Shown here piece by piece: positions 1 to 64,000 of a DNA stretch of 64,000 nt. This stretch comes from Diadema antillarum (lineage: Eukaryota): positions 62,001 to 126,000 of the forward strand of contig NW_027270908.1 of the NCBI RefSeq assembly GCF_040938485.1, written 5' to 3'. The notes beneath the pieces were generated by a model. That model had not been told where the DNA came from and did not search any database. It saw only the letters and a list, made by a program, of their open reading frames with translations. Positions within the stretch are counted from its first letter, which is position 1, and each line of letters begins with the position of its first letter. Both the position numbers and the translations under genes were made by a program.

Positions 1-149
1 ATTGCGCTTCAAAGAAGAAGAGGAGGAAATAATACACTAGTACATTTTACAAACATGACAGCAGGGAAGGGGAAAAAACAAATACATACTAGTTGAGGAA
101 CATAATTTTTTGTTGTGGATTTTACATTATGGATTACAGTTATGTAATC

Positions 150-275
150 CTCAGTGTGACAAGAACAAATTACGTTTGGTTTGACTGTTTCTGTAGATGA
201 CAGTTGGTGTACCGGAATGTTATGTTGATTCCACAGTCTTGGTCCCATAAGGGAGAAAGCACGATCCCAATCCAT
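150..275 (-). pseudogene. Degenerate 3' fragment of an L2/CR1-type LINE ORF2
   Basis: DRAFSLMGPRLWN resembles the conserved C-terminal xRAFSxxxPxLWN motif of L2/CR1-group RTs. Confidence 0.45.
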
Positions 276-557
276 GTTTTATTTTGGATGTTTGTTCGTA
301 ACAGTGCATCGGAAAAAAAAAGCAGCAGGTATGAATATTTCAACCGTTAAAGTTTTGTGACATCTTTATTTGGAAGATTACAAAACAGCGAATTCGAAAA
401 ATCCAAATGAGAAGATGAAAAGCATGAAAAAACATTTCAGCTGTAGTTTCAGACAGAAACTTTCTTATAAGATTTAAACTTATTCCTACTGCAACCCTTT
501 TATTCCCGATTGATTCCTTCCTCTTGTCAGAGTCTCTTTCATACAGCCCTTTTTCAC

Positions 558-592
<35 letters not shown>

Positions 593-829
593 TATTATTT
601 TGTTTTTATATGTGCATATATATAATAATATTGTGTATATATAATCATATATATCATGTACTAGTATATATTATATTCTACATTATATATATGCATATGC
701 ATGCATATCAACATATGCATACATCTGTCCTTTAGGATTTTTTGCTTTTCCCCTTTTTTCATATATAACTACTATTATCATAATTATTACTATTATCAAT
801 ATTATTATCATTATTATTATTTTACATAT

Positions 830-1350
830 ACTTTGAAATGTTTGGTAACTTGAATTTGTTGGTTGACTCTCACTTTCATTTTGTTGCCTCTTCTTGGTAC
901 ACCAGGTTAGGGCTCGCTGCTTGCTCAGCCTCCCCCCCCCCCCCTTATGCTGTTGCTACATTTCACTCTTTTCCTTTCTTTATCCCTCTGTTGTTCCTTA
1001 TCTTGTTTGACTTTGCCTCCCTATTCATCCTTATATCCTTCTCATGGTCCTCTGGATCATCACTGACCCTCCTCTGCTTTTGTCTGTCCCCCCTCCTGCT
1101 TTAATTACCCTCCCTTCATGCCCTTTACCTGTTGGGCTCCTTGCCCAAGACCTCCAACCCGTCCCTTTTGTTATCTATGTACTGTGTCCCTAGCCCTCCC
1201 TGACTGTTCTTGTTGTGTGTAGTCCTTATGTGATTGCTTGCCCTGTCTGTTTGTCATTTTGCCTCTGACGAAGATTCTGCTAGGATTGAAAGCTCAGGCC
1301 CCTTTTGACTCCATTTTTACTCCATGGCTCACTACTATTGGATAAGTAGT
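830..1350 (+). mobile_element. Penelope-like element terminal remnant
   Basis: Pyrimidine-rich tract ending in the CTGACGAAG..GAAAGCTC hammerhead motif typical of PLE termini. No coding remnant seen; boundaries are approximate. Confidence 0.5.
1261..1299 (+). ncRNA. Minimal type I hammerhead ribozyme of Penelope-like type
   Basis: GCCT-CTGACGA-A-GATTCT(GCT)AGGATT-GAAA-GC-TC-AGGC. Stem I GCCU/AGGC, conserved core, 6-bp stem II, palindromic AGCU stem III, predicted cleavage after C1295. Confidence 0.7.
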
Positions 1351-1629
1351 TTTCAGCAGCTTTTTTTTTTATCCGCAAAACTTTAATCACGCAACTGATA
1401 TCTAATATTCCTGATTTTTTTTTCACCTATGACTTCACAACTGGTACCGTCAGTAAACCTTTCAAAATAATGAAATAGTAAAGACCGGAAAGAAAACAGT
1501 AAATTATCATTCGTGCAGAGGGGAGAAGATGGGCTGAAACCGAACAAAGCTATATACTGCAACTTTGGCTGAAGCCTAACAGATTTTAACAAAATATCAC
1601 CCTCTAAAGTTTAAGATCGCAACTCCTGG

Positions 1630-2095
1630 TTTTACAATAATCATTATCAACAAACATGTCGGAAAAACAATAGCAGTGAGATTTGAATCAGTCATCTACT
1701 GCTTTCTGGGCAGCGACACCACCATCGGGCTATCACTTGTTGCTGGCAGTGACTCGATAAACTTGGAATAGATACCCAAGATCTGACTTTATTACGTTGA
1801 AATTCTTATTCAATTAAAACTGGTCTAAGGCGTATATATAGGACGACATTCTTTTTTACAATTTAATTACAATTTTACAATAATCATTATCAACAAACAT
1901 GTCGGAAAAACAATAGCAGTGAGATTTGAATCAGTCATCTACTGCTTTCTGGGCAGCGACACCACCATCGGGCTATCACTTGTTGCTGGCAGTGACTCGA
2001 TAAACTTGGAATAGATACCCAGGATCTGACTTTATTACGTTGAAATTCTTATTCAATTAAAACTGGTCTAAGGCGTATATATAGGACGACATTCT
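1630..2095. repeat. Near-perfect tandem duplication, period 243 bp
   Basis: 1630-1852 and 1873-2095; one substitution seen (CCCAAG/CCCAGG). Confidence 0.9.
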
Positions 2096-2541
2096 CTTTT
2101 TTTGGGGGGGGGGGATAAATTCCATTACACCACATCTTCTCTCCTCTGCGTGAATAAGTTCGTTTAATAACTACAGGAGCCAATAAATCAAATCAAATTA
2201 TGCTAGAAAATTAAAATATGTGGAATTATCACTTCATTTCCTTTATGTTGTTCAACAACTGACATCTCAAACTGTTGTAGTATACTCTAATCCAGCTATG
2301 GATTAAACTAAAGCTTTAAGAATTCATTATTTTTTTTATTAGTTACGGACTACATAATGTATCTTTGTTCCTAAAACTTCAATGTCTTCTCCTACGATAT
2401 ATTTGAAATCACTGCATCGGCATACATATACGAGGGTAAATTCCCATTTTGATAGAAAGGGCACTTGGTAAGCTTTCTTGAATTATCAGAGATAATGGAA
2501 CAGAAAATCATCAGAATCTTTATCTTCGAGATGGCTGTATA

Positions 2542-2694
2542 CAGGGGTAGATCCAGGAATTCCGTAAAGGGGGTGGGGGCGCTTTTACAAAATTAAAGGG
2601 GCACGCCCCCTTTTTTTCTTTTTATTTCTTTTGTTAAAAAAATGATAATAATAAGGGGGGCACTCCCGGTGTGCTCCCCCTGGATCCGCCACTG
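2542..2694. mobile_element. MITE, CAGGGGCGGATCCAGG-type TIR
   Basis: TIRs CAGGGGTAGATCCAGG / rc CAGTGGCGGATCCAGG, 5-bp TSD GTATA. Confidence 0.8.
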
Positions 2695-4788
2695 GTATAG
2701 CAACTTGTCTGCAACCAATTAAGGTTTTGATTTGTTGATAGTTTTTTTTTTCGTCTGTATCACATTTAATTCGATGTATAATTATCGTAAGGTGCTACAA
2801 TCATCAGTGTACATTCTTTTATCCTACATACTTTTACACACCTTATTTTCTATTATTAAAAAAGTGATGTTTGTATATTCTTGTCGAAAAATGAAATAAA
2901 AATAGAAAATTGAATTGAAATTTACTGTGCTCTATATGGCAGACGTCAAGCTGAACTCAGTCAAGCGAATTTCTCATCCACCTGAATACGATGTTAAAGT
3001 TGAAGTTGTGCTCTCATTGCTTTTTTCTTTGATGAACTTCCCAAAGAAGATGTTCCCCACATTAAGTTTATAAGGATTACTGTTGACAATAATCGCTTGG
3101 AAATTCCAAGTCGGTAATATGTGCATATAGACCCCACAGTTATACCTCTAAACACTGGTGTTGTAAAACACAGATAGTTTCACCGCCAATTACTCCGCTA
3201 CCCTGATTTCACTCTATTTACTTTATGGCTTGTTGACTTGGGGTAACATTCGTCATTTTTTCCAATGCTGCGATGCTTAGTAATAGACAGATTACGCCTC
3301 TTACAAAAACAACAGCAAACAAACAAACAGAGCAAAACAAAAACACACTCCGCATTATGTTTATCTCTTTCAGACGATCTCACACAGACTCACTTTTTTT
3401 TTCTTATTGAAAAAAAAATGAATGTTAAAAATGAAAGATTTATATTATTTCGACAAGGACCGTTTATGTTTATATCGGAGACAGCACTTCACCTGCCTTA
3501 CTTACTACGTTTCATACAAATCTGTCAATTCATAAACATCCTACTAGGCGACTTGGAGAATAAAATTTACCTTTGTTACTGGTCACTGTTAGCGTAAAAC
3601 ACGTTCATTATACATGATTGGCCAAGATTTCGTAAAGCACTGAGATGATGATCTTATTCGTACTTACAGGTGCATGTGTCTTTGCTCATGTATCTGTTTT
3701 GTTATATCCTGTTAGTAAGTCTCGTCTCTGCCGGATTTATACACTTTATTTAGTTTTATCGCCCCCCTAAACAATATGGCATATTTTTGAATACATGATT
3801 AATTAGCTCAATGATTCTGTTTCAGTTTCAGTAAGTTTTATTTCTCCACTTGTATAAAAAATAGGTATGACAATATCAAACATATTATTCACAAGTCATG
3901 AAAATATAAACAAGAGTTCACATCACAAATATACAATCATGTAAAATAATACATATATTTCACAGCAAATCTAAATCTTTAAATATAGGTGGAGGAGACC
4001 GTTATCAATAAGCGAATCGCTTGACTTGGACAACGGCCTAAAAAATAATTAAGTAACGTACAGAATTTGGTGACCACGCAACTTTGTTTTGTTGGGGTTG
4101 TTTTTAATGTATGTATATTGACTGGAGGAACTCACAATCTTCAAGCTTCATTTTTTAGTGGGTCCCAATCTCACTCCAAAACTTATAGTTATCAATCACT
4201 GAAATAATGTCTCACTTCTTAATTCTCATCAAATGTATGATATACCCTGCTATCCTATCATACTCATTTTTTATTTTTTTCCCTTTTTATTAACATTGTA
4301 CGTTTGTGCTATTTATTATGTTGCAGATGGAGAAAAATAAATCTGAACTTGAACTTTAATTGCTGCTCATCGTGCACCTTCGGTTGATTTTGAGTTCCTC
4401 TCTATAACATTATCTGAATTCACTTACGCGTTGTGTAAGAAAATTACTATCAAACATACTCTGCTTTTTTTTCACATCTCTTGTCTGTTCCGGAAATTTC
4501 GTATACCATCACTCTTCTACCACGCAACACATACTGCACTTGTTTGGTCGCTTCCCTGTTAATGGGAATGTATTGTTTTTAAACACATGCACGTTCTTCG
4601 TGGACCTGTATCATTTGTATTTTTGTTTGCCAAGGTGAAGTAAAACAAGGAATAGTTCGAATGTTCTCAATGACTTTTGACGAGTTTTATAGGAATTAGA
4701 TATCACACACTGTTATGGTCTTGTTACTACGTAAACCTTTATGGACCGCTTGAATGAATTTAAATGCAGACAAACAACACAAACTTAC

Positions 4789-5770
4789 CCGCATCAACAT
4801 CCAAAGCAGTTATTGTCATGAAACTGGAGGAAATAAGGCTGTTTTCTTCAATTTCTCCTTCATAATGTGATGAAGCAAAAACAGGCGGGTTATCGTTTAT
4901 GTCTTGAATGAAAATTTGAATGATTGCCCTGGACTGCTGGGGGATATCTCCATGGTCACTGGCAGTCACAGTTAATGTATAGTGGGACACTGTTTCACGG
5001 TCTAGCTGCAAGCGGGTGTGTACCTCTCCTGAATTTTCATTGATTTCAAACTCAGGTACATCATCCATGCTGTAGCTTATTTCAGCGTTGGAACCCGCAT
5101 CACCATCGGAGGCCGAAACTTGAACAACAACATTGCCAATGGGAACAGATTCACTAACGAACGCACTGTAAGTCGAGTTTTGGAAAATAGGTGCGTCATT
5201 CCTTGTATCTGTAATCTGACTCGTTATATTTACAGGGATGGGCTGCTCAAATATGGGGGTGTGGTCATTGCGATCGTCAACATAAACGGTCAGGTGGGTG
5301 GTGGTAGCTTTTGGTGGTGTGCCGTGGTCAGTCGCAGTGAGACGAAATGTGTGGGATTCTATCGTTTCTCTGTCGAGAGCCATTGTCGTCACTATCAGAC
5401 CTGTGTCTGGATTGATGTCAAACATGGCTCCACTCCGAGCATCCGATTGAGCCGTCATGCTGTAGGTGAGCCGGCCGTTGTCGCCATCATCATTGTCGGT
5501 TGCCGTGATCGTTGTCACAACATACCCAGGATCCTCATTTTCGGGAACTCTTCGTACATACAACATGCTGTCAAACGAGGGGTTTGTATTTTGGACTTGT
5601 CGTCTGTATCGGTACGAAACAAGTTTACTATGACCAGACATCTCCCAAAGTGGCCTCACTCTTGTTTGACTTGTACTTTGTCTAAAATGTCCCACATGGA
5701 CATTGAAGGTGGCAAAAACTTCGCCATGTAGAATGGTAGCAACTACCACCAAACCGAACAGGAACAACAT
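4789..5770 (-). CDS. Inverted paralogous copy of CELSR-like exon 1 (signal peptide, RYRR, EC1, EC6, start of EC7); downstream exons not in window
   Basis: ATG at 5770 (MLFLFGLVVVATILHGEVFA). 982-nt open exon ending in a phase-1 donor G|GTAAG at 4788, the same position as the + copy. About 84% aa identity to the + copy over the mature part (hand count 43/271 differences). Read-through gives a stop at 4760 (336 aa). Confidence 0.85.
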
Positions 5771-6412
5771 CACGACTCCTGTTAGAAGCTCCCAAACACT
5801 AAAAATCAGTTTGTATAGTAAACACAGTATTAGTTGCCTGCAACAAATGTCGCACAATTAGAACGATGGAGTCAATTATGATGGTAGGCCTACCTTGTTT
5901 TCAAACTGGGCACGCACACACTTGATAAAATCAGAAAGAGATTGTGGAGAGAGAGATTGGCTCTAAATAGAAGAGGTAATCTGATAGGTAGGCTCCGCCC
6001 ACAAAGTTCTTCCAAACTCGCCCATTGGCTCAAATCAAGCCTGAAGTTTGTAAGAGACGGCTGTACGCTCTCCTGTGATTTGTCGGTGTCACGTTCTCTT
6101 GGTGCGCCCCCATAGAGTCGTCTGCAGAGCAGACCGGCGGAGGAAAGAGACTTTCGCCTACCAGATACAGCTTGCACTTGCGTCACCTGTGACAAGTTTT
6201 AAAGCGGAATTTCGTGATAGCAGGCTGCTCAAAAGCCTTGGAAGACGAAACGCGTTGCTTTCAATTCCAGTTTGAAGAACTGACTTACTTTGTCGGAACA
6301 TTTCGATCAGTGAGATGACCAAATAATAATATTGTGTGACGCTTGCTGGAGGCCACGGATGCTGCCGAACATCAACTAAAGTCAAGTGGAAGAAAATTCA
6401 TCGGGAACCGTG
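5771..6412. promoter_or_regulatory. Candidate bidirectional promoter/5' UTRs of the two CELSR-like exon-1 copies
   Basis: 642 nt between divergent ATGs; ATTGG boxes at 5956 and 6024, GC box GGCTCCGCCC at 5991-6000. Confidence 0.5.
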
Positions 6413-7758
6413 ATGTCGTATCTGTTTACTTTGTTGGTGATTGCTGCCATTTTACATGGCGAAGTTTTTGCAGCCGTTAACGTTCATGCGGCAGATTTTA
6501 GACAGAGTACAACTAGAAGTCAGAAGAGGACAATCTTGTCTGGCAAAACTGTTTCTCATCGATACAGACGACAAGTCCAAAATACCAACCCTTCATTTGA
6601 CAGCATGATGTATGTAGGAAGAGTTCCTGAAAACGAGGGTCCAGGATACATTGTGACAACGATCACGGCAACCGACAATGATGATGGCGACAACGGGCGG
6701 CTCACCTACAGCATGACGGCTCAATCGGATGCTCGGAGTGGAGCCATGTTTGACATCAATCCAAATACAGGTTTGATAGTGACGACAATGGCTCTCGACA
6801 GAGAAACGATAGAGTCTCATACATTTCGTCTCACTGCCACTGACCACGGCACACCACCAAAATCTGCCACCACCAACCTGACCATTCATGTGGATGATCG
6901 CAATGACCACAACCCCATATTTGAGCAGCCCATCCCTGTAAATATAACGAGTCAGGTTACAGATACAAGGAGTGTCGCACCTATTTTCCAAAACTCGACT
7001 TACAGTGTTTTCGTCAGTGAATCTGTTCCCGTTGGCCATGTTGTTGTTCAAGTTTCAGCCTCCGATGGTGATGCGGGATCCAATGCTGCAATAAGCTTCA
7101 GCATGGATGATATACCGGAGTTTGAAATCAATGAACATTCAGGAGAAGTACACACCCGTTTGCAGCTGGACCGTGAAACAGTGTCTCACTATGTATTAAC
7201 TGTAACTGCAACTTGCCATGGAGATATTCCCCAGCAGTCCAGAGCACTCCTTCAAATTTCCATTGAAGATATCAATGATAATCCACCTATCTTTCCTACA
7301 TCTCATTATAAAGGAGAAATTGAAGAAATCTGCCCTCTTTACTCTACTCTGCTGACAATATCTGCTTTGGATGCTGATACAGGTAAATTTCTGTTGTTTG
7401 CATTAGATTTTTACGATAATTTGGATTTTGACTCAGAAGATTGATTCCCATCGCTTTGAAGGCAGCTTTGTAGTACTTCTTGTTTGTTTGTTTGCTTGTT
7501 ATTTTTTCTTTTAAAAAAAGAAAAAGTTTTTGTATGTATAGGTATGGAGTGGGGAAGACACATCATAGATGAAATAATGATCCAAACTTTGATTTGACCC
7601 TAAAAATGGCCTATTTTTTTAATGTCATGATATTGGCACGCACATACAACATACAGACTGAAATAAAAAGGAAGCTAGTAGGCCTATGTGGATTTACTTC
7701 AAATGAAACAATATCTTTTTCAGATTTAATTCCCTACAAATAATGTACTCTTCAGTGA

Positions 7759-7795
<37 letters not shown>

Positions 7796-10700
7796 TCTTC
7801 TCTTTTATTATTATTATTTTTTTTCAGGATCAAATGGTGAAGTCGGGTATACTTTTGAAGGGGGGTCTGATGCAGATGGGCGGTTTGTCATAGATGAGAT
7901 GTCCGGCACTGTTCGTGTTGCTTCATTGCTGGACCGCGAGTCAGTGGCTGCATATGACTTGGTGGCATATGCTTATGACCGAGGTGTTCCTTCCTTGAGA
8001 ACGGCAGTGCCGATCTCCGTGGAGATCCTCGATGTCAATGACAATCCACCATCATTTACCCGGAAGGAGTACTTCTTCACAGTCAAGGAGAATCGTGTTC
8101 CAGGGGAATGGGTGGGTGAAGTGACTGCCCTTGATCCGGACTCCCTAGATAATGGCCATATCAGCTACACCATCTTGGATGAAGATCTTTTCCCTTTTGA
8201 GATACATTATGCGTCCGGGATGATCACTACACTGGAAATACTTGACTATGAATCTCGCAGAGAGTATGAGCTTGTCATTCTCGCTATCAATGTACCATAT
8301 TTTGCTGATGTGATCGTTCACATCGGTGTGACGGATTACAATGATAATATGCCTATTCTGAATGACTTTGAGATATTTTTGAATAGCTATGAGGGTACCT
8401 TTTATGAAGGTGATGTCGCAAAGGTACCTGCAACAGATCCTGACATTTCAGATGTGCTGTGGTACTCCATTATACGCGGAAATGACTACAATCATCTAAT
8501 CTTGAATGAATCGACTGGTGGAATAAGGCTTCACCGGTTTCTCCGGAGACGCCTCTTTATTTTACCACAGACTACTGAGTTCATAGTAAAAGCATCTGGT
8601 AAGGACTATCTTTACATTGATTTTTTTTTTGTGCGTGTATGTGTGTGTTAGTGAAATTCTATGATTAGCTGATCACTATATTTCGCAGATTTTCTCTAAA
8701 CAGGGCACTTCTATATGATGCAATAATTGCATGGTATATATCCATTAGATTCATACTGACAACCAATGCAGAAAAAATAAAGCTCACCTTTGATTTTCTT
8801 TGAGAACAAGATTTTGCCCATGGTTCTAAGTTCATACAATACCATTCTGCAGATGTGTTATTTAACTTCAACTGAATAAGAAAATGTAGAAAATATTGGA
8901 ATAACCTCAGCAATGCCAATATGCTTTGATGCTCTTTTCATTTACAGTAGTGAAAATGTTATCTCCATTTCATCTTTTCTTTGTTCATTTATAGACGGAA
9001 TAAATGTAGTGACAGCACTTGGCACGTTCCACGTGTTCTTAGTGACTGCTGACATGCTCGCCAACAGTGTGACGGTTCACATGGAGGGCATTCAGTCCAG
9101 CGAGTTCCTGTCCTCAAAGTTGGTCCACTTCACTGAAACCATGGAGAGGATCATCCCTACACACCGGGACTTCATCCATGTCTTTGGCGTCCAGTCGGAA
9201 GGCCCTGGACTCCTGAGCGTCACCTTTGCGGCACAGCGCCCCGACGGCACTTTCTTCACCTCTCAGCACCTCCAAGAAAGGATATACGTCAAACGAAACC
9301 AGCTCTCCTCGGCGCTTGGCGCCACCGTTCTGCCGTTCAGTGACGACCTCTGTCTGCAGGAGATATGCAGTGGCTTCCACCAGTGCGTGGCAACGGTCAG
9401 CTCCTGGACTCCAGGTGAGGTCATTGCCACTGCAACGGTGATCTTCCATTCCGTCCTTCCCGAGATCCTCTACAGTTGCGTCTGTCCTCCAGGGTATACA
9501 GGAAACTACTGCCTCACAGAGGTTAACTTCTGCTACTCGAGCCCTTGCGCCAATGGAGGTACCTGTATTCAGAAAGAGCAGGGGTACACTTGCTTGTGCC
9601 AAGATGGATTTACAGGTAGGCTACAGAATATATGCATACTCAAAATGTGTGCCATTCATTAGGAAGTCTTTTATTGTGTGTGTGTGGAGGGTGAGGGGGT
9701 TGGAAGTGGGAAGCGAAGATGAGAGAATAGAAAAATTTGAATGGAAAATTAAAAAGAAATGTATTGTAAAGCATTACATTTTCAAGACCATGATTCAGGC
9801 CTCTTTCTGGAGAGTTCTTTATTATGTCCCATGAGGTACATAATTATAATGTACAAACATTGACCATTGTTGAAGTTTTGCAATGTCTACGAGGTGTCTA
9901 AAATGGAATTTGATTTATAGATGTCTTCACATACTTGAGTATGTATTTCAGTCACTGAAGATTTTCCAAGGATAAAGGCACTCGATGGGATCCAAACCAG
10001 GGCTGGCGGAGCGTTTTCAAAAGGTGGGGGCCACTTCCGGGTTTCATGAGCTAACAAAAAAAAAAAAAAAAGCCTTCAGCGCAACTTCTGGTGGCACTTC
10101 TAGGTTTCTTCTGCTGAGAAGCCACAACAACAACAGCAACAACAACAACAACAACAAAAAAGGTCTTCAACCCCCCTCCCCCCCAAAAAAATAACCTTAC
10201 TGCGCTCACACTTCAAGGTCTATATTTATTTTTTGAGTGCCACTTATGCACTTCCGGGGTAAAAAAAGTGGGGGTGGGGGAGGGCCCAAAGTGGTGACAC
10301 CTTATGTATTCCTTTGTATGGTGCAAAGGGGCCTAAGCGCCCCCCCCCCCCCCCCCGGCATCCCCGGTTTCGCCGGCCATGCAAACTTGGGACCTGTAAT
10401 TGAAAAGTCAGGAGTCTCATCAACTATGCTGCAGTGCCCCCACAAAATTTATTCACAAATATTAGATGGACTCCTCATATATTGTGTTATCACAAACACA
10501 CTCGCACACACGCACACATTTCTAAAATTTGCCTTTGCCATCTGTAACAAATGGTACATTTCATATGATAATGGTGGATGATTATTTTTTTGTTGCAAGT
10601 GAGTAATGGGAGTGAGTATATTATGTTGTAGATTTTGATCTCATTTGGTAGATTCAACTGAGTTACCATACATCTAGTAACATGCTAACTGTTTTCAGAC

Positions 10701-13700
10701 TCATTGATGAGGATGCAATTGTATCTCTGATGCTGTGAATCAGGCAAAGTATATCAAGTGAAGTATCCAAACAGCAATATATCAGATTCATATCAACTAT
10801 TTCCAGAGACCTACTCTTGACTGAATTGAGAGGTCTGCTGGTGTTGCTCAGCTTCAGTCAATGGATACTGCAAAGATTTGATGGTACAGAGACGTGATTA
10901 TGTTACATATGGGTCAGTTAAACAGAAGCTGCAATATGAACAAATCAAATTTCTGTTTTCTGTTTCTTGAAGTGGCACATCTTATTTGTTCTAAGTCTCT
11001 CTTATAACTACTCATCACTTGGACTGCTGGTAGCAGCTCCTCTTGAAAATCACTCCACCGCCTACACCTGCCTTGGTGTACGTGCGCTTGTGTGAGTGCG
11101 TGGAAATGTTCGTGTTTCTCCATCTGGTTTTTATCACTCTTGTATTATGCTACCCTGCAAATTAATCTTAGATATAAAAACAACATTACAAATTCTGTTT
11201 GAACCCATGCCAAATGTTAAAATTCACTGTTTCCTTCAGAGAGCAGAGTTTGAAACCTCTAGGGTTCTTCAGGGTTTAACAGCTCTTCACTGCACTGAAA
11301 ATGTGAGGGTAGGATGATATTTTGACCGATTTACCGGTACTATAGAGTGCCACCTTGAATCGAGAAGGTCAGAATGAAGTGGCATCTTTTGTGAAGTTGA
11401 TCTTATTTCAGTGAGCTTGCAAGTTTTCCTGTGCAAATGATGATATCTGGGACCAGTTGAGATTATGAGAGTGCACTGTACACCATAGTGAAATGATTAT
11501 GCTTATGTGTGTTTATTTCTTGTCACACTTTATGCTTATCTTTTTCATCTGCCTTTTGCCATATATTAGTTTGGTTCCCTTTAACATCCCTGAATTGTTT
11601 TTGTATGTGCTGATTCTATTCTTATGTGCTGATAACAACAGTGTCCTGTGTACAACAAGTGTGTTCAGGATCTTGAAGGAATTCAAACTAAGTTTCCCCA
11701 TAATTAGTGACATTTTGATGATGTGATTTTGTGATGATGGAATTTTGTCACATATCATCTTGCTATCTCGAATCAGCTCCTCAGAATTTCATTACATATG
11801 TGATATATCTGGATTCAGTGTATATGTAGAGAAACTGAGATTATATGGAACTGATTTATTCATTAAGTTTGCACAAGATCAAAAAGACATCTATACCAAA
11901 ATGTGCCAATTTGAGATAGAAAAAGGAACTGCAACAATGTGTTGCTGATTTAAAGGACACGTAGGAACTTCATTGTCTTCTGAAATATATCGACTTGTTA
12001 AGAATTAGCTGCAAATCAAGCATGTAGGGTCTTTTGAAAAATCTGCATAAATTCATCATGAATAAAAAAAACCAACAACAACTTTGTTCTTCTAAAGGTT
12101 TCATTAATCCAAAACAAAGTAAGGTTCGTAATTCTGAATGTCTGTTAGTACGCACCTTTTTAAAATTTTCAGATTAATAAACCTTCAAAATATCAAACTT
12201 TTGAAATAATGAATCTGTTTTCATTTTTGGATTAACCAATCTTTGGAATTATCAACACCATACCAAGTATTAGCCCTCAATTTGTTATGACTTTGTTGTT
12301 GTTGTTGAAATGATTCAGGTGTAAACTGTGAGACAGAAAACTACTTTGGTGGAGAGTTTGATTGGATCTGCCATGACCTTGACCTCTCTGATGGACCCTA
12401 CTGCAAGATGAGAACACGGAGCTTCATGGGGGATTCACTTATGATGTTCCCCTCCCTAACTCAGAGAGTGAGGTTCCAACTGTCCGTAAGGTTAGAATTG
12501 GATTGCCTTTTCCATGAGTATTTCAGTTTTCATACAATTAGATATCTTGTGTGTATGTACCACACAATGATAGCATAGAACTCTGTGTGCACATAATCAT
12601 AAGTGGTGGTAAAAGTAGGGAATTGCACAGCACACCACACATCCCCCCAAATTACGACGATACAAGTCATTGATGGACTTTACTGGAAAGGAAGATGAAG
12701 AAGGAGAAGAGAGGTTGTTAAGTTAAACATATTCATATGCACACATGTATTCATGTGTGTGCATATATATCTTATATAAAGGGTTGGTGAATGTTAGTGA
12801 AGGGGGAAAGAAGTCAGAGTTCACTTTCTGCGGTCTGAAACTGAATCATAGTGAGTGATTCATTCTCCTGTTAAGCTTTGCCACCCGCAAGCCGAGTGGA
12901 ATGATCTTCTATAATGGATGCTACAACCAGCAGCATGACTTCATCGCCCTTGAGATCGTCGACGATCAGGTGCAGTTCTCCTTCTCGACAGGAAGTGATG
13001 TCACCACGGTAACGGCCAGCAGAGTGGGAGGAGTCAGTGACGAGCAGTGGCACACGGTTGTCATCGAATACTATTTGATGGTAGGTACCATGGTACTATT
13101 TGATGGTTGGTGTGTTCAGTCAATTTTTATATGTGCAACAATTTAATCGTGAATTGCGTCCTCGGTGATTCCTGTCACCCGTGTACTTTCTGTTTAGTCC
13201 ACAGTTGAAGAATTTTCCTTCCCTTAGAATACTACCCTACCACAATGACTACATTATATTTGTAGTAAATTTTTTTTTTGTCACTATCGCAGAGATTGTG
13301 GAATTGAAATTCTACATTATGTTACATTTCTGGAATATATGTAATCTTTATTAAGTGTGTATATTTATTGTTATTGATACTAACAGACTGCTACCATTAT
13401 TCTGGATGAATGCGACGCGGCCATTGCTCTCGCATATGACGGTGATCACCCTGACTACAGCTGTGCTGCCTCAGCAACTGGGAGTGGGGAGTACAGGTAA
13501 TGGTGGTGGGGGGGGGGGGGGGGAGGTATGCATAAAATAATGTGCTACTTCTGATCTGACATCAACTGTGTTTGTTTGTTTGTTTGTTTGTTTGTTTGAT
13601 TGTTTGTTCACTTCCATCTGAGAAGATGGCTGGATAGCCCATATTCAGCTATGCTAAACTGGTCTTCCATGGGGTCCAGTTGGATGTGAGGTGGGACCAC

Positions 13701-16700
13701 TTCACTGGGTTAAACACCCTGCTCTTTGCGATGAATGAATAAAGCGTGATCTTTTACGTGCATGAGCTGTGACTCTCTCATACACGGTACCTCCGTTTTA
13801 TGTCCTATCCGAGGGACAGAGTGTTTTGCCTCTTGCTAGAGGGGACGGTATGTTTACACACAACATTGCTCAGTCCAGACTTGGGTTTGAACCCGGGTCC
13901 TTAGGATCGTGAGGCAGACGTGCTACCGACTGAACCAACTCACCGCCCTGCGTATGTGTCATGTTCTTTAAATGAAAATGACACATGTTCTCTAAATGAC
14001 AGATTTCTGTCAATTTGCTACAATTTTGTCAGTAGCAAAGCATAGCCCAGTGTGTAGAATGTGTAGAGCAATTACTTCCACAAGGCAGACCGCAGTATGG
14101 GTATGCATAGGGTTAAATCTGAGATGTATTCATAACCTAATAAAGTAGGATAAAAAATGGTAAAATGAGAAAGTATTTTTGTCTCATACCGATTCATAAT
14201 GTGGCTTGCAAGGATGTATATTACAATTGACACTAAGCTCCACAGTTTAGACCCTTGTAAAAGTAGTTTGCTTTTGGTTTGGGTTATTGTTTAATTTCAA
14301 ACAAGAACAAACTTATACACAACATGACATACTTGGATACATATCCAAAGTGCAGTATCAGATACAGAGTATACTGATAGTGAACATTTTAGCATTATTG
14401 TTTGCAGTGATGGTATTTGAATCGATGTGCATGAATAAAAGGTGAAATAATAGCTTTACAAGAGTTGCTACACACTGTACATCTCAGTGTTATTTGAAAT
14501 TTACTTCTTGTTTCATGAACCCCACTGTATACTTTGCCAAGTTTGACTATCTCATTTTACATTAATAACGTAATACCTATGTGCTTTTGTGGTTTGAATT
14601 TGTTGATTTCATTCAGAATTAGTCCCTGTTAATGTCAAGACGCCCTCATGCTCTTTTTAGAGAGTGATAAATTCTAATCAGGATGAAAACATTCTATATG
14701 TTTTCATTTTCACTTAAGTCAATTAAATAGAGATAGGTGGTCAATTCATTTGTGATGTTAAACACAAAAAATTAGATTTCTACATGGTTATTCTTTTGAA
14801 AAACACCATTCAAATTCATTTTTCAAGTCTATTCATTTTATTTATCAGAAGAATGTAATCTAACAAAATGTTTGCATTTCATATACACATCAGAACATAG
14901 TTTAAATATAACAAAGCATGTAACAAAAATACAAAAAGATGATACCAGATTGAGAAATACAATTCCCTTTCTTTCAAGGTTAATTGACTTAAGTAGTCCT
15001 CTAATATGATTGTTTGTCTTCATTGTCAAAAAAAAATGAGAGATTTTTATTTTTTATTTCTTTATCCTTTTGTGTTTGCAGGGCACTAAAACATCTTTCA
15101 ATTTATTCTATCTGTAGGTTGTTGGACCTGACTGGACCATTCTTTCTGGGCAATCTTCCAGACATCTCCAACTCCAGCCGAGCTCAGGGGGAGGATTTGG
15201 ACTTTGACGGTTGCATCCGGGACGTCTACATCGACAACGAGCTCCTCGATCTCGCCACCAACGTGGAGGACGTGGGCACCCAACCCGGCTGCCCGCACAA
15301 GTCCGACTTCTGCGAGTCAGACCCCTGTCACACGGGAGCCACTTGTGAGAGCGGATGGGACCGCTACACCTGTCACTGTTCCTCCCAGAGTGGAGGGGTT
15401 AATTGCCAGGAAAGTAGGTTCTGTCTGTCGGCAATTTCTCTTGTCCCTAACAATGCCTCTTTTTTGGTATTACACAATGATTAATGCTTTGCTCTCCAAA
15501 GTGTGACTTTTGATGCATCCGCCTGATGCACCAAGTGTAGCTTGTGGCACAAATGCAAGTGCAGTGCATAAAGCCAGTAAAATACATAGGATGTGATACA
15601 TCGTGCTTTCTTCTATACCCATTATTGCACAGAGTTCTGACACTTCTTGGAAGACAACAAAGATGAATTAAGTCACAACTGGTATAAACAATTTATCCTG
15701 GTCTGCACAGCTTATATTCAGTGTCTGTAAAATCAGTCGGATGGTGTGGAGTTTTGCTCACAGTGCATCAAATAAAAAATAATGAACAATGTCATGCCTG
15801 GATTGTAGGTGTATTTCTGTGAGCTCACATTTGTCTGTAGGAAATCTCAAATAATGTCAGTAATTATATTGATATTATTCTATCCATAAAGAAACAGGAT
15901 CTTTAGTAGATAAATGTTTTTAAAAAAGATCTGATTGCAAGAACTTACCTCAAATATGATATGTAGAACATTCTTTGGAAAGATGCAGCATTAATTTATA
16001 CCATTTTTTCCAGAAGATTCCATTTGGTGGCAGTATTAGAGCATTTGTCAACTTTGACATAAAACTACCACTGAGTGAAGCGATCTGGAGTGAAAGTGGT
16101 CAGCAGAATTATTCTCATGTCATTGTCTTTGCATTTAATCATATTTTTCTCTTTATCTGTACAAAACAGGAAATGCAAATATATTGGTCATGAATTGCGT
16201 ATATCACTGTGACTAGAAATTTTAAACCCTTATATATATATATTTGCTTTAATACCATGTGCAGTCTTGTTTTTTCCTTCTTCTTTCCCACTCCTTATTC
16301 TACTTCCTTTATCCCTTCCTCTTTTCCTTCTTCATTTTTCTCATTTTCATCTTTGTCTTATACGAGTAAAAATATGTTATATATTGCAATTGTATGATCT
16401 TACAATGAGTAGTATTGTTTTTTTTCCATGTTGAAGCAATGTTAGATCCTGTTCGTGTCCAGAATGATGGCTACATGACCTTTGACACCAACGAGACAAT
16501 CACCCTACCGTGGACCAATCTCATCGCTTTCCGCACTAGGGACCCCAGTGGAGTCTTGATGTTTCTTGAGTTGACAAACGATGTCAACATTCGAATTGAG
16601 GTTTGTTTTGGGAGACACACAAATGAAATATCCAAACACATCTTTTATACTATGTCTGTCTTAGGACATTCAACGTAATGCAATGCAATTGCACAATGCA

Positions 16701-19700
16701 ATAGCTTATAAATACGAGTCTACACTCCTTCCTAGGTAGCTGTATCTCATAGATTCTTCTTTTTTTATCTGCAAAGGTAGTGTGGGTTATTTTTTTTTCT
16801 CTCTCTCTGATGTGGTAGATCATGGATGGTGTGACATCCTGTAAGCCTGTAAAATGCCTTCTTCTCCTGTTTATGGGACATTTTAAGAGTTTTATTGCAA
16901 AATGAGCTAACTCCATTCTCGTTAAGTTGAGACATTTGTGATTAAAGCTGCTAAAAAACAAAGAAAATAATAAAGTACAGGATATATTTAATCATGACTT
17001 CCAAGATATTCCTTGTTATGTCACAAGTGAAGTGTTACTGGAAAGGATTAATTTTGCTCGATCTGATGATGGACTTACATGTACTTTAAAATGTTTAGAA
17101 ATGGTGCCTAGCTCATTTGCGATAAAAGTCTTAATTTATTGAACATGTGATAAGAGCAGCAAATGGTAGTTCTCGATATACAGCAGAAAGAAAGAACTGA
17201 ATATCTAACGAACTGTTCACAGACTATCAGAAATATAGAACATAGAAGATTTGCATCTTCAAAGAGTTTCCAATCACTCTGACAGGCCACGTAGCAGGAC
17301 GGTGCACCTTGCAGTCTAGGCTGAAAGACACAAAACATTTCTCTGTTGAGATCTCAAACCCTTGTATACTTGATTGTTTTTGCTTCCATCTAGTATTGAG
17401 CTCACTCTTGCACACCTGTCTAAGTCTTATGGTCTAATTAGGGTGCATTAAATGGATATCATTATTTTTTTGTGGTATACATTATAGAATGTGTCTTCTT
17501 CCTCGTATCAGTTAGAATGGAAATACTGTGGGAAGATCTTTGTGGTTCAAAAGTCTTCATCAGGTGGTATATTGCCAAGTTGGAGCCAATTAACTTTATT
17601 GAATTTGGCAGAGTAACAAGTAGTGAATGTAAGTTTACCCGCGGATGACGAGTCCCGCGTATACTCAGGCAGGTGTCTATAGGAAATGTGTGTTGTAGCA
17701 AAATTGGCCTATTCTCAACGGGTTAATGAAGCATGATAATATTGTATATCTTATGTGCAGAGACCCCAACTCTCCTGCTTTCGACGGGAGATCTCCCGCC
17801 TGTGTTGATATACATATATGTTTGAGAAGTCTTTGCGATGATAAGTCTTGAGCAAAGACTAACCTGCCAGCTAAAGCTGGATGTAACATGATATGCCCCA
17901 TGTGCAAAGGACACACTGGAAGAACCAGTTGAATAAAGGCACTCACACAGTTCACATCAACTCTACAATGTCTCCTCATTACTAAGAATCCTCCTTTCCA
18001 ATTAAAGGCATATAAATGCCAAGACATGGTGTCAGAGTGGTTCAACTGTCCAAGTCATGGTGTCAGTCAACTGTCTACATCATTCTGAAGTACAGAAGGG
18101 ACTAGGACAAGGAATAATCCACGCAAGAAACAGGCTAGACCGTTTCATTTGAAAGAGTGGAGGATGCATGGAGCTATGTGTACATTAGCATGCAGTACAG
18201 TAGCCAAGCAGCAGTGTGTTGAGATGTACTAGCCCAGCGTGTGTGTGTGTGTGTATGACATACTCGTACCTGAATGTGCATGACTGTATTGTGTGTCCAA
18301 TGACCTGCATCAGCACTGTGGCAGCTAGGAACAGAAAGTTCTAGAGGCCAAATGACCAGACTGCACAGTGCATGAGGTATTGGGAACACTACAGCCAGTG
18401 ACGTGGCCTTGATAAAGTGTAGACTAGGCTTGGCCTTATGAGTTAATGTTAGAGCTTCTTGTGAGTTATGTGCCAGCTGGTCAAGCCCATGGGCTAGTGC
18501 CTTAAACTGCCGGTGAACAGAGCGATAAGGATTCGGCCTAGATTAGCCACATGTATATGATGCAACATACTCACCTCGTGAAAGTGTCGAATGATTGAGC
18601 ATAAGATTACTTGTTGAAAAGATACAGTTTTCTGCTAATTGTTAACACTGTTCATGTGAGTGAATGCTCAGAGAGTGAACATGGCAAACTTAACCCAACC
18701 AGCACCACTAGATTTGAGGGGTAATTTGTCTGAGAATTGGAAGAGATTCAAGCAAAGATTCACTCTGTATAATGTTGCTTCTGGAATGTCAAGGAAAGAT
18801 GATAAAGCACAAACATCAATGTTGTTGCATGTGATAGGTGATGCTGCCCTTGATATATACAACACATTCACATTTGCTGAGGGTGATGAGATGAAGTTGG
18901 AGAAAGTGCTTGAACAGTTTGAGAAATATTGCACTCCCAAGAAGAATGTCACGTATGAGAGGCATAAATTCTTTACCAGATCTCAGGGTGTGAGTGAGAA
19001 CATTGATCAGTATGTCACAGAATTGAGAAATCGTGCACAATCGTGTGAATTCGGAGAGTTGACTGATGGTCTGATCAGAGATCAGGTAATTTGTGGAATC
19101 ACAGATGGTGGTTTGCGTGAGCGTTTGCTCAGAGAGGATGATTTGACACTTCAAAAGGCATTGCAAATTTGTCGTGCTGCTGAAATTACCAGAGCTCAGG
19201 CACAAGAGCTTGGTTCAAAGGCAGATGTGTCAGTCCCTGTTGATGCTTTGAACAAAAAGAAAAAGGCAGTCAATCCCGGTAAAAGATCAGGACCTCCAAG
19301 GTGGAAGCAAAAAAGTCAAAGTCAAAGTCATGGTCAGAATTCCCAGGCTTGTGGCAGGTGTGGCAATCGACATGCCATGTATTCATGCCCTGCACAAGGA
19401 AAGGTGTGCAAAAAATGTGGAAAAATGAATCACTTCGCGAAGTGTTGCAAAAGTCGTGTTCAGGTAAATGAACTACAGAGTAATTCCAAGGATGAGAGTT
19501 TTCTTGTTGATGTCGTCGAGTCACAGGAGTCATGTGACGAATGGAAAGTGAATCTCATTGTGAATGAACGTCAAGTGCTGTTCAAATTAGATACAGGCGC
19601 GCAAACGAATCTACTACCAGAGAGTGTGTATCAGACGTTGAAACCAAAACCAAAGTTGTCATCGGCGAATGTCAAGTTGACAGGGTACAGTGGAGTTGAA

Positions 19701-22700
19701 ATTCCAGTGAAAGGTCGTTGCTTTGTACAGGTGAAGCACAAGAATTTGACAGAGAATATGTCGTTTCTAGTGACTCCCGGAAATCGTCAACCATTACTAG
19801 GTTTGCAAGCGTGTGACAAGTTGAAACTGGTGAAACGTGTGTTGAATGTCGCAAAAAACACACATGATGAAAAAATGTCGGTCGAAGACTATGAAGACGT
19901 GTTTGAAGGTCTAGGATGTGTGCCCGGTAAGCACCACATCACAGTGACAGAAAATGCGAGACCTGTCCAACACGCATGCCGAAAAGTACCGTTTCCGATG
20001 AGAGAAAAACTCAAAGAAGAGTTAGACAAAATGGAACGCATGAACGTCATTGAGCCCGTAGATACGCCCACTGACTGGGTGTCGTCTCTCGTGATCGTAC
20101 AGAAAAAGACCGGTCAACTCCGAGTTTGCTTAGATCCGCGAGATCTAAACCGCGCTGTAAAGCGAGAGCATTTTCAGCTACCGTCGAGAGCTGAAATAAC
20201 CGCGCAGTTTGCCGGAGCGAAGTACTTCAGTAAACTAGATGCATCCAGTGGATTCTGGCAGATTCAGCTGGATGATGAAAGCTCAAGGTTGTGTACCTTC
20301 ATCACACCTTTCGGAAGGTACCGATTCCTGAGACTTCCGTTCGGAATATGCAGTGCTCCAGAGGTGTATCACAAGATAGTGCACCAGCTCTTTGCGCATA
20401 TTCCAGGAGTGAACACAATGATGGACGATATCATTGTATGGGGAGCTACACAGGAAGAGCATGACCTCAGGCTGAAAGAAGTTCTAGAGACAGCGAGAAA
20501 GAACAACTTGAAACTCAACCGAGAAAAATGTGAGTTCCGTGTCAACAAGCTGACATTCATCGGAGATGTCATCAGTGATCAAGGAGTTCAGCCTGACCCC
20601 AAGAAAGTGGCAGCCATACAGAACATGGAAAGACCACAGTGCAAGCAGGATGTCCAGAGATTCCTCGGCATGATCAACTACCAAGGAAAGTTCATCGCTG
20701 ACTTGTCAACCAAATCAGAGCCCCTCAGGAGCCTTTTAGAGAAAAGGAATGAGTGGGTGTGGACCGATGCACAGGAACATGCATGGCAAGAGCTGAAAAA
20801 AGCCTTGTCAACAGAGCCAGTGCTGCATTTCTACGACTGTGCAAAACCAACCAAGCTGTCAGCTGATGCATCAAAGAATGGGCTCGGAGCAGTGTTGCTT
20901 CAGAAGCATGACCAAGATTGGGTCCCCATAGCGTATGCATCTAGAGCCATGACTGATGCAGAGACAAGATACGCGCAGATCGAGAAAGAACTGCTAGCTA
21001 TCACGTACTCATGTGAAAGATTTCACCAGTACATATATGGACGACAGGTTGAGGTAGAGACAGATCACAAGCCGCTAATACCCCTGTTCGTCAAGCCCCT
21101 GTGTGACTGTCCCCTGCGCATCCAGCGACTCCTAATCAGAGTTCAAAGGTATGACTTGAAAGTGTCATACACACCAGGGAAGTACATGTACACAGCGGAT
21201 ACCCTCTCCAGAGCAGTCGACCCAGAGTCAAAACCAGATGTCATGAGAGAGGAAGACATCAAAGTCTATGTAGATGCTTTCGTGATGAACATGCCAGTCA
21301 CGTCAAACAAACGAAGCCAGTTTGTAGATGAGACAAAGAAAGACACAGCACTACAAGAACTCTTAGCTGTCATCAGAGATGGATGGCCAGAGAGAAAACA
21401 ACAGTGTCCAGTCTCAGTCAGAGAATACTGGAACATCAGAAGTGAACTGTCAGAGGCACAAGGCATCATCTTCAAAGGAAGTAAGATTGTTGTACCAGCT
21501 ACAATGAGACGTGAGATGCTGCAAAAGATCCATGAAGGGCATTTGGGAATTGAAAAGTGCAAGAGACGTGCAAGAGATGTCCTGTACTGGCCCCGGATCA
21601 ACCACGATGTAGCAGAAATGGTGCAAAACTGCAATGCCTGCCTCACGTACCAGCCAAAACAGCAGAAAGAGAGCCTTCAACCTCACATGGTACCCGATAG
21701 ACCATGGCAAAAGGTGGCCGCAGATCTGCTTACGCTGGACAACAAGGAGTACCTGGTGATTGTGGATTATTTTTCACAGTACATAGAACTGTGTTCACTG
21801 TCGACCACAACAAGTAGAGCAGTGATCAACAGTATGAAAGCTGTATTCGCCCGTCACGGAACTCCGTGTGAACTCATCACAGACAATGGACCACAGTTCT
21901 CAAGTCGTGAGTTCCAACAATTCACAGCAGAATGGGACTTTCGCCATACGACCACAAGTCCATATCACCCGCAGTCGAACGGTCAAGCAGAGAATGCCGT
22001 CAAGATTGTCAAAAACCTGATGCGGAAGTCCAAGCACAGCGGACAAGAAGTCCTTCGAGCTCTACAGGTCTACAGGAGCTCGCCACTAGAATGTGGAAAA
22101 TCGCCAGCAGAACTGCTCTTCAACAGGCGAATCAGAACAAATCTGCCTATGGCCGAAAAACTACTTGACCCCCAGCACATCAATGCTCGCTCGGTGAAGG
22201 AAAGGAAAGAAGGGCAGAAACAGAAGCAAAAGAAGCATTTCGACAAACATGCTCGTGACCTACCCCACCTGAAAGTAGGAGATCATGTCAAACTCCAAGA
22301 CATGAATACCGGCAGATGGTCACAAGGTGGTGTCATCAAGAAAACACTACCACATCGGTCGTACCTGGTCCAGACAGAGACTGGCGAGATTCGTCGCAGA
22401 AATAGGCGTCATCTTCGACCTGATCCTAGACGAGGCCAAGACGAGCGACAACCAGCGCAGAGGTACGATGACGACGACGACAACGTCAACGCCCCGATGG
22501 TAGACGAGACTACACGAAACGCGACGTCTGTGAAATCTACCCGAAGTGGACGCATCGTGAAGCCTCCCATCCGCTTAGATTTGTAAATAGTGAAACTAGA
22601 GAGGAAGAACTTTTCGCGAATTATTAAGACCGCTCGAGAAGAACTTTTCGCGAATTTGTTAGAGTTAATAGTTGAAACATGATGGACTCTAATGATAATG

Positions 22701-25700
22701 TAAAGACAGGATTTAGTTAAAATACGCGAAAGATTAAATACGCGCACTAAGAAGCAGTGAAACCCGGTTGTCGCATATGAACTCTAAACATTGAACTCAA
22801 AGAACTCAGTTATGAAACTACAGCAAAGATTTTGGATGTTTGAAACGCACATGCATGAAAGTCAAAAGAGTTAAAGTAAACTCTGAGAGGTTGTCATGTG
22901 TATGTAAATAGTCGATAACAATGTTATCTCCTTTTAAAGAAAGGGAGATGTGTTGATATACATATATGTTTGAGAAGTCTTTGCGATGATAAGTCTTGAG
23001 CAAAGACTAACCTGCCAGCTAAAGCTGGATGTAACATGATATGCCCCATGTGCAAAGGACACACTGGAAGAACCAGTTGAATAAAGGCACTCACACAGTT
23101 CACATCAACTCTACAATGTCTCCTCATTACTAAGAATCCTCCTTTCCAATTAAAGGCATATAAATGCCAAGACACCGCCGAAAGCCCAGTTTTGCAAAAT
23201 CTCCCGTTCTCCTGCTTGAGTTTTAATTTCTCCCGCCCTGGCTCTGTGTCTCCCACTTGAAATGATTTCTTACTTAATTTCATCGTACGTTGAAAAATGA
23301 GCCGTAGATAACACAAGAGAGCATCTAGAACCCTAGAGTTTCCAGGGTCCGCTAGGGGCCCTGGATCCCTGCTGCAAGGAATTTCGCACTTCGCGCTCGT
23401 GATGTGCGAGAAGCGCACATCAAGTTGGAGTCTCCCGTTTGCTAGGGGTTTCAGGAGGGAGAATCTCCAGATTAGAAGGTGCTTGGGGTTGGAGTCTCTG
23501 TATGTGTGTTGAGACACACCCTGCGTGTGTAAGCAAAAGGCTAAATTCAACATGTTGTTCCTAAAGAGTCTCATTGTTTGGCCCCCCTTGCAGTTGGTCG
23601 ATGGCTACATCCACTACGTCACCAGCTCAGTCAGTGTCCAGCTTGACCAGCGACCAGTCAGTGACGGGGAGTGGCATGACTTCTTGGCAGAGTGGGAGAA
23701 TAACACAGTGATTCTCTCAGTGGATTTTGATTGGGACCTGGTGAGTGTCCATGAGGAGACACTTTCAGCTAAGCTTTGTACTTGTTTAACAGAATTTTAG
23801 AATTGAAAAGTCTTCCATTTAGTAATAGCACATACTCTCCAACATTCTTGAAAAGAATGTTGGTAAAGGTAAAATAACAGTTATTGTTTAGATGAACACA
23901 TGTTGCACATTGAGGCTGACTTCAGTGTATGAAATGAAATAAGACAACTTATACATGTAGAACAGTGAGCTCCATATATCTATAAAAAAATGATAAAAAG
24001 TAAAGGCAGTTTAAAGGGTTTACATGTTTCCCAGTGTTTTCTAACAAAATTATATCTGTTAATTGTTTGTTCCTTCGGACGTGAATTAATGATGGTGCCA
24101 TGGTCCTTGGTCATATCGCCATGTTTGCTATCTTATGTAGATATTAAGTCCTTATGTTCAGAGAGGTGTGTAAACTCCAGTCTAATAAACATTTCCTGTA
24201 CTAACAGAGGTCTGTTCGAGCCTTGGACAGCCTTGACGGAGAGAGGGTGATCAGAGTGACGCTGGGAGGGATGTTGACAGAGGGCGCTCTCACCAATGGC
24301 TTCGCTGGATGCCTAATGGTATTGTTTCTGTCATCTCACCAGTGTGTTGATGACTGTGGGATAAATTATATCTTGCTAAGTGAAATAACCGGTACATGGT
24401 AGTATGAAAGTAGCATGAACATGGAGTGTGTAGATGTAGGTTTTAGTGCATGACATCACAGGACCCATTGAATATTCATGATCTCCTTAGGAAGCCATAG
24501 TTCAGAGATGAAACATCTCAGATGAATAAATGTATCAACAACCAGCTCGTTATTTTCATTTCAGATTCCAATCAAGAATAGCATAAATTTGAATGTAATC
24601 GAATTGAACATTGACTTTTGCAGTTTTGTATTCCATTATCCATGTACTTGTATTCAATATGATTTCATTCCCTTTTGAAGTTTGAAGTTTGAAGTTTATT
24701 ATTATCTATGTTCACATGTTTACATGGCATAATACATAATGAAAGACACCTGCATGAAATCATGATAAAAGGTACCAGAAAACAGCATGAATGCTAATCA
24801 AGTCTGATACCTGTCTAATACAAAGGTTCTAAAAAGGTAACAAGTACAGTACAATGAATACATGTAGCTCTAGTTTGAAAATACATGAAACATCAACATA
24901 TTTACATCTTTTTACATCATAATACATTAGTTTGAGTTGAAAACTTGACATAATACATTTTCTTTTGATCCCCTGTCCCCCGCCATCCTACCCAACCCTA
25001 CCCCTAGGGAATGTCCATCGGTGGTAGCCCCCTGGACCCCGCTGTGGGGGCGAGGACCAATGTGGAGGATGGCTGCAATGCCTCAGACTCCTGCCTGGAT
25101 GCAGACTGCCCCACCCAGAGCCAGTGTGTGGATCTGTGGGACCTACATGAGTGCCGTTGTGACAAAGGTGGGCTTTTCTCCCACACAGGTTCCATCTTGA
25201 TCCATCCACAGTCTGTCATAATTCTCCCAAACCACTGTTATTCTATTTTTCACTGGCATTTTAAATCATTATAATGTATTATCATTGCTCTCAGCTTCCA
25301 AGGATCAGACAAAAAACAGTGGAAATTGTAATGATTGTAGTAGACTATATAAGTTAGTCTGGCAAAATCTTTGGGTATACCTAAATATACAAAATAAAAT
25401 CTAGTAAAAGCTTGGGTTCTTAATAGATCACAGTAAAAGTGATCAGGGAAAGCAGATGAAAAGTGATTTTCATTCTTACTCATTTGAAGTTGGCATTTTC
25501 TGCAGCTCTGTAATGTATCTCTATCTGGAGTCTATATAATTCTGGTAAGTCTCTTTCATTCTTGTTTTTGGGTAGTTGACAGTATTTTTTGTTATTGTTG
25601 TTGCTGATCTGTCTTTAGTCCTGGAATAGTAATCCTTTGAAGTATCTCAGAAGTGAGCTGTGCCATGATGGGCAGGGCAGTGCACACTAGGTATGTGGAA

Positions 25701-28201
25701 TCAGTGGTGCAAGGTCACGTAATAAAATGTATAGAGCTTCTTCAATAATGTAATGTACAACAACACAGGAAAAGTCAGAGCAGCAACTCCTGATAACATT
25801 TGCAAAAATTTGATTCTTTGAATTTAAAAAATTGGGAGCATTTTCAACTTATTTTTCAGGTCATTTTGGCCCTGAATGCTTGTCAGCGTGCGAACTGGGT
25901 GCATGCCAGCACGGCTCCACCTGTGACCTTTCTCCGGAGACGGATCTTGGCTACAGCTGCACCTGCTCGGAGCGTTTCTATGGCGACCACTGCCAGCACA
26001 TGGTGGAGGAGTGCCCAGATGACTGGTGGGGATACCCGGTCTGCGGCCCCTGCGAGTGTGATGAGGAGATGGGGTTTGACCCCGCTTGCGACATGACCAC
26101 AGGGGAATGCCACTGCCAGGTGAGGACCAGGAGACTGGGACCTGGAACTCTGATTGTAGATTAGAATATTGGATTTTACAAAAAGTCCTCTTTTTTCTCC
26201 TTTAAAAATAAAAAGATTTTGAAATGCATGTTGTAGCCTATCTAGATCATATGATTTTGTTGAAATGTCTCACACTTGCATTATCTAAAGCCAAACAACA
26301 AAGCTGTTTTGTGACTTCTTTCTCAGTCTAAGAATTTGGTACTGTCAAATGTATGAGGTTCCATTTCTGTTTGTTATCAGGTATAAGTACAAAAGGAGTA
26401 TTATGCTATTCTGGCTATTTTTCTGATTAGTATAAGATTAGAAGTGCAAAAATGTTTATTGACAATATTACTGAAAAGGAAATGTTTCGTAATCATAATT
26501 ACTGTTGCTGTCCCCTACTTCTGGAACGGTATCCTTTTATTTGATTTTTTTTTTTTATCATGTGCTTGTTAAGCTAAAAATGACCTTTCTTGGATGTGAA
26601 GGCATTAGCAAACCATGAGGAAGAGAAAAGATGACCAAAAAAAAAAAAAAAATGAAACCAAACCACTCAAACTTCCTGCATCGTATACCCATGGATATCT
26701 TACACCAATTAAAATTCCCTTGGTATATATTATCAAGTGTTATCTCATTATTGTCAGATTTCAATGAAAGCGGTCTTGCATCTGACTCCTTCCACACAGG
26801 AACACTTCTATCGCCCCTTAGACAGTGACACCTGTTACCCCTGTGACTGCTATGAGGTTGGATCCTCCAGTCAAGACTGTGACCAACAGACCGGTCAGTG
26901 CTCCTGCAGGAGGGGGGTTAATGGCCGGCGATGCGATGCCTGTGATGACCCCCATGCAGAGGTCACAGCCAGTGGATGCGAAGGTAGTAACCTTGACCAG
27001 CTGAAACTATTTTCTTCTGGTTGATGTTCACTAAAAGAACAACTTTATGTTAGGATTTTTTAATGTGCTTTAAAAAAAAAAATTGCACATTAAATGATGT
27101 ACACCAAGGATTTTTTTTTTGAACAGGGGTCCATTTCAAGAAAGTCTTATGAGAGATGTTTCCTTCATATGACACAATTATGAGAGACTTCATGAAATGG
27201 ATTTACTTTTCTATATTGCTACATATGAGCAACCTCTGAGGTTAATGTAAAGACTTTTTTGCGATTACTTCATGAAACGAACCCGTGGTAGATTAGAAAG
27301 TTTGTTTACAATACCATCATCACTCAGTACTATAGAATACAGATAGAGATATATTTTGTAGCACTTGTTTATAAGATGTTTTCATGTTTTGAGTAATGAT
27401 ATCACATTCTAGGACTCTGGCTGTGAATCTGTAGCATTCCAAGCACACACATGCAAATACAAGCACACATTATGCCCTCAAAACCACATGAAAAATAAGA
27501 GAGAAATTTTGTTGTACAACAGTAATATATATCAGGTATATAAAAGACAATTGTACAAAACTAGTATATAAATATTTCCTTTTGCTACAATCAGTAGACC
27601 TAAAGTACTAAACACTGGACATTACTGGTGTATACATAAAAAATTGCCATGAACACATGTACATCTGTAATTTTGACATTGTGTGTGTTGGCGTTTTCTT
27701 TGATACTAAATGCAGAAATTTGTGTGGCACATTAATTTTTGCATATTTTGTCTTATTTTTGGCTAGAGCGAATTCTAAAACCCATTAAAAAATCTAATAA
27801 TCTTATCTGCATGTGTTGAATGGATTGAAAATTGAGCAGCGCAAATTCATTAACCTGCAAATATGTTTTTGAGCCACTCAATGTGAAAATTTTTCCACGC
27901 AAAAATATTAATGTTTACAGAATGTTATCCAAATTATTGTCCTTACAATACTAACTGTATATTTCACGTATATAACTGATTCTCTCTCTCTCTCTTCCCC
28001 TCCTCAGTTATCCATGGATTCTGTCCCAAAAACTTTGATGAGGGTCTCTGGTGGCCGAGAACCCAATGGGGCGGGACAGCGACTGTAGACTGCCCAGTGG
28101 GGAGCTACGGCACTGCTACTGCTACACGGTCGTGCGACTTTGAAAAAAGATGGCAGATGCCAGACCTATTGAACTGTACCTTGGAATACATGTATAAGTA
28201 G
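6413..28201 (+). CDS. CELSR: Flamingo/CELSR-derived cadherin-EGF-LamG protein, 14 exons, 1454 aa, lacking EC2-5 and lacking GAIN/7TM
   Basis: Hand-spliced exons, all GT-AG with matching phases: 6413-7382, 7828-8598, 8995-9615, 12319-12490, 12876-13080, 13387-13496, 15118-15413, 16437-16600, 23594-23740, 24208-24318, 25008-25167, 25860-26119, 26800-26983, 28008-28201 (total 4365 nt, TAG at 28199-28201). Segments are collinear with vertebrate CELSR as I recall it, e.g. LQERIYVKRNQL..LPFSDDLC, SFATRKPSGMIFYNG..HDFIALE, LDLTGPFFLG, CPDDWWGYPVCGPCEC, CPKNFDEGLWWPRTQWG. The symbol denotes family, not 1:1 orthology. Confidence 0.9.
9998..10381. mobile_element. MITE in CELSR-like intron 3
   Basis: Imperfect TIRs CAGGGCTGGCGGA / rc CATGGCCGGCGAA, 5-bp TSD CAAAC. 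Confidence 0.7.
13570..13948 (-). mobile_element. tRNA-derived SINE, probably Deu/Nin-domain type
   Basis: Head GGGCGGTGAGTTGGTTCAGTCGG (A box) and GGTTCAAACC (B box). The central GTCCCTCGGATAGGACATAAAACGGAGG..GCACGTAAAAGATC resembles the Deu domain as I recall it. (AAAC)n tail. Confidence 0.8.
17801..23174 (+). mobile_element. Intact Ty3/Gypsy (Mag/SURL-type) LTR retrotransposon
   Basis: 226-bp LTRs at 17801-18026 and 22949-23174, TG..CA, identical by eye. 5-bp TSD CCGCC. PBS TGGTGTCAGA at 18027 (tRNA-Leu-like). Polypurine tract AAAGAAAGGGAGA just before the 3' LTR. Confidence 0.96.
18681..22586 (+). CDS. Gag-Pol polyprotein of the Gypsy element (single ORF)
   Basis: Double CCHC knuckle (CGRCGNRHAMYSC..CKKCGKMNHFAKC), protease LDTGA, RT MMDD, RNase H DASKNGLGAVL/YAQIEKE/TDHKPL, integrase HHCC plus D-D-E (ADLL, TDNGPQF, NGQAE). 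First ATG at 18681. Confidence 0.95.
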   Translation: MANLTQPAPLDLRGNLSENWKRFKQRFTLYNVASGMSRKDDKAQTSMLLHVIGDAALDIYNTFTFAEGDEMKLEKVLEQFEKYCTPKKNVTYERHKFFTRSQGVSENIDQYVTELRNRAQSCEFGELTDGLIRDQVICGITDGGLRERLLREDDLTLQKALQICRAAEITRAQAQELGSKADVSVPVDALNKKKKAVNPGKRSGPPRWKQKSQSQSHGQNSQACGRCGNRHAMYSCPAQGKVCKKCGKMNHFAKCCKSRVQVNELQSNSKDESFLVDVVESQESCDEWKVNLIVNERQVLFKLDTGAQTNLLPESVYQTLKPKPKLSSANVKLTGYSGVEIPVKGRCFVQVKHKNLTENMSFLVTPGNRQPLLGLQACDKLKLVKRVLNVAKNTHDEKMSVEDYEDVFEGLGCVPGKHHITVTENARPVQHACRKVPFPMREKLKEELDKMERMNVIEPVDTPTDWVSSLVIVQKKTGQLRVCLDPRDLNRAVKREHFQLPSRAEITAQFAGAKYFSKLDASSGFWQIQLDDESSRLCTFITPFGRYRFLRLPFGICSAPEVYHKIVHQLFAHIPGVNTMMDDIIVWGATQEEHDLRLKEVLETARKNNLKLNREKCEFRVNKLTFIGDVISDQGVQPDPKKVAAIQNMERPQCKQDVQRFLGMINYQGKFIADLSTKSEPLRSLLEKRNEWVWTDAQEHAWQELKKALSTEPVLHFYDCAKPTKLSADASKNGLGAVLLQKHDQDWVPIAYASRAMTDAETRYAQIEKELLAITYSCERFHQYIYGRQVEVETDHKPLIPLFVKPLCDCPLRIQRLLIRVQRYDLKVSYTPGKYMYTADTLSRAVDPESKPDVMREEDIKVYVDAFVMNMPVTSNKRSQFVDETKKDTALQELLAVIRDGWPERKQQCPVSVREYWNIRSELSEAQGIIFKGSKIVVPATMRREMLQKIHEGHLGIEKCKRRARDVLYWPRINHDVAEMVQNCNACLTYQPKQQKESLQPHMVPDRPWQKVAADLLTLDNKEYLVIVDYFSQYIELCSLSTTTSRAVINSMKAVFARHGTPCELITDNGPQFSSREFQQFTAEWDFRHTTTSPYHPQSNGQAENAVKIVKNLMRKSKHSGQEVLRALQVYRSSPLECGKSPAELLFNRRIRTNLPMAEKLLDPQHINARSVKERKEGQKQKQKKHFDKHARDLPHLKVGDHVKLQDMNTGRWSQGGVIKKTLPHRSYLVQTETGEIRRRNRRHLRPDPRRGQDERQPAQRYDDDDDNVNAPMVDETTRNATSVKSTRSGRIVKPPIRLDL

Positions 28202-28433
28202 ACTATCTTTGTTGGGATGCAACAGCTCTTATGGCACCTTTCAACCACAGAGAAAAAGTAGGCACTGGGATTGATCAGCACAGTGGTTGCATACGCAAAA
28301 TTCACTACACAATATATGTGAACATGGAATAAGAGTTTAAATAATCATGGCGAGCCACAGTGATAATGTTTACTAATCAGCATTTTCAAGTGTTACTGTT
28401 GCCTTGGGCAAGGAACATCGCCATTAAATACCC

Positions 28434-28599
28434 GGGTCTAGGGCAAATACCCCCTGGGCAATTACCCCGGACCATTCCCCTGGCCCTTATCCTAATCCTA
28501 ATTCTGAACCTAATCCTAACCCTAACCCAAACTCCTAACCCTAAACCTAACCCTAACCCTAATCTTTACTCCAACCTTACCACTAACCAGTATTTAGCC
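28434..28599 (+). mobile_element. Dispersed repeat with degenerate (CCCTAA)n core, Helentron/HINE-like
   Basis: GGGTCTAGGGCAA(A/T)TACCCC start, telomere-like core, CAGTATTTAGCC end; second copy inverted at 37160-37333. Confidence 0.6.
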
Positions 28600-28829
28600 A
28601 GTTTTGCAGTTTTGAACATGGAATACATGTAGTTAGCACTTGTGGTGTACAAATAGTTGTAACGATAATAGTAGGTTCCTATTGACAGGGGCAGTAATGA
28701 CAAAATACTTTCATTCATTGTCATTATAGCTTATGGTAATTATCATCAGTAGGAAAAACAGATTTTTTTTTTTTTTAGTATCATCAAGTCATTTTATCTT
28801 TTAGTACCGTTATAAACTTTTGTTATTTG

Positions 28830-28835
28830 AATAAA
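28830..28835 (+). terminator. Candidate polyadenylation signal of the CELSR-like gene
   Basis: First AATAAA I could find after the TAG at 28201. Confidence 0.35.
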
Positions 28836-31800
28836 CACACATAGGGCCTACTGTGCATGTGAGATATCAAATGTTCTGTCATCTTTTCTTTTTTGAGAAA
28901 CATTACTATATTATTTTAATGGGCGACAAATGTGGCTGATGTAGATGTGTGAATTACTGTCTTTTAAATGTTTAATACCTTGTGCCAAACCTTTGATTTG
29001 TCTACACGACATTGGTTTTTAATTGCACCTTTTTCATGGGATCATTTTAGTAAAAAAAAAAAAGACAACAACCTACCACAACATCCCAAGTCTTAAATAA
29101 ACAAACCTCTAAATATGCTAATGTTTCCTTTACCAGCCAGTGAGTGGCATTAAACTTGTGCTGGAGCATGCCTTTACCAATGTGAATAGCTTGCTTGCTT
29201 TTCTGGATCATGTAAAGAAATTGATATCAAGCACAAAACAAATCTAAGTTGACTGGGGAAGCATCATCTTTCTAATCACATAGGGTCCTTCCAAATACGG
29301 TCCCTAGCTATTAACAGGCTCACTCAATACACTGGTCATTTGTCACACAGAACACCAATACAACAAACTACCACTCACTATCACAATGTAAATGATTTTT
29401 CTTCCCTCTGATATGATACAATTTTAATCTAACAAAGCAATTTTACTGGCCCTGGAGGACTTTGTTTGTAGGAGAGTCCTTTGCAACAAACCTGTGACAT
29501 ATCATAAGTTTCAAATACATTTTATTTTTATTTTCCTCATCTTGCACACTAATATTTATTAAGTGACTGTATATCTGTACTCTGTTCAGTGTGTCTCCTA
29601 AAGATAAACCAGAACTTTTGTTTGTGCTTTGTTATGGTCAATCTGCAAATGGTGGATAGTAAGTTATAATTAGAATATACATGTACTTACAGTTCAAATG
29701 GTCTTAATCTGTTAAAAAGGCCTTTTTGGAAAAATAATACTTTTCAAATGAGAAATGAAAGCTGCATAAGAATATGATTGCTGTTTAGCATTGATCTTTA
29801 ATGCACATCTGTTCATCACAAATTATTTACAACATCAATGGAAAGATGAAATGATGATGTGGTACAAGTACCCTGGTACAAGCTGTAGTCACAATTGGAC
29901 ACTTATTACAAGAAGGGGGATGACAAATCCTCCATTTTCCTTTCGTACTAACAGCCCTCATTTCGACAGCTGGGGAGTGGATGTCAAACAGAAAATATGT
30001 CACTTCCAAATGCAGAATAACGTTTTTAAAAATCCATAAATAAAAAGCTAAAGAAAATTATTTCAAGTGGAAGTTAAAATCTTAAAAACATGAAAATACC
30101 TTGATGCATTTGCGTGAAATGCATTGTCACAATGAACAACAGAAATATTTCTGCTTACATTGTAGCTCTGCCATAGCTGGAGGTAGTTTGAACCTATAAT
30201 TTACACATTCTGTCTTTAAGACACTAAATGCTACAATATGCAACTTGGGTCACCACTAGACGAAGGTAGAAAGATGGAACTGTAATGCACTTGTGGTGTA
30301 GAGTTATCAGCATCCCGAAATGTGTTTCTATGAGTGACTGCATATGTGCCCCATTGAATTATGACTGCAGGTCAATGTTCACGATATGTGTATTGGTTGG
30401 TAATTTTCAAACATTTTCTTCCGGCACAAATCATTTACTCTTCACCAACTTCATTTCAAAGTCATGACCAGTGCAGATTAAATTAATTGAAGTTATCAGC
30501 AAGCAGGCAAAAGAGCAAGCATAACAGGCAAAAAATGGAGAGCATGGGGGGGGGGGGGGGGGCAAGGGAGAAAGCAGGTAAAAATATAAACATATAAAAA
30601 CAAAAAGATTGTTAAAATGAGACACAGATGTGGAGAAAAGTCAACATCTTTGCCTCCGTTGATTCAGGTGTACGAATATCAGTATGTTACTGACTCATAC
30701 ACATAGCCTATCCTGGCTGCAATAACCTCAATAAAATCATATTTCCTCATTGATCTGTCGACAGTCAACAAGCAAGTAACAAAACACGCGGATGACAACA
30801 GTAAAAACACCACAGCTGCAAAGGAAGCAAGTGAGCAAGCATAGTGACCAGAAAAGCAAACCAGCAATGCTGTTAAAAAAAGAAAATAAAATAAAACTGC
30901 ACACCAATCAAAAATTGTTCCATCAAAGCAAAAGGGAGGAGCAACAAAATTTACCATCTTTTTGACATTCTGAATACATCAATGATACATTTCTGGGTTC
31001 ATACACTCAGTTTGGAGAAATGTTATTGCTTAATTGTTACCCAACCATAACATTTGATGTTCCAAATCAAACGTATGTTCCTCCTTGTTACTCGTCTAGC
31101 AGCACACAATTTACCAAAGTTCACAAGCCATCAACCTTTTGAAGATTTAACATATAACCTTTTACAAAGTGTATACCTAGTTGATGCACATTCTCACTGA
31201 AGTAAACTGCTGTACATATTTTCATCCATATTCATCTCATCATTTTTAATGCAGAACTTGTCCGCCCAACACTTCATGATCAATATGTGTTACACAAATC
31301 TTGCCTCACCATCGACATAAATTTCTTGCATGATACCCAATGAAAAACTGACCCATTAAATCTCCTGTTATCAAACCCAAGAGAACAAATTTTGCTCTAG
31401 TGCATTGTAAGAATCTCCACAAGAGACTTTTCAAAACCCTGTACCGTTCCTAAAAAAATTAAATTCACCAAAGTGACCACTACCCATTTTAATCCAATGC
31501 ACCTCATCATCCATGTGTCTTCATCATTTGGAGGTTGACACATCTTAATACTGTTTATCTTGAGCATATTCCACATTATCGAGCAAAAGATGGCAGATGA
31601 AATCTTCACATTCATGAATACAACCAAACTTCATTTCTTCATCTGAGAAACCTATCTTGTAAGGTTGTAGCTCTAATTGAATAAGGCTGCAATAGGGACA
31701 CAGAATGCCAATAGAACATCAATGACTTAAAATTTGTCTCATGAACTTGGCATGATGCATATACATCCATGTATTTGGAAGCAATTGGTCCTTTAGAACA

Positions 31801-32077
31801 AAGCAGTAATTTTTCTCTCAACTAAAAGATAGTCTTGCAGTTTCTGTCCTTAGATGGGAATGACAATCTCAGGACGGCATGGTGACACTAAATTTACAAC
31901 AACAAAATTACAGGAAGAAATATGAAAATAGTCGTTCTCATTCCTTGATCTTGCGTCAAATATCTGCAAACAAAGTTGGAACCCTAGGCAGGCCTTTCAA
32001 CAAGAGCTACGACCTTTGTAAAGATTTCTTAACAATTCTTTGATTGTTGCTCCACCAACAGTAGACACTGTAAAACC

Positions 32078-35000
32078 TCATTCTCCCTTGAATTTCGGCT
32101 TTCTCTTTTCCTTGAAAGCAATGAGACCCTCCATGCGATCCTGAGTCGGAATGACCTGCAGAAAGACACGAGTATTTGAGAGAGACAAAGAACAAAGAAA
32201 GACAAAAAACTATTAAAAAATAATGAATTACTATTTTCAGATTTTGAAGATGTATGTAAATGTGTTTCAAAATGAATTTACAGTAGGTATTAATGACATT
32301 TTCATTTTTTAAAAACAATATTCACACTTTGTAAGCACTATGTGCTTTTGAGAAAGATAATCACATATTTTACAAGTGAAAATCGCCCACTGCAAATCTC
32401 ACAACAGAAATACTGGTAATAATAGATAGCAACGATTCAGTGGATTCATTCATGTTGAAACTTGCCAAAAGTGGAGGGGGTGCATTGACAACTCACTGAA
32501 ATCAAGATATCAGACTACAAACATTGCACACACATTACACTGAAGAGATGACAGATACACCTGTACTGTACAAATCCCAAGCTAAACCCTCACTTAGCTA
32601 CATCCATGCATGTATACTCACACACTATAGAATGTGTAACATGTGCTCTGCACACTACAAAATGCCCTACTCCTGCATCCTAACAATCACCACACAATAT
32701 TGTTCTGAGACATATAAATTCACAGTGCAGACTGCACAAAACACAACTACTGGGACCATAGGTTACTATATTTCTATCACTCTACACTTTGTCCACTTAA
32801 CTCTTTATGTGCCACGGTCGCATGTCCGACTCAGTCGACGGCGTGCCAACTTCGCATATTCTGCTCAACAAACAAAGCCGCCAAGACCGATCGATAAACC
32901 GCTAATTACTGCTAATCCCGCGGCACAATGAAAACGTTTCTCGTGCTTTTGTTCCTCTCATATATACGGCCTGCATTCTATGTGGTGATCGACTATCGAG
33001 CGATGTTCCAAACTAGATTTGCTCGTACATTCTAAGTTTTTGTCACGGTTTTATGTGCAAAAGTCATGCCTTTACAGTAATGTAGCATTTGGTTATTCAA
33101 AAGAAAAATGGAAAATAGGGTCGTCATACAATTTATATCGAAACAAAGCTTGGTATTCCTCTTTAACTTTGCCTACTATTATGCCCATCTAAACAGAAAT
33201 TTGTAGAAGTTATACAAATTGGAAAAAACAGAATTCTTTCTCAAAGCATGACTACCTTCATGTCTCAGAATAACGTGGCACACAGGGGGTTTCCGCCATG
33301 GCACATAAAGAGTTAACAAAGCAAAGAATTTTACTTTCTGACAATCAAATCGGGACCCATCTTTCATTTCAACATAGACCTGGCAATGGTGAATAACCAT
33401 CACAGCACTAGCTTGCTTAATTAAATCAAAAAAGAAGAAAAATGAAAGAAAGAACAGAGGAAAGGGAGAAAGACAAGAAGGATGGAAAAAAGAAAGGATG
33501 ACAGATAGTAAAGCCCTACCTGAGCATAGTAGGCTTCTTCAAATGCCAGTCCTGTTGCCAGATCGACCTGTATATAGGGAGAAATGATGAAGACATGAAC
33601 ATGGTCAGGACTGACGCAGGTAATGTTTGTTAAAATATATGATCTTCTTTGTTTGTCATGATGGCAAACCAGTATTAATTGGCAGTACAGCAAGGCATAT
33701 GATCATTAGCTAATCATGTCTGGCTTTCACATCTGTATATGATTCTGACAAAAGTGGAAAAAAACATCAACTTGTGGTCAGAAATCATACTCCCTGTCAC
33801 AGAAAAGAGATAGGATCATCTGAAAATGAAATTCAAGGTTGACAAAAATGGAAACTGATGTTTACTTGGTCATTTTATCATATGGTTTTCTTTGCCATTA
33901 CACAATGACTTATTATGAAATGAACACATTTTCTTAAACTTGTTGAAGACTACATTTAGTCCCAAGTTTACTCAGGCAGGTGTCAATGGGAAATGCATGT
34001 TGTATCAAAATCAGCTCATCAGTGATTATTCTTCACAAATCTGAAGTGCATGGTCATACATGCTACTAGCATTTTTTGTATTGTGTAAATATGAAGCTAG
34101 GAAGAAAACAACAGTTGAAAGTAATAGCTTTATGCTTCAATAAGTGAACAAATTGAATTAACTGGCCTTGTCATAATCAATATTCCCAAAGACAGAAGCG
34201 ATTCAAGTTTGTGAATGGCTTATTACAAATATATTTGTTCATAGATATCTTGATAGTGTAAACATTAATCATTTTTAAAACTCCTGCATGCACAAAAAGT
34301 TTCATCACAACATGGGCCAAGCACCATTTCTGACAATTTAAAGCAAGTTCATCATCAAATAGAGCAAAATAAAATCTTTCAGGTGATACCTCACCTCAGT
34401 GGCAAATTTTTTTTTAGCAGCTTTAAATATCTCAACTTAACGAGAATGGAGGTAGCTCATTTTGCGATAAAATTCTTCATACAGTGCACTCCCGTTATAA
34501 CGAAATTCCGGTTACAACGAAGTAAAAATTAGGGCTGCAACATTATCCACTCTATGTATTTTTATTGTTTATTTGTTCGGTTATAACAAAATTTCGATAT
34601 AACAAAAGAAAACTGCCAGCCCCGTGGACTTCGTTTTAATGGGAGTTCACTGTATCATTAAAGCCCACCGCACACTACACGATTTTGCCCCGATTCACCG
34701 GTCTTAAGACCTTAAGACTAGAAGTGTGACGTCACAGTCTTGCCATTTTCTAGTCGTACGACTGGGTCTTAGCGCCAGTCGTAGAGATTTGACATGTTGA
34801 ATTTCTACCGACTGGTCATGGGCTTTCAGCCATTCACAATGCAGTAAAATGCAAGCGCACGCATGTGCGCACTGCGCGCGCTTTACAGTCGGGTCGTATA
34901 GTGTGCGGTGTCCGGTCGTACGACTGGTCTTAAGACCCAGCTTGGCTTAAGACTTTAAGACCAGTCTGATCGTGTAGTGTGCGGTGGCCTTAAGTCTACA

Positions 35001-37090
35001 AAAGATGACAACATTATGACATGAGGCAACACAATTCCAATTAAGCTTTTTCCCCGGGTTGGACACAGAATTTGTGAATACCTCATTTCCTTTGTTTACA
35101 GCTTTCTTCACCATTCTCAAGGCAATTGGACCCTGGAAAAAGACAAAAACGAGGAAAGATACAAAAAGAAATAATTTTATCTATGCAAATCTATATTTCT
35201 TTAATCCAACTTTCTGTTGGTGACACGAGGTGTGAAGTGCAACTTAAGTAATGACAGTCTTACTAAAGGGCCAACCTGTAACTGTTTTAACTTTACATAA
35301 AATTGCACTGGCAAGCAGTCTGTTTCTTTATTTCTGTGCAGATTAAAAGATTTGCTTCTGTATTAAAACCTCTCGCAACATATCCATGGCAGACTTGAGC
35401 ATTCATTCACCGGCTTTACCAGTACTCTGAATCAGGGCACACACACTTTGTATTCCGAAAGGAGAATGGCAACGAAAAATGCATGTTACACAATGTAAAT
35501 GTGGTGACAACACCAGAAAGGACTACCCATAAAAGTGACCACAAGATAGAAAGCAAATCATCACATATAGGTCGGAGAGTACTCATACGATTCCACAGAA
35601 ACCAGACCAACAAAGAAAGATGCAGACAGCTGCATGCAGGGAAACTGTTCTGATATTAGGCAAAAACATGGATTGTGTGTGTGCTGGTGTGTTACACTTA
35701 TTAATTTGTCTTCATGCAGGTGCATCAGTGCTTGTGTATGTTGGCATGCATGGATGTGTTTGTGTGTATGCAAGTAGGGAGGGGTGTATGGATGTGTGCA
35801 TTGTATTCTTCTCAGATATCAGTCTTTGAAAGCCAATTCGTAGCCGTACCTGTGTTGCTATCTCTCGGGCCAGGGCAAGGGACCGGGTGTAGGCAGCTTC
35901 CTTGCTGTCGTCCTGGTCAACGCAGTGGTTGACCAGTCCAATGCGGGCTGCTTCCTGTCCGTCCACCACTCGCCCAGTGAACATGAGCTCCTTGGCTACT
36001 GATGGACCAACCAATCTGGGTAGCCTCTGCGTCCCACCTTCACAAAGATAAAACCACAAAAGATATATTATAAATGCACTGTCTTCTCATTTCCTTTCTC
36101 CTTTATGTTTTTCTCCTATTTTGGATCGCCACTTCATCTTCTTTAAAAAAAAAATATATATATATACAGGGGAAACTCGGTATAACGAACACTGCTATAA
36201 CGAGATATCGGTTATAACGAGGACATTTTCTCGGTCCCAAATTTCCTTCCACACAAATCAATGTAAAATGCTACTCTTATAGCGAGATCGGCTATAACGA
36301 AATAACTGCTATAACGAGATAAATTTTGTGACTTCCAAACAAAGAAAAACATAGTCAATCAAACCTGCTATAGCGAGGTAAAGCAAAATGCCTTCGGTAA
36401 AGCTTTACTTCGCCTGTGCTATCATCTTCCGAGATTGTAAAGCTTGATGCGCCCAAAACTGTCTTGTACACACATAATCATTTTCTTCAGTGCACTCCAG
36501 CTAGCACTGCATGTTGTACGTGTAAGTGTGTGTGTGCGCGCACACTGATACATGCAGAAAATGTGGTGGGACGGCCATATGTATACATGACATCATCGTG
36601 ACGTTTAGCAGGTGTGAGGCAATCTGATGCTGTGATTGGCCTCCTACGTAGGGAATTCCCCATCTTCACACACACGCAGTCATAATGTACATACAGAATG
36701 TGTCACATACACACACAGCATTGTGCAGACCATATTCAAGCTTTCCACGCAACACACACTCATACGATAACCACATATCAATCCACAGACGATCTTGATA
36801 CAATCGCAAGCTATATAAATTTACAAAGTCAAACATCTACAATTAATAAGGAACACATTCTTGATATTGGATATTTTTGGCGAAAAACATCTTCTTACCC
36901 ATAAAGGTGAGTTATTCCCTCACACACAATATCAAGTTATCAGTATTGATTGAAATATGATGGGTAGTCCCACATGTGCAAATTAATGTCTTTATGTTAT
37001 GCCTTCTTTTATGCCTACTGATATAACGAGATATCGGCTATAACGAGGAAAATGACTCGGTCCCGACCATCTCGTTATATCGAGTTTCCA

Positions 37091-37126
<36 letters not shown>

Positions 37127-40100
37127 TCATTATAATGAATCAATGCTGCCCCCCACCCCCCGGACAATTACATTGTAACCCCGGCTAAATACTGTTTAGT
37201 GACAAGGTTAGAATACAGATTACAGGTAAGTTTAGGTTTGGGTTAGGGTTAGGATTCGGTTAAGGATTAAGATTAGGGTTAGGGGAAGGGGAAGGGTTCG
37301 GGGTAATTCCAATGGGGTAATTGCCCTAGACCCCATACAGCTCCTGTGCTCACCAAACCCAATGTATGATACACTACATACTTTCAGCAGAAGTACTAAA
37401 CACAAAGTGCACATAAACATAATGTTTATCTCACTATGGATATTTAATAAAGGTTGTAGGTGATCTGTATACCCCACGCGGAGCCTGCTCCCGTGTGGGA
37501 TTATACTGTTTCCAATTGAAGGTTCCTTCAGTTTTTAGGAATACACCCTTATGTGAGATATGCACTCAAAAAATTGAGGTTGATATCTGAATGCAAAATA
37601 TCAGCTTATTCTCATATCTCAATATAATGTTGGTTGGTTCACTGAAACACACAAGAAATGATGAAAATTGGCGATGCCCTGGTGGGTTGAAATTCCTCTG
37701 AGCTCTACAGGTCTGTGTGGCAAAATAAATCCACACCATTTGTTTGCTGTTTTGTTGACAATTATCATAACAAAATCATTTCTGCTTTTAAAAGATTTGG
37801 TCCTTGAGGCACTATTCACTCTACACCTGAGATGTATATATGCATTTATGTCATTTTCACATCCAAACAATGACGATACACCTCAGATGTATATCTCCAT
37901 TCATGTCATTTTCACATCCAAACCATGAAATTTTACTACATATTCACATTTCTTTTTTCTTCTTCTTCTCTTTTTTTTTTTTTGGGGGGGGGGGAGGGGT
38001 GATTTCAACAACTTAAAGTGATTTCAGAGTCACTCATGATAATCATTCACATACCTCCTCCTGGAATAATAGCGAGTTTAGCTTCTACAAGTCCCATTTT
38101 GGCACTTGATGCTGCAAAGGAGAAACAAAACAATTGATTCGCTTCAATTTGCTGCCAGTGAAAATTGAACATGCTAATGAATAAAGAAACTGACAAATGG
38201 GACTACACACTACAAAGGTATCAGTAAGATGTCTAGGTACAGCCAACAAACTGTGCATTCACAGAGACACATAGGAAGAAACTAATTTTCATACTATCCA
38301 AACACTATTGGTCAAATGGCAAGTTCATTTCCAGAACCAACACACAAGGTATCTTGGTATAAATACAGCACACACCGAGATACTGTGTTCTCTGATTCAT
38401 ATCATGCATTAAATGCTACTCCTGCAATGCGTCAAACCTCCCCCCCCCCCAAAAAAAAAAGAATTAATTAATTCTAGTGCNNNNNNNNNNNNNNNNNNNN
38501 NNNNNNNNNNNNNNNNNNNNNNNNNNNNNNNNNNNNNNNNNNNNNNNNNNNNNNNNNNNNNNNNNNNNNNNNNNNNNNNNNNNNNNNNNNNNNNNNNNNN
38601 NNNNNNNNNNNNNNNNNNNNNNNNNNNNNNNNNNNNNNNNNCTTTCAAAGGCCTATTTTGTGATATTGGTGTGTATAGATACATGCTGTCAAAAGCCTCT
38701 AGAGCAAAAGTTTCTGTCAGCAAGATAAGTTCATTTGTTATGAAATACTACAGACCTACACATGGAATATTTTGCAGTCTGGAAGTTTTGTTTGTGTGTA
38801 CATGTGTGTGTTTTTCTTTTCAATTTAATGCACCACTGAATTTGCATGACAATGACATAGACGAATGGAGGAGACAAAGGACAACATACAAGAATGCCTT
38901 TACCCTTGAAATCACTAACAAGCAAGTTAACTGAAAGCAATCCAGCATGACAAATTAATCACCTAAAATTTCCACAGCACAATACAAACATCAGGGTCAT
39001 TTTACTCATTAGCAACATTAGCACAGCTCACTGGTACAAACTAGCATGCATTATGCTCATGATTGTGGTTTCCTTGGATGAAATGAGTTGAGCATTTCAG
39101 ACTTTGACATAAGGCTATACTGAATATGAAATATAATATTTACACAATATTCACTATGGCAACACCAATTTCATTTCTTATAAATTTCATTTATTCATTA
39201 TTTTTTTCTGATCTTCAACTAACAAGGCTATTTCAGAGTGCTAAAACATTGGCAAAGTGAGCACATGACCAGCCAAGTATGAACAAAAAAAAAATAATAT
39301 CCTGGCCTATATGTAAAACAGGAAACAAGAAAGTATAATGATAGTACATCTCAGCTCTAAAGGAACAATACAAGGATAAAAATTCTGAAATATGGTGTCG
39401 ATATAAGCATGGTCATTAATTTCAAAACTCTGGAGAAGACAAAAAAAATGTTGAAATGAAATAAGGTGTAATAACAAAGTTGCAAATGTAGCTCTATCAA
39501 ATCCGCAATGAGCAAGAAAAAGATATGTACATATAGAGGTGGAAAGGTTGGTATTCTATAAGTGAGCACATCAGAAGTCTGCAGCAGAGGACTGGAGCAA
39601 TCTGAAGTCAGAGTCCTGGTTACCTTAAAATGGATAGAATGGCAGTAGTAAAGAAAGATAAAGGTGTGCTGGGTCTACATTCTGGCAAAAGCACAAGCAC
39701 AATCAGCATAGCAAACAAAACCTATCAAGGAAACAGCATGATATCATCAAGCCAGCCCAGGAGAAAACATGCATGTTTGTTTGTCATTGGATTAATGGAC
39801 TGTCTCACCAGCTACCATCATGTCACATGACAGGGCCATCTCTAGGCCGCCGCCCACGGCAACGCCGTCCAGAGCCGCTATGGTAGGCATGGGCAGGTCA
39901 CCAAACTCGAGGATGGTCTTGCGCAATCGTGCGACAAACGGACCAACTTCTTCCTGTGGCATCTTTATCCGTTCCTTCAGGTCGGCTCCTGGGGGAACGT
40001 AAAAACACAGTCGGGAGACGGAGATAACACATCAGTGCTATCAACTGCGAAAGCGAAACTGCAAACAACTTACAGGCGACTCTCATGTCGCAGCTTAGTG

Positions 40101-43100
40101 CCATCTCCATTCCCCCGCCCACGGCGACCCCGTCGATGGCAGCTATGGTCGGCATGGGCAAGTCACCCAGATCCAGAATCAGCTGGCGCCCTCTACTGAC
40201 GGCTGGGCCCACCTCGTGCTCCTTCATCATGATACGCTCTTTCAAATCCGCACCTAAAGTGTCGGCACATTGGATCACAATATACGTTCCTTGGCATTTC
40301 AGGACTACTGTAAAAGTGGAAATTTTCGCGGTGTTGAAATTTTCGTGCATTTCGCGCAACCAGAAACTAGCGTGAAAATAAAAGCACGCGAATACTTTTG
40401 CTTGCCATATGTTTCAGTAGTTTATGTCTTGATTCTGCGGAATTAAAAACACGCGAAACTCTTCTTAGCCGGCTGAGCGCAAAAAGTTAATCGCCGGAAA
40501 ATGTCCACTTTTACAGTATCTACTTCTCAAAGCAAATTTCTGCATACCTGTACTACTTACATTGCCCTTTAGAGAGCTAAATATGGGAACTAGTGACACA
40601 TATAATTATAATTGTCCATGTCAATGGTTTTACATATCAACATACTGATCAGAGCCCTTCTTCCAAGCTCAGCAGATCAAAAATGATAATGATGGACTAT
40701 TATCAAAATAATCTGAAGAACCATGATATCTAATTTTGGTAAAAAATGGGAACATTTGCAGAAAAACATGCTCTATCATTTCAGAAAAAAACTTCAAAAT
40801 ATACTATCTAACTTTACTTAACTAAAGACATATTGTACTAATGCACAAGTCATCAGACTCACTTATTATGGCTTTGAGGTTGAGTAATATAAAATGTCAT
40901 CTCAAATGAAAGAAGACTACAATGTATTTAATGAAAGCAAAGGATGAATTCATGGATCCAAACCTGCACAGAAAATTCCAGGGACTTCACTTCTGATGAC
41001 AACTGCTCTGACATTGTTATCAAACTTTACCGACATCACCGCCTCTTCCATCTAGAATGTAAAGACAATTTCAATTTCAATTTATTTTCAGCTTTCATAT
41101 GAAAATGTCACATAATACAAAAACTACAAAGTCTTACAAATTAGGTGAAATGTGCTGGGGCTGTATCCTTTTGTTATTTAGACTAGCAGCCAACAAACAG
41201 AATCGAAAATCACGACTTTTTCTTACAATATCTAATGTTTTAAATAGGCATAGAATATTTCCCAAAGTTTGTTGAGAGTAAAAGCAACTTTTGTACAACC
41301 CAAATGGCATCAAGAAGTCTGATTATTGCACTGACAGCTTGTACAGTAAAAGTTACTATCATTTTCATTTGGAAATTGCTATAGCAACAGGGCCCAGCAG
41401 GTCTCAAAACTCAAATAGAGTGTATATTGTATGCTGAGAATTGAGGTGTTCCTCCTTTATTTTGATTTTTTGCTGAATGTGTAAAAAACAAACAAACAAA
41501 CAAACAAACAAACAAACAAACAAACAAAGGGTCCAGCAGGTCTCAAAACTCATAAAGAAGGTATACTTTATGCTTGGAGGATCGAGTTGTTCCTCTTTTA
41601 TTTTGATTTCTTGCCAAATATGTAAAAAACAAACAAAGAGTGTACAGGTATCTGTAGAATCTAAGCCATATACATAAAGACATTTACAAAGATAATTTCT
41701 TATTCTGATGCACCAGATACTGGTATATCTTTATATACGTGTAGCTGGCACATGTATTGCAAATTTCATGATCTGGATTTGTCTTTCATCCCTTCCTTCA
41801 CTGGAATGATGAACTTTTGTCACGGGTGTTTTATTTGAGAGAAAATATTTCATAAATACAAATATCAAAGGATACTTACTAGTCTTAGAAGGTTTTTGCT
41901 GATTGCATTCTTGGCTTCAGGTCTGTTCAGTCCAAGGACAACAATTTCTGTTGTTAGAAAAAAAAAGCAAAATTATTTTTATCAACAAACTGCTATGGGT
42001 GCATTATGAAATTCCTCACTTTTTCTCACAAATTTTGAAGCAACTAATAGTGTAATGCCCTATGATGCAGTATTCCTGTGTGTTTGTAAATGACACATTC
42101 AAGGTGGAAGGATACTTGGCGATTGTGAAAAACAATATCTAGGGTCTTACTGCAAGTAAATGTTGTACAAGGTCACTTCTGCAAATATTGTTATGGTTCA
42201 CTTTCCCACTGTCCGGTGATGATATACCGGTACATATCTACTTTAAATGGTATACAGTGCAATTCCAATATAACAAACATGGTTTTAACAAAATTCCGGT
42301 TACAACGCAATAAGAATCAGGTCCAACATTATCCTTTCTATGTTTTTTATTGTTTATTTGTTTGGTTACAACGAAATTTCAATATGATGAAAGAAAATTA
42401 CCGGTCCAAAGGACTTCTTTACAACAGGAGTCCACTGTAATTTGAAATGTAGTATGCCTACATATACATTGTGCGAAATTTTAGTGAAGGGTAAACAGAA
42501 TTTTTGTCTACAAGAGAAATAGATACAGATTTACAATTCTTGTAACCATAAAATCTTCAATCTGAACATACAATGTAGACCATTTGTGTGTGCCCGTCTC
42601 AAACCCACAAAAAGTTGCAGATTAGGGTTCTCAATTATGGACCAAAATGGCCATATGGGTTGACCGATTCAAACTTTTAATGTTTGTCTTGCATGGGAGG
42701 GTAATCCCTTCTCTACCTTTTATCAAAATTTGGCAACAGAGAAAAAAAAAAGGAAATTCAGGTATTTGCAGACAGTTTTTCTGGACCATTTTTTAATCTT
42801 TTTTTTTTTTACAGGCGCTGCTTCGCTGCATTTTTCACTGATACTTCCGCACAGCACGCCTGAGTGACCATATCTTTAAATCCTCTTTTCTCCTTTTTGT
42901 ATGAAACTGCATCTCCTAACTCTCTAGTCTTACACAGACATCTCATCCGGTCAATGGATTTGAAATTTGTGCACAAACCGGTGATGTGTGCGCATGCGCT
43001 GGCAGTCAATTCAGTGTAGCTCTCCCAGGTTCCTCTCGACCGGTTCACATTAAGTCATCAATTCGAACAGAAAGGGACGTTTGGCAGAACCAAACGTTGC

Positions 43101-46100
43101 ATGTTACCTGTTGTCAACACTTTAACTTCACCTGTAAGTCTTCAAATTGAAGAAATTTTTCCATTTTAAGTTGATATTTATCCGCGATACTATCCCTGTC
43201 ATGATCCTGAATGCTACAGTCCGCAGCCTCATTACGCTACGTAGTATGCGTTTGGGGCTGCTGCCCAGTGCTGGTCGCATTTACATCTTTTAATTGCATT
43301 TGGACCTAGGCCTACCATAAATGACAAACTGTCCATGAGATGCCAACTTTATAGATAACAGAAGTCATATAAAACAGACAGTGTTCTAGTTGTCTAGTGA
43401 CGTGTCTGTCTATATTGTTTCTATTAAAGGAGCATAGTCCCAGTAGCGTAGAGGGCGCTGTTGATGATACTGCCGATCACCATTAGCATTGAGATACGAA
43501 GATTACCGAAGTTGAGCTGTCATCAAGAGTATTGTAAAGTGCGTAGCTGTTGCAAGTAACATTGCCTTCATTGTCTTTTCTGCGCATCGTGCAGTCTGTA
43601 GTAATGCAAGGATGCGTGCATATCAGTTCGGGAAACCCTTTCACAAGGGGGGCCCCTCCTTATATGTTGTTGTTGTTGTTGTTTTAGGTTTAATGGCAAT
43701 CAGTCATAATTTTGACTATTTTTGCCAGACTATATCATATATATATTTCCCTATAGATTAATTATCAATATTTCTTAACAAATTCAAATTCTATCATAAT
43801 ATCCATATTTGTTTTATTTCCAACCATATTTTTATTTTAATTATAAAAATTTTATTGTTTTCCTCGCTCAGTCAAAACGGCCACGTTGCCACCCTCGGTT
43901 CTGTCTTACCAACCCGGCGAAGTGCGTTTCGCAGGCTTCTCAGGCGTGCGCCCTAGGTAACTCGAGAAAGATGGTGGCGACCGTCATGCCTGAGCGCGTG
44001 GAGAACAATATTCCGATATAATCCAAATCCAAATATATTCATTTTATTTATCTTTTTTTTTAAATATGTATGTAGCGAACATTTGTGGGCAGAATCAAGA
44101 GTGCAAATGATGAAGATAGGTGCACTGGTGGTAGGCCTATACCTTCAACATATTCTAATGTATAATAAAACATCTACACTAATCTTCCAAATACTAATAT
44201 ACAGTAATACTTAACATACTGCGGCATATAATATAATATGCATGTGTGTATATGCCTATATACACACACATACCTACTCATGTATACATCTGAGATCGTA
44301 CAAATACACATCTTCATTATAAAAATACTACATTATAATCTCTAAGGTTCGTCAAACTTATCCTTGACTCAAACGATTTGTCCTGTACACAAATGTGATT
44401 ATGGAATTTTGAATATTTCGATTTTGAGACGCTAAAAGTTTAATGATATCAGAGTCACGATTTGTGTTGGTTTCTGCCATTAACATGGCTCTTTCTATTG
44501 TATATTTCGGGCATTCTATTAGAAAATGTTTAACTGTTTCAGGAGTGGGGCAATAGGGGCAGTTTCCTGTGGGGTGTTTTGCTATTTTTGCTAAATCATA
44601 GTTAAGGCCGAGACAGCCCATTCTCAACCTGTGTATAATCATTTCACGTTGTCTGGAAAGATGACATGTGAATGGCTGAAAATTTACAGATGATTGGATG
44701 GTTTTTAGAAAGGAGGTTGAGTTATTCCACTTACTTTGCCATTCTGTTTTATACTTAGTTACGAGGACTGACTTTATCTCTGAAAAACTAAGGTCGTTGT
44801 AGATTTCGATAGGTTTTGTCAAGGCTTCTTTAGCTCGGGAATCAGCGGCTTCATTGCCGTGAATTCCACAGTGTGACGGAATCCATTCGAGTGAGATGTC
44901 CGTGCCTTTATGTTCTAGACGAGTGACAATTGTCCTGATTTCAGTGATGAAGTTGTCGTCGTATGGTTGTGATTTGATGGCTTTAAGTGAGCTCAGCGAA
45001 TCGCTGAATATGACAGCTCCTGTGTGGAGGTCTAATTGCTCAAGCCAGTTTAGGGCGAGGATGATTGCAGATAGTTCTGCTCGATATGATGATGTGTGAT
45101 CACGTAATCTTTTGCATTGGGAATAACGAAGTGATGGCACGTAAAAGGCGGCAGCTGAATTGCCTTCATTAGGCAGTTTGGATCCATCAGTAAATATGTG
45201 AAGTTGATGTTTCCATTTGGAATTGATCAGTTCTAGGCTCCATTGTTTTTGAATTAAGGGGTTGTCGTCTTTATTGAGCCACTCAGTTAGCTCTAATGAG
45301 ATTTTGATTTCGCTTAAGTGCCAGAAGGGGATTACTGGGGGAGTGAGAGGTTCGAGTTTTGTTGTGATATTTGCGCTTTGAATTCTAAGTCCGAAAGGTT
45401 TACGTGATTTTTTCTCTTTCATATACTCGTATTGCCAGCAGTTTTTTGTGCTTTGTGATACCGGATGGTTTGCGATTCTCGTCAAAGACGCATGGTATTT
45501 TGTAGTCAGCATCTTTCTTCTGATGTATAAGGGGAGTTCTCCCATTTCTACTTGAAGGGATTCTAGAGATGTGGCGGGAGCTGCACCAGCACATACTCGA
45601 AGAGCCTGATATTGGATGGAATCCAGTGGTTTTTTTGAGCTTTCTGAGGCGGACTCATAAGCTTCACATCCATAGTCGAGAAGAGACCTGATCAGTGCTC
45701 TGTACACCATAAGAAGGGTTTTAGAAAAGTTACCCCATGTAGTTCCCGCCAGACTCTTTAAAATATTTATTTTGGGTTTACAACGATCAACAACATCATT
45801 TATGTGTGTATTCCATGTTAATTTTTGATCAAAAGTGAGACCTAAAAATTTCTGACTTTGTTGATATTTCACTACATTATCATTTATTTTTATCTCCGGT
45901 TTTTCAAGTTTAATAGAGTTTGTGAAAATTACTGGGGTTGTCTTTCTGTCGGATAATCTGAAGCCCCATTCGCTGAACCAGGAGTTCAATTTTCCAAGAT
46001 ATTCATTGATTTTTTTGCCAATGAACTTTACATTTTTCCCTGATTTCCAGAGTACGCAGTCATCAGCGTACATTGACATATTTACAGCGGGATCAGTGGG

Positions 46101-49100
46101 TATATCATACATCATGAGGTTGAAAAGAAGGGGACTGAGTATACTTCCTTGTGGAAGACCATTGCTGATGGTTTGGGGACTAGAATTTGTGTTTTGGATC
46201 CGCACTTGAATTGATCGATTCGTCAGGAAGTTATGTAAAAAGCGAACCACGTTCCCTTTTAATCCTATACGTCTTAGTTTGAATATAAGTCCATCAATCC
46301 AAAGAGAATCAAATGCTTTTTCGATGTCGAGGAATACAGCTAATGTATGCTCCTTATTTCCTAGACTTTTTTGAATGCTATTTTCTAAGTTGACTATGTT
46401 GTCTGTAGTACTACGTCCCTTCCTGAAGCCACTTTGGAGTGCTGGAATTAGATTGTGTTTGTCTGAGTACCACTGGAGACGAGATTTTATCATACGTTCC
46501 ATGATTTTAATAAAGCAGGAAGTTAAGGCGATTGGACGATACGAGGAGACATTTTGGGGGTCTTTGTTTTGTTTTGCTATCGGGGTGAGTATAGAGTGCT
46601 TGCAGGCTTTGGGGACGTGGCCAGTATTCCAGATTTGGTTTATGAGTGAAAGCATGGTTGTTCGTGCTGAAGGGGGCAATTTGCTGTAGACAAGATAGTT
46701 GATTTGATCCTGTCCTGGGGCGGATGTTTTTCCACAATCCAGAGATTTCGACATTTCGTTCATGGAGAAATCTTCATTAAGTACTGAAGGATATTTTTCT
46801 AGTTCGTCATGTCGGTTTCTCTCTAGAACGGTATCGTAGAGGGCGGTATTTGGTTTCTTTTTTCCGATATTTGCAAAAAATTGCGCAAAAACTTCAGCCT
46901 TCTCTTCATCTGTTATTACTTCAGTGTTATTTACAAATAACGCAGGTATATTCCTAGTAAATTTAAAAGAAACATTATTCATTGTTTTTATGGTTTTCCA
47001 TATTTCACTGGTAGGGGTAAAGCGGTTCAGTTTGGCGCAGTAGTTTTCCCAGTACTGACGTTTGGCTTGTCTAATAACTTTTTGAGCTTGTGCCTTCTTT
47101 ATTTTATAATCATTTAGGTATTGCTGAGACATATATTTTGCTGCTCTGTTCTTTGCTTTATTTCTTTCTCTCACTTTTTCAGAGCATTGCTTGTTCCACC
47201 AGGGAACAGCTGGACGGTCTTTTTTTTTCTTTTGAGGGACTGATTTTGAGATAATTTTTGTCAAATTTGTAATAAAATTCTCATAAAAAGTTTCCGTGTC
47301 CTCGTGCTGAATGTCAGCGGACAACAAGGTTTCAGATAATTCTGCAAAAGTATTCCAATCTGCGTTTTTAAAGTGATAACGACTTAATCGATCTTCTTGA
47401 TTTACTTCAACACTGCAAGAGAAATTCTTAATTGTTATAGCCAATGGAAAATGGTCGCTACTGAAGCGATCGGTAAGGACAGACCAGTTGCTTTTATTTG
47501 CTATGTTTGGGCTTGCCATGGTAAGGTCAAGGCATGACAGTTTGCCGGAGTATGGATCTAACCTTGTGCCTGCGCCGTCATTTAGCAGGACCAGGTGTTG
47601 GTCGTTGATAAATTCCTCGACGAGGTGACCATTGCGATTTGTGTGCTCGCTTCCCCACAGGGTGTTGTGACTGTTAAAGACATCAAGAATTATGACATTT
47701 TTAGTATCATTTCGATTGCTTCTGATTGACTGCGAAAGTGCCTCAATTGTGTTTTGATCAATCTTTTGACAGGGGTTATAGAAATTTATTACAGTCAAAC
47801 GGGAAGATTTTATATGGAGAGTTATTGTTTGGATTTCGAGTTCTGCATGAGAGGTTGGCGAGTTGAAAGGGATAGTGTTATGCACGTAGATGGCACACCC
47901 GCCTCGGGGGCCACTCTTCCTATTTCGTGGGAAGCATATATAGTTTGGTATTTGCATAATGTTTTCTTCCGAAAACCAAGTTTCTTGGATGCATATGATG
48001 TGAAAAGGGTTCTTTTCACGTGACTGTACAAATTTCTTTAGCTCATCTCCGTGGTTCTGGAGGCCTTGTGCATTCCACTGAAGTATAGAAAGGAATGCCA
48101 TAAGGACGTACATGTTATGTGCGAATATATGCATTGATACGGATGATATCAACTTTTGGGATGCTTAGTATTCGCTCTGCTGCTTCTGCTGTTGTGGCAA
48201 TCAGTTCAGATATGGACATTTCTTGTCTGAGTGACTGTATCATGCAGATCAGGAATGCTAAAAGCGACTCGGTTGTGGCAGTCAAGACGAAATTTGGGCG
48301 GTTAGTCTCTCCGGCGTTATTTCTTTTTGGATTTGGCGGATCTCTTCCTAACTCCCTGGGCGGATCAACTTTGCTAGTTTGGGTTGTTTCTGGAGTCGTC
48401 GCCATTCTTTCAATGTTTTGAGTTTGTTCTCTATGGCCTATTCTGTTCTTTATTGGGGGGTCTGCGCTTTTGTCTGTGGGAGCGGTCATGGTTTGCTGGG
48501 TTTCAGTGATTTTGGTTGGCTCTGCAGTGTTGTCTTTTCTTTCGTTGAAGACTTTTGTGGCCTGTGCATAACTTATTTTGTTTTCAACCCGGATGATTTG
48601 GATTTGCTTGGCCTTTTTTATTTCAGTGCACCCGTTGTATGCCGCGGAATGTTTCTCGTGGCATCTGATGCACTTGGGGTTTCTTTCTGTGTACAGTCTT
48701 GAAAGGAGTGTGGCCCTCCACAGCGGACACATCTTTGTTTCGAGCGACAGTTTGTTGCTACATGTCCAAGTGACTGGCAATTGTAACATCGAACGATGGG
48801 AGGGATGTATTGTTTGACCGTGAACTGTTCGTAACCAAGAAGTATGGCGGCTGGGAGGTTGGGGGTCTTGAATGTTAATACGAGTGATTTTGTGGGAGTG
48901 TTTTCTGTTTTCCCTCTCCTCAGTATGCGCTCCACTTTAGAGACTTTCTGTTTACTCAAGGCATCTAATAAGTCAGTTTCAGTGAGGTCGGTGGATATAC
49001 CACACCACTGATGACACCTTTGCTAGTGATTTCTTTTTCGAGCACTTTAACGGCTACACTGCCAATTTCGGTCATTTGTGAAAGAGACTGTAGCTGATGG

Positions 49101-50998
49101 AGGTTGGCACATTTGATAAGAATACCAGTTCTGGTTCTCTTTACGTATTCTACGGGGGTGTTTCCGGCATGTTTTTGGATGGCCTTTGCAACAACAAGAG
49201 GGTTTAAGGTGTGGAGATTTTTCCTTTCTACTGGGGTGAAATGGATAGTGAGGTTTGGTGGAGTCCGTGGGGGTGGGTTTTCAGTTTCAGACATGTCACT
49301 GGCGGTGGTATAATAACCTGTTGGGGTTTCATTAGAGTTTACGCTGCCTTGTCTGCGGCGTTTACCTCTACGTCTAAAGTGGTCTACTGTTTTGAAGTTG
49401 TCATCTTCCATATTTCCAGATGCATCCGCATCGGAATCACGGTTGAATTCCGGCGCAGAAAGCGGAGGCAGCTTGAGCGCCATATGGCGGGAATTTTAAA
49501 TGAACGGATTAGCGTGCTCTATACATAAGATGGGTTAGTGGTGGTCTGATATGAAGAAAGGAAAAAGCCCACGAATGTGCGCTTACCTTGGTTCTTTTCC
49601 TAGGGAAATCAACGTTTTCCTAGTATTCAGCTATCTATCCGGTTATATTTCAGTTGCCATCCCTGTTTTCAAAAGAATAAAGAGAGATTGGAGAAATTTT
49701 CAAGTTGGTAGCTATGGAAACTGGAGAAGCTAAGAGTAAGCGTCCATGCGTCCATGCGTCCGGTCTCAGCTCGTCAGATCAGTAACCCGTAAGTAACCCG
49801 TCCCCCTTATAAGTAACCCCGTCCCCCTTATAAGTAACCCCCGGGGCACCCCTTATAAGGAGTCTCCACGCTTTTTTGCAATGCAACGCGATAATGAAAG
49901 GACTGCGGCAATTCGCTTGATTATGTCCATAAAGCTTCACAAGTTTCCTAGTTACTCACGAAATTTGAGCAAAATCGGTTCGAGGCATCATATCTAAAAT
50001 CATGGATTTAAATGCGATGTCAAACGACCCATGCGAATGCTGAAATGCGAGCGATTACTGGCGTGAGTGTCGCCAGGCGCGGCGGCGCGGCAATGCTTGA
50101 GTGCAGACGTGGCGACTGAGTACGGAGACTTTCGTACTCAGTCGCCACGTCTGCACTCAAGCATTACTTATATTAACGGGGACGGGGTTACTTATAAGGG
50201 GGACGGGTTACTTATAAGGAGGGGCCCCCCTTGTGAGTGGGTTTTCCGAACTGATATGTATGTGCTTGTTTAATATTATAACATCACGAAAGAAGTTTGC
50301 TAAAGCTGTCATCCCCCTCAGCTGAATCATGAGCTGAACTGTGATCCGACCACTGACTAACGTTGAATAACGTGAATCGGACTTCTTCGGACTCGGGGAA
50401 GTGGGCCAAATACAAAGCGTAAGCGCTAAAGAGGAGTCGATAGCGTAGGTCTCTATAAATTTACATGATTTAAGCATTTTGATATTAATGATAAGTAGGA
50501 AACTTGCGCCGTGCGCCCTAACACAGTCACCGGGACCATGCACATTTGAACCATGGGGGCATGAAGATGGAGCCCTATAAAATTAGTAATGCTGCAGCTA
50601 CGTTCAGTATGCATGCATCCGCATCCACGCACTGGCTGTTGTTTATTTGCACTGCACTGCTGCAGCTGCAGAGCTGTAGCGAGTACTAGTAGGCCTCCTG
50701 CAGCAAGTTACAGAGCTTCGCATGCCGCGCCGCCGCGTTCAGCCCGCTGCGCTGCTGCGCGCTAGCTGGCGCTGCATAGCAGCACAGCATACCATGATTA
50801 GAATCAATCTGTTTAAAAACTTGAAGTAAAATGTGACAAACCTCCATCGTCGAGGTAATTAACACGTAGGTCATCGGGGGATGAACTATATCTACACGTT
50901 TGAGTAAGCAGATATTGTCTCCTTACGACTGCTCGTGACTTTAGCAAACCAGAACTGGCAGAAGATCGCAGCAGGAGTTTCGCCATGTAAGTCGCCAT
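32078..50998 (-). CDS. AUH: Mitochondrial methylglutaconyl-CoA hydratase (AU-binding enoyl-CoA hydratase), 304 aa with one copy of exon 4
   Basis: Exons (minus): 50998-50842, 41947-41880, 41051-40964, [40253-40074 or 39988-39809], 38111-38055, 36037-35850, 35132-35082, 33567-33520, 32155-32078 = 915 nt. Motifs: Arg/Ser-rich transit peptide, [49 protein letters not shown]-terminal [17 protein letters not shown]. Confidence 0.93.
32801..33312. mobile_element. piggyBac-like MITE
   Basis: TTAA on both sides; TIRs CTCTTTATGTGCCA(C/T)GG. Confidence 0.8.
34482..34652. mobile_element. Tigger/pogo-like MITE
   Basis: TA flanks; TIRs CAGTGCACTCCCGTTATAACGAA / rc CAGTGAACTCCCATTAAAACGAA; related copy at 42255-42437. 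Confidence 0.75.
34662..34990. mobile_element. PIF/Harbinger-like palindromic MITE
   Basis: TIR AG(C/G)CCACCGCACACTACACGAT, TAA TSD, internally near-palindromic. Confidence 0.8.
36167..37093. mobile_element. Tigger/pogo-like non-autonomous element inserted in (TA)n
   Basis: TIRs CAG(G/T)GGAAACTCG(G/A)TATAACGA, repeated ATAACGAG subterminal motifs, (TA)n on both sides. Confidence 0.8.
37160..37333 (-). mobile_element. Second copy of the (CCCTAA)n-core dispersed repeat
   Basis: The reverse complement matches 28434-28599 and adds a sub-terminal IR GGGCAATTAC/GTAATTGTCC. Confidence 0.6.
38481..38641. other. Assembly gap (161 N) in the AUH intron after exon 4b
   Basis: Run of N. Confidence 0.99.
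39809..39988 (-). CDS. AUH: AUH exon 4b (canonical-like alternative copy)
   Basis: 180 nt, CCCAG acceptor, GTGAG donor, phase 1-1; encodes [60 protein letters not shown]. Confidence 0.88.
40074..40253 (-). CDS. AUH: AUH exon 4a (divergent alternative copy)
   Basis: 180 nt, TTTAG acceptor, GTAAGT donor, phase 1-1; encodes [60 protein letters not shown]. Confidence 0.88.
40306..40518. mobile_element. TA-flanked MITE (TACTGTAAAAGTGG family)
   Basis: Perfect 15-bp IR TACTGTAAAAGTGGA; ends about 50 nt upstream of the AUH exon 4a acceptor. Confidence 0.75.
41389..41640. repeat. Diverged tandem duplication (~140-bp period) with (AAAC)n
   Basis: GGG(C/T)CCAGCAGGTCTCAAAACTCA..GTTCCTC..TGTAAAAAACAAAC occurs twice. 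Confidence 0.7.
42255..42437. mobile_element. Tigger/pogo-like MITE, older copy of the 34482 family
   Basis: TACAGTG..CACTGTA ends; shared internal AAATTCCGGTTACAACG and TTTTATTGTTTATTTG. Confidence 0.7.
44358..48101 (-). CDS. LINE ORF2: APE endonuclease - RT - RNase H - CCHC
   Basis: [19 protein letters not shown]; [23 protein letters not shown]; [28 protein letters not shown]; CPYC..HFLIEC. The GDFN motif reads DVFN. Confidence 0.92.
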   Translation of the reverse strand: MAFLSILQWNAQGLQNHGDELKKFVQSREKNPFHIICIQETWFSEENIMQIPNYICFPRNRKSGPRGGCAIYVHNTIPFNSPTSHAELEIQTITLHIKSSRLTVINFYNPCQKIDQNTIEALSQSIRSNRNDTKNVIILDVFNSHNTLWGSEHTNRNGHLVEEFINDQHLVLLNDGAGTRLDPYSGKLSCLDLTMASPNIANKSNWSVLTDRFSSDHFPLAITIKNFSCSVEVNQEDRLSRYHFKNADWNTFAELSETLLSADIQHEDTETFYENFITNLTKIISKSVPQKKKKDRPAVPWWNKQCSEKVRERNKAKNRAAKYMSQQYLNDYKIKKAQAQKVIRQAKRQYWENYCAKLNRFTPTSEIWKTIKTMNNVSFKFTRNIPALFVNNTEVITDEEKAEVFAQFFANIGKKKPNTALYDTVLERNRHDELEKYPSVLNEDFSMNEMSKSLDCGKTSAPGQDQINYLVYSKLPPSARTTMLSLINQIWNTGHVPKACKHSILTPIAKQNKDPQNVSSYRPIALTSCFIKIMERMIKSRLQWYSDKHNLIPALQSGFRKGRSTTDNIVNLENSIQKSLGNKEHTLAVFLDIEKAFDSLWIDGLIFKLRRIGLKGNVVRFLHNFLTNRSIQVRIQNTNSSPQTISNGLPQGSILSPLLFNLMMYDIPTDPAVNMSMYADDCVLWKSGKNVKFIGKKINEYLGKLNSWFSEWGFRLSDRKTTPVIFTNSIKLEKPEIKINDNVVKYQQSQKFLGLTFDQKLTWNTHINDVVDRCKPKINILKSLAGTTWGNFSKTLLMVYRALIRSLLDYGCEAYESASESSKKPLDSIQYQALRVCAGAAPATSLESLQVEMGELPLYIRRKMLTTKYHASLTRIANHPVSQSTKNCWQYEYMKEKKSRKPFGLRIQSANITTKLEPLTPPVIPFWHLSEIKISLELTEWLNKDDNPLIQKQWSLELINSKWKHQLHIFTDGSKLPNEGNSAAAFYVPSLRYSQCKRLRDHTSSYRAELSAIILALNWLEQLDLHTGAVIFSDSLSSLKAIKSQPYDDNFITEIRTIVTRLEHKGTDISLEWIPSHCGIHGNEAADSRAKEALTKPIEIYNDLSFSEIKSVLVTKYKTEWQSKWNNSTSFLKTIQSSVNFQPFTCHLSRQREMIIHRLRMGCLGLNYDLAKIAKHPTGNCPYCPTPETVKHFLIECPKYTIERAMLMAETNTNRDSDIIKLLASQNRNIQNSIITFVYRTNRLSQG
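48115..49483 (-). pseudogene. LINE ORF1 (three zinc knuckles) with two frameshifts
   Basis: Spread over three frames. A 5-nt duplication GTGGT near 49000 and an apparent 1-nt deletion near 48680. Knuckles [42 protein letters not shown]. Confidence 0.85.
50092..50165. repeat. Perfect 33-bp inverted repeat with 8-nt loop
   Basis: AATGCTTGAGTGCAGACGTGGCGACTGAGTACG-GAGACTTT-exact reverse complement. Confidence 0.95.
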
Positions 50999-51592
50999 CT
51001 TGAAAACCACGCCTCCTCCTCGGCTTGCCAGTTGCCTTACTGATATGCAGGTGGTATTAAAGAAAAAATAATAATTCTAATGCAAATTAAAACACAGAAG
51101 ATATCCATCTTATTTTGTTCAGTTAGATATTTACTATATTTTGATTAATATTAATGTTTTGGGCAATTACCTTCAAATGGGACAAAATCATCTCACTTTC
51201 CCATTCGATTGTCATGATTGTAAGTTGTGCATCATATCATATCATGCAGCGCATGCAGCGCATGCAGCGCGCGCATACGAGTGAATGAACGTACGGTACA
51301 TACATGTACCATGCAGGCATCATCAGTGGTGGATCCGAGGCTGTCGCGGTGCGTCGGTGCGCTGTGCGTGAAGTGTGTATGGTGTGTGTGATGTGTATGT
51401 CGTGTACGAGTGAACGTACGCACATATACTGTAGTACATAGTGTGGCTGTGAAAATCAACTCGCAAGGATCCAGGAGGATCGAGACGCCCTAGAAATCGG
51501 CGACAGACCGTGAAACTTTGGTTTTACGTGCTACGAACAGAAAGAATCGTGGGAGAAACCCTTTCAAACATTTTCTTCTTCGAACAGGGGAG
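50999..51592. promoter_or_regulatory. Candidate bidirectional promoter AUH / p38
   Basis: 594 nt between divergent ATGs; CpG-rich flanks; YY1-type CGCCATCTT overlapping the AUH start; GCGCATGC (NRF1-like) repeats at about 51243-51275. Confidence 0.55.
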
Positions 51593-51744
51593 ATGCAGAA
51601 GAAGATGTCTGCTTCCAATCCCAATGCTCCGCTGCCGTTGCCGCCGGGATATCATCGCATGGAACTGAACAAAACCGAGTGGGAAGTCCCTGATCGGTAC
51701 GTGCAGTTGGAGCCTGTGGGATCAGGCGCCTACGGACAAGTATG
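51593..51744 (+). CDS. MAPK14: p38 MAP kinase, first coding exon (remainder outside window)
   Basis: [29 protein letters not shown]|GTGAGT matches the p38 N-terminus and Gly-rich loop, with the phase-2 intron at the MAPK14 exon-1 position. The start could be 51593 or 51605. The symbol stands for the p38 family. Confidence 0.88.
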
Positions 51745-52008
51745 GTGAGTACAGTACATTTTTGCTGCTGCCGTCGACAGTCTACACGGGACACCATGCA
51801 CCACCACCAAGCACCACCCGTGCTTCATGCTGAGTGCTTCATAGTTCATGCCCAATGTAGCTGGCATAAGCACTGTAAATTACTGTGCAGGGCAGGGGGG
51901 CATGTTTGAATGGGTTGTTTTGGTTGTGTTGATTTATTGTTGTCTTGATTTATCGCCTTCATAGGATAGATAAAACCTAAAACTTTCGGCTTGTAACGCC
52001 CTACAGTA

Positions 52009-52537
52009 TACTTGGGTGACCCGCACCTCGTCATAGTTAATGTTTGCCCATATTTGAATCACATTTCGCCACTGAAATTCTTTGAAATCCAACTCACATA
52101 CAGGAAAAATGCTGAAAATTCCAATGGAATCACAAGTTCACTGATCGATATTGAAAATTTGCAGCTATCGTCGTCAAACGCGAACGATGCGAAAAAGTTG
52201 CGCGCTAAGGAAGGGGCCCGCAACTCGTCACCCGCTCTCCCATAGACTTAGCACGTAAAAGACGTGTGCGGGTGACCGTGATGTTCCCATAGACATACAC
52301 GTAAAAGATGCGTGCGGGTGACTTATAACACGTATTCCTATAGCCCCATGAAAATTTCAGATTTTCGCGAAAAACTGTTCGGTTTTCACCACAATTTGCC
52401 TGGTTGTGGTAGCCCTGCCAAGTTTCAAGCGTATACAGAACACAGTCCTGGGCATACATTTTTGTTCAGTGCGATCAAAACAATTTTAAGCGGGGTGACG
52501 GTATTCGGGCCCCTGACGAGGTGCGGGCACCTCACTA
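52009..52537. mobile_element. MITE in p38 intron 1
   Basis: Inverted ends sharing CCCGCACCTCGTCA, TATA flanks, internal CGGGTGAC repeats. Confidence 0.6.
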
Positions 52538-53858
52538 TACATCTTTGAAAACTGGGAGTGGGAGTATTAAAAACCCCCAGTTTTCAGCCAGCCTCCAATC
52601 CATGTTTATGGCTCCAGATTCCGGACACTTCCTTCACTTATCACAAGCCAGCAAATTCTACTGTCACAAAACATGCATATCACATCATTTCACATAATAA
52701 CTGGCACTCTCTTTCACAACAGCTAACAGGAAAATACCTGAGCTGAGGGAAATGTTGCAATTATTTCAAAGTTAAGGCAGTTGTGTACTTTGAGAAAAAA
52801 CTAGCAAGATGATCGGCACTGCTGCAAGTGTGTGCGTTATATGTGCTGTGTGTGTATGTGGATGCTGGAGCGAAAAAAGTCTGGAGATTTTGTTAATCCT
52901 TAAACTGAACAGCATGACTGTGGAAACACAAGGACAATTCAGGGTCACCATTTTGGTAGATTTTGGCCATGTACTGTTCGGTTGACAAATTATTGCAATC
53001 AGCAATTAGCGGGATATTTCTGCCCGTCTGAATGTAACCAAAGAATCTCAAGATTCAGATCTCAATTATTATCCCAAGTGAATGCGGCTATGGATTCTAC
53101 ATGTTGTATATTGTAGCTAAGAGTTTGGCAGTCTACAGGATCCATCGGATCTTCGAACGGTACACAGATATTCATGTAAAATTCTACTTAACAAACGAAA
53201 AAAGAAAAACTGACCAGAAATGAATATTATTTATGAGTACGTATTGGACTAAACCTCACTGCCAGGACGTATGCCATTATCAGAAATGATTTGTACTTTC
53301 ATATCCATGTCAAGTGTCAATAGTATCTCAAATTGCAGCAAATCACAGTACGGTACATAAATTAATAGCTAATTTAGAATCACTTCCGGAAATATAAAGC
53401 AAAGTGATTATGTGGTTGATATTGACATCAGTTTTCTTGTCATATGGTGTAAAACAAGCCACTCTCTGCAAACATGTCTAGTTTACTATCGCAGCTAATC
53501 TTTTCTGCTTGCACAATCTGAAACTAAAGTTAGCCTTCTGCAGTGTACATGTATATTATGCAACTTACATTATCTTAGTTAAGTCACTGGGAGCTAAAAA
53601 ATGATGTACAAATAATGTACAAAATAAAAGAAGACAGTGAAGCTAAGGAACTTTGAAGATTTTCAAATTTACAGCAATATGTACAAAAAATAAAGATTGC
53701 ACCAGGAGTGAGGTTGACATTAGTTGACTCCAGAGAATTTTCAAAATTTGGCAAATTTCTCTCTGAACTGGACCAGATGGGAGGAACGCTTTCACAAAAA
53801 AAACAAACAAAACTAGAAAGTGCTGAATAGAATCCTGATCCCTGTTGCATAGTATGGA

Positions 53859-54098
53859 AAGACTTCCATATGTACCCCCACTATTATACACCTAGATCTA
53901 CATTGTATGAGCTTTCTCTGAAGTCCGCATTTCATTAGGACACCGAGATCAATGTTACCCTAACTCTAACCCTAACCCTAATCCTAAACTGAGTAAACTC
54001 TAATCCTAATCCCAAAGCCACCTACACATGTAAACTTATTCATGTTAGCGATTGTTACTTATACATGATGCATAGCGGGGGGTACATATGGAAGTCTT
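53859..54098. mobile_element. TIR element enclosing degenerate (CCCTAA)n repeats
   Basis: Perfect 21-bp IR AAGACTTCCATATGTACCCCC at 53859-53879 and 54078-54098. Confidence 0.65.
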
Positions 54099-55497
54099 GC
54101 CTATAATATGCCTTTCAAGTGAGAATAACTTGACAAAGAAAGGTTTGTTTGAATGAGAATGTTCGCAGAAATGACATGCCCTTACAAAAAGTGGGGACAC
54201 CACAGCATAGTGGATAGGACTTTCAGTGTGAGGTCCTGATTTCAAATCCTGTCAAGTGCCTAGTATGTCCTTGGACAAGATGCTTTTAACCACCATGTCC
54301 CTCTCTACCCAGATATACATATTTTAAGTGTATACAGTGTATCTGGCAGTGCCCTCTATGGAGCAAAAGCACCACTGAAGAGGTAACCCTGGATAAAGAA
54401 GACCATATTAATTTATTATCAAATTACCATCATAATTAAAAGCAAACCACAGAACTGTATTAAATGCTGAATACAAGTTACTATTCAAATAAATCTTTTA
54501 TCAGCATTAATAGTGCAGTACTTTACACTGACAGACTAACACTTCATATTAGGCGTAAACCTTGCTTCATTATCTGTGATAAACATTTGTAGTGAACAAC
54601 TGTTGAGGTATGCTTGAATTCAGCATTTGGAAAATCAGATTTCATTCTTGTATTCCATACATGTACAATAGTTTGCTAGTCGGCAGCATTTATGCAAGGG
54701 TAAATGTCAATTACAGCTTCTGTAATTGTAAAGCAGGGGACCTTCAATTGTTTTAGAACTTTCTAGGGGCCTCCCCCTCACTACCCTCATATTAAGTAAT
54801 CAACCTCTGTGTGAAGAGTCCTGTGGAATCAGAATGTCATCAGATTTGAACCCAAACTACCAAAATATAGTATGTGTAGCTTTCAGAAATGCCCAAGTTT
54901 GTTATAAGTGGATCCTTTGTCCACTTGTCTTTGAGTAATAAGGCAGGTCAAGGAAATCATTATCAGCCACATGAGATATGTACACTGTACATCTCATACA
55001 AGCATATTAGTGATTTGTCAAGTGAAGACGTTACACATTGTAAAATGTGCTATTTCCTAGTCAGTGAACTTGTCCCTTATGTTTTATGAAACTAGGCTAC
55101 TATCAGAACAGGCTTACAGAAAGTTACTTGTATATCATTTGCTGAATAAAACAAACACATTTTCAAATTCTACTTCACAGTTTGTTTAAGTGCTTGGAAG
55201 CAGTGACATTACATGTATATCACTTATAAGTTTGATGATACAATGTGTAAGTACTGTAATTTGCATTGTTTACTGATGATGTGCAATAATTTTTGGATTA
55301 TTGCAAGTGATGAGGATACAGTATATCAACCTCCATTCGGTCACATCAGATGGATCATATTTGCAACCTAAGATGTTGATACCAGTACAATTTTTATGGC
55401 ATTCGTACATCTCACTGTAGGCTCAAAGTGTTCGAATTTTTACCATCTCATTCCAATCCATAGAATAGATCTCCAGCATCTACAGTAGCAACTTTAA

Positions 55498-55864
55498 AGG
55501 TCCTGTTTACCTTTGGGAGCAGTGATTTAAAAATGTTCCAAGATATCACATTTGATGCATATGCGCAGGTCTATTGTATCACAAAACATCCTACCATATA
55601 AGATTTTGGCAATAAAGCCTAAAGTATAAGGAGATATCAGTTTTTTTCTCTTTAAACCGTAACTGTAGATGGTTTAGTCTGGAAACATTTTTATTATAAC
55701 TATTGTTCATATTTTGTGTATTGTTCAACAATACTTAACATCAGTTATAAATACGAATTCAGATTTTTACAGTGGTTGTTTCTATCCCTAGCTCACATTT
55801 TAGAACTATTTTAAAGCACTAATGCAGGGATTTTTTTTTCTTCTGCAAATGGTAAATTATGCCT
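55498..55864. mobile_element. Kolobok-like MITE
   Basis: TTAA-AGG...CCT-TTAA; TIRs AGGTCCTGTTTACC / rc AGGCATAATTTACC. Confidence 0.6.
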
Positions 55865-58800
55865 TTAAACACATAAATAGAAATGAAATATGAATGTTAA
55901 AGTGTGGGAAATATTGCATTTAATTTCCTCATGTCATACTTTGTCAGACAAACACCATTGGGCTTTATCTTTCCAAAGTGTGATATCCTTCAGATTATAC
56001 TGTAAGTCAATAGTTTGAAGGGGGAGGGGGTGGGGTAGTATCCCTGGCAGCAACCACACATATCCATGAAGGCATGCTGTGCTGTTTATTCAGGGTGTGT
56101 GTAAAAATGGGCCTCCTGTTATATCAGGTGAATACTATTTCAGGATACCATGTTGAGAAACAAAACAAATACATACAAACGAACATGCAAACCAAAGCCT
56201 GTCGTGTGCGATAATATTGTGAAAATAAAGATTTAAAAAGCAGCTCTGATTTTACATGCCCTTGTAAATGTACATGTTTGGTTTGGGACTCAGGTGATGA
56301 CATTAGGGCTCTGAGAAATTTACTTGTACATATAACATGCAATTGTAGTAAACCATGTACATGTACAGTTTACAATATAGTTGATTTAATTAATGTGTGA
56401 ATGCAATACAAATGTTTTCAAAGTTCTCAGTATATAGTTTGTAAATCCACCGATTTTGTAATGTGTTGTACATTGTAACCCTGTATCTAATCATCAGCCT
56501 CTGAAATCATCATATTCCTGCTGTAGTTTGAATTGTATTTTTCCTACTTTTTTTGCTGACTGTTGTGGTACTTAACGGCTTGCTGGTGTGCCCCATGCAA
56601 GATCATTGATGCACTAAACAGTCACAATCTTGTTTCAAAGGTAATATTTGCCTCAAAGTCAAAATATCCTCAGTAAAGTCAAAGCAACTGATCAGTGAGA
56701 GCTTGAGAGAAATTCAAACAAAAAGACTTGATGTTAGAGTACCGGTAATGTCATGACATTTGGTGCTGATGAGCCAACAATATGCATATTTTGTATATTC
56801 TTTGTACTGCAACTGTGTAGATCACATCTATAGATTATAGTGTTGTTTGATTAGAAATGCTCTTTAAGAAGTCATGCACACCATTGAATGGAGAAACCAA
56901 ATGCATACAGTATATCTGTTTTTGTCATTAAAACTAACAAGCACAAAGCAACTGCAAAATCATTGTAGGCCCTGTAAGAATTGCATCATAACCCAGTCGC
57001 AATGAATATTTAAGTTGTGTTCACTGATTGTTAGGTTTAGGTGACGTAACGATATTCCAATAATTGCTACAAATTTTCAGTGCTGTGTTTGCTTCCCAGC
57101 ATTCACAGGCAATACCTGGTACATTTCTCTTTGGATTTTATTCTCCTTGATGCTATGCCAGTTTTGAGGATCAGAAAAGGGGGCCCCTCACAAATTGCCT
57201 TTAATTTACTATCTGATACTACTAGTCAGAAGAAGTTGCTAGACTATCAGTACCCTTGAACTTGTCATTGAGTATGTTAAACATTGGTGTTTTGTATGCA
57301 TACTGCTAGCAAATCATATAATTCTAAAGCCATTGTCCATGAATGTGGACATTTATAATCAATTTTAGCTGTGTCCACAGAGTCGGACTGCGTACTGAGG
57401 CATTACCCTACGTGCACCAGGTAAATGTAGCTTTGTGATCGGGGATCAAAGCGCGAAGCATGTACTTGTAGTGATGGGAGAGAGCCTATCTTGTGAGGAA
57501 ATGTGTATCTCACATTCTTTGTAGATATTTGACACATCACCAGCATTCCTGTGGTGCTCAAAGTGTCGTGATGGTATTTTGTGAATTACATTAGGCTGAG
57601 GAGCTTGCGGGAGCATTGCTGTCATGTCTTGCCCTCAGCGAGAGATGATTGCTCAATAACATGCACCGATCTTCACTGGCCTCCAGGGATGGGTAAACTA
57701 GCATTCCATCAAGCCGTGCATCTTCCACACACACAACTCACACAGATACACACAATCCATTATGTCTGGCCAGAGTAGCGATCAGCATTTCTAGACATCG
57801 TACACCATCAGTCATACATGTACAGTACATGTGCAATATAGCCCTCGCAGTTATTGCGCTGCATTGGGCTACGTGCTTATCTGTCAACAAGACTGTGTAA
57901 ATATTTATGCAGACCAATGTTCAGTGCCATGCCGACATTTTATGAAGGACCCCCTTTGGAACTGAAACTGCTCAGAAATTATGAATACATAATGCTGCAA
58001 AATTGCCCTTGCAGTAACCCGAGCTGACCTATAAGCTTAGGGAGGAAATTAGCCAAGCCATTAAATACGAGCAAGTAGATTCAGTATAAATGCAGAAAGA
58101 TCAGTGAAACAGTGAGCATTAGAGAAAAATTTGGCAGTCTTTTAAAAAGTTGTCACTTTTTATTTCAATGTTGATTTTCATAGTTCCTTGTGTGAGCCTG
58201 TCTAGATGGGAACCCTACAATTTATGATATCGGAGTACCAAACAATATCAAAACAATTTTGCAAGAATGTAGGTATGGGGAAAAAAAACCCAAACAAACC
58301 TGTATGAAGTACACACATTCCCTTTACTTACAACTGAGACATGTCAGGGCAAATATGATTCTAGTTCTACAGGCCTTCCAGAAGAGCTTCTCTTGATAGG
58401 TCAATTGCTGTTTGATCTCTTGCTGTCTATCTTTCTTTCTCTTGTCATTTGGTTTGGAAATTTTACCTTTGACCAACATACAAGAAGGACTACCACTTTA
58501 AAGTGATCAGTAATGCGTCATACACAGATGGTAAAGACAGACTTCAGATGGTCTGCATTCACACATACAATTGTGCATCAGTTTATTTTTGGCTGCTGTC
58601 ATAAAACCAGCATAATATCGTGCCCTAAGGTAATAAATTACCAGAGAAAATTCAATTCGTCAAGATTGCAGGAACTTTAACTACGATACGTTACATACAG
58701 TATATTTGAGTAGTGCCATAAAATAATGAACCTGAGTGAAGTTGATTTAAAATGCATTGGGCAATTTCACCCTGTTCGTGTCAGATGCAGGTTTTATGTA

Positions 58801-59359
58801 CAAGCTTTTAGTTCCCTTGTGGTATAGCAGAAACCCATATATCCCTGACCTTCCGCGCATGTGATTAGAAACCAAGATGCTGGGTAATGAATAATTACCT
58901 CACAGATTATGAATGGCATGTACTGTATCTGTCACTCATGATAGCATGCCATGTCAGTGAAATGCGTTCTGTACACATGGAGATCTCATTTCCATGGCTT
59001 GATTTTGAGGATAAATTACAATAATTTGATCATTCTAAACATCAATTCATGTATTACCTAAGTACTCACATGATGTTTATGCCTACAACTTTTTTCCCCC
59101 ATTGTTGGATTTCTTTGGAGCCATACAATGTAACTGCATGTAGTAGAAAAACACCTTTTCCTTTCTGCACAGTGTACATTTTATTTTGTGAGATCTTGTT
59201 CTTGTTTAGACTGCAAAATTGTCTCCTAATGTTCCATGCACATTAAGTGCATTAACCTCTGAAAAAAAAAACCAACTAAATGAATGAATAATATAAGACC
59301 GGGGAGGAATGAAATAAGAAAGCATGTACACACTATTAGTGTAAATAGGGTTTGCTTAA

Positions 59360-59911
59360 AGGTAGGGAATCCCATTTGCATGCATTAAATGAAGAGTTGT
59401 ATAAATACAGTGGTATGTTGAAGAGAGTATCATTTTAGAAACTCCCATAAAGTATTGAAAGTGGAAGGTAACATTTAGTACATTTTTATTGACCGTTAGA
59501 TTTTGAATTGAATTTTTTTCGGGGCTCACCGTAAATTCCAGTACATTACTAGGCTACCTTTGCAGACCCATGCACTGCATGTGTGTCCATCATGTATATT
59601 TTGTGAAGAAAGTTCAACAAAACTTACAAACATTTCTATATACATTCTTGCCACACACTCTATATGTTATTACATCAGCTCTTATACTTTTAGATTTGTG
59701 TTTATAGATAAAAAATACAGAAGACTGCAACAAAAAGGCTTAAGTGTGGCTGACACACAGAACTACTGAGTAGTTGAGTTTTGTGCATTATTCAAATTGT
59801 AGATAACTGTTGACTTCCAAATTTCTCAGCAGTGGCCTAAACAAGTCCCCTGAGGTTCATATTTAATGTTTTGCTGCATTTTGGGAGGTCTGTAAAAGGT
59901 ATTCCCTACCT
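59360..59911. mobile_element. Kolobok-like MITE
   Basis: TIRs AGGTAGGGAAT(C/A)CC, flanks TTAA/TTAG. Confidence 0.6.
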
Positions 59912-60189
59912 TTAGAATTATCACCAGTTGTATTTGTATTTTTCACTCAGAGTGAAGAAGTACTTGTGCCAAATACAGTGTCTTGACATTATCAAGTCCA
60001 ATTCAAAATTAGAAGGGGAAGCAATAATGGTACATTTGTGTTTGTTTGTTTGTTTGTTTGTTTGTTTGTTGTTTGTGCAGCAGTATTTACTGCATGTAAT
60101 ACAGTGTTGGTACATTGTATTTCCAAGTACACCATGTACACTTGTACAAATGTTTGCCATGATATGGCAAACACTTCTTTGAGGGGCCT

Positions 60190-60324
60190 CTCAAAATGCC
60201 ATGGACACCACATGTAAACAGGTCATCAATTCTAGTGTCAAGTGTTTAAGGGGCAGTTCTTTAATGCTGCATCTCAAAATGCCATGGACACCACATGCAA
60301 CCAGGTTATCAATTGAAGTGTCAC
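60190..60324. repeat. Short direct repeat, ~84-bp period
   Basis: CTCAAAATGCCATGGACACCACATG..ATCAATT..AGTGTCA occurs twice. Confidence 0.75.
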
Positions 60325-63300
60325 CTCACCCCGACTGTGTCAAAGCTTTTGAAATTTAGGCTTGATGCAAATTGACACAGTACATTGTATATCATTACCT
60401 TCATGACAAGCTGCCAGAAATATGCTCAGATGTTTATAAGAATTGAAAAACAGCACCCAGGACAGTGCTAAAGAAAAACTCCTCTCAGGAGAGTGTCAAA
60501 GAGAAACTCCACTCTACCCCCCCCCCCCCCAACTTTGCCGACTCTAATGTATGTTCATCTCCTGTTTTAAAACTCTCAAATAAACACCCAGATGAATGTT
60601 TCTCCTAAATTTGACAAAGAAGAGAGTTATAGAATGTTACCACATCGCATGCCTGTACTAAACAGCAAAAAAGACAAAAGTCACAATCTTGTGTTTAAGT
60701 AAAGATATGCTGATGATGGCAATACATGTATCTCACAAGGCGTCCCTTAAAGTCTTTATTGAATTTTCCATTTAATAAATGAATTAGGGAAAAAAAGTAT
60801 AGTAATGTACAATGTACATGCTTGATTATTTTGCTTGAGTGTAATTCAAAATTATGATTTTATAGTAACGATGAGTCTTGTATGGAAAGGTATTAAGTTA
60901 TTGATTTGAAAAAAAAAGCAAAAAATATTTTTTCTTTTGAGGGAAGTACATGCATATATGTACCTTGCTAAATCATTGACTTGAAAAAAAAAAGGGGGGG
61001 AGGGGCAAGATTTTTTTTCATTCATACCAACATCCAGGCATGTATGCAATCTGCCAAAGCAAGGCATTGTATGTATACAGCGTAACATGTTGAGTCATGT
61101 CAGTTTCAATTCACTCTTTTTTTAAATCCTCAGTTGTTCCCCACCCCCCCCCCCCAAAAAAAAAATAAGGTACAGGGTAACTGTGGTAGGAGGCTGGCCT
61201 GATGATGAAAATATTGTCGAGTATTGAAGTGCTGGTGCCTCCCTTGTGATGCTGGATGTAGTGCCCTCGTCTGCTTGGGGGTGGGGCCATGCTATTAAAG
61301 ATCTTTGAGACCTGCGTATGATTCATCAATTCAGATAGTGGCCAGGGATGGGGTTTCATTGTATCAGGTGGCACTGACGGTGGACGTTAGCGGGTGCAAT
61401 AGAATGTACACTGTACAAAAGAAATCCCTGCATTATGCATGCCACAAAAGCTGCAGGTGGGATACAAAATCAAACAGAATAAGAAAAATGCTGTAAAATA
61501 TACCAAACTCCTCTTTTTCTCAGCCTGAATTTGTCTAGTACTGCTATCTTTTTGATTGCCGCATTATTGGCAGAGTTCATATCTATGCCAAATATTTCAG
61601 AGTGATTTGCATGTACACGTATCTGATAGTATTTTTCAAATGCAGTTTATGTAGCTGTATATTCGTCCATCTATTCTAGAATAAATCAAGCAAACTACTG
61701 TAGTGTAAATCTACAAGCAGATATCTTTAATTAGAACTGAATGATAGCTGATGTGGTATTTACCACAAAATGTACAATCTGCTTGTAAAAGCTACAGTAT
61801 ATCACGTTGGATAAATGTGTTTGGTGTGTAGCAAATGTAAATGACTGCAACCGTAACAGCAACATGTGAATCACCATCGGCAAAGTAATCACGTTATCTT
61901 TGGTAGGTACAACTAGTAGCAGTCAGTCACATGCTGTGTGTTTTTTTCCCTACCACACTTGATGTAAAGCCATATTCACTCTTTGAATGCTTCCCATATC
62001 AAGGCTCTTGACATCTTGCCTCAATCTCATGATTCTAAATATGAACGTCTTTACTGTGATGTCATTTTTCATGGAAAAAAAGTAATCACTACAAACCAAA
62101 GCACATTATTGAGCATGGCGGGGACCAGTGCTGTTCCACAACATTTTTTGTGTGAAATGTTCAATATTCTGTATGGATTCCTTTCTTCTTTATTGGTCTG
62201 TGCCAACACTCCTGTGCATACTTGACCCGTTGAGGACAGGCTGATTTTGCTACAACACAAATTTCCCGTAGACACTTGCCTGAGTGTACTCAGGACTCGT
62301 CCTCTACAGGTTAAGAGTGTCTTTTACCTATGAAACACAAATTTGTCTTTGATAGAAGGTTCTGAGAAATAGCACACCAATTTTGATACACCTGCATCAG
62401 TTTGCTGCAGTTATGTTTGATAGTGATGAGTTCTTCAGTGAAGTGATATATATATATATATATAATACATACATAATTTGTACATGTAAAACTGTACAGT
62501 ATGTATGCATGACATCATAATTTACTGCTTCTATGCAGCAAAGAGGAAAAAGACTTGTGACCGGAACATTCAACAGTCAACATCATTCACAGTTGCGGAC
62601 TTCTGCACAGTACACAGATGAAAGAGAAAGGGCAAAGTTGGATTTTGATAGGAAATGACTCCTGAAGTGTACAAAACCCACTGTCTGTACAAAGAGGATG
62701 TGTGATTGTGTGTATGTGTTTCGTATAGTGAGTGTATATTTTTTATATATATTTTTTTCCCCACTAAGTCCCACTTCCTTTTCAAGCTGCTATCTGTGCA
62801 CTATATCCGCACCAACCTAAACTATGAAGGCAAAAACCAGCCACCACACCTGCCACTGAATTTACTCCTGCATTTAAGCATGTGGCTGTAAGTTAAGAAC
62901 AAGTAGGGCCTATGTTTTTCAGTGTGTGTTCTTCTTGATTGCAAAAATATTAGAGAATTTACCCCTCCAGGAAAGTAATTTCTGGAGAGATCAGTAGAAC
63001 AAGAAACCGATAACAAAAACTTCATGTAAAATCCAATAATATTTATGGTTTATTTGTGAGAATGTCAGTTTAAAGTCATCTATCAGCAAGTCATTTTTTT
63101 AACAACTTACTAATTACTATACAATTGTAAAGCTGTCAAAATGTATGTTGGTCTTTCATCAAAAATAAGAAAACATAATTTTTTTTTAATAATAAAAAAA
63201 AATTATGAAACATGACACAGCATGCATAGTATACACTTAAAGTACCCCTTTTTTAAACAATACAATTTTGGCAATGATGATATGTTTCGTTTTATTTTTT

Positions 63301-63671
63301 ATTATTATTACCATTCATCAAAATGCTTTTTTTAGGTCTGTAGAGGGAGGCAGTACGGAGACTGCCATCTGGGTCATGTGACTGTGATGTTAGTTTTTAT
63401 AGGTTTTTTTTTTTTGTGACAAATTTCACATTCACAGAAAAGACAGCACCATTGCTTTAATCATTCAAAGTACATGTCAAGGACGAAATCGTCATTCAAG
63501 TGTACAGCCCTGTGCATCCTGTATTGTAGAAGTAAATTAGAACCTTACTCCCAACTTAGGAAAAAAACAGAAGATCATGTGTTTGGCACAGTGTATATTG
63601 GAAGCAAAAATTTCTATGCATGTGACATCATACAGGCAATGAGTGAAGATAATAAATTACAATGTACCTGC

Positions 63672-63884
63672 TACTGTAAAAGTGGTTTCTTTCGCGGTGG
63701 TTTATATTTGCGCTTTTCGTGCTTTGAGGTTGAACCACGAATTTAACATCACGCGAAAATGTTTTGAACTCGTCGCTTGTGCAACGCTATCATTACCGAC
63801 CGCGAATTTAAACACACGCGAAAAAGTCCGCACTAATGGAAACCGCGAAAGTTTCTGTACGCGAAAGAAACCACTTTTACAGTA
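63672..63884. mobile_element. TA-flanked MITE (TACTGTAAAAGTGG family)
   Basis: IR TACTGTAAAAGTGGTTTCTTTCGCG at both ends; same size (213 bp) as the 40306 copy. Confidence 0.75.
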
Positions 63885-64000
63885 TACAAATTATGTACAT
63901 CTCGTCAATTTGTATAATTTCTCCTTGATTAACTAATCTTATCCAGATATATGCATGTATACCCTTCATTTTCTAATGGCTTTAATTCCCATGAGACAGT

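What the first reader, a model, noticed from the sequence alone, without database searches (positions are those of the whole stretch)
4789..7382. Head-to-head inverted duplicate of the large cadherin exon 1
Seen: two open exon-1 copies point away from each other, 642 nt apart. Homology runs from about 80 nt upstream of each ATG to about 25 nt into intron 1, with identical phase-1 donors. The + copy's exon 2 is 445 nt downstream, but no exon-2 homolog occurs in the 4.7 kb downstream of the - copy. Inference: either a divergent sister gene with a long first intron, or an orphan exon making a 336-aa secreted mini-cadherin by intron read-through. More speculatively, it could be a variable first exon used by trans-splicing or by recombination between the arms, loosely recalling protocadherin variable exons.
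Basis: partly seen in the sequence, partly recalled or inferred. Interest (0 to 1): 0.72.

Follow-up and report, generated by a model that had tools for sequence, protein, structure and literature searches.

The report
Spare inverted first exon of sea-urchin CELSR
In the sea urchin Diadema antillarum, an intact mirror-image copy of the first exon of a receptor-less Flamingo/CELSR-like gene lies just upstream of the full-length CELSR receptor gene; the copy appears to be kept by selection, and gene annotators already list it as a small gene, but no RNA data could be obtained to show what it is spliced to.

Summary
Two open copies of a roughly 325-codon cadherin first exon lie head to head: B at 4789-5770 (-) and C1 at 6413-7382 (+). 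Their ATGs are 642 nt apart, they are 87-89% identical in DNA and 79% in protein, and both end in phase-1 donors.

The genome is Diadema antillarum, and contig C90 holds the other haplotype. The context outside the window changes the reading:
- **Gene C (+):** a 1454-aa CELSR/Flamingo-like gene with no 7TM part.
- **Gene A (-):** the canonical CELSR, upstream of the window, with its own 974-codon first exon, very long introns and a 7TM hit.
- **Exon B:** a third, spare copy lying 5.5 kb upstream of A and pointing the same way.

B is open in both haplotypes and in D. setosum. RefSeq already models it as a stand-alone gene of 336, 293 and 314 aa. Substitutions specific to B give dN/dS of about 0.36, the same as for C1, and B keeps Ca-binding residues that C1 has lost.

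My best guess, at about 0.36, is that B is an alternative first exon of A. The rivals are a stand-alone mini-cadherin and a relic. No RNA data could be obtained. The scan reached the same reading earlier on the other haplotype (s1-229746, s1-229770).

The parts
4789..5770 (-). Exon B, the spare first exon. It encodes an ATG, a signal-peptide-like N-terminus, a short pro-region with an RYRR furin-type site, EC1, a 16-aa remnant linker, a second cadherin repeat (EC6-like), and the first ~27 residues of the next repeat. It ends at a phase-1 donor.
   Evidence: ORF. Two PF00028 domains. Open in both haplotypes and in D. setosum (XP_072174156.1). Substitutions specific to B are 9 synonymous and 11 nonsynonymous, omega about 0.36, p = 0.022 against neutrality.
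4760..4788 (-). The first 29 nt of the intron after B. They hold the donor G|GTAAGT, the eight read-through codons KFVLFVCI, and the stop used in the RefSeq 336-aa model.
   Evidence: About 30 nt here are homologous to the start of C intron 1. The start of A's intron 1 is also GTAAGTTTGT.
5771..6412 (.). The 642-nt spacer between the two ATGs, a candidate bidirectional promoter. The ~90 nt next to each ATG are homologous between the two sides.
   Evidence: GC 0.456 against about 0.38 nearby; CpG observed/expected 0.84; ATTGG at 5956 and 6024; a GC box at 5995; no TATA. Flank alignment. The promoter role is inferred and not tested.
6413..7382 (+). Exon 1 of gene C (C1), the receptor-less CELSR paralog XP_071495430.1 of 1454 aa. 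It is the partner arm of the inverted repeat.
   Evidence: The two haplotype alleles differ at 69 sites (27 synonymous, 42 nonsynonymous; omega 0.45).
7383..7827 (+). Intron 1 of gene C, 445 nt on this haplotype. The C90 haplotype carries about 1.7 kb extra here.
7828..8598 (+). Exon 2 of gene C, encoding EC7-EC9 and including the CELSR2-type ninth cadherin domain. Its only homologue in B's direction is exon 2 of gene A, outside the window at G000:C20:47601-48476 (-).
   Evidence: Pfam; tblastn; A exon 2.

Best explanation
Exon B is a partial inverted duplicate of the 5' end of gene C. It covers about 90 nt of upstream sequence, exon 1 and about 30 nt of intron.

The duplication arose before Diadema antillarum and D. 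setosum split. Since then B appears to have been kept as a coding exon by purifying selection.

Genes A and C lie head to head. The inverted copy therefore lies 5.5 kb upstream of the canonical CELSR/Flamingo receptor gene A, on A's strand. It has its own ATG, a signal-peptide-like N-terminus, and a strong donor in the same phase as A's exon-1 donor.

My most likely mechanism is as follows, and every step of it is inferred, not shown. B is transcribed outward from the CpG-rich 642-nt spacer it shares with gene C. As the cap-proximal donor, it splices to the acceptor of A exon 2, 18.3 kb downstream, skipping A exon 1, which has no acceptor. The result would be a CELSR isoform with a five-repeat ectodomain (EC1, EC6-EC9) in place of nine repeats. 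That is the same short architecture as the secreted paralog C.

Shown here: the anatomy, the open frame in two species and two haplotypes, the signs of selection, and the compatibility in phase and strand.

Not shown: transcription from the spacer, and any junction between B and A exon 2.
For: **Anatomy**
- The inverted repeat and the two open frames.
- A exon 1 lies at C20:58308-61277 (-). From its ATG it encodes a signal peptide, a pro-region of about 290 aa, RFRRQ, EC1-EC6, and the donor CAGG|GTAAGT in phase 1.
- A exon 2 lies at C20:47601-48476 (-), after a polypyrimidine/AG acceptor in phase 1.
- A continues to exons 3-5, laminin-EGF, HormR and a 7tm_2 hit on C90 and C1035. It is therefore the full receptor.

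**Selection on B**
- B is open in both haplotypes and in D. setosum.
- B-type residues at both ends of the exon are shared between the two species, so the copies are orthologous.
- Substitutions unique to B, with A as outgroup, are 9 synonymous and 11 nonsynonymous. Omega is about 0.36, p = 0.022, equal to the 11:13 found for C1.
- Polarised amino-acid changes number 11 on B against 23 on C1.
- The chance of no stop arising under neutral drift at the observed dS is about 0.03, before counting indels.
- B keeps Ca-binding residues (ASDHG, SASDGD) that the C1 alleles have lost (TATCHG/TATYHG, SVSGGD).
- The last 33 residues of B, which form only part of a cadherin repeat, are 31/33 identical between species. 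That makes most sense if an exon 2 completes the repeat.

**General knowledge (not tested here)**
- In clustered protocadherin genes the cap-proximal donor of an upstream first exon splices past downstream first exons that lack acceptors.
Against: - No RNA evidence of any kind was obtainable (no run listed).
- RefSeq used 12 RNA-seq runs from adult D. antillarum tissues (PMC13511894). It models B as a separate gene ending by read-through, not as an isoform of A.
- The D. setosum model joins B to a different 29-aa tail, for which I found no homologue in 126 kb here.
- Two of the three RefSeq models start at Met44 and lack the signal peptide.
- B's position and phase follow automatically from duplicating C1 next to a head-to-head paralog, so on their own they are not evidence of use.
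- Gene conversion with C1 and A can help keep an unused exon open.
- The counts behind the selection tests are small (20 substitutions).
Confidence: 0.36

Rival explanations
1. **Stand-alone mini-cadherin gene (the RefSeq reading).** B is transcribed from the spacer, is not spliced, and ends at the stop eight codons past the donor. The product is a 336-aa secreted protein with EC1, one more cadherin repeat and a dangling partial repeat. It might act as a soluble competitor or partner of CELSR or gene C through EC1.
For: - RefSeq models P0162 (336 aa, this contig) and XP_071485696.1 (293 aa, C90) both end ...DVDAG-KFVLFVCI.
- The ORF is under constraint.
- There is a signal-peptide-like N-terminus and a retained RYRR site.
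- AATAAA/ATTAAA hexamers lie 430-515 nt past the donor.
Against: - The product would end about 27 residues into a cadherin repeat, which cannot fold alone. Yet that stretch is the best-conserved part between species.
- The C-terminal tails differ completely between D. antillarum and D. setosum.
- A strong GTAAGT donor is retained.
- Two of the three models lack the signal peptide.
- Poly(A) hexamers are expected by chance in AT-rich intron sequence.
Confidence: 0.25
2. **Unused relic of an inverted partial duplication.** B has no function of its own. Its frame has stayed open through moderate age and repeated gene conversion from its functional partners C1 and A. Any transcripts are by-products of gene C's bidirectional promoter.
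For: - Concerted, species-specific sites in the middle of the arms show that conversion occurs.
- EC1 of B is closer to A at synonymous sites (dS 0.47) than C1 is (0.64-0.67).
- The 3' 600 nt of B that are identical between haplotypes reflect a shared haplotype block extending 3 kb into non-coding DNA, not selection.
- Two RefSeq models lack the signal peptide.
- No homologous downstream partner exon lies nearby.
- Gene C itself looks relaxed (allelic omega 0.45), and the C90 contig sequence has a frameshifting extra base in C exon 2. Matching C1's omega is therefore a weak benchmark.
Against: - Substitutions unique to B cannot come from conversion, and they still show omega about 0.36 (p = 0.022).
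- B and C differ by dS of about 0.3 (0.64-0.79 in the signal/pro region), yet there is no stop or frameshift in three sequences from two species.
- B is the more conservative copy (11 derived changes against 23) and keeps Ca-binding residues that C1 lost.
Confidence: 0.33
3. **Exotic use.** B would be a variable exon used by trans-splicing to gene C's exon 2, or by somatic or germline flipping of the spacer through recombination between the inverted arms.
For: Only the geometry: 1-kb inverted arms, 87-89% identical, 642-918 nt apart, plus evidence that the arms have exchanged sequence over evolutionary time.
Against: - The two haplotypes have the same orientation and are collinear through the arms and spacer.
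- The paralog-specific ends are stable across species.
- The exchange pattern is internal conversion tracts, not swapped promoter-proximal halves.
- No data point to trans-splicing.
Confidence: 0.02

Closest known systems
CELSR / Flamingo (ADGRC) adhesion GPCRs
   Same: B's sequence derives from the CELSR first exon. It has a signal peptide and EC1 plus a later cadherin repeat with canonical Ca-binding motifs. The neighbouring gene A has the full architecture: nine cadherin repeats, EGF/LamG, laminin-EGF, HormR and 7TM.
   Different: B alone encodes only about 2.3 cadherin repeats and nothing else. B and C1 lack EC2-EC5 and most of the pro-region of about 290 aa found in A. As far as I know, CELSR genes have not been described with alternative first exons of this kind.
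Clustered protocadherin variable first exons (vertebrates, and independently octopus)
   Same: Both involve a cadherin-coding first exon with its own start codon and possibly its own promoter, lying upstream of another first exon and of shared downstream exons. In both, cap-proximal donor choice would skip the downstream first exon.
   Different: Here there are only two candidate first exons (B and A exon 1), not a tandem array. B ends inside a cadherin repeat instead of encoding the whole ectodomain plus TM. B arose by inverted duplication from a different gene (C). No promoter-choice element or RNA evidence is known.
Partial (5'-end) gene duplicates and orphan-exon genes created by inverted or fold-back duplication
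   Same: A 1.1-kb segment holding the proximal upstream region, exon 1 and the start of the intron is copied head to head next to its source. Gene conversion occurs between the arms. RefSeq annotates the copy as a short 'X-like' protein.
   Different: Most such fragments decay. This one is open in two species, shows omega of about 0.36, and is more conservative than its source exon.
Bidirectional promoters of divergent gene pairs
   Same: The two ATGs are 642 nt apart on opposite strands. The spacer is CpG-rich and TATA-less, with CCAAT (as ATTGG) and GC boxes.
   Different: Here the two divergent units are copies of the same exon, and promoter activity in either direction has not been measured.

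Membership tests
Cadherin superfamily (extracellular cadherin repeats) | PF00028 cadherin domains above the gathering score | tested here: met
   B scores E 1.6e-45 with two stretches; C1 scores E 2.6e-43.
Cadherin superfamily (extracellular cadherin repeats) | Ca-binding motifs (xPExE, DxNDN, LDRE, DxGxP, DxDxGxN) | tested here: met
   Read from the alignments. B has PENE, DNDDG, LDRE, ATDHGTPP, DDRNDH, SASDGDAGSN, ASDHG and DINDN. C1 alleles have lost some of these (TATCHG/TATYHG, SVSGGD).
CELSR / ADGRC receptor | Nine cadherin repeats followed by EGF/LamG, laminin-EGF, HormR, GAIN and a 7TM (7tm_2) | tested here: not met
   B on its own has two repeats plus a fragment. Gene A meets the feature as far as tested: exons through HormR, and a 7tm_2 hit at C90:182166-182390. 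Gene C's model stops after HormR, and no 7tm_2 hit follows it.
Alternative first exon of gene A | Same strand as A and upstream of it, with its own ATG and signal sequence | tested here: met
   B's donor is at C20:66788/9. A's ATG is near C20:61220, and both are on the minus strand. B's N-terminus MLFLFGLVVVATILHGEVFA|TF aligns with the signal peptides of A and C. No SignalP run was available.
Alternative first exon of gene A | Donor present and in the same phase as A exon 1's donor, so that it is in frame with A exon 2 | tested here: met
   Both are phase 1: B GCGG|GTAAGT and A CAGG|GTAAGT. A exon 2 begins in phase 1.
Alternative first exon of gene A | Transcripts joining B to A exon 2 | not testable with these tools
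No protein in the searched length ranges joins B to other exons.
Clustered-protocadherin-type variable exon | Tandem array of many same-strand first exons, each encoding the whole ectodomain and TM segment | tested here: not met
   The genome holds only B, C1 and A exon 1 per haplotype. B and C1 are inverted relative to each other. B ends about 27 residues into a repeat and has no TM segment.
Decaying pseudo-exon (relic) | Disrupted frame or neutral substitution pattern (dN/dS about 1) | tested here: not met
   The frame is open in three sequences. Omega on the B lineage is about 0.36, p = 0.022. The sample is small and gene conversion confounds it, so this is a probabilistic result.

The most novel reading that the evidence does not exclude
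B is a working alternative promoter and first exon of the canonical CELSR/Flamingo receptor. It would give the receptor a short five-repeat ectodomain (EC1, EC6-EC9) that matches the ectodomain of the neighbouring secreted, receptor-less paralog C. The locus would then encode a matched pair, a short receptor isoform and a soluble partner or competitor, built by duplicating and inverting one exon. That would be a minimal, independently evolved 'variable first exon' arrangement in an adhesion GPCR.
Probability: 0.3. Interest if true: 0.6.

Novelty: new member of a known kind. Interest (0 to 1): 0.38.

Why it matters
CELSR/Flamingo is a core planar-cell-polarity and neuronal-wiring receptor that works through homophilic binding of its cadherin repeats. 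An alternative first exon that removes four of the nine repeats would be a simple natural way to retune that binding, especially beside a secreted paralog with the same short ectodomain. It would also be a clear case of a partial inverted duplication being recruited by the neighbouring paralog. If B is instead unused, the locus still shows how gene conversion and a head-to-head layout can keep an orphan exon looking functional. It would also be a caution about 'X-like' single-exon RefSeq models.

Tried and rejected
**RNA evidence**
- The look-up of sequencing runs (kind rna) on window 4700-5900 listed no run, so read laying could not be used.
- PMC13511894 names RNA-seq runs, but read laying accepts only ids from the look-up of sequencing runs, so I did not try them.

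**D. setosum DNA around the orthologues**
I therefore had no B orthologue DNA, no between-species dN/dS, and no view of the D. setosum upstream ATG.

**The 29-aa tail of the D. setosum model**
- tblastn against C20:1-126000 gave nothing better than E = 2.6.

**Homologues of C exons 3-14 within 58 kb downstream of B**
- None were found on this contig, which at first suggested that A is truncated.
- Whole-genome searches rejected that reading. They placed A's later exons 58 kb and more downstream, on C90 and C1035.

**Word-based protein searches (all three used)**
- No protein joins B to other exons, and no B- or C1-type short exon appears outside Diadema within the length ranges searched: 181-577, 544-1730 and 800-2545 aa.
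- Longer isoforms, and isoforms merged into 90% clusters, would have been missed.

**Identity of the two haplotypes in B's 3' 600 nt**
- I rejected this as evidence of selection. The identical block runs 3 kb into non-coding DNA.

**Similarity of B's last 33 residues to A**
- I compared this by eye with C1's similarity to A (17/33 against 16/33) and found no signal.

**Further fetching of C90**

**Steps not run**
- The large representative protein search and structure prediction, because neither would decide what B is spliced to.
Exons were searched one by one by reference.
Full report
**1.

The repeat finder reports inverted arms at 4771-5626 / 6545-7400 (856 nt, 89% complementary) and at 5671-5779 / 6404-6512 (79%).

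Both arms are open reading frames:
- **Exon B** runs on the minus strand from the ATG at 5770 to a donor after 4789 (327 codons plus 1 base).
- **Exon C1** runs on the plus strand from 6413 to 7382 (323 codons plus 1 base).

The two proteins are 79% identical. Each contains two Pfam cadherin domains.

- The ATGs are 642 nt apart.
- Homology extends about 85-90 nt upstream of each ATG.
- Homology extends about 30 nt into each intron.
- Both donors are phase 1 (G|GTAAGT in B, G|GTAAAT in C1).
- Exon 2 of the plus gene starts 445 nt downstream, at 7828.
- tblastn finds no exon-2 homologue in window 1-4788.

**2. Which genome, and is the arrangement real?**

The window is G000:C20:62001-126000. 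Protein look-ups return RefSeq proteins of Diadema antillarum on contigs of exactly the lengths of C20 and C90.

The published description of this 1.75-Gb assembly says it retains both haplotypes, with 84.4% duplicated BUSCOs (PMC13511894; preprint 10.64898/2026.05.24.727502).

C90 is collinear with C20 across the whole locus at 91-99% identity. It has the same orientation of both arms and the spacer. The inverted duplicate is therefore present in two independently assembled haplotypes, and there is no inversion polymorphism between them.

**3. The wider locus has three units, not two**

*Gene C (plus strand, window 6413-28195).*
- It is RefSeq XP_071495430.1, 1454 aa. The D. setosum orthologue is XP_072174166.1.
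- Its domain order is signal peptide, EC1, a remnant linker, four more cadherin repeats, the DE-cadherin-type Ig-like domain, EGF/LamG modules, laminin-EGF and HormR. The model then stops.
- No 7tm_2 hit follows it.

*Gene A (minus strand, upstream of the window).*
- Its own first exon lies at C20:58308-61277. From its ATG this exon encodes 974 residues: a signal peptide, a pro-region of about 290 aa, RFRRQ, and EC1-EC6. It ends at CAGG|GTAAGT in phase 1.
- Exon 2 (EC7-EC9) lies at C20:47601-48476.
- I first thought A was truncated, because no homologue of C exons 3-14 lies in the remaining 47 kb of the contig.
- Whole-genome searches then placed the later exons on C90. Exon 3 is 58 kb further on (C90:256632-257348). 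Exons 4 and 5 are near 217 kb and 213 kb. Laminin-EGF and HormR are at 189 kb and 188 kb. A 7tm_2 hit lies at C90:182166-182390. All are on the minus strand, and the same series appears on contig C1035, which I take to be the other haplotype's copy of this stretch.
- A is therefore the canonical nine-repeat CELSR/Flamingo receptor, with very long introns.
- Its exon-1 alleles differ at 37 sites, of which only 3 are nonsynonymous. That indicates strong constraint.
- The Lytechinus RefSeq orthologues stop after exon 2, at 1259-1301 aa. This may be because of the same long intron.

*Exon B.*
- It lies between the two genes. Its donor is 5.5 kb upstream of A's start codon and on A's strand.

That paralog exists, but it does not account for B, because A has its own first exon.

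**4. B is already annotated**

RefSeq lists B as a separate gene named 'cadherin EGF LAG seven-pass G-type receptor 2-like':

| Model | Where | Length | Start | End |
|---|---|---|---|---|
| P0162 | this contig (C20) | 336 aa | Met1 | ...DVDAG-KFVLFVCI (read-through) |
| XP_071485696.1 | C90 | 293 aa | Met44 | same read-through |
| XP_072174156.1 | D. setosum | 314 aa | Met44 | an unrelated 29-aa tail |

I found no homologue of that 29-aa tail in 126 kb of C20.

The D. antillarum annotation used 12 RNA-seq runs from adult tissues (PMC13511894). I cannot tell how much of these models rests on reads.

**5. History of the copies**

Aligning B and C1 from both haplotypes and both species gives three patterns:
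- The ends of the exon carry paralog-specific residues shared across species. Examples are the four-residue insertion around MSGHS, and PPVFASS...ISSSFMTITALDVDA in B against PPIFPTS...LYS.LLTI.ALDAD. in C1. The duplication therefore predates the species split.
- The middle carries species-specific residues shared by B and C1. These are gene-conversion tracts.
- Synonymous divergence between B and C1 is about 0.3 overall, and 0.64-0.79 in the signal/pro region.

A differs from both B and C1 at dS of about 0.9 in the last repeat. In EC1 the values are lower, 0.47 for B and 0.64-0.67 for C1. This suggests some past exchange with A.

Both B and C1 share the loss of most of the pro-region and of EC2-EC5. 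B was therefore copied from the short, C-type exon.

**6. Is B under selection?**

Points in favour:
- With A as outgroup, substitutions found only in B (both alleles) number 9 synonymous and 11 nonsynonymous. Omega is about 0.36, p = 0.022 against neutrality. The fixed C1 changes are 11 and 13, giving the same omega.
- Polarised amino-acid changes number 11 on B and 23 on C1.
- Random substitution at the per-lineage dS leaves the frame free of stops in only about 3% of simulations, before counting indels. Three B sequences from two species are open.
- B keeps Ca-binding aspartates that the C1 alleles have lost.

Caveats:
- The counts are small.
- Conversion from selected partners helps keep a frame open.
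- Gene C itself looks relaxed. Its allelic omega is 0.45, and the C90 contig sequence of its exon 2 has an extra T in a T-run that shifts the frame. That T may be an assembly error, since the preprint gives 11x depth.
- The perfect identity of the two B alleles over the 3' 600 nt is not evidence of selection. The haplotypes are identical from window 2000 to about 5390 and 5-10% divergent beyond that point.

**7. How it most likely works**

The spacer between the ATGs has GC 0.456 and CpG observed/expected 0.84. It has two ATGG-flanked CCAAT boxes in inverted form (ATTGG), one GC box and no TATA. That is the usual make-up of a bidirectional promoter. This is inference from general knowledge, not a test.

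If B is transcribed, its strong cap-proximal donor has one homologous, in-frame acceptor in cis, that of A exon 2. A exon 1 has no acceptor and would be skipped, as happens in clustered protocadherin genes (general knowledge).

The product would be a CELSR with EC1 and EC6-EC9. The last 33 residues of B form only the first two strands of a repeat. They are 31/33 identical between the species, which fits a need for an exon 2 to complete the repeat.

| Reading | Probability |
|---|---|
| Alternative first exon of A | about 0.36 |
| Stand-alone read-through product (the RefSeq reading) | about 0.25 |
| Unused relic kept open by conversion | about 0.33 |
| Trans-splicing or arm recombination | about 0.02 |

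**8. Comparison with known systems, and novelty**

B is a CELSR-derived cadherin fragment, not a CELSR receptor. It fails the defining features of protocadherin variable exons, because it is not part of a tandem array, does not encode a whole ectodomain and has no TM segment.

It is a well-preserved example of a known kind of feature: a partial inverted 5' duplicate, or orphan exon, possibly recruited as an alternative first exon. RefSeq already lists it as a predicted gene. I found no paper that discusses it.

Earlier notes from this scan on another piece of this genome, presumably the other haplotype (s1-229746, s1-229770), reached the same three-part reading and also had no RNA data. This report adds four things:
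- the lineage-specific selection tests;
- the orthology and conversion pattern between the two species;
- the haplotype-block caveat;
- the mapping of A's distal exons and 7TM hit.

**9. Limits**

- No RNA reads could be laid.

Noticed in passing
window 8365-8380 (gene C exon 2) vs G000:C90 around 340,000: The C90 haplotype has one extra T in a T-run inside gene C exon 2. This shifts the frame, and RefSeq flags that allele (XP_071485697.1) as LOW QUALITY PROTEIN. It could be a true broken allele or a homopolymer error in an assembly of about 11x depth.
   Followed up: partly
window 2000-5390 vs 5400-9600: The two haplotypes are virtually identical from window 2000 to about 5390 (4 mismatches in 3.4 kb) and then 5-10% divergent. 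The switch point lies inside exon B, so it marks a recombination or conversion boundary within the arm.
   Followed up: yes
window 7600-7800 (gene C intron 1): The C90 haplotype carries an insertion of about 1.7 kb in this 445-nt intron.
   Followed up: no
window 6413-7382: The two alleles of C1 differ at 69 of 970 sites (27 synonymous, 42 nonsynonymous; dS 0.13, omega 0.45). Both have lost canonical Ca-binding aspartates (TATCHG / TATYHG; SVSGGD on C90). Gene C's first exon therefore evolves faster than its spare copy B.
   Followed up: yes
window 28007-28195 and downstream to about 39500: Gene C's model ends right after the HormR domain. No long ORF and no 7tm_2 hit follow it, so C should be a secreted, receptor-less CELSR paralog. 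D. setosum has the same 1454-aa architecture.
   Followed up: partly
G000:C90:182166-329035 (-) and C1035:5089-79568 (+), outside the window: The canonical CELSR gene A spans more than 140 kb, with introns of about 10, 58 and 39 kb. RefSeq models of its Lytechinus orthologues stop after exon 2 (1259-1301 aa, with read-through tails). They may be truncated because of a similar long intron.
   Followed up: partly
window 6890-6990 and 5180-5280: Both B and C1 carry the same remnant linker, PIFEQP-IPVNITSQ(I/V)TDTR..AP. It joins the start of EC2 to the last strand of EC5 as found in A's exon 1. The EC2-EC5 deletion noted separately by the scan (s1-215215) therefore predates the B/C1 duplication.
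   Followed up: partly

Follow-up and report, generated by a model that had tools for sequence, protein, structure and literature searches.

A Diadema CELSR/Flamingo duplicate without the receptor half and its probable secreted product

Does a CELSR/Flamingo-like gene of Diadema antillarum that stops directly after its HormR domain encode a self-contained secreted ectodomain, or is it a decaying relic or the 5' part of a receptor whose remaining exons lie elsewhere? The original prediction for the analyzed stretch of 64,000 nucleotides (contig NW_027270908.1, positions 62,001 to 126,000; referred to as the window) proposed a receptor-less, soluble Flamingo ectodomain. Based on the results presented here, a probability of roughly 0.8 is assigned to the reading that the locus is a real, transcribed Diadema gene, namely an old partial CELSR duplicate with a shortened ectodomain that lost its receptor and encodes a soluble protein. 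At the sequence level the predicted interpretation is supported, and none of the contrary outcomes named along with it was found among those tested.

Gene model and domain content

The 14 exons of the truncated copy (window positions 6413-28201, plus strand; Table 1) splice into a frame of 4365 nt, comprising 1454 codons followed by TAG, with 0 internal stops. All splice sites (26/26) feature canonical AG acceptors and GT donors, the exon 1 donor being gtaaat. The predicted open frame of 1454 aa was thereby rebuilt exactly, and its translation (P0491) is identical in 1454/1454 residues to RefSeq entry XP_071495430.1 ("CELSR3-like", Diadema antillarum). The gene model is not new, since RefSeq already annotates the truncated copy under this accession. 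The window matches D. antillarum contig JBFRCO010000020.1 with 100% identity across 38,201 bases and contains a single run of N (38481-38641).

Table 1. Features of the truncated CELSR copy and its surroundings (positions refer to the window)
Feature	Position	Strand	Content	Basis or remark
Exon 1	6413..7382	+	Start codon, predicted signal peptide (aa 1-21), short pro-region, RYRR, EC1, EC2-EC5 loss junction, EC6, EC7 start	Pfam Cadherin
Exon 2	7828..8598	+	Remainder of EC7, EC8, onset of CELSR-type ninth cadherin	Pfam Cadherin and Cadherin_CELSR2_9th
Exon 3	8995..9615	+	Remainder of EC9, Ig-like (Flamingo-box region) domain, EGF	Pfam Ig_Shg and EGF
Exon 4	12319..12490	+	EGF, LamG1 start	tblastn to D. 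setosum CELSR; boundaries from D. setosum model, AG/GT
Exon 5	12876..13080	+	LamG1	Pfam Laminin_G_2, E=4.5e-15
Exon 6	13387..13496	+	Mid LamG1	tblastn, 62% to P0153
Exon 7	15118..15413	+	LamG1 end and EGF	Pfam; 79% aa identity to P0153
Exon 8	16437..16600	+	LamG2 start	tblastn to D. setosum CELSR; splice boundaries
Exon 9	23594..23740	+	LamG2	Pfam Laminin_G_2
Exon 10	24208..24318	+	LamG2 end	tblastn to D. setosum CELSR; splice boundaries
Exon 11	25008..25167	+	EGF	93% aa identity to D. setosum full-length CELSR
Exon 12	25860..26119	+	EGF, laminin-type EGF start	Pfam
Exon 13	26800..26983	+	Laminin-type EGF	Pfam EGF_laminin, E=6.6e-10
Exon 14 (coding part)	28008..28201	+	HormR, tail LEYMYK, TAG 28199-28201	Pfam HRM, E=2e-10
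End of parent similarity	28186..28201	+		blastn homology to parent HormR exon ceases at ~28185, ~24 nt before parent exon-14 donor
3' flank	28202..32077	+	No CELSR-like coding sequence	Reaches convergent AUH
Candidate poly(A) signals	28423, 28830, 29096	+		Predicted, in 3' flank
AUH (enoyl-CoA hydratase family), convergent	32078..51076	-	Exon ORFs	PF00378; gene called in L005 from 35666 onward, likewise in L003 and L004
Inverted exon 1 copy	4760..5770	-	Open 336-aa frame with own signal peptide and RYRR	Head-to-head with exon 1
LTR retrotransposon (Ty3/gypsy-type), intron 8	17801..23174	+	226-nt LTRs, 100% identical	Outside gene product

Pfam assigned four Cadherin domains, Cadherin_CELSR2_9th, EGF, two LamG domains, EGF_laminin and HRM to the deduced protein. 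Five of nine cadherin repeats are present (EC1 and EC6-9), including the CELSR-type ninth repeat, followed by the EGF/LamG/EGF/LamG/EGF/laminin-EGF block and HormR (exons 3-14). Within the reading frame of exon 14 (73 aa), HRM (E=2e-10) spans residues 13-67, and the frame stops six codons past the HormR residues NCT, so that the C-terminus reads NCTLEYMYK just as originally described. A candidate for the signal peptide claimed for the N-terminus and the RYRR site were likewise located: residues 1-21 are hydrophobic (Kyte-Doolittle 2.2, judged by hydropathy) and align with the signal peptide of the full-length parent, and RYRR occupies residues 50-53 (nt 6560-6571).

GAIN, GPS and 7tm_2 had no Pfam match in the truncated protein; all three were detected in its parent. 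Furthermore, the hydropathy scan revealed no TM-like segment besides the putative signal peptide, the other peaks being a cadherin beta-strand stretch (residues 471-474) and a single window in the EC9 region (residue 585), and a hydrophobic C-terminal (GPI-type) signal was not found. As judged from these sequence features, the product is probably secreted: it would enter the secretory pathway, be cut after RYRR in the manner of cadherins and be released as a soluble extracellular protein.

Origin from the neighbouring full-length CELSR and the 3' end

The parent gene, encoding a full-length CELSR (P0494, XP_071485724.1), is located on the minus strand in head-to-head orientation and starts ~7.2 kb upstream of the ATG of the truncated copy in both haplotypes. 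In the gene tree, which had been suggested as a check against the full-length CELSR of the same genome, the truncated clade is sister to the Diadema full-length CELSR (support 100/99), Lytechinus branching outside and the whole group lying within the echinoderm CELSR clade. All intron positions from exon 2 to exon 14 match those of the parent, the two genes being colinear exon by exon, and that of exon 2 is also common to Saccoglossus CELSR. Copy and parent share 70% identity over 857 codons. EC1 of the copy (residues 54-165) aligns with parent residues 292-403 at 86% identity and EC6 (residues 189-300) with 831-942 at 71%; parent residues ~36-258 (pro-region) and 420-823 (EC2-EC5) are missing. 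The retained similarity of EC1 was counted toward the CELSR-binding role considered below.

Compared to the parent and to the D. setosum full-length protein (P0153, XP_072181687.1), the copy has the same predicted signal peptide, RxRR before EC1, EC1, EC6-9 and order of Flamingo-box, EGF, LamG, laminin-EGF and HormR domains, whereas the pro-region, EC2-EC5, GAIN, GPS, 7TM and the cytoplasmic tail are absent. As a measure of age, synonymous divergence between copy and parent amounts to dS 0.89, versus 0.17-0.20 between D. antillarum and D. setosum. The paralog arose in the Diadema lineage when the neighbour's 5' part, from exon 1 through the HormR exon, was duplicated in inverted orientation, and the copy lost most of the pro-region and EC2-EC5. 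Past ~28185 the parent exon continues ...NCTSDSFASLQNT up to its donor gtgagt, and the copy instead has a few new codons and then the stop. Breaking off within the HormR exon in this way leaves the frame without GAIN/GPS, 7TM or another anchor.

Alternatively, the gene could encode a full receptor after all, if a weak donor near 28192/28198 were spliced to distant GAIN/7TM exons or if the 3' half had been lost by misassembly. GT dinucleotides do occur at 28192 and 28198, but both score poorly as donors, and homology to the parent ends within the exon, ahead of the parent donor. Very long introns are known in the family, the full-length Diadema gene spanning ~164 kb versus 22 kb for the truncated locus. 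Reads cover exons 1-4, and the 3' end of the mRNA is predicted from the gene model. However, tblastn with 11 full-length CELSRs detected no GAIN/GPS/7TM coding sequence on either strand of the 64 kb, in agreement with the claim that no GAIN/7TM or hydrophobic anchor exon precedes AUH; neither the 3.9 kb between stop and AUH nor the 36 kb downstream yielded a GAIN/7TM exon on either strand, the genes located there being AUH, on the opposite strand, and a MAPK gene. The only receptor exons nearby belong to the parent, upstream and on the opposite strand.

Moreover, the stop and its flank are common to two haplotypes and D. setosum. The tail LEYMYK plus stop recurs in the second D. antillarum haplotype, and D. 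setosum XP_072174166.1 agrees in its 14 exons, its tail and its stop, the locus being colinear through introns and 3' flank. This flank is conserved at 77-85% between the species, which corresponds to the intron level rather than the exon level. The order of HormR exon, stop, ~4 kb and convergent AUH was found in the window, in the second haplotype and in the independent D. setosum chromosome assembly, and AUH bounds the locus on its 3' side in all three. Misassembly, which the original prediction had named for checking, was ruled out because the second haplotype and an independent assembly share this arrangement and the stop. The full-receptor explanation is therefore largely refuted and considered very improbable.

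Selection, transcription and the second haplotype

For the D. antillarum and D. setosum copies a dN/dS of 0.28 was determined, with 167 synonymous versus 182 non-synonymous changes (Fisher p=8e-29), and values were 0.28-0.31 across three pairwise comparisons of the truncated copy. This ratio, not the value of about 1 against which it was to be checked, is nevertheless relaxed for CELSR. Exon-wise values were 0.2-0.3 in 12 of the 14 exons, the exceptions being exon 4 (0.42) and exon 10 (1.86); the latter carries 11 non-synonymous versus 2 synonymous changes and is the sole exon with a non-synonymous excess. Exons are better conserved than introns between the two species. In simulations of neutral substitution (n=2000), 0 frames stayed open, with a mean of 10.3 stops. 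Since the 14-exon frame is intact in two species and none of the 2000 simulated frames remained open, a chance open frame is excluded.

Splicing was observed in public run X2, the type of which is only guessed (label 'DNA?'; if it is DNA, the joined contig represents a processed copy and not mRNA). A 2050-nt contig joins 7383 to 7831, 8597 to 8994 and 9617 to the start of exon 4, with at most three differences per exon; it comprises 7831-8597 (exon 2) and 8994-9617 (exon 3), then the first letters of exon 4 and further sequence. In X2, the greater part of introns 1 and 2 (7440-7781, 8694-8921) had a depth of 0, compared with ~35 for exons 2 and 3. With the run type guessed ('DNA?'), the truncated copy is transcribed and exons 1-4 are correctly spliced. 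The anticipated spliced mRNA was accordingly recovered in part, namely for E1/E2/E3 into E4, the result being limited to exons 1-4.

The second haplotype, which comes from the animal that was sequenced, has GC in place of GT at the intron-1 donor and an additional T (+1 frameshift) in exon 2; RefSeq labels the corresponding product LOW QUALITY. Run X1 likewise has contigs with the additional T, at a depth of 8.1 of 36.2, and X2 and X3 lack it. Reading frame and splice sites are thus intact in the window and D. setosum and disrupted in the second D. antillarum haplotype. Furthermore, since the two species separated the amino-acid sequence has changed ~10 times faster than that of the parent (tips 0.046-0.049 vs 0.004-0.006), and the stem branch measures 0.40 versus 0.054.

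These observations raise the possibility of a transcribed relic turning pseudogene, i.e., a functionless partial duplicate that is open only through slow or recent decay. The accelerated evolution, the disrupted haplotype and exon 10 are in line with it, as is the fact that two large in-frame deletions together with the loss of the receptor half strip known functional modules (PMC12038025). Against a relic stand the 1454-codon frame, intact in both species despite dS of ~0.2 (species) and ~0.89 (parent), the simulations, the ratio of 0.28 and its exon-wise distribution, the canonical splice sites, the conservation of exons above introns, and the spliced contig of exons 1-4 (X2, 'DNA?'). Decay is accordingly judged unlikely, and the claim that the locus is not a simple pseudogene was upheld by the ratio, the frame shared by two species and the simulations.

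Possible role and neighbouring elements

For mouse CELSR1, a closed CADH9-GAIN module was described (PMC12038025). The Diadema product would be unable to form this module or the canonical EC1-8 antiparallel dimer; with EC2-5 and GAIN lost, neither of the two interaction modules known from mouse CELSR1 (PMC12038025) is left, and therefore a new function is as likely as that of a simple decoy. Decoy, ligand and matrix functions, as named in the original prediction, are candidates. The leading candidate role, put forward tentatively from sequence and at well below even odds, is in CELSR-type adhesion, as an extracellular binding partner or as a modulator. It is possible, though distinctly less than even odds, that Diadema kept a stand-alone secreted Flamingo consisting only of the outer half for several times longer than the species split within the genus, and that this protein acts between cells without the receptor, for example by engaging full-length CELSR, or partners of it, to tune planar polarity or adhesion. 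If true, it would be the naturally occurring equivalent of those engineered adhesion GPCRs that lack the 7TM and have served as an argument for ectodomain signalling independent of the receptor.

The product could also be made but not free, remaining surface-bound or within the secretory pathway through contact with full-length CELSR or another membrane protein, where it would act in cis as a subunit or dominant-negative partner and not as a diffusible ligand. Dimerization of CELSR ectodomains was reported to involve the cadherin stretch as well as the globular CADH9-GAIN unit (PMC12038025), EC1 closely resembles that of the parent, and the head-to-head genes, ~7 kb apart, could share regulation. 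However, the product has no anchor or hydrophobic segment and its interaction modules are incomplete, which makes such retention rather improbable, slightly more so than decay of the gene. A released ectodomain is the preferred reading.

Known systems resemble this secreted ectodomain in part. Alternative processing of the receptor gene itself gives rise to sFLT1, in which the ligand-binding part is retained in full. The Diadema ectodomain, in contrast, is remodelled and stems from a separate duplicated gene, and its binding partners are putative. sFLT1, a soluble decoy receptor (PMC11870409), is similar in being the secreted ectodomain of a membrane receptor able to bind that receptor's partners, such binding being putative in Diadema. 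The human adhesion-GPCR loci ADGRE4P (EMR4) and ADGRF2P were reported with transcripts for truncated proteins and likewise end their frame before the 7TM, giving an ectodomain-only product (PMC13197933). They are, however, single original loci, recently disabled in one lineage and annotated as pseudogenes, whereas the Diadema gene is an extra copy beside an intact parent and under purifying selection in two species. A C. elegans LAT-1 construct devoid of TM2-7 shows that the ectodomain can be active without the 7TM, e.g., as a ligand presented to an adjacent cell (PMC3776922). In both cases the outer part of an adhesion GPCR may act without the receptor half, in Diadema as read from the sequence; the LAT-1 construct is engineered, membrane-anchored and dependent on the GPS, whereas the Diadema protein is natural and has neither anchor nor GAIN/GPS.

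The retrotransposon in intron 8 harbors a single open gag-pol frame of 1308 aa (18660-22586). It is absent from D. setosum and from the other haplotype (L004), in which the unoccupied site has a 5-nt overlap suggestive of a target-site duplication. The inverted repeat of exon 1 extends over 856 nt with 89% identity. Its open frame, which RefSeq lists as a cadherin gene of its own (L005 8348-9358), differs from exon 1 by dS 0.31 with a dN/dS of 0.33, and the sequence is present in X2 contigs.

Gene model and missing receptor half

The window (G+C content approximately 38%) represents animal DNA, and stop-free segments bearing serial Pfam domains were observed on its + strand within 6.4-28.2 kb, namely cadherin, CELSR-type ninth cadherin, DE-cadherin-type Ig-like, EGF, two laminin-G, laminin-type EGF and HormR. 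Exon boundaries were transferred from the D. setosum orthologue, for which an exact spliced model exists, with sea-urchin CELSR proteins as guides, and all 14 exons have AG on the acceptor and GT on the donor side. The spliced exons comprise 4365 nt, i.e. 1454 codons followed by TAG, without any internal stop, which reproduces the 14-exon, 1454-aa frame of the original prediction. The translation is identical in every residue to RefSeq protein XP_071495430.1 (P0491); therefore, the gene model is not new and is already the RefSeq one. Moreover, the window is 100% identical to JBFRCO010000020.1 (GCA_040938485.1) across 38,201 bases. Exon 3, used as first query against the protein library, mainly retrieved multi-EGF proteins, and only four matches covered the whole length.

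Positions of the truncated gene and of further elements in the window
Feature	Position	Strand	Remarks
Inverted exon 1 copy	4760-5770	-	Open 336-aa frame; own signal peptide, RYRR, EC1, EC6
Truncated CELSR gene	6413-28201	+	14 exons, 1454 aa
Ty3/gypsy-type LTR retrotransposon	17801-23174		Intron 8; 226-nt LTRs, 100% identical; uninterrupted 1308-aa gag-pol frame
Stop codon TAG of truncated gene	28199-28201	+	
Degenerate telomere-like (CCTAAC)n	28480-28570		Directly 3' of the truncated gene's stop
Degenerate telomere-like (CCTAAC)n	37236-37330		Orientation opposite to the copy at 28480-28570
N run	38481-38641		161 letters
AUH exon-like frames	39795-40413	-	Two, neighbouring and similar (...GADLKERI...)
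Non-LTR (LINE-type) retrotransposon	44361-49495	-	Within AUH intron; 1268-aa open frame plus upstream gag-like frame
AUH first exon	50816-51076	-	
p38-MAPK-like first coding exon	~51494-51745	+	Head-to-head with AUH first exon

GAIN, GPS and 7tm_2 were found by Pfam in the full-length CELSR/Flamingo of D. antillarum (P0494), whereas none of the three was found in the truncated protein. When eleven full-length CELSRs of species ranging from urchin to bird were searched by tblastn against both strands of the 64 kb, nothing was retrieved past exon 14, and the HormR-GAIN segment likewise gave no match past this exon at permissive settings. The interval between the stop and the convergent AUH gene (enoyl-CoA hydratase) measures 3.9 kb, is free of N and is conserved in D. 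setosum at intron level only. In a Kyte-Doolittle scan, the putative N-terminal signal peptide was the single strongly hydrophobic segment; the remaining peaks were located in a beta-strand-like stretch of a cadherin repeat (residues 471-474) and, limited to one window, at residue 585, and the C-terminus ...NCTLEYMYK is non-hydrophobic. The frame closes with NCTLEYMYK-stop after HormR, and receptor exons are absent from the 64 kb. The original observation is confirmed and its structural interpretation supported. The truncated gene is a CELSR by descent, yet it stands outside the adhesion GPCRs by their defining features GAIN/GPS and 7TM. Its RefSeq name 'seven-pass G-type receptor 3-like' is misleading, since the product is devoid of any membrane-spanning segment, and users of the annotation should be warned accordingly.

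The assembly keeps both haplotypes (1.75 Gb vs. approximately 703 Mb haploid, 84% duplicated BUSCOs; PMC13511894; bioRxiv 10.64898/2026.05.24.727502), and the second locus (L004) is thus the alternative haplotype of the individual sequenced. The order of HormR exon, same stop, approximately 4 kb and AUH is common to the window haplotype, L004 and an independent chromosome-level assembly of D. setosum. This identical arrangement excludes a local assembly error, which had been considered as an alternative.

Read-through past the TAG was considered based on a tblastn extension to 28258 against Saccoglossus ...TFSALATMLRELESGEKK and was rejected, because the HormR exon ends earlier, namely 10-13 codons past NCTS, in Saccoglossus, Antedon and the Diadema parent (the full-length CELSR), so that the 'EKK' match would be located in the next exon, and because nucleotide homology with the parent has already ceased. 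A hydrophobic frame at 28345-28629 was also dismissed as anchor exon, as it represents the spurious translation of the telomere-like repeat following the stop, in a stretch that is unalignable with D. setosum. Furthermore, P0123 (1890 aa, ending 11 residues past the HormR 'CTS') was rejected as a second, independent HormR-terminated CELSR: a GAIN/GPS/7TM reading frame follows 54 nt downstream on its contig, and P0123 is therefore regarded as a full-length transcript whose frame was divided, either by a retained intron or by an error.

Origin and selective constraint

The flanks of P0491 and of its RefSeq counterpart on the second haplotype (P0490) share one gene order, namely CELSR (-), a single-exon cadherin frame (-), the truncated gene (+) and AUH (-), with the first exon of the full-length CELSR ending approximately 7.2 kb upstream of the truncated gene. 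Based on this shared order and the strands, the truncated gene is a head-to-head partial inverted duplicate of the neighbouring CELSR. Lengths and intron phases of exons 5-13 are equal to those of the parent or differ by whole codons, whereas exon 4 deviates (172 nt vs. 235 nt in the parent). Since the D. setosum parent gene spans 164 kb, parent DNA was taken from D. antillarum (L006, 3' half of the gene). The intron between exons 1 and 2 is also common to Saccoglossus. Within exon 1, two in-frame losses, corresponding to parent residues ~36-258 (pro-region) and ~420-823 (EC2-EC5), leave cadherin repeat EC1, which is 86% identical to that of the parent, fused to EC6. The introns of both genes are no longer alignable.

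In the HormR exon, nucleotide similarity to the parent ceases at ~28185, approximately 24 nt short of the parent's donor ...NCTSDSFASLQNT/gtgagt, and is followed by four or five unrelated codons and the TAG. This pattern is most simply read as a rearrangement breakpoint within the exon, which may be as old as the duplication or have been caused by a deletion after it. The locus illustrates cleanly how a new gene is formed via partial inverted duplication with an intra-exonic breakpoint.

The single-exon cadherin frame on the minus strand corresponds to the inverted exon 1 copy. It differs from exon 1 by a dS of 0.31 (dN/dS 0.33), carries a cadherin gene annotation of its own in all three assemblies, and its sequence was also found in the RNA-like sequencing run X2. 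Since it retains a GT where exon 1 has its donor and precedes the full-length gene on the strand of the latter, it is a candidate alternative first exon, which could give rise to a CELSR with fewer cadherins.

In a maximum-likelihood tree including the full-length CELSR of the same genome, a check proposed with the original prediction, the truncated proteins group together, and the Diadema full-length CELSRs are their sister group (support 100/99), whereas Lytechinus branches outside both. The duplication is therefore placed on the diadematoid lineage, later than its divergence from camarodont urchins and earlier than that of D. antillarum from D. setosum; dS is 0.89 between truncated gene and parent and 0.17-0.20 between the two species. 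Tip branches of the truncated gene are approximately 10 times as long as those of the parent, and its stem branch measures 0.40 vs. 0.054. Among proteins of 800-2544 aa, no truncated-form orthologue was found outside Diadema, few diadematoid genomes being annotated. The truncated gene is fast-evolving and confined to one urchin lineage, as far as the thin diadematoid sampling extends.

The D. setosum orthologue XP_072174166.1 likewise comprises 1454 aa and 14 exons, ends with NCTLEYMYMYK and shows 88.8% amino acid identity. Between the species, the Nei-Gojobori dN/dS is 0.28 (167 synonymous and 182 non-synonymous changes) and hence distinct from the value of about 1 expected under neutrality (Fisher test, p = 8e-29), with values of about 0.2-0.3 in 12 of the 14 exons. 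When the observed 348 substitutions were placed randomly on the coding sequence, a mean of 10.3 stop codons resulted, and the frame was interrupted in every one of 2000 trials. Identity between the species amounts to 90-96% in exons, compared to 78-89% in introns. Purifying selection, though relaxed, acts on the protein.

Haplotypes and transcription

Compared to the window, L004 is a mosaic: exons 4-7 and 9 show no difference, whereas identity drops to 93-95% in exons 1-3 and to 91% in exon 14. The overall dS amounts to 0.107, about four times the genome-wide heterozygosity (PMC13511894). The frame and splice sites, originally noted as intact, are so in the window, but not in L004, where the donor of intron 1 is GC in place of GT and exon 2 contains one additional T within a T-run (near window position 8375). 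RefSeq marks the L004 product (P0490, 1380 aa), from which 72 residues are omitted, as LOW QUALITY. The additional T is present at minority depth in contigs of the public run X1 and absent from X2 and X3, and it is probably a real allele of the sequenced animal, which implies that one intact copy is enough or that loss of the gene is tolerated. Pairwise dN/dS with the L004 haplotype is still 0.28-0.31.

Exon 14 and 1.3 kb downstream of it (28008-29350 vs. 28639-30521 in L004) show 76-91% identity, the haplotypes being as far apart as either is from D. setosum, whereas the flank from 29740 onward is 96% identical. Old polymorphism, gene conversion or introgression may have caused this mosaic. 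The LTR retrotransposon in intron 8 is present neither in L004, where the empty site shows a 5-nt overlap, nor in D. setosum and, given its identical LTRs and uninterrupted frame, is therefore a very recent, polymorphic insertion.

A search of RNA runs for the truncated gene listed none; the three runs containing its sequence (X1, X2, X3) are labelled 'DNA?'. These were aligned to window positions 6300-9700, covering the 5' part with exons 1-3. Depth of X2 was zero at 7440-7781 and 8694-8921, i.e. most of introns 1 and 2, versus approximately 35 on exons 2 and 3. A single X2 contig of 2050 nt aligns to 7257-7383, 7831-8597 and 8994-9617 with at most three differences per exon, and the 396 letters it skips start with GT and end with AG. 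Past 9617, the contig continues with the opening letters of exon 4, and its other 530 nt equal the summed length of exons 4-6 and the start of exon 7. Based on the missing depth over most of these introns and the exactly spliced contigs, X2 is most likely an RNA library. If X2 were DNA, the contig would instead represent a processed copy, against which stands the lack of any intron depth in this run. Read as RNA, X2 provides direct evidence that the window-type allele yields a spliced transcript, with exons 1-4 joined, in another individual. The spliced mRNA expected from the original prediction is thereby seen for the junctions of exons 1-3 and the run-on into exon 4.

Possible function and neighbouring elements

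Adhesion GPCRs are thought to act in two ways, by signalling via the 7TM and, independently of it, through their large outer part; evidence for the latter stems mostly from engineered truncations. The retained putative signal peptide of the truncated protein would direct it into the secretory pathway, where it may be cut after RYRR (RFRR at the equivalent position of the parent) and released in soluble form. In mouse CELSR1, cadherin repeats CADH1-8 are both necessary and sufficient for adhesion, which they probably mediate as antiparallel dimer, and a closed module extending from CADH9 to GAIN is held via CADH9-GAIN contacts (PMC12038025). Since the truncated protein is devoid of EC2-5 and GAIN, neither structure is possible in canonical form, whereas the well-conserved EC1 and the entire EGF/LamG/HormR surface are kept. 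With both modules incomplete and these parts retained, a plain homophilic decoy appears no likelier than a new extracellular role; the chance of either may be put at roughly one in four. In C. elegans, the outer part of the adhesion GPCR LAT-1 can act without its own 7TM (PMC3776922), a precedent by which a receptor-independent role of the Diadema protein seems plausible.

A 7TM-less CELSR gene was not found described in the literature searched, and CELSRs were excluded from the echinoderm cadherin survey. The nearest analogues are soluble decoy receptors such as sFLT1 and human ADGRE4P and ADGRF2P, for which transcripts encoding truncated proteins are reported and which are annotated as pseudogenes (PMC13197933); both groups differ from the Diadema gene in origin and in evidence for constraint. 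A natural, constrained CELSR gene consisting of a remodelled ectodomain only, beside a parent that is still intact, would offer a natural test case, which could reveal the Flamingo parts sufficient for extracellular function and whether planar polarity or adhesion can be modulated by a soluble form.

Regarding the neighbouring AUH gene, the two similar exon-like frames look like a tandem exon duplication, possibly of mutually exclusive exons. The 1268-aa frame of the element within the AUH intron looks like endonuclease plus reverse transcriptase. The N run was presumably masked on purpose, since the paper on the assembly reports no gaps.

Follow-up and report, generated by a model that had tools for sequence, protein, structure and literature searches.

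A tandem-duplicated, probably mutually exclusive active-site exon in the AUH gene of Diadema antillarum and other sea urchins

The window, by which we mean the whole 64,000-nucleotide stretch of Diadema antillarum DNA that was analysed, holds an AUH-like gene in which one internal exon is present in two adjacent, homologous copies, 4a and 4b. We asked whether both copies are functional, whether they are used as alternatives, and what their exchange would mean for the enzyme. In the reading that we favour, with a probability of roughly 0.72, the tandem-duplicated exon has been kept as a functional, mutually exclusive pair that gives two isoenzymes, of which the 4a form has an altered pocket.

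We built the gene model from open reading frames and GT/AG splice sites (Table 1). Splicing 3-4a-5 gives a product of 304 residues that does not differ from D. antillarum RefSeq protein XP_071495285.1, named 'methylglutaconyl-CoA hydratase, mitochondrial-like'. RefSeq annotates the 4a form alone at the window's own locus, and its 4a- and 4b-type models sit on the two D. antillarum haplotigs.

Table 1. Positions in the window of the AUH-like gene, its exons and the intron between the two copies of exon 4.
Feature	Position	Strand	Remarks
AUH-like (3-methylglutaconyl-CoA hydratase) gene	32078..50998	-	10 exons, 4a and 4b both counted
Exon 1	50998-50842	-	
Exon 2	41947-41880	-	
Exon 3, constitutive	40964..41051	-	Ends ...PGIFCA + G, phase 1
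Exon 4a, variant copy, 180 nt	40074..40253	-	Acceptor ...ctttag/GT, donor CCT/gtaagt
Intron 4a/4b, 85 nt	39989..40073	-	GT..AG
Exon 4b, canonical-type copy, 180 nt	39809..39988	-	Acceptor ...cccccag/GA, donor CTG/gtgaga
Exon 5, constitutive	38055..38111	-	Starts CA; 18-residue stretch including the second catalytic Glu (LVEAK)
Exon 6	36037-35850	-	
Exon 7	35132-35082	-	
Exon 8	33567-33520	-	
Exon 9	32155-32078	-	With stop codon

The original prediction described two 180-nt exons of common phase with intact splice sites and 46 of 60 residues identical, and all of this was reproduced on the reverse strand and in the translations. At the nucleotide level the copies share 120 of 180 bases (67%); their codon differences comprise 14 non-synonymous and 29 synonymous changes, and third codon positions account for 36 of 59 base differences. 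A recount placed 11 of the 14 residue differences within positions 9-29, as had been claimed, and the motifs GADLKER and GGG(M/L)E are retained in both translations. Both copies are entered in phase 1 from exon 3 and, because the last base of exon 3 is G, their first codon is Gly alike; at the exon 5 joint, 4a (last base T) contributes Ser and 4b (last base G) contributes Ala. Human AUH is the best PDB match of each copy, and its residues 74-132 (1HZD) are matched equally by 4a and 4b (71-72 bits, E ~2e-19), a similarity far above chance.

We then considered what the duplicated segment contributes to the enzyme. Membership of the family is clear for both isoforms: against Pfam ECH_1 (PF00378; gathering score cutoff 27), the 4a isoform scored 204.5 bits and the 4b isoform of D. 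setosum 200.8 bits. An AF2 model (pLDDT 88.9) found human AUH (1HZD; 62% identity) as its best PDB match in Foldseek, with a TM-score of 0.96 and an rmsd of 1.2 Å, and all 50 of the 50 matches listed were crotonase-fold structures of the enoyl-CoA hydratase family. We take the Glu encoded by exon 5 to be the equivalent of human AUH Glu209, the catalytic pair being numbered Glu189/Glu209. Within the duplicated exon, both copies have the residues that align with Ala65, Gly110 and Glu113 of Ms3HPCD, the residues named for that enzyme (PMC6048173): the Ala of GADLK, the central Gly of GGG and the Glu of GGG(M/L)E. By the Ms3HPCD alignment and the AF2 model, in which helix 116-134 corresponds to exon positions 12-30, the segment supplies both residues of the oxyanion hole (Ala and Gly) as well as the first catalytic Glu, and it spans alpha-3 in full. 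The Arg of ADLKER, at the position of LiuC Arg69, is likewise retained by 4a and 4b; human AUH and bacterial LiuC (PDB 1HZD, 2ZQQ, 5JBX) share this Arg and both Glu residues, that of GGG(L/M)E and the second one. Exon 4b (GPFV..RLR) also has the same alpha-3 Phe and Leu/Ile as these enzymes, whereas 4a has Ala for that Phe and Gly for that Leu. For human AUH, in contrast to the urchin gene, one copy of the exon is known, and 4a-type residues were absent from all vertebrate AUH proteins compared, a comparison made at the protein level.

Next, we examined how widely the pair is conserved. Using tblastn, we found 4a and 4b as an ordered pair in D. setosum, Strongylocentrotus purpuratus, Lytechinus pictus and the second D. 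antillarum haplotig; at these four loci besides the window, each copy is again 180 nt long, in phase 1 and flanked by AG and GT. Relative to the window, the second haplotig has 0 base differences in 4a and 3 in 4b, all at third codon positions. Because the pair recurs in four other assemblies and in this haplotig, it is not an assembly artefact. RefSeq, whose X-isoforms are computed models, contains isoform pairs of equal length that differ solely in this exon (residues ~110-164) in D. setosum, S. purpuratus, L. pictus and L. variegatus. In an exon tree, the 4a sequences and the 4b sequences formed separate clades with support of 96/90 and 93/90, respectively.

In comparisons that span urchin orders, both copies are under purifying selection, with dN/dS of 0.05-0.24 across orthologous 4a and 4b pairs. 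Between Diadema and Strongylocentrotus dN/dS was 0.136/1.92 for 4a and 0.091/0.956 for 4b; between Strongylocentrotus and Lytechinus it was 0.030/0.553 and 0.066/0.596, respectively. Between 4a and 4b themselves, synonymous sites are saturated.

Outside the urchins, a brittle star has its own pair of this exon, with a 53-nt intron between the copies and a RefSeq isoform pair differing only in this exon; it is probably independent of the urchin pair. The exon is single in sea stars and a crinoid, and a tblastn search at E up to 20 revealed no relic second copy in these groups. We also considered an older duplication, suggested by an arthropod-type AUH with a 4a-like stretch of 13 residues, and rejected it, as that protein, outside exon 4, groups with a millipede sequence and falls beyond the echinoderm clade. 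Isoforms X2 and X3 of Branchiostoma lanceolatum were dismissed as an instance of the same phenomenon, since their differences run along the whole protein.

The differences fixed between 4a and 4b across urchins fall at positions 11, 18, 22, 25, 28, 29 and 61. Four of these seven, F>A, L>G, A/T>L and F>L, are spaced i, i+4, i+7 and i+11 and so lie on a single face of the alpha-3 helix. Position 18, Phe in 4b and Ala in 4a, aligns with Phe81 of Ms3HPCD (PDB 5ZAI), an alpha-3 residue that blocks the substrate-binding tunnel (PMC6048173). The alpha-3 helix and pocket residues are key determinants of substrate specificity in enoyl-CoA hydratases, a rule drawn from separate enzymes of different organisms (PMC6048173), whereas the versions compared here are alternative exons of one gene. 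This correspondence supports the claim that splicing would swap a substrate-pocket segment. F>A is predicted to take away the aromatic group by which homologous hydratases close the tunnel at its bottom, so that 4a would most likely change how large the acyl pocket is and, with it, the range of substrates or the kinetics. We infer that the two isoforms differ kinetically. We rejected the idea that 4a mimics the paralogue ECHDC2, since in ECHDC2 of fish the sites of F>A and L>G are occupied by Phe and Leu.

It is nevertheless conceivable, if unlikely, that both exons are alternative and functional with equal specificity, and that the helix tunes stability, hexamer assembly, RNA binding or tissue-specific expression in a form of regulatory sub-functionalisation. 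After all, 4a and 4b do not differ in the ADLKER Arg or in any catalytic or oxyanion residue, and the Ala at 18 and Gly at 22 that set 4a apart occur elsewhere in AUH-type proteins that apparently exist in a single form. Ala at the Phe position is found in the bacterial homologue 3KQF and in a seemingly ordinary arthropod-type AUH, and Gly at the Leu position is common, so the 4a residues need not imply a new substrate. The original prediction was right that 4a carries both F>A and L>G relative to a canonical-type 4b; of these, L>G is not unusual, because other animal AUHs have Gly there. Against equal specificity stand the concentration of fixed differences on one alpha-3 face, including the site homologous to Ms3HPCD Phe81, and the stronger constraint on the 4a helix, in which 17 of 19 columns are invariant across urchins compared with 13 of 19 in 4b; a 17-residue stretch of 4a is unchanged in five urchin species. 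The version of this alternative that invokes RNA binding is further weakened by the lysines reported to bind RNA in human AUH, which presumably lie in a helix that precedes alpha-3.

How the two copies might be kept apart is suggested by their joint. Exon 4b opens with GA, which completes a Gly codon after exon 3 and a TGA stop after 4a. The 4a-4b joint is an in-frame TGA in all urchin genomes examined, and productive co-inclusion of the two exons is thereby prevented. Steric exclusion is not obvious in urchins, because the intron between the copies, 75-93 nt in the other species, is spliceable. When proximal intron segments of three species were compared with RNAduplex, no docking/selector pairing rose above shuffled controls (z -0.65 to +0.9), and no conserved intronic block was found between Diadema and the camarodonts.

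Two RNA-like sequencing runs yielded contigs with one exon each, 4a alone in run X3 and 4b alone in run X4, with no intron coverage and with joints crossed by fewer than 31 letters. Their match to the genome breaks off at or close to the exon borders: for 4b, exactly at the donor and 3 letters past the acceptor; for 4a, 8 letters inside the 5' end. The X3 contig runs on by one letter after the 3' end of 4a; this letter is the genomic G, which is easier to reconcile with intron retention or a 4a-4b joint than with a 4a-5 joint. No read or contig bridged an exon joint by at least 31 letters in the stretch searched, which lies above the run of N at 38481-38641 and has exon 5 outside it. The sequencing runs matched to the locus were mostly DNA, X5 and X6 being genomic DNA of a sister species, and an RNA-only search on a 1.4-kb stretch gave none. 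Mutual exclusion is probable, with strong indirect support from the combination of RefSeq isoform pairs, purifying selection on both copies, the junction TGA and the one-exon contigs, from which we infer that it would be strict in vivo.

The junction stop, conserved in every urchin examined, the spliceable intron and the G after 4a in the X3 contig would also be compatible with a role of 4a mainly in unproductive splicing, in which 4a-4b transcripts lower AUH output through nonsense-mediated decay. We consider this very improbable: coding constraint would not be required of a poison exon, yet the 4a frame is open with dN/dS of 0.05-0.15, its 17-residue helix stretch is invariant across a divergence at which synonymous sites are saturated, and RefSeq has models of the 3-4a-5 product for five species. 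Another idea is that a single exon is in use and the other copy is a pseudo-exon in decay or an artefact of assembly or haplotype. It could draw on the 4a-only annotation of the window locus and on thin read support but is close to refuted: in each of five assemblies and in two haplotypes the frames and GT/AG sites of both copies are intact, the copies diverge in a third of their bases, each is under strong purifying selection, and contigs of each occur in RNA-like runs.

The reading of a functional, mutually exclusive pair would begin with a tandem duplication of one internal AUH exon, earlier than the split between Diadematoida and Camarodonta, with both copies then retained as alternative exons. 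Splicing 3-4b-5 would produce the canonical enzyme, and splicing 3-4a-5 an isoenzyme with unchanged catalytic residues and a re-packed alpha-3 helix; an mRNA joining 4a to 4b would yield a protein that ends prematurely, after 4a, and would be an expected target of nonsense-mediated decay. A bolder form of this reading, which we offer tentatively, would have the AUH gene provide echinoids with a second crotonase activity, 4a opening the tunnel of the mitochondrial hydratase to enoyl- or dicarboxylyl-CoA substrates longer or bulkier than 3-methylglutaconyl-CoA; the independent duplication in brittle stars would then reflect convergent selection for exchanging the specificity helix through splicing, with exclusion by the junction stop in urchins and by the 53-nt intron in the brittle star.

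Mutually exclusive homologous exons are known in a metabolic enzyme from exons 9/10 of pyruvate kinase PKM, and the alternative oxidase of the oyster Crassostrea virginica reportedly has a duplicated exon. The AUH pair resembles both in that adjacent homologous exons of equal length and phase would be included one per mRNA and swap a functional segment. It differs in what is swapped, namely, in a crotonase-fold hydratase, the residues of catalysis and of the oxyanion hole together with the specificity helix, and in being limited to echinoids, with a separate ophiuroid pair. Exclusion is enforced sterically or by nonsense-mediated decay for exons 2/3 of alpha-tropomyosin, and by frame or stop in other genes. 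The non-productive co-inclusion in urchin AUH is similar, as is the brittle star intron, which may be too short for splicing; unlike in other stop-based systems, the urchin stop lies exactly at the exon-exon joint and does not arise from a frameshift. The urchin gene would be a further case of a junction stop policing mutual exclusion; together with the brittle star, it probably shows one exon duplicated on two occasions in a single phylum.

The original prediction knew of no description of such a pair in AUH; we likewise found none in the literature, although the isoforms are already annotated in RefSeq. The pair would amount to a natural experiment on crotonase-fold specificity, in which two versions of alpha-3, switched between Phe and Ala at a known tunnel-gating position and kept since before the Diadematoida/Camarodonta divergence, are set in an otherwise identical enzyme. 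What is known of human AUH is unaffected. Expression data for urchin 'AUH' would conceal two isoenzymes, which should be separable in the developmental RNA-seq series of S. purpuratus and Lytechinus; a transcript that skips both 4a and 4b would keep the frame and encode 245 residues.

The AUH (3-methylglutaconyl-CoA hydratase) gene, as traced by open frames and splice sites, comprises ten exons running from 50998 to 32078 on the minus strand, with the fourth exon represented by two tandem copies, 4a and 4b. Translated in the frame of exon 3, each copy supplies 60 residues starting with GADLKER and containing GGG(M/L)E, and each aligns from end to end with residues 74-132 of 1HZD, the human AUH chain (71-72 bits). 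The original prediction of two 180-nt exons with intact splice sites, 46/60 identical residues, GADLKER and the GGG(L/M)E glutamate in both, and 11 of the 14 residue differences within positions 9-29 was borne out by coordinates, AG/GT sites, translation and comparison of the two copies. At the nucleotide level they share 120/180 bases; their differing codons are 29 synonymous and 14 non-synonymous, 36/59 base differences fall at third codon positions, and dN is 0.21 with dS saturated. The 3-4a-5 and 3-4b-5 splice products have 304 residues each and both pass Pfam ECH_1. The former is identical to XP_071495285.1 of Diadema antillarum ('methylglutaconyl-CoA hydratase, mitochondrial-like'), which assigns the window to this sea urchin or to one almost the same. 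The AlphaFold2 model of the 4a form (pLDDT 88.9) superposes on human AUH with a TM of 0.96 and an rmsd of 1.2 A.

Features of the AUH gene and its introns
Feature	Position	Strand	Description
Exon 4a	40253-40074	minus	180 nt, AG acceptor and GT donor
Exon 4b	39988-39809	minus	180 nt, AG acceptor and GT donor
Intron between 4a and 4b		minus	85 nt, GT..AG
212-bp element	40307-40520		intronic, close upstream of exon 4a
Non-LTR retrotransposon ORF2	44361-48152	minus	1264 aa without interruption; endonuclease, reverse transcriptase and RNase H domains
Open frames upstream of ORF2	48118-48789, 48968-49483	minus	

We compared the copies across five urchin species, counting as fixed those positions at which no residue found in the 4a set recurs in the 4b set. 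Fixed differences lie at positions 11, 18 (A in 4a, F in 4b), 22 (G, L), 25 (L, A/T), 28 (D, E/S), 29 (L, F) and 61 (S, A) of the exon-4 segment; the predicted F>A and L>G changes at 18 and 22 are thus confirmed and hold in all five species. Position 61 is the codon joined across the exon 5 junction: exon 5 starts with CA, giving Ser with 4a and Ala with 4b. Positions 12-30 form one helix in the AlphaFold2 model (model residues 116-134), and the i, i+4, i+7, i+11 spacing of positions 18, 22, 25 and 29 puts them on the same face of it. Of the two versions of the helix, that of 4a is under tighter constraint, with 17/19 invariant columns versus 13/19 in 4b. Position 18 aligns with Phe81 of Metallosphaera 3-hydroxypropionyl-CoA dehydratase, a residue reported to block the substrate tunnel, in a study that names the alpha-3 helix as a main determinant of ECH specificity (PMC6048173). 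Both exons retain the catalytic Glu, the ADLKER Arg, and the Ala and Gly of the oxyanion hole. Changes on a single helical face, alignment with Phe81 and retention of the catalytic residues together indicate that the pair most likely encodes two isoenzymes, both predicted to be catalytically competent, with different acyl pockets. Gly is often found at position 22 in animal AUHs, and Ala at position 18 also occurs in the bacterial homologue 3KQF and in the Logan-derived protein P0264, so the 4a residues alone are no proof of a new substrate. P0264 is an AUH-type protein of 313 aa that, outside exon 4, groups with a millipede, beyond the echinoderms; a stretch of 14 of its residues is the same as in Diadema exon 4a and precedes a Ser at the junction, a likeness that may reflect convergence or retention of an old state.

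Six lines of evidence bear on whether the pair is used ALTERNATIVELY: annotation, genomes, selection, age, co-inclusion and reads. The expectation that the pair was undescribed for AUH held for the literature, where full-text searches turned up no paper on mutually exclusive or otherwise alternative exons in any enoyl-CoA hydratase, AUH included, but not for databases, as 4a/4b isoforms are already present in RefSeq. These isoforms, all of them computed models, come in pairs of equal length with no difference outside this exon, and such a pair is listed for four urchins: D. setosum (301/301 aa, differing at residues 110-162 only), S. purpuratus (XP_003723843.1 and XP_782821.1; 303/303 aa, differing at 111-164 only), L. 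pictus (303/303 aa, with two further N-truncated forms, one carrying 4a and the other 4b) and L. variegatus (303/303 aa). In D. antillarum, the RefSeq models place the 4a form at the window locus and a 229-aa 4b form on a second scaffold, which is an alternative haplotype; both exons are present there, 4a unchanged at the base level and 4b with three changes, all at third positions. The proposed ortholog survey, made by tblastn, recovered the ordered pair, 4a upstream, in the genomes of D. setosum, S. purpuratus and L. pictus, with 84, 93 and 75 nt between copies, respectively.

Orthologous dN/dS was low for both copies, against the neutral decay of one exon that the original prediction had named as refuting, and neither copy is decaying. 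For Diadema versus Strongylocentrotus, Strongylocentrotus versus Lytechinus and the two Diadema species, values were 0.136/1.92, 0.030/0.553 and 0.015/0.100 for 4a, and 0.091/0.956, 0.066/0.596 and 0.023/0.094 for 4b. Urchin 4a exons (96/90) and 4b exons (93/90) each form a clade of their own in a tree built from the 60-residue segments, and the duplication is therefore older than the Diadematoida/Camarodonta split, which is dated to roughly 200 million years ago or earlier.

The AUH pair is best placed in the well-known class of mutually exclusive homologous exons; exclusion is probably strict. Because 4a ends in T and 4b begins with GA, a 4a-4b join reads TGA in frame, as it does in all four urchin genomes and the second D. 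antillarum haplotig; joint inclusion would thus give no productive transcript, and the stop might set off nonsense-mediated decay. This junction stop is the only safeguard visible in the sequence. The intron that separates the copies showed no more complementarity to the proximal flanking introns than shuffled controls did, and no intronic block common to Diadema and camarodonts was found. Skipping both exons in silico keeps the frame (245 aa) and loses the active-site segment. The acceptor pyrimidine tract is poor for 4a and strong for 4b, which suggests 4b as the default and 4a as the regulated choice.

Two small sequencing runs of one study, X3 and X4, are of unrecorded type and are probably RNA, as coverage is limited to exon-sized pieces and a repeat. 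Read placement covered the stretch from 38642, clear of an N run, with exon 5 outside. A 202-letter X4 contig is confined to 4b (39809-39991), with 10 unmatched letters at one end and 9 at the other; its three extra matched letters (39989-39991) are CAG, and since exon 3 ends in CAG and 4a in CCT, it fits a 3-4b join. A 186-letter X3 contig is confined to 4a (40073-40245, followed by 13 letters without a match), and its single letter past the 4a 3' end is G, as in the genome, which agrees with intron retention or a 4a-4b join but not with a 4a-5 join. A junction bridge needs 31 letters and every contig end is shorter, so junction usage is unproven from these runs.

Outside urchins, a tandem pair of this exon is also present in the brittle star Amphiura filiformis, with a 53-nt intron between copies and a TGT junction codon, and the RefSeq isoforms X1 and X2 of this species (310 aa) differ at 11 residues, all within this exon. 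Its copies group together (93/36) and not with urchin 4a or 4b in the segment tree. A shared origin costs 12-15 log-likelihood units and is not rejected (p 0.16), so an independent duplication is likely yet unproven. Only one copy is present in each of two sea stars and a crinoid, with no relic of a second by tblastn. The Amphiura locus also holds a partial second copy of the C-terminal half of the exon-6 equivalent (L002:24514-24600), ~250 nt downstream of the full exon, 55% identical to the urchin query and open for 29 codons, which may represent either a relic or a further exon duplication. An exon swap was rejected for isoforms X2 and X3 of Branchiostoma lanceolatum AUH, each of 312 aa, because they differ at positions scattered over the whole protein and not in one exon; it looks as if two gene copies or haplotypes had been mixed in one model.

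Divergence between the D. antillarum haplotypes is very uneven across AUH: the second scaffold is 97.7% identical to window positions 31000-43000 over ~4 kb including exons 2-3 and the exon-4 pair, and only 85-92% identical in other aligned intronic stretches. The 212-bp element has no Rfam match; its word depths of 1e5-1e6 in DNA runs and its absence from a sister species' genomic contig, where the joint skips 212 bases, point to a recent insertion of a very high-copy short repeat. The open frames upstream of ORF2 have no Pfam match, and the retrotransposon ORF2 itself, lying in sense orientation inside AUH intron 1, is apparently intact.
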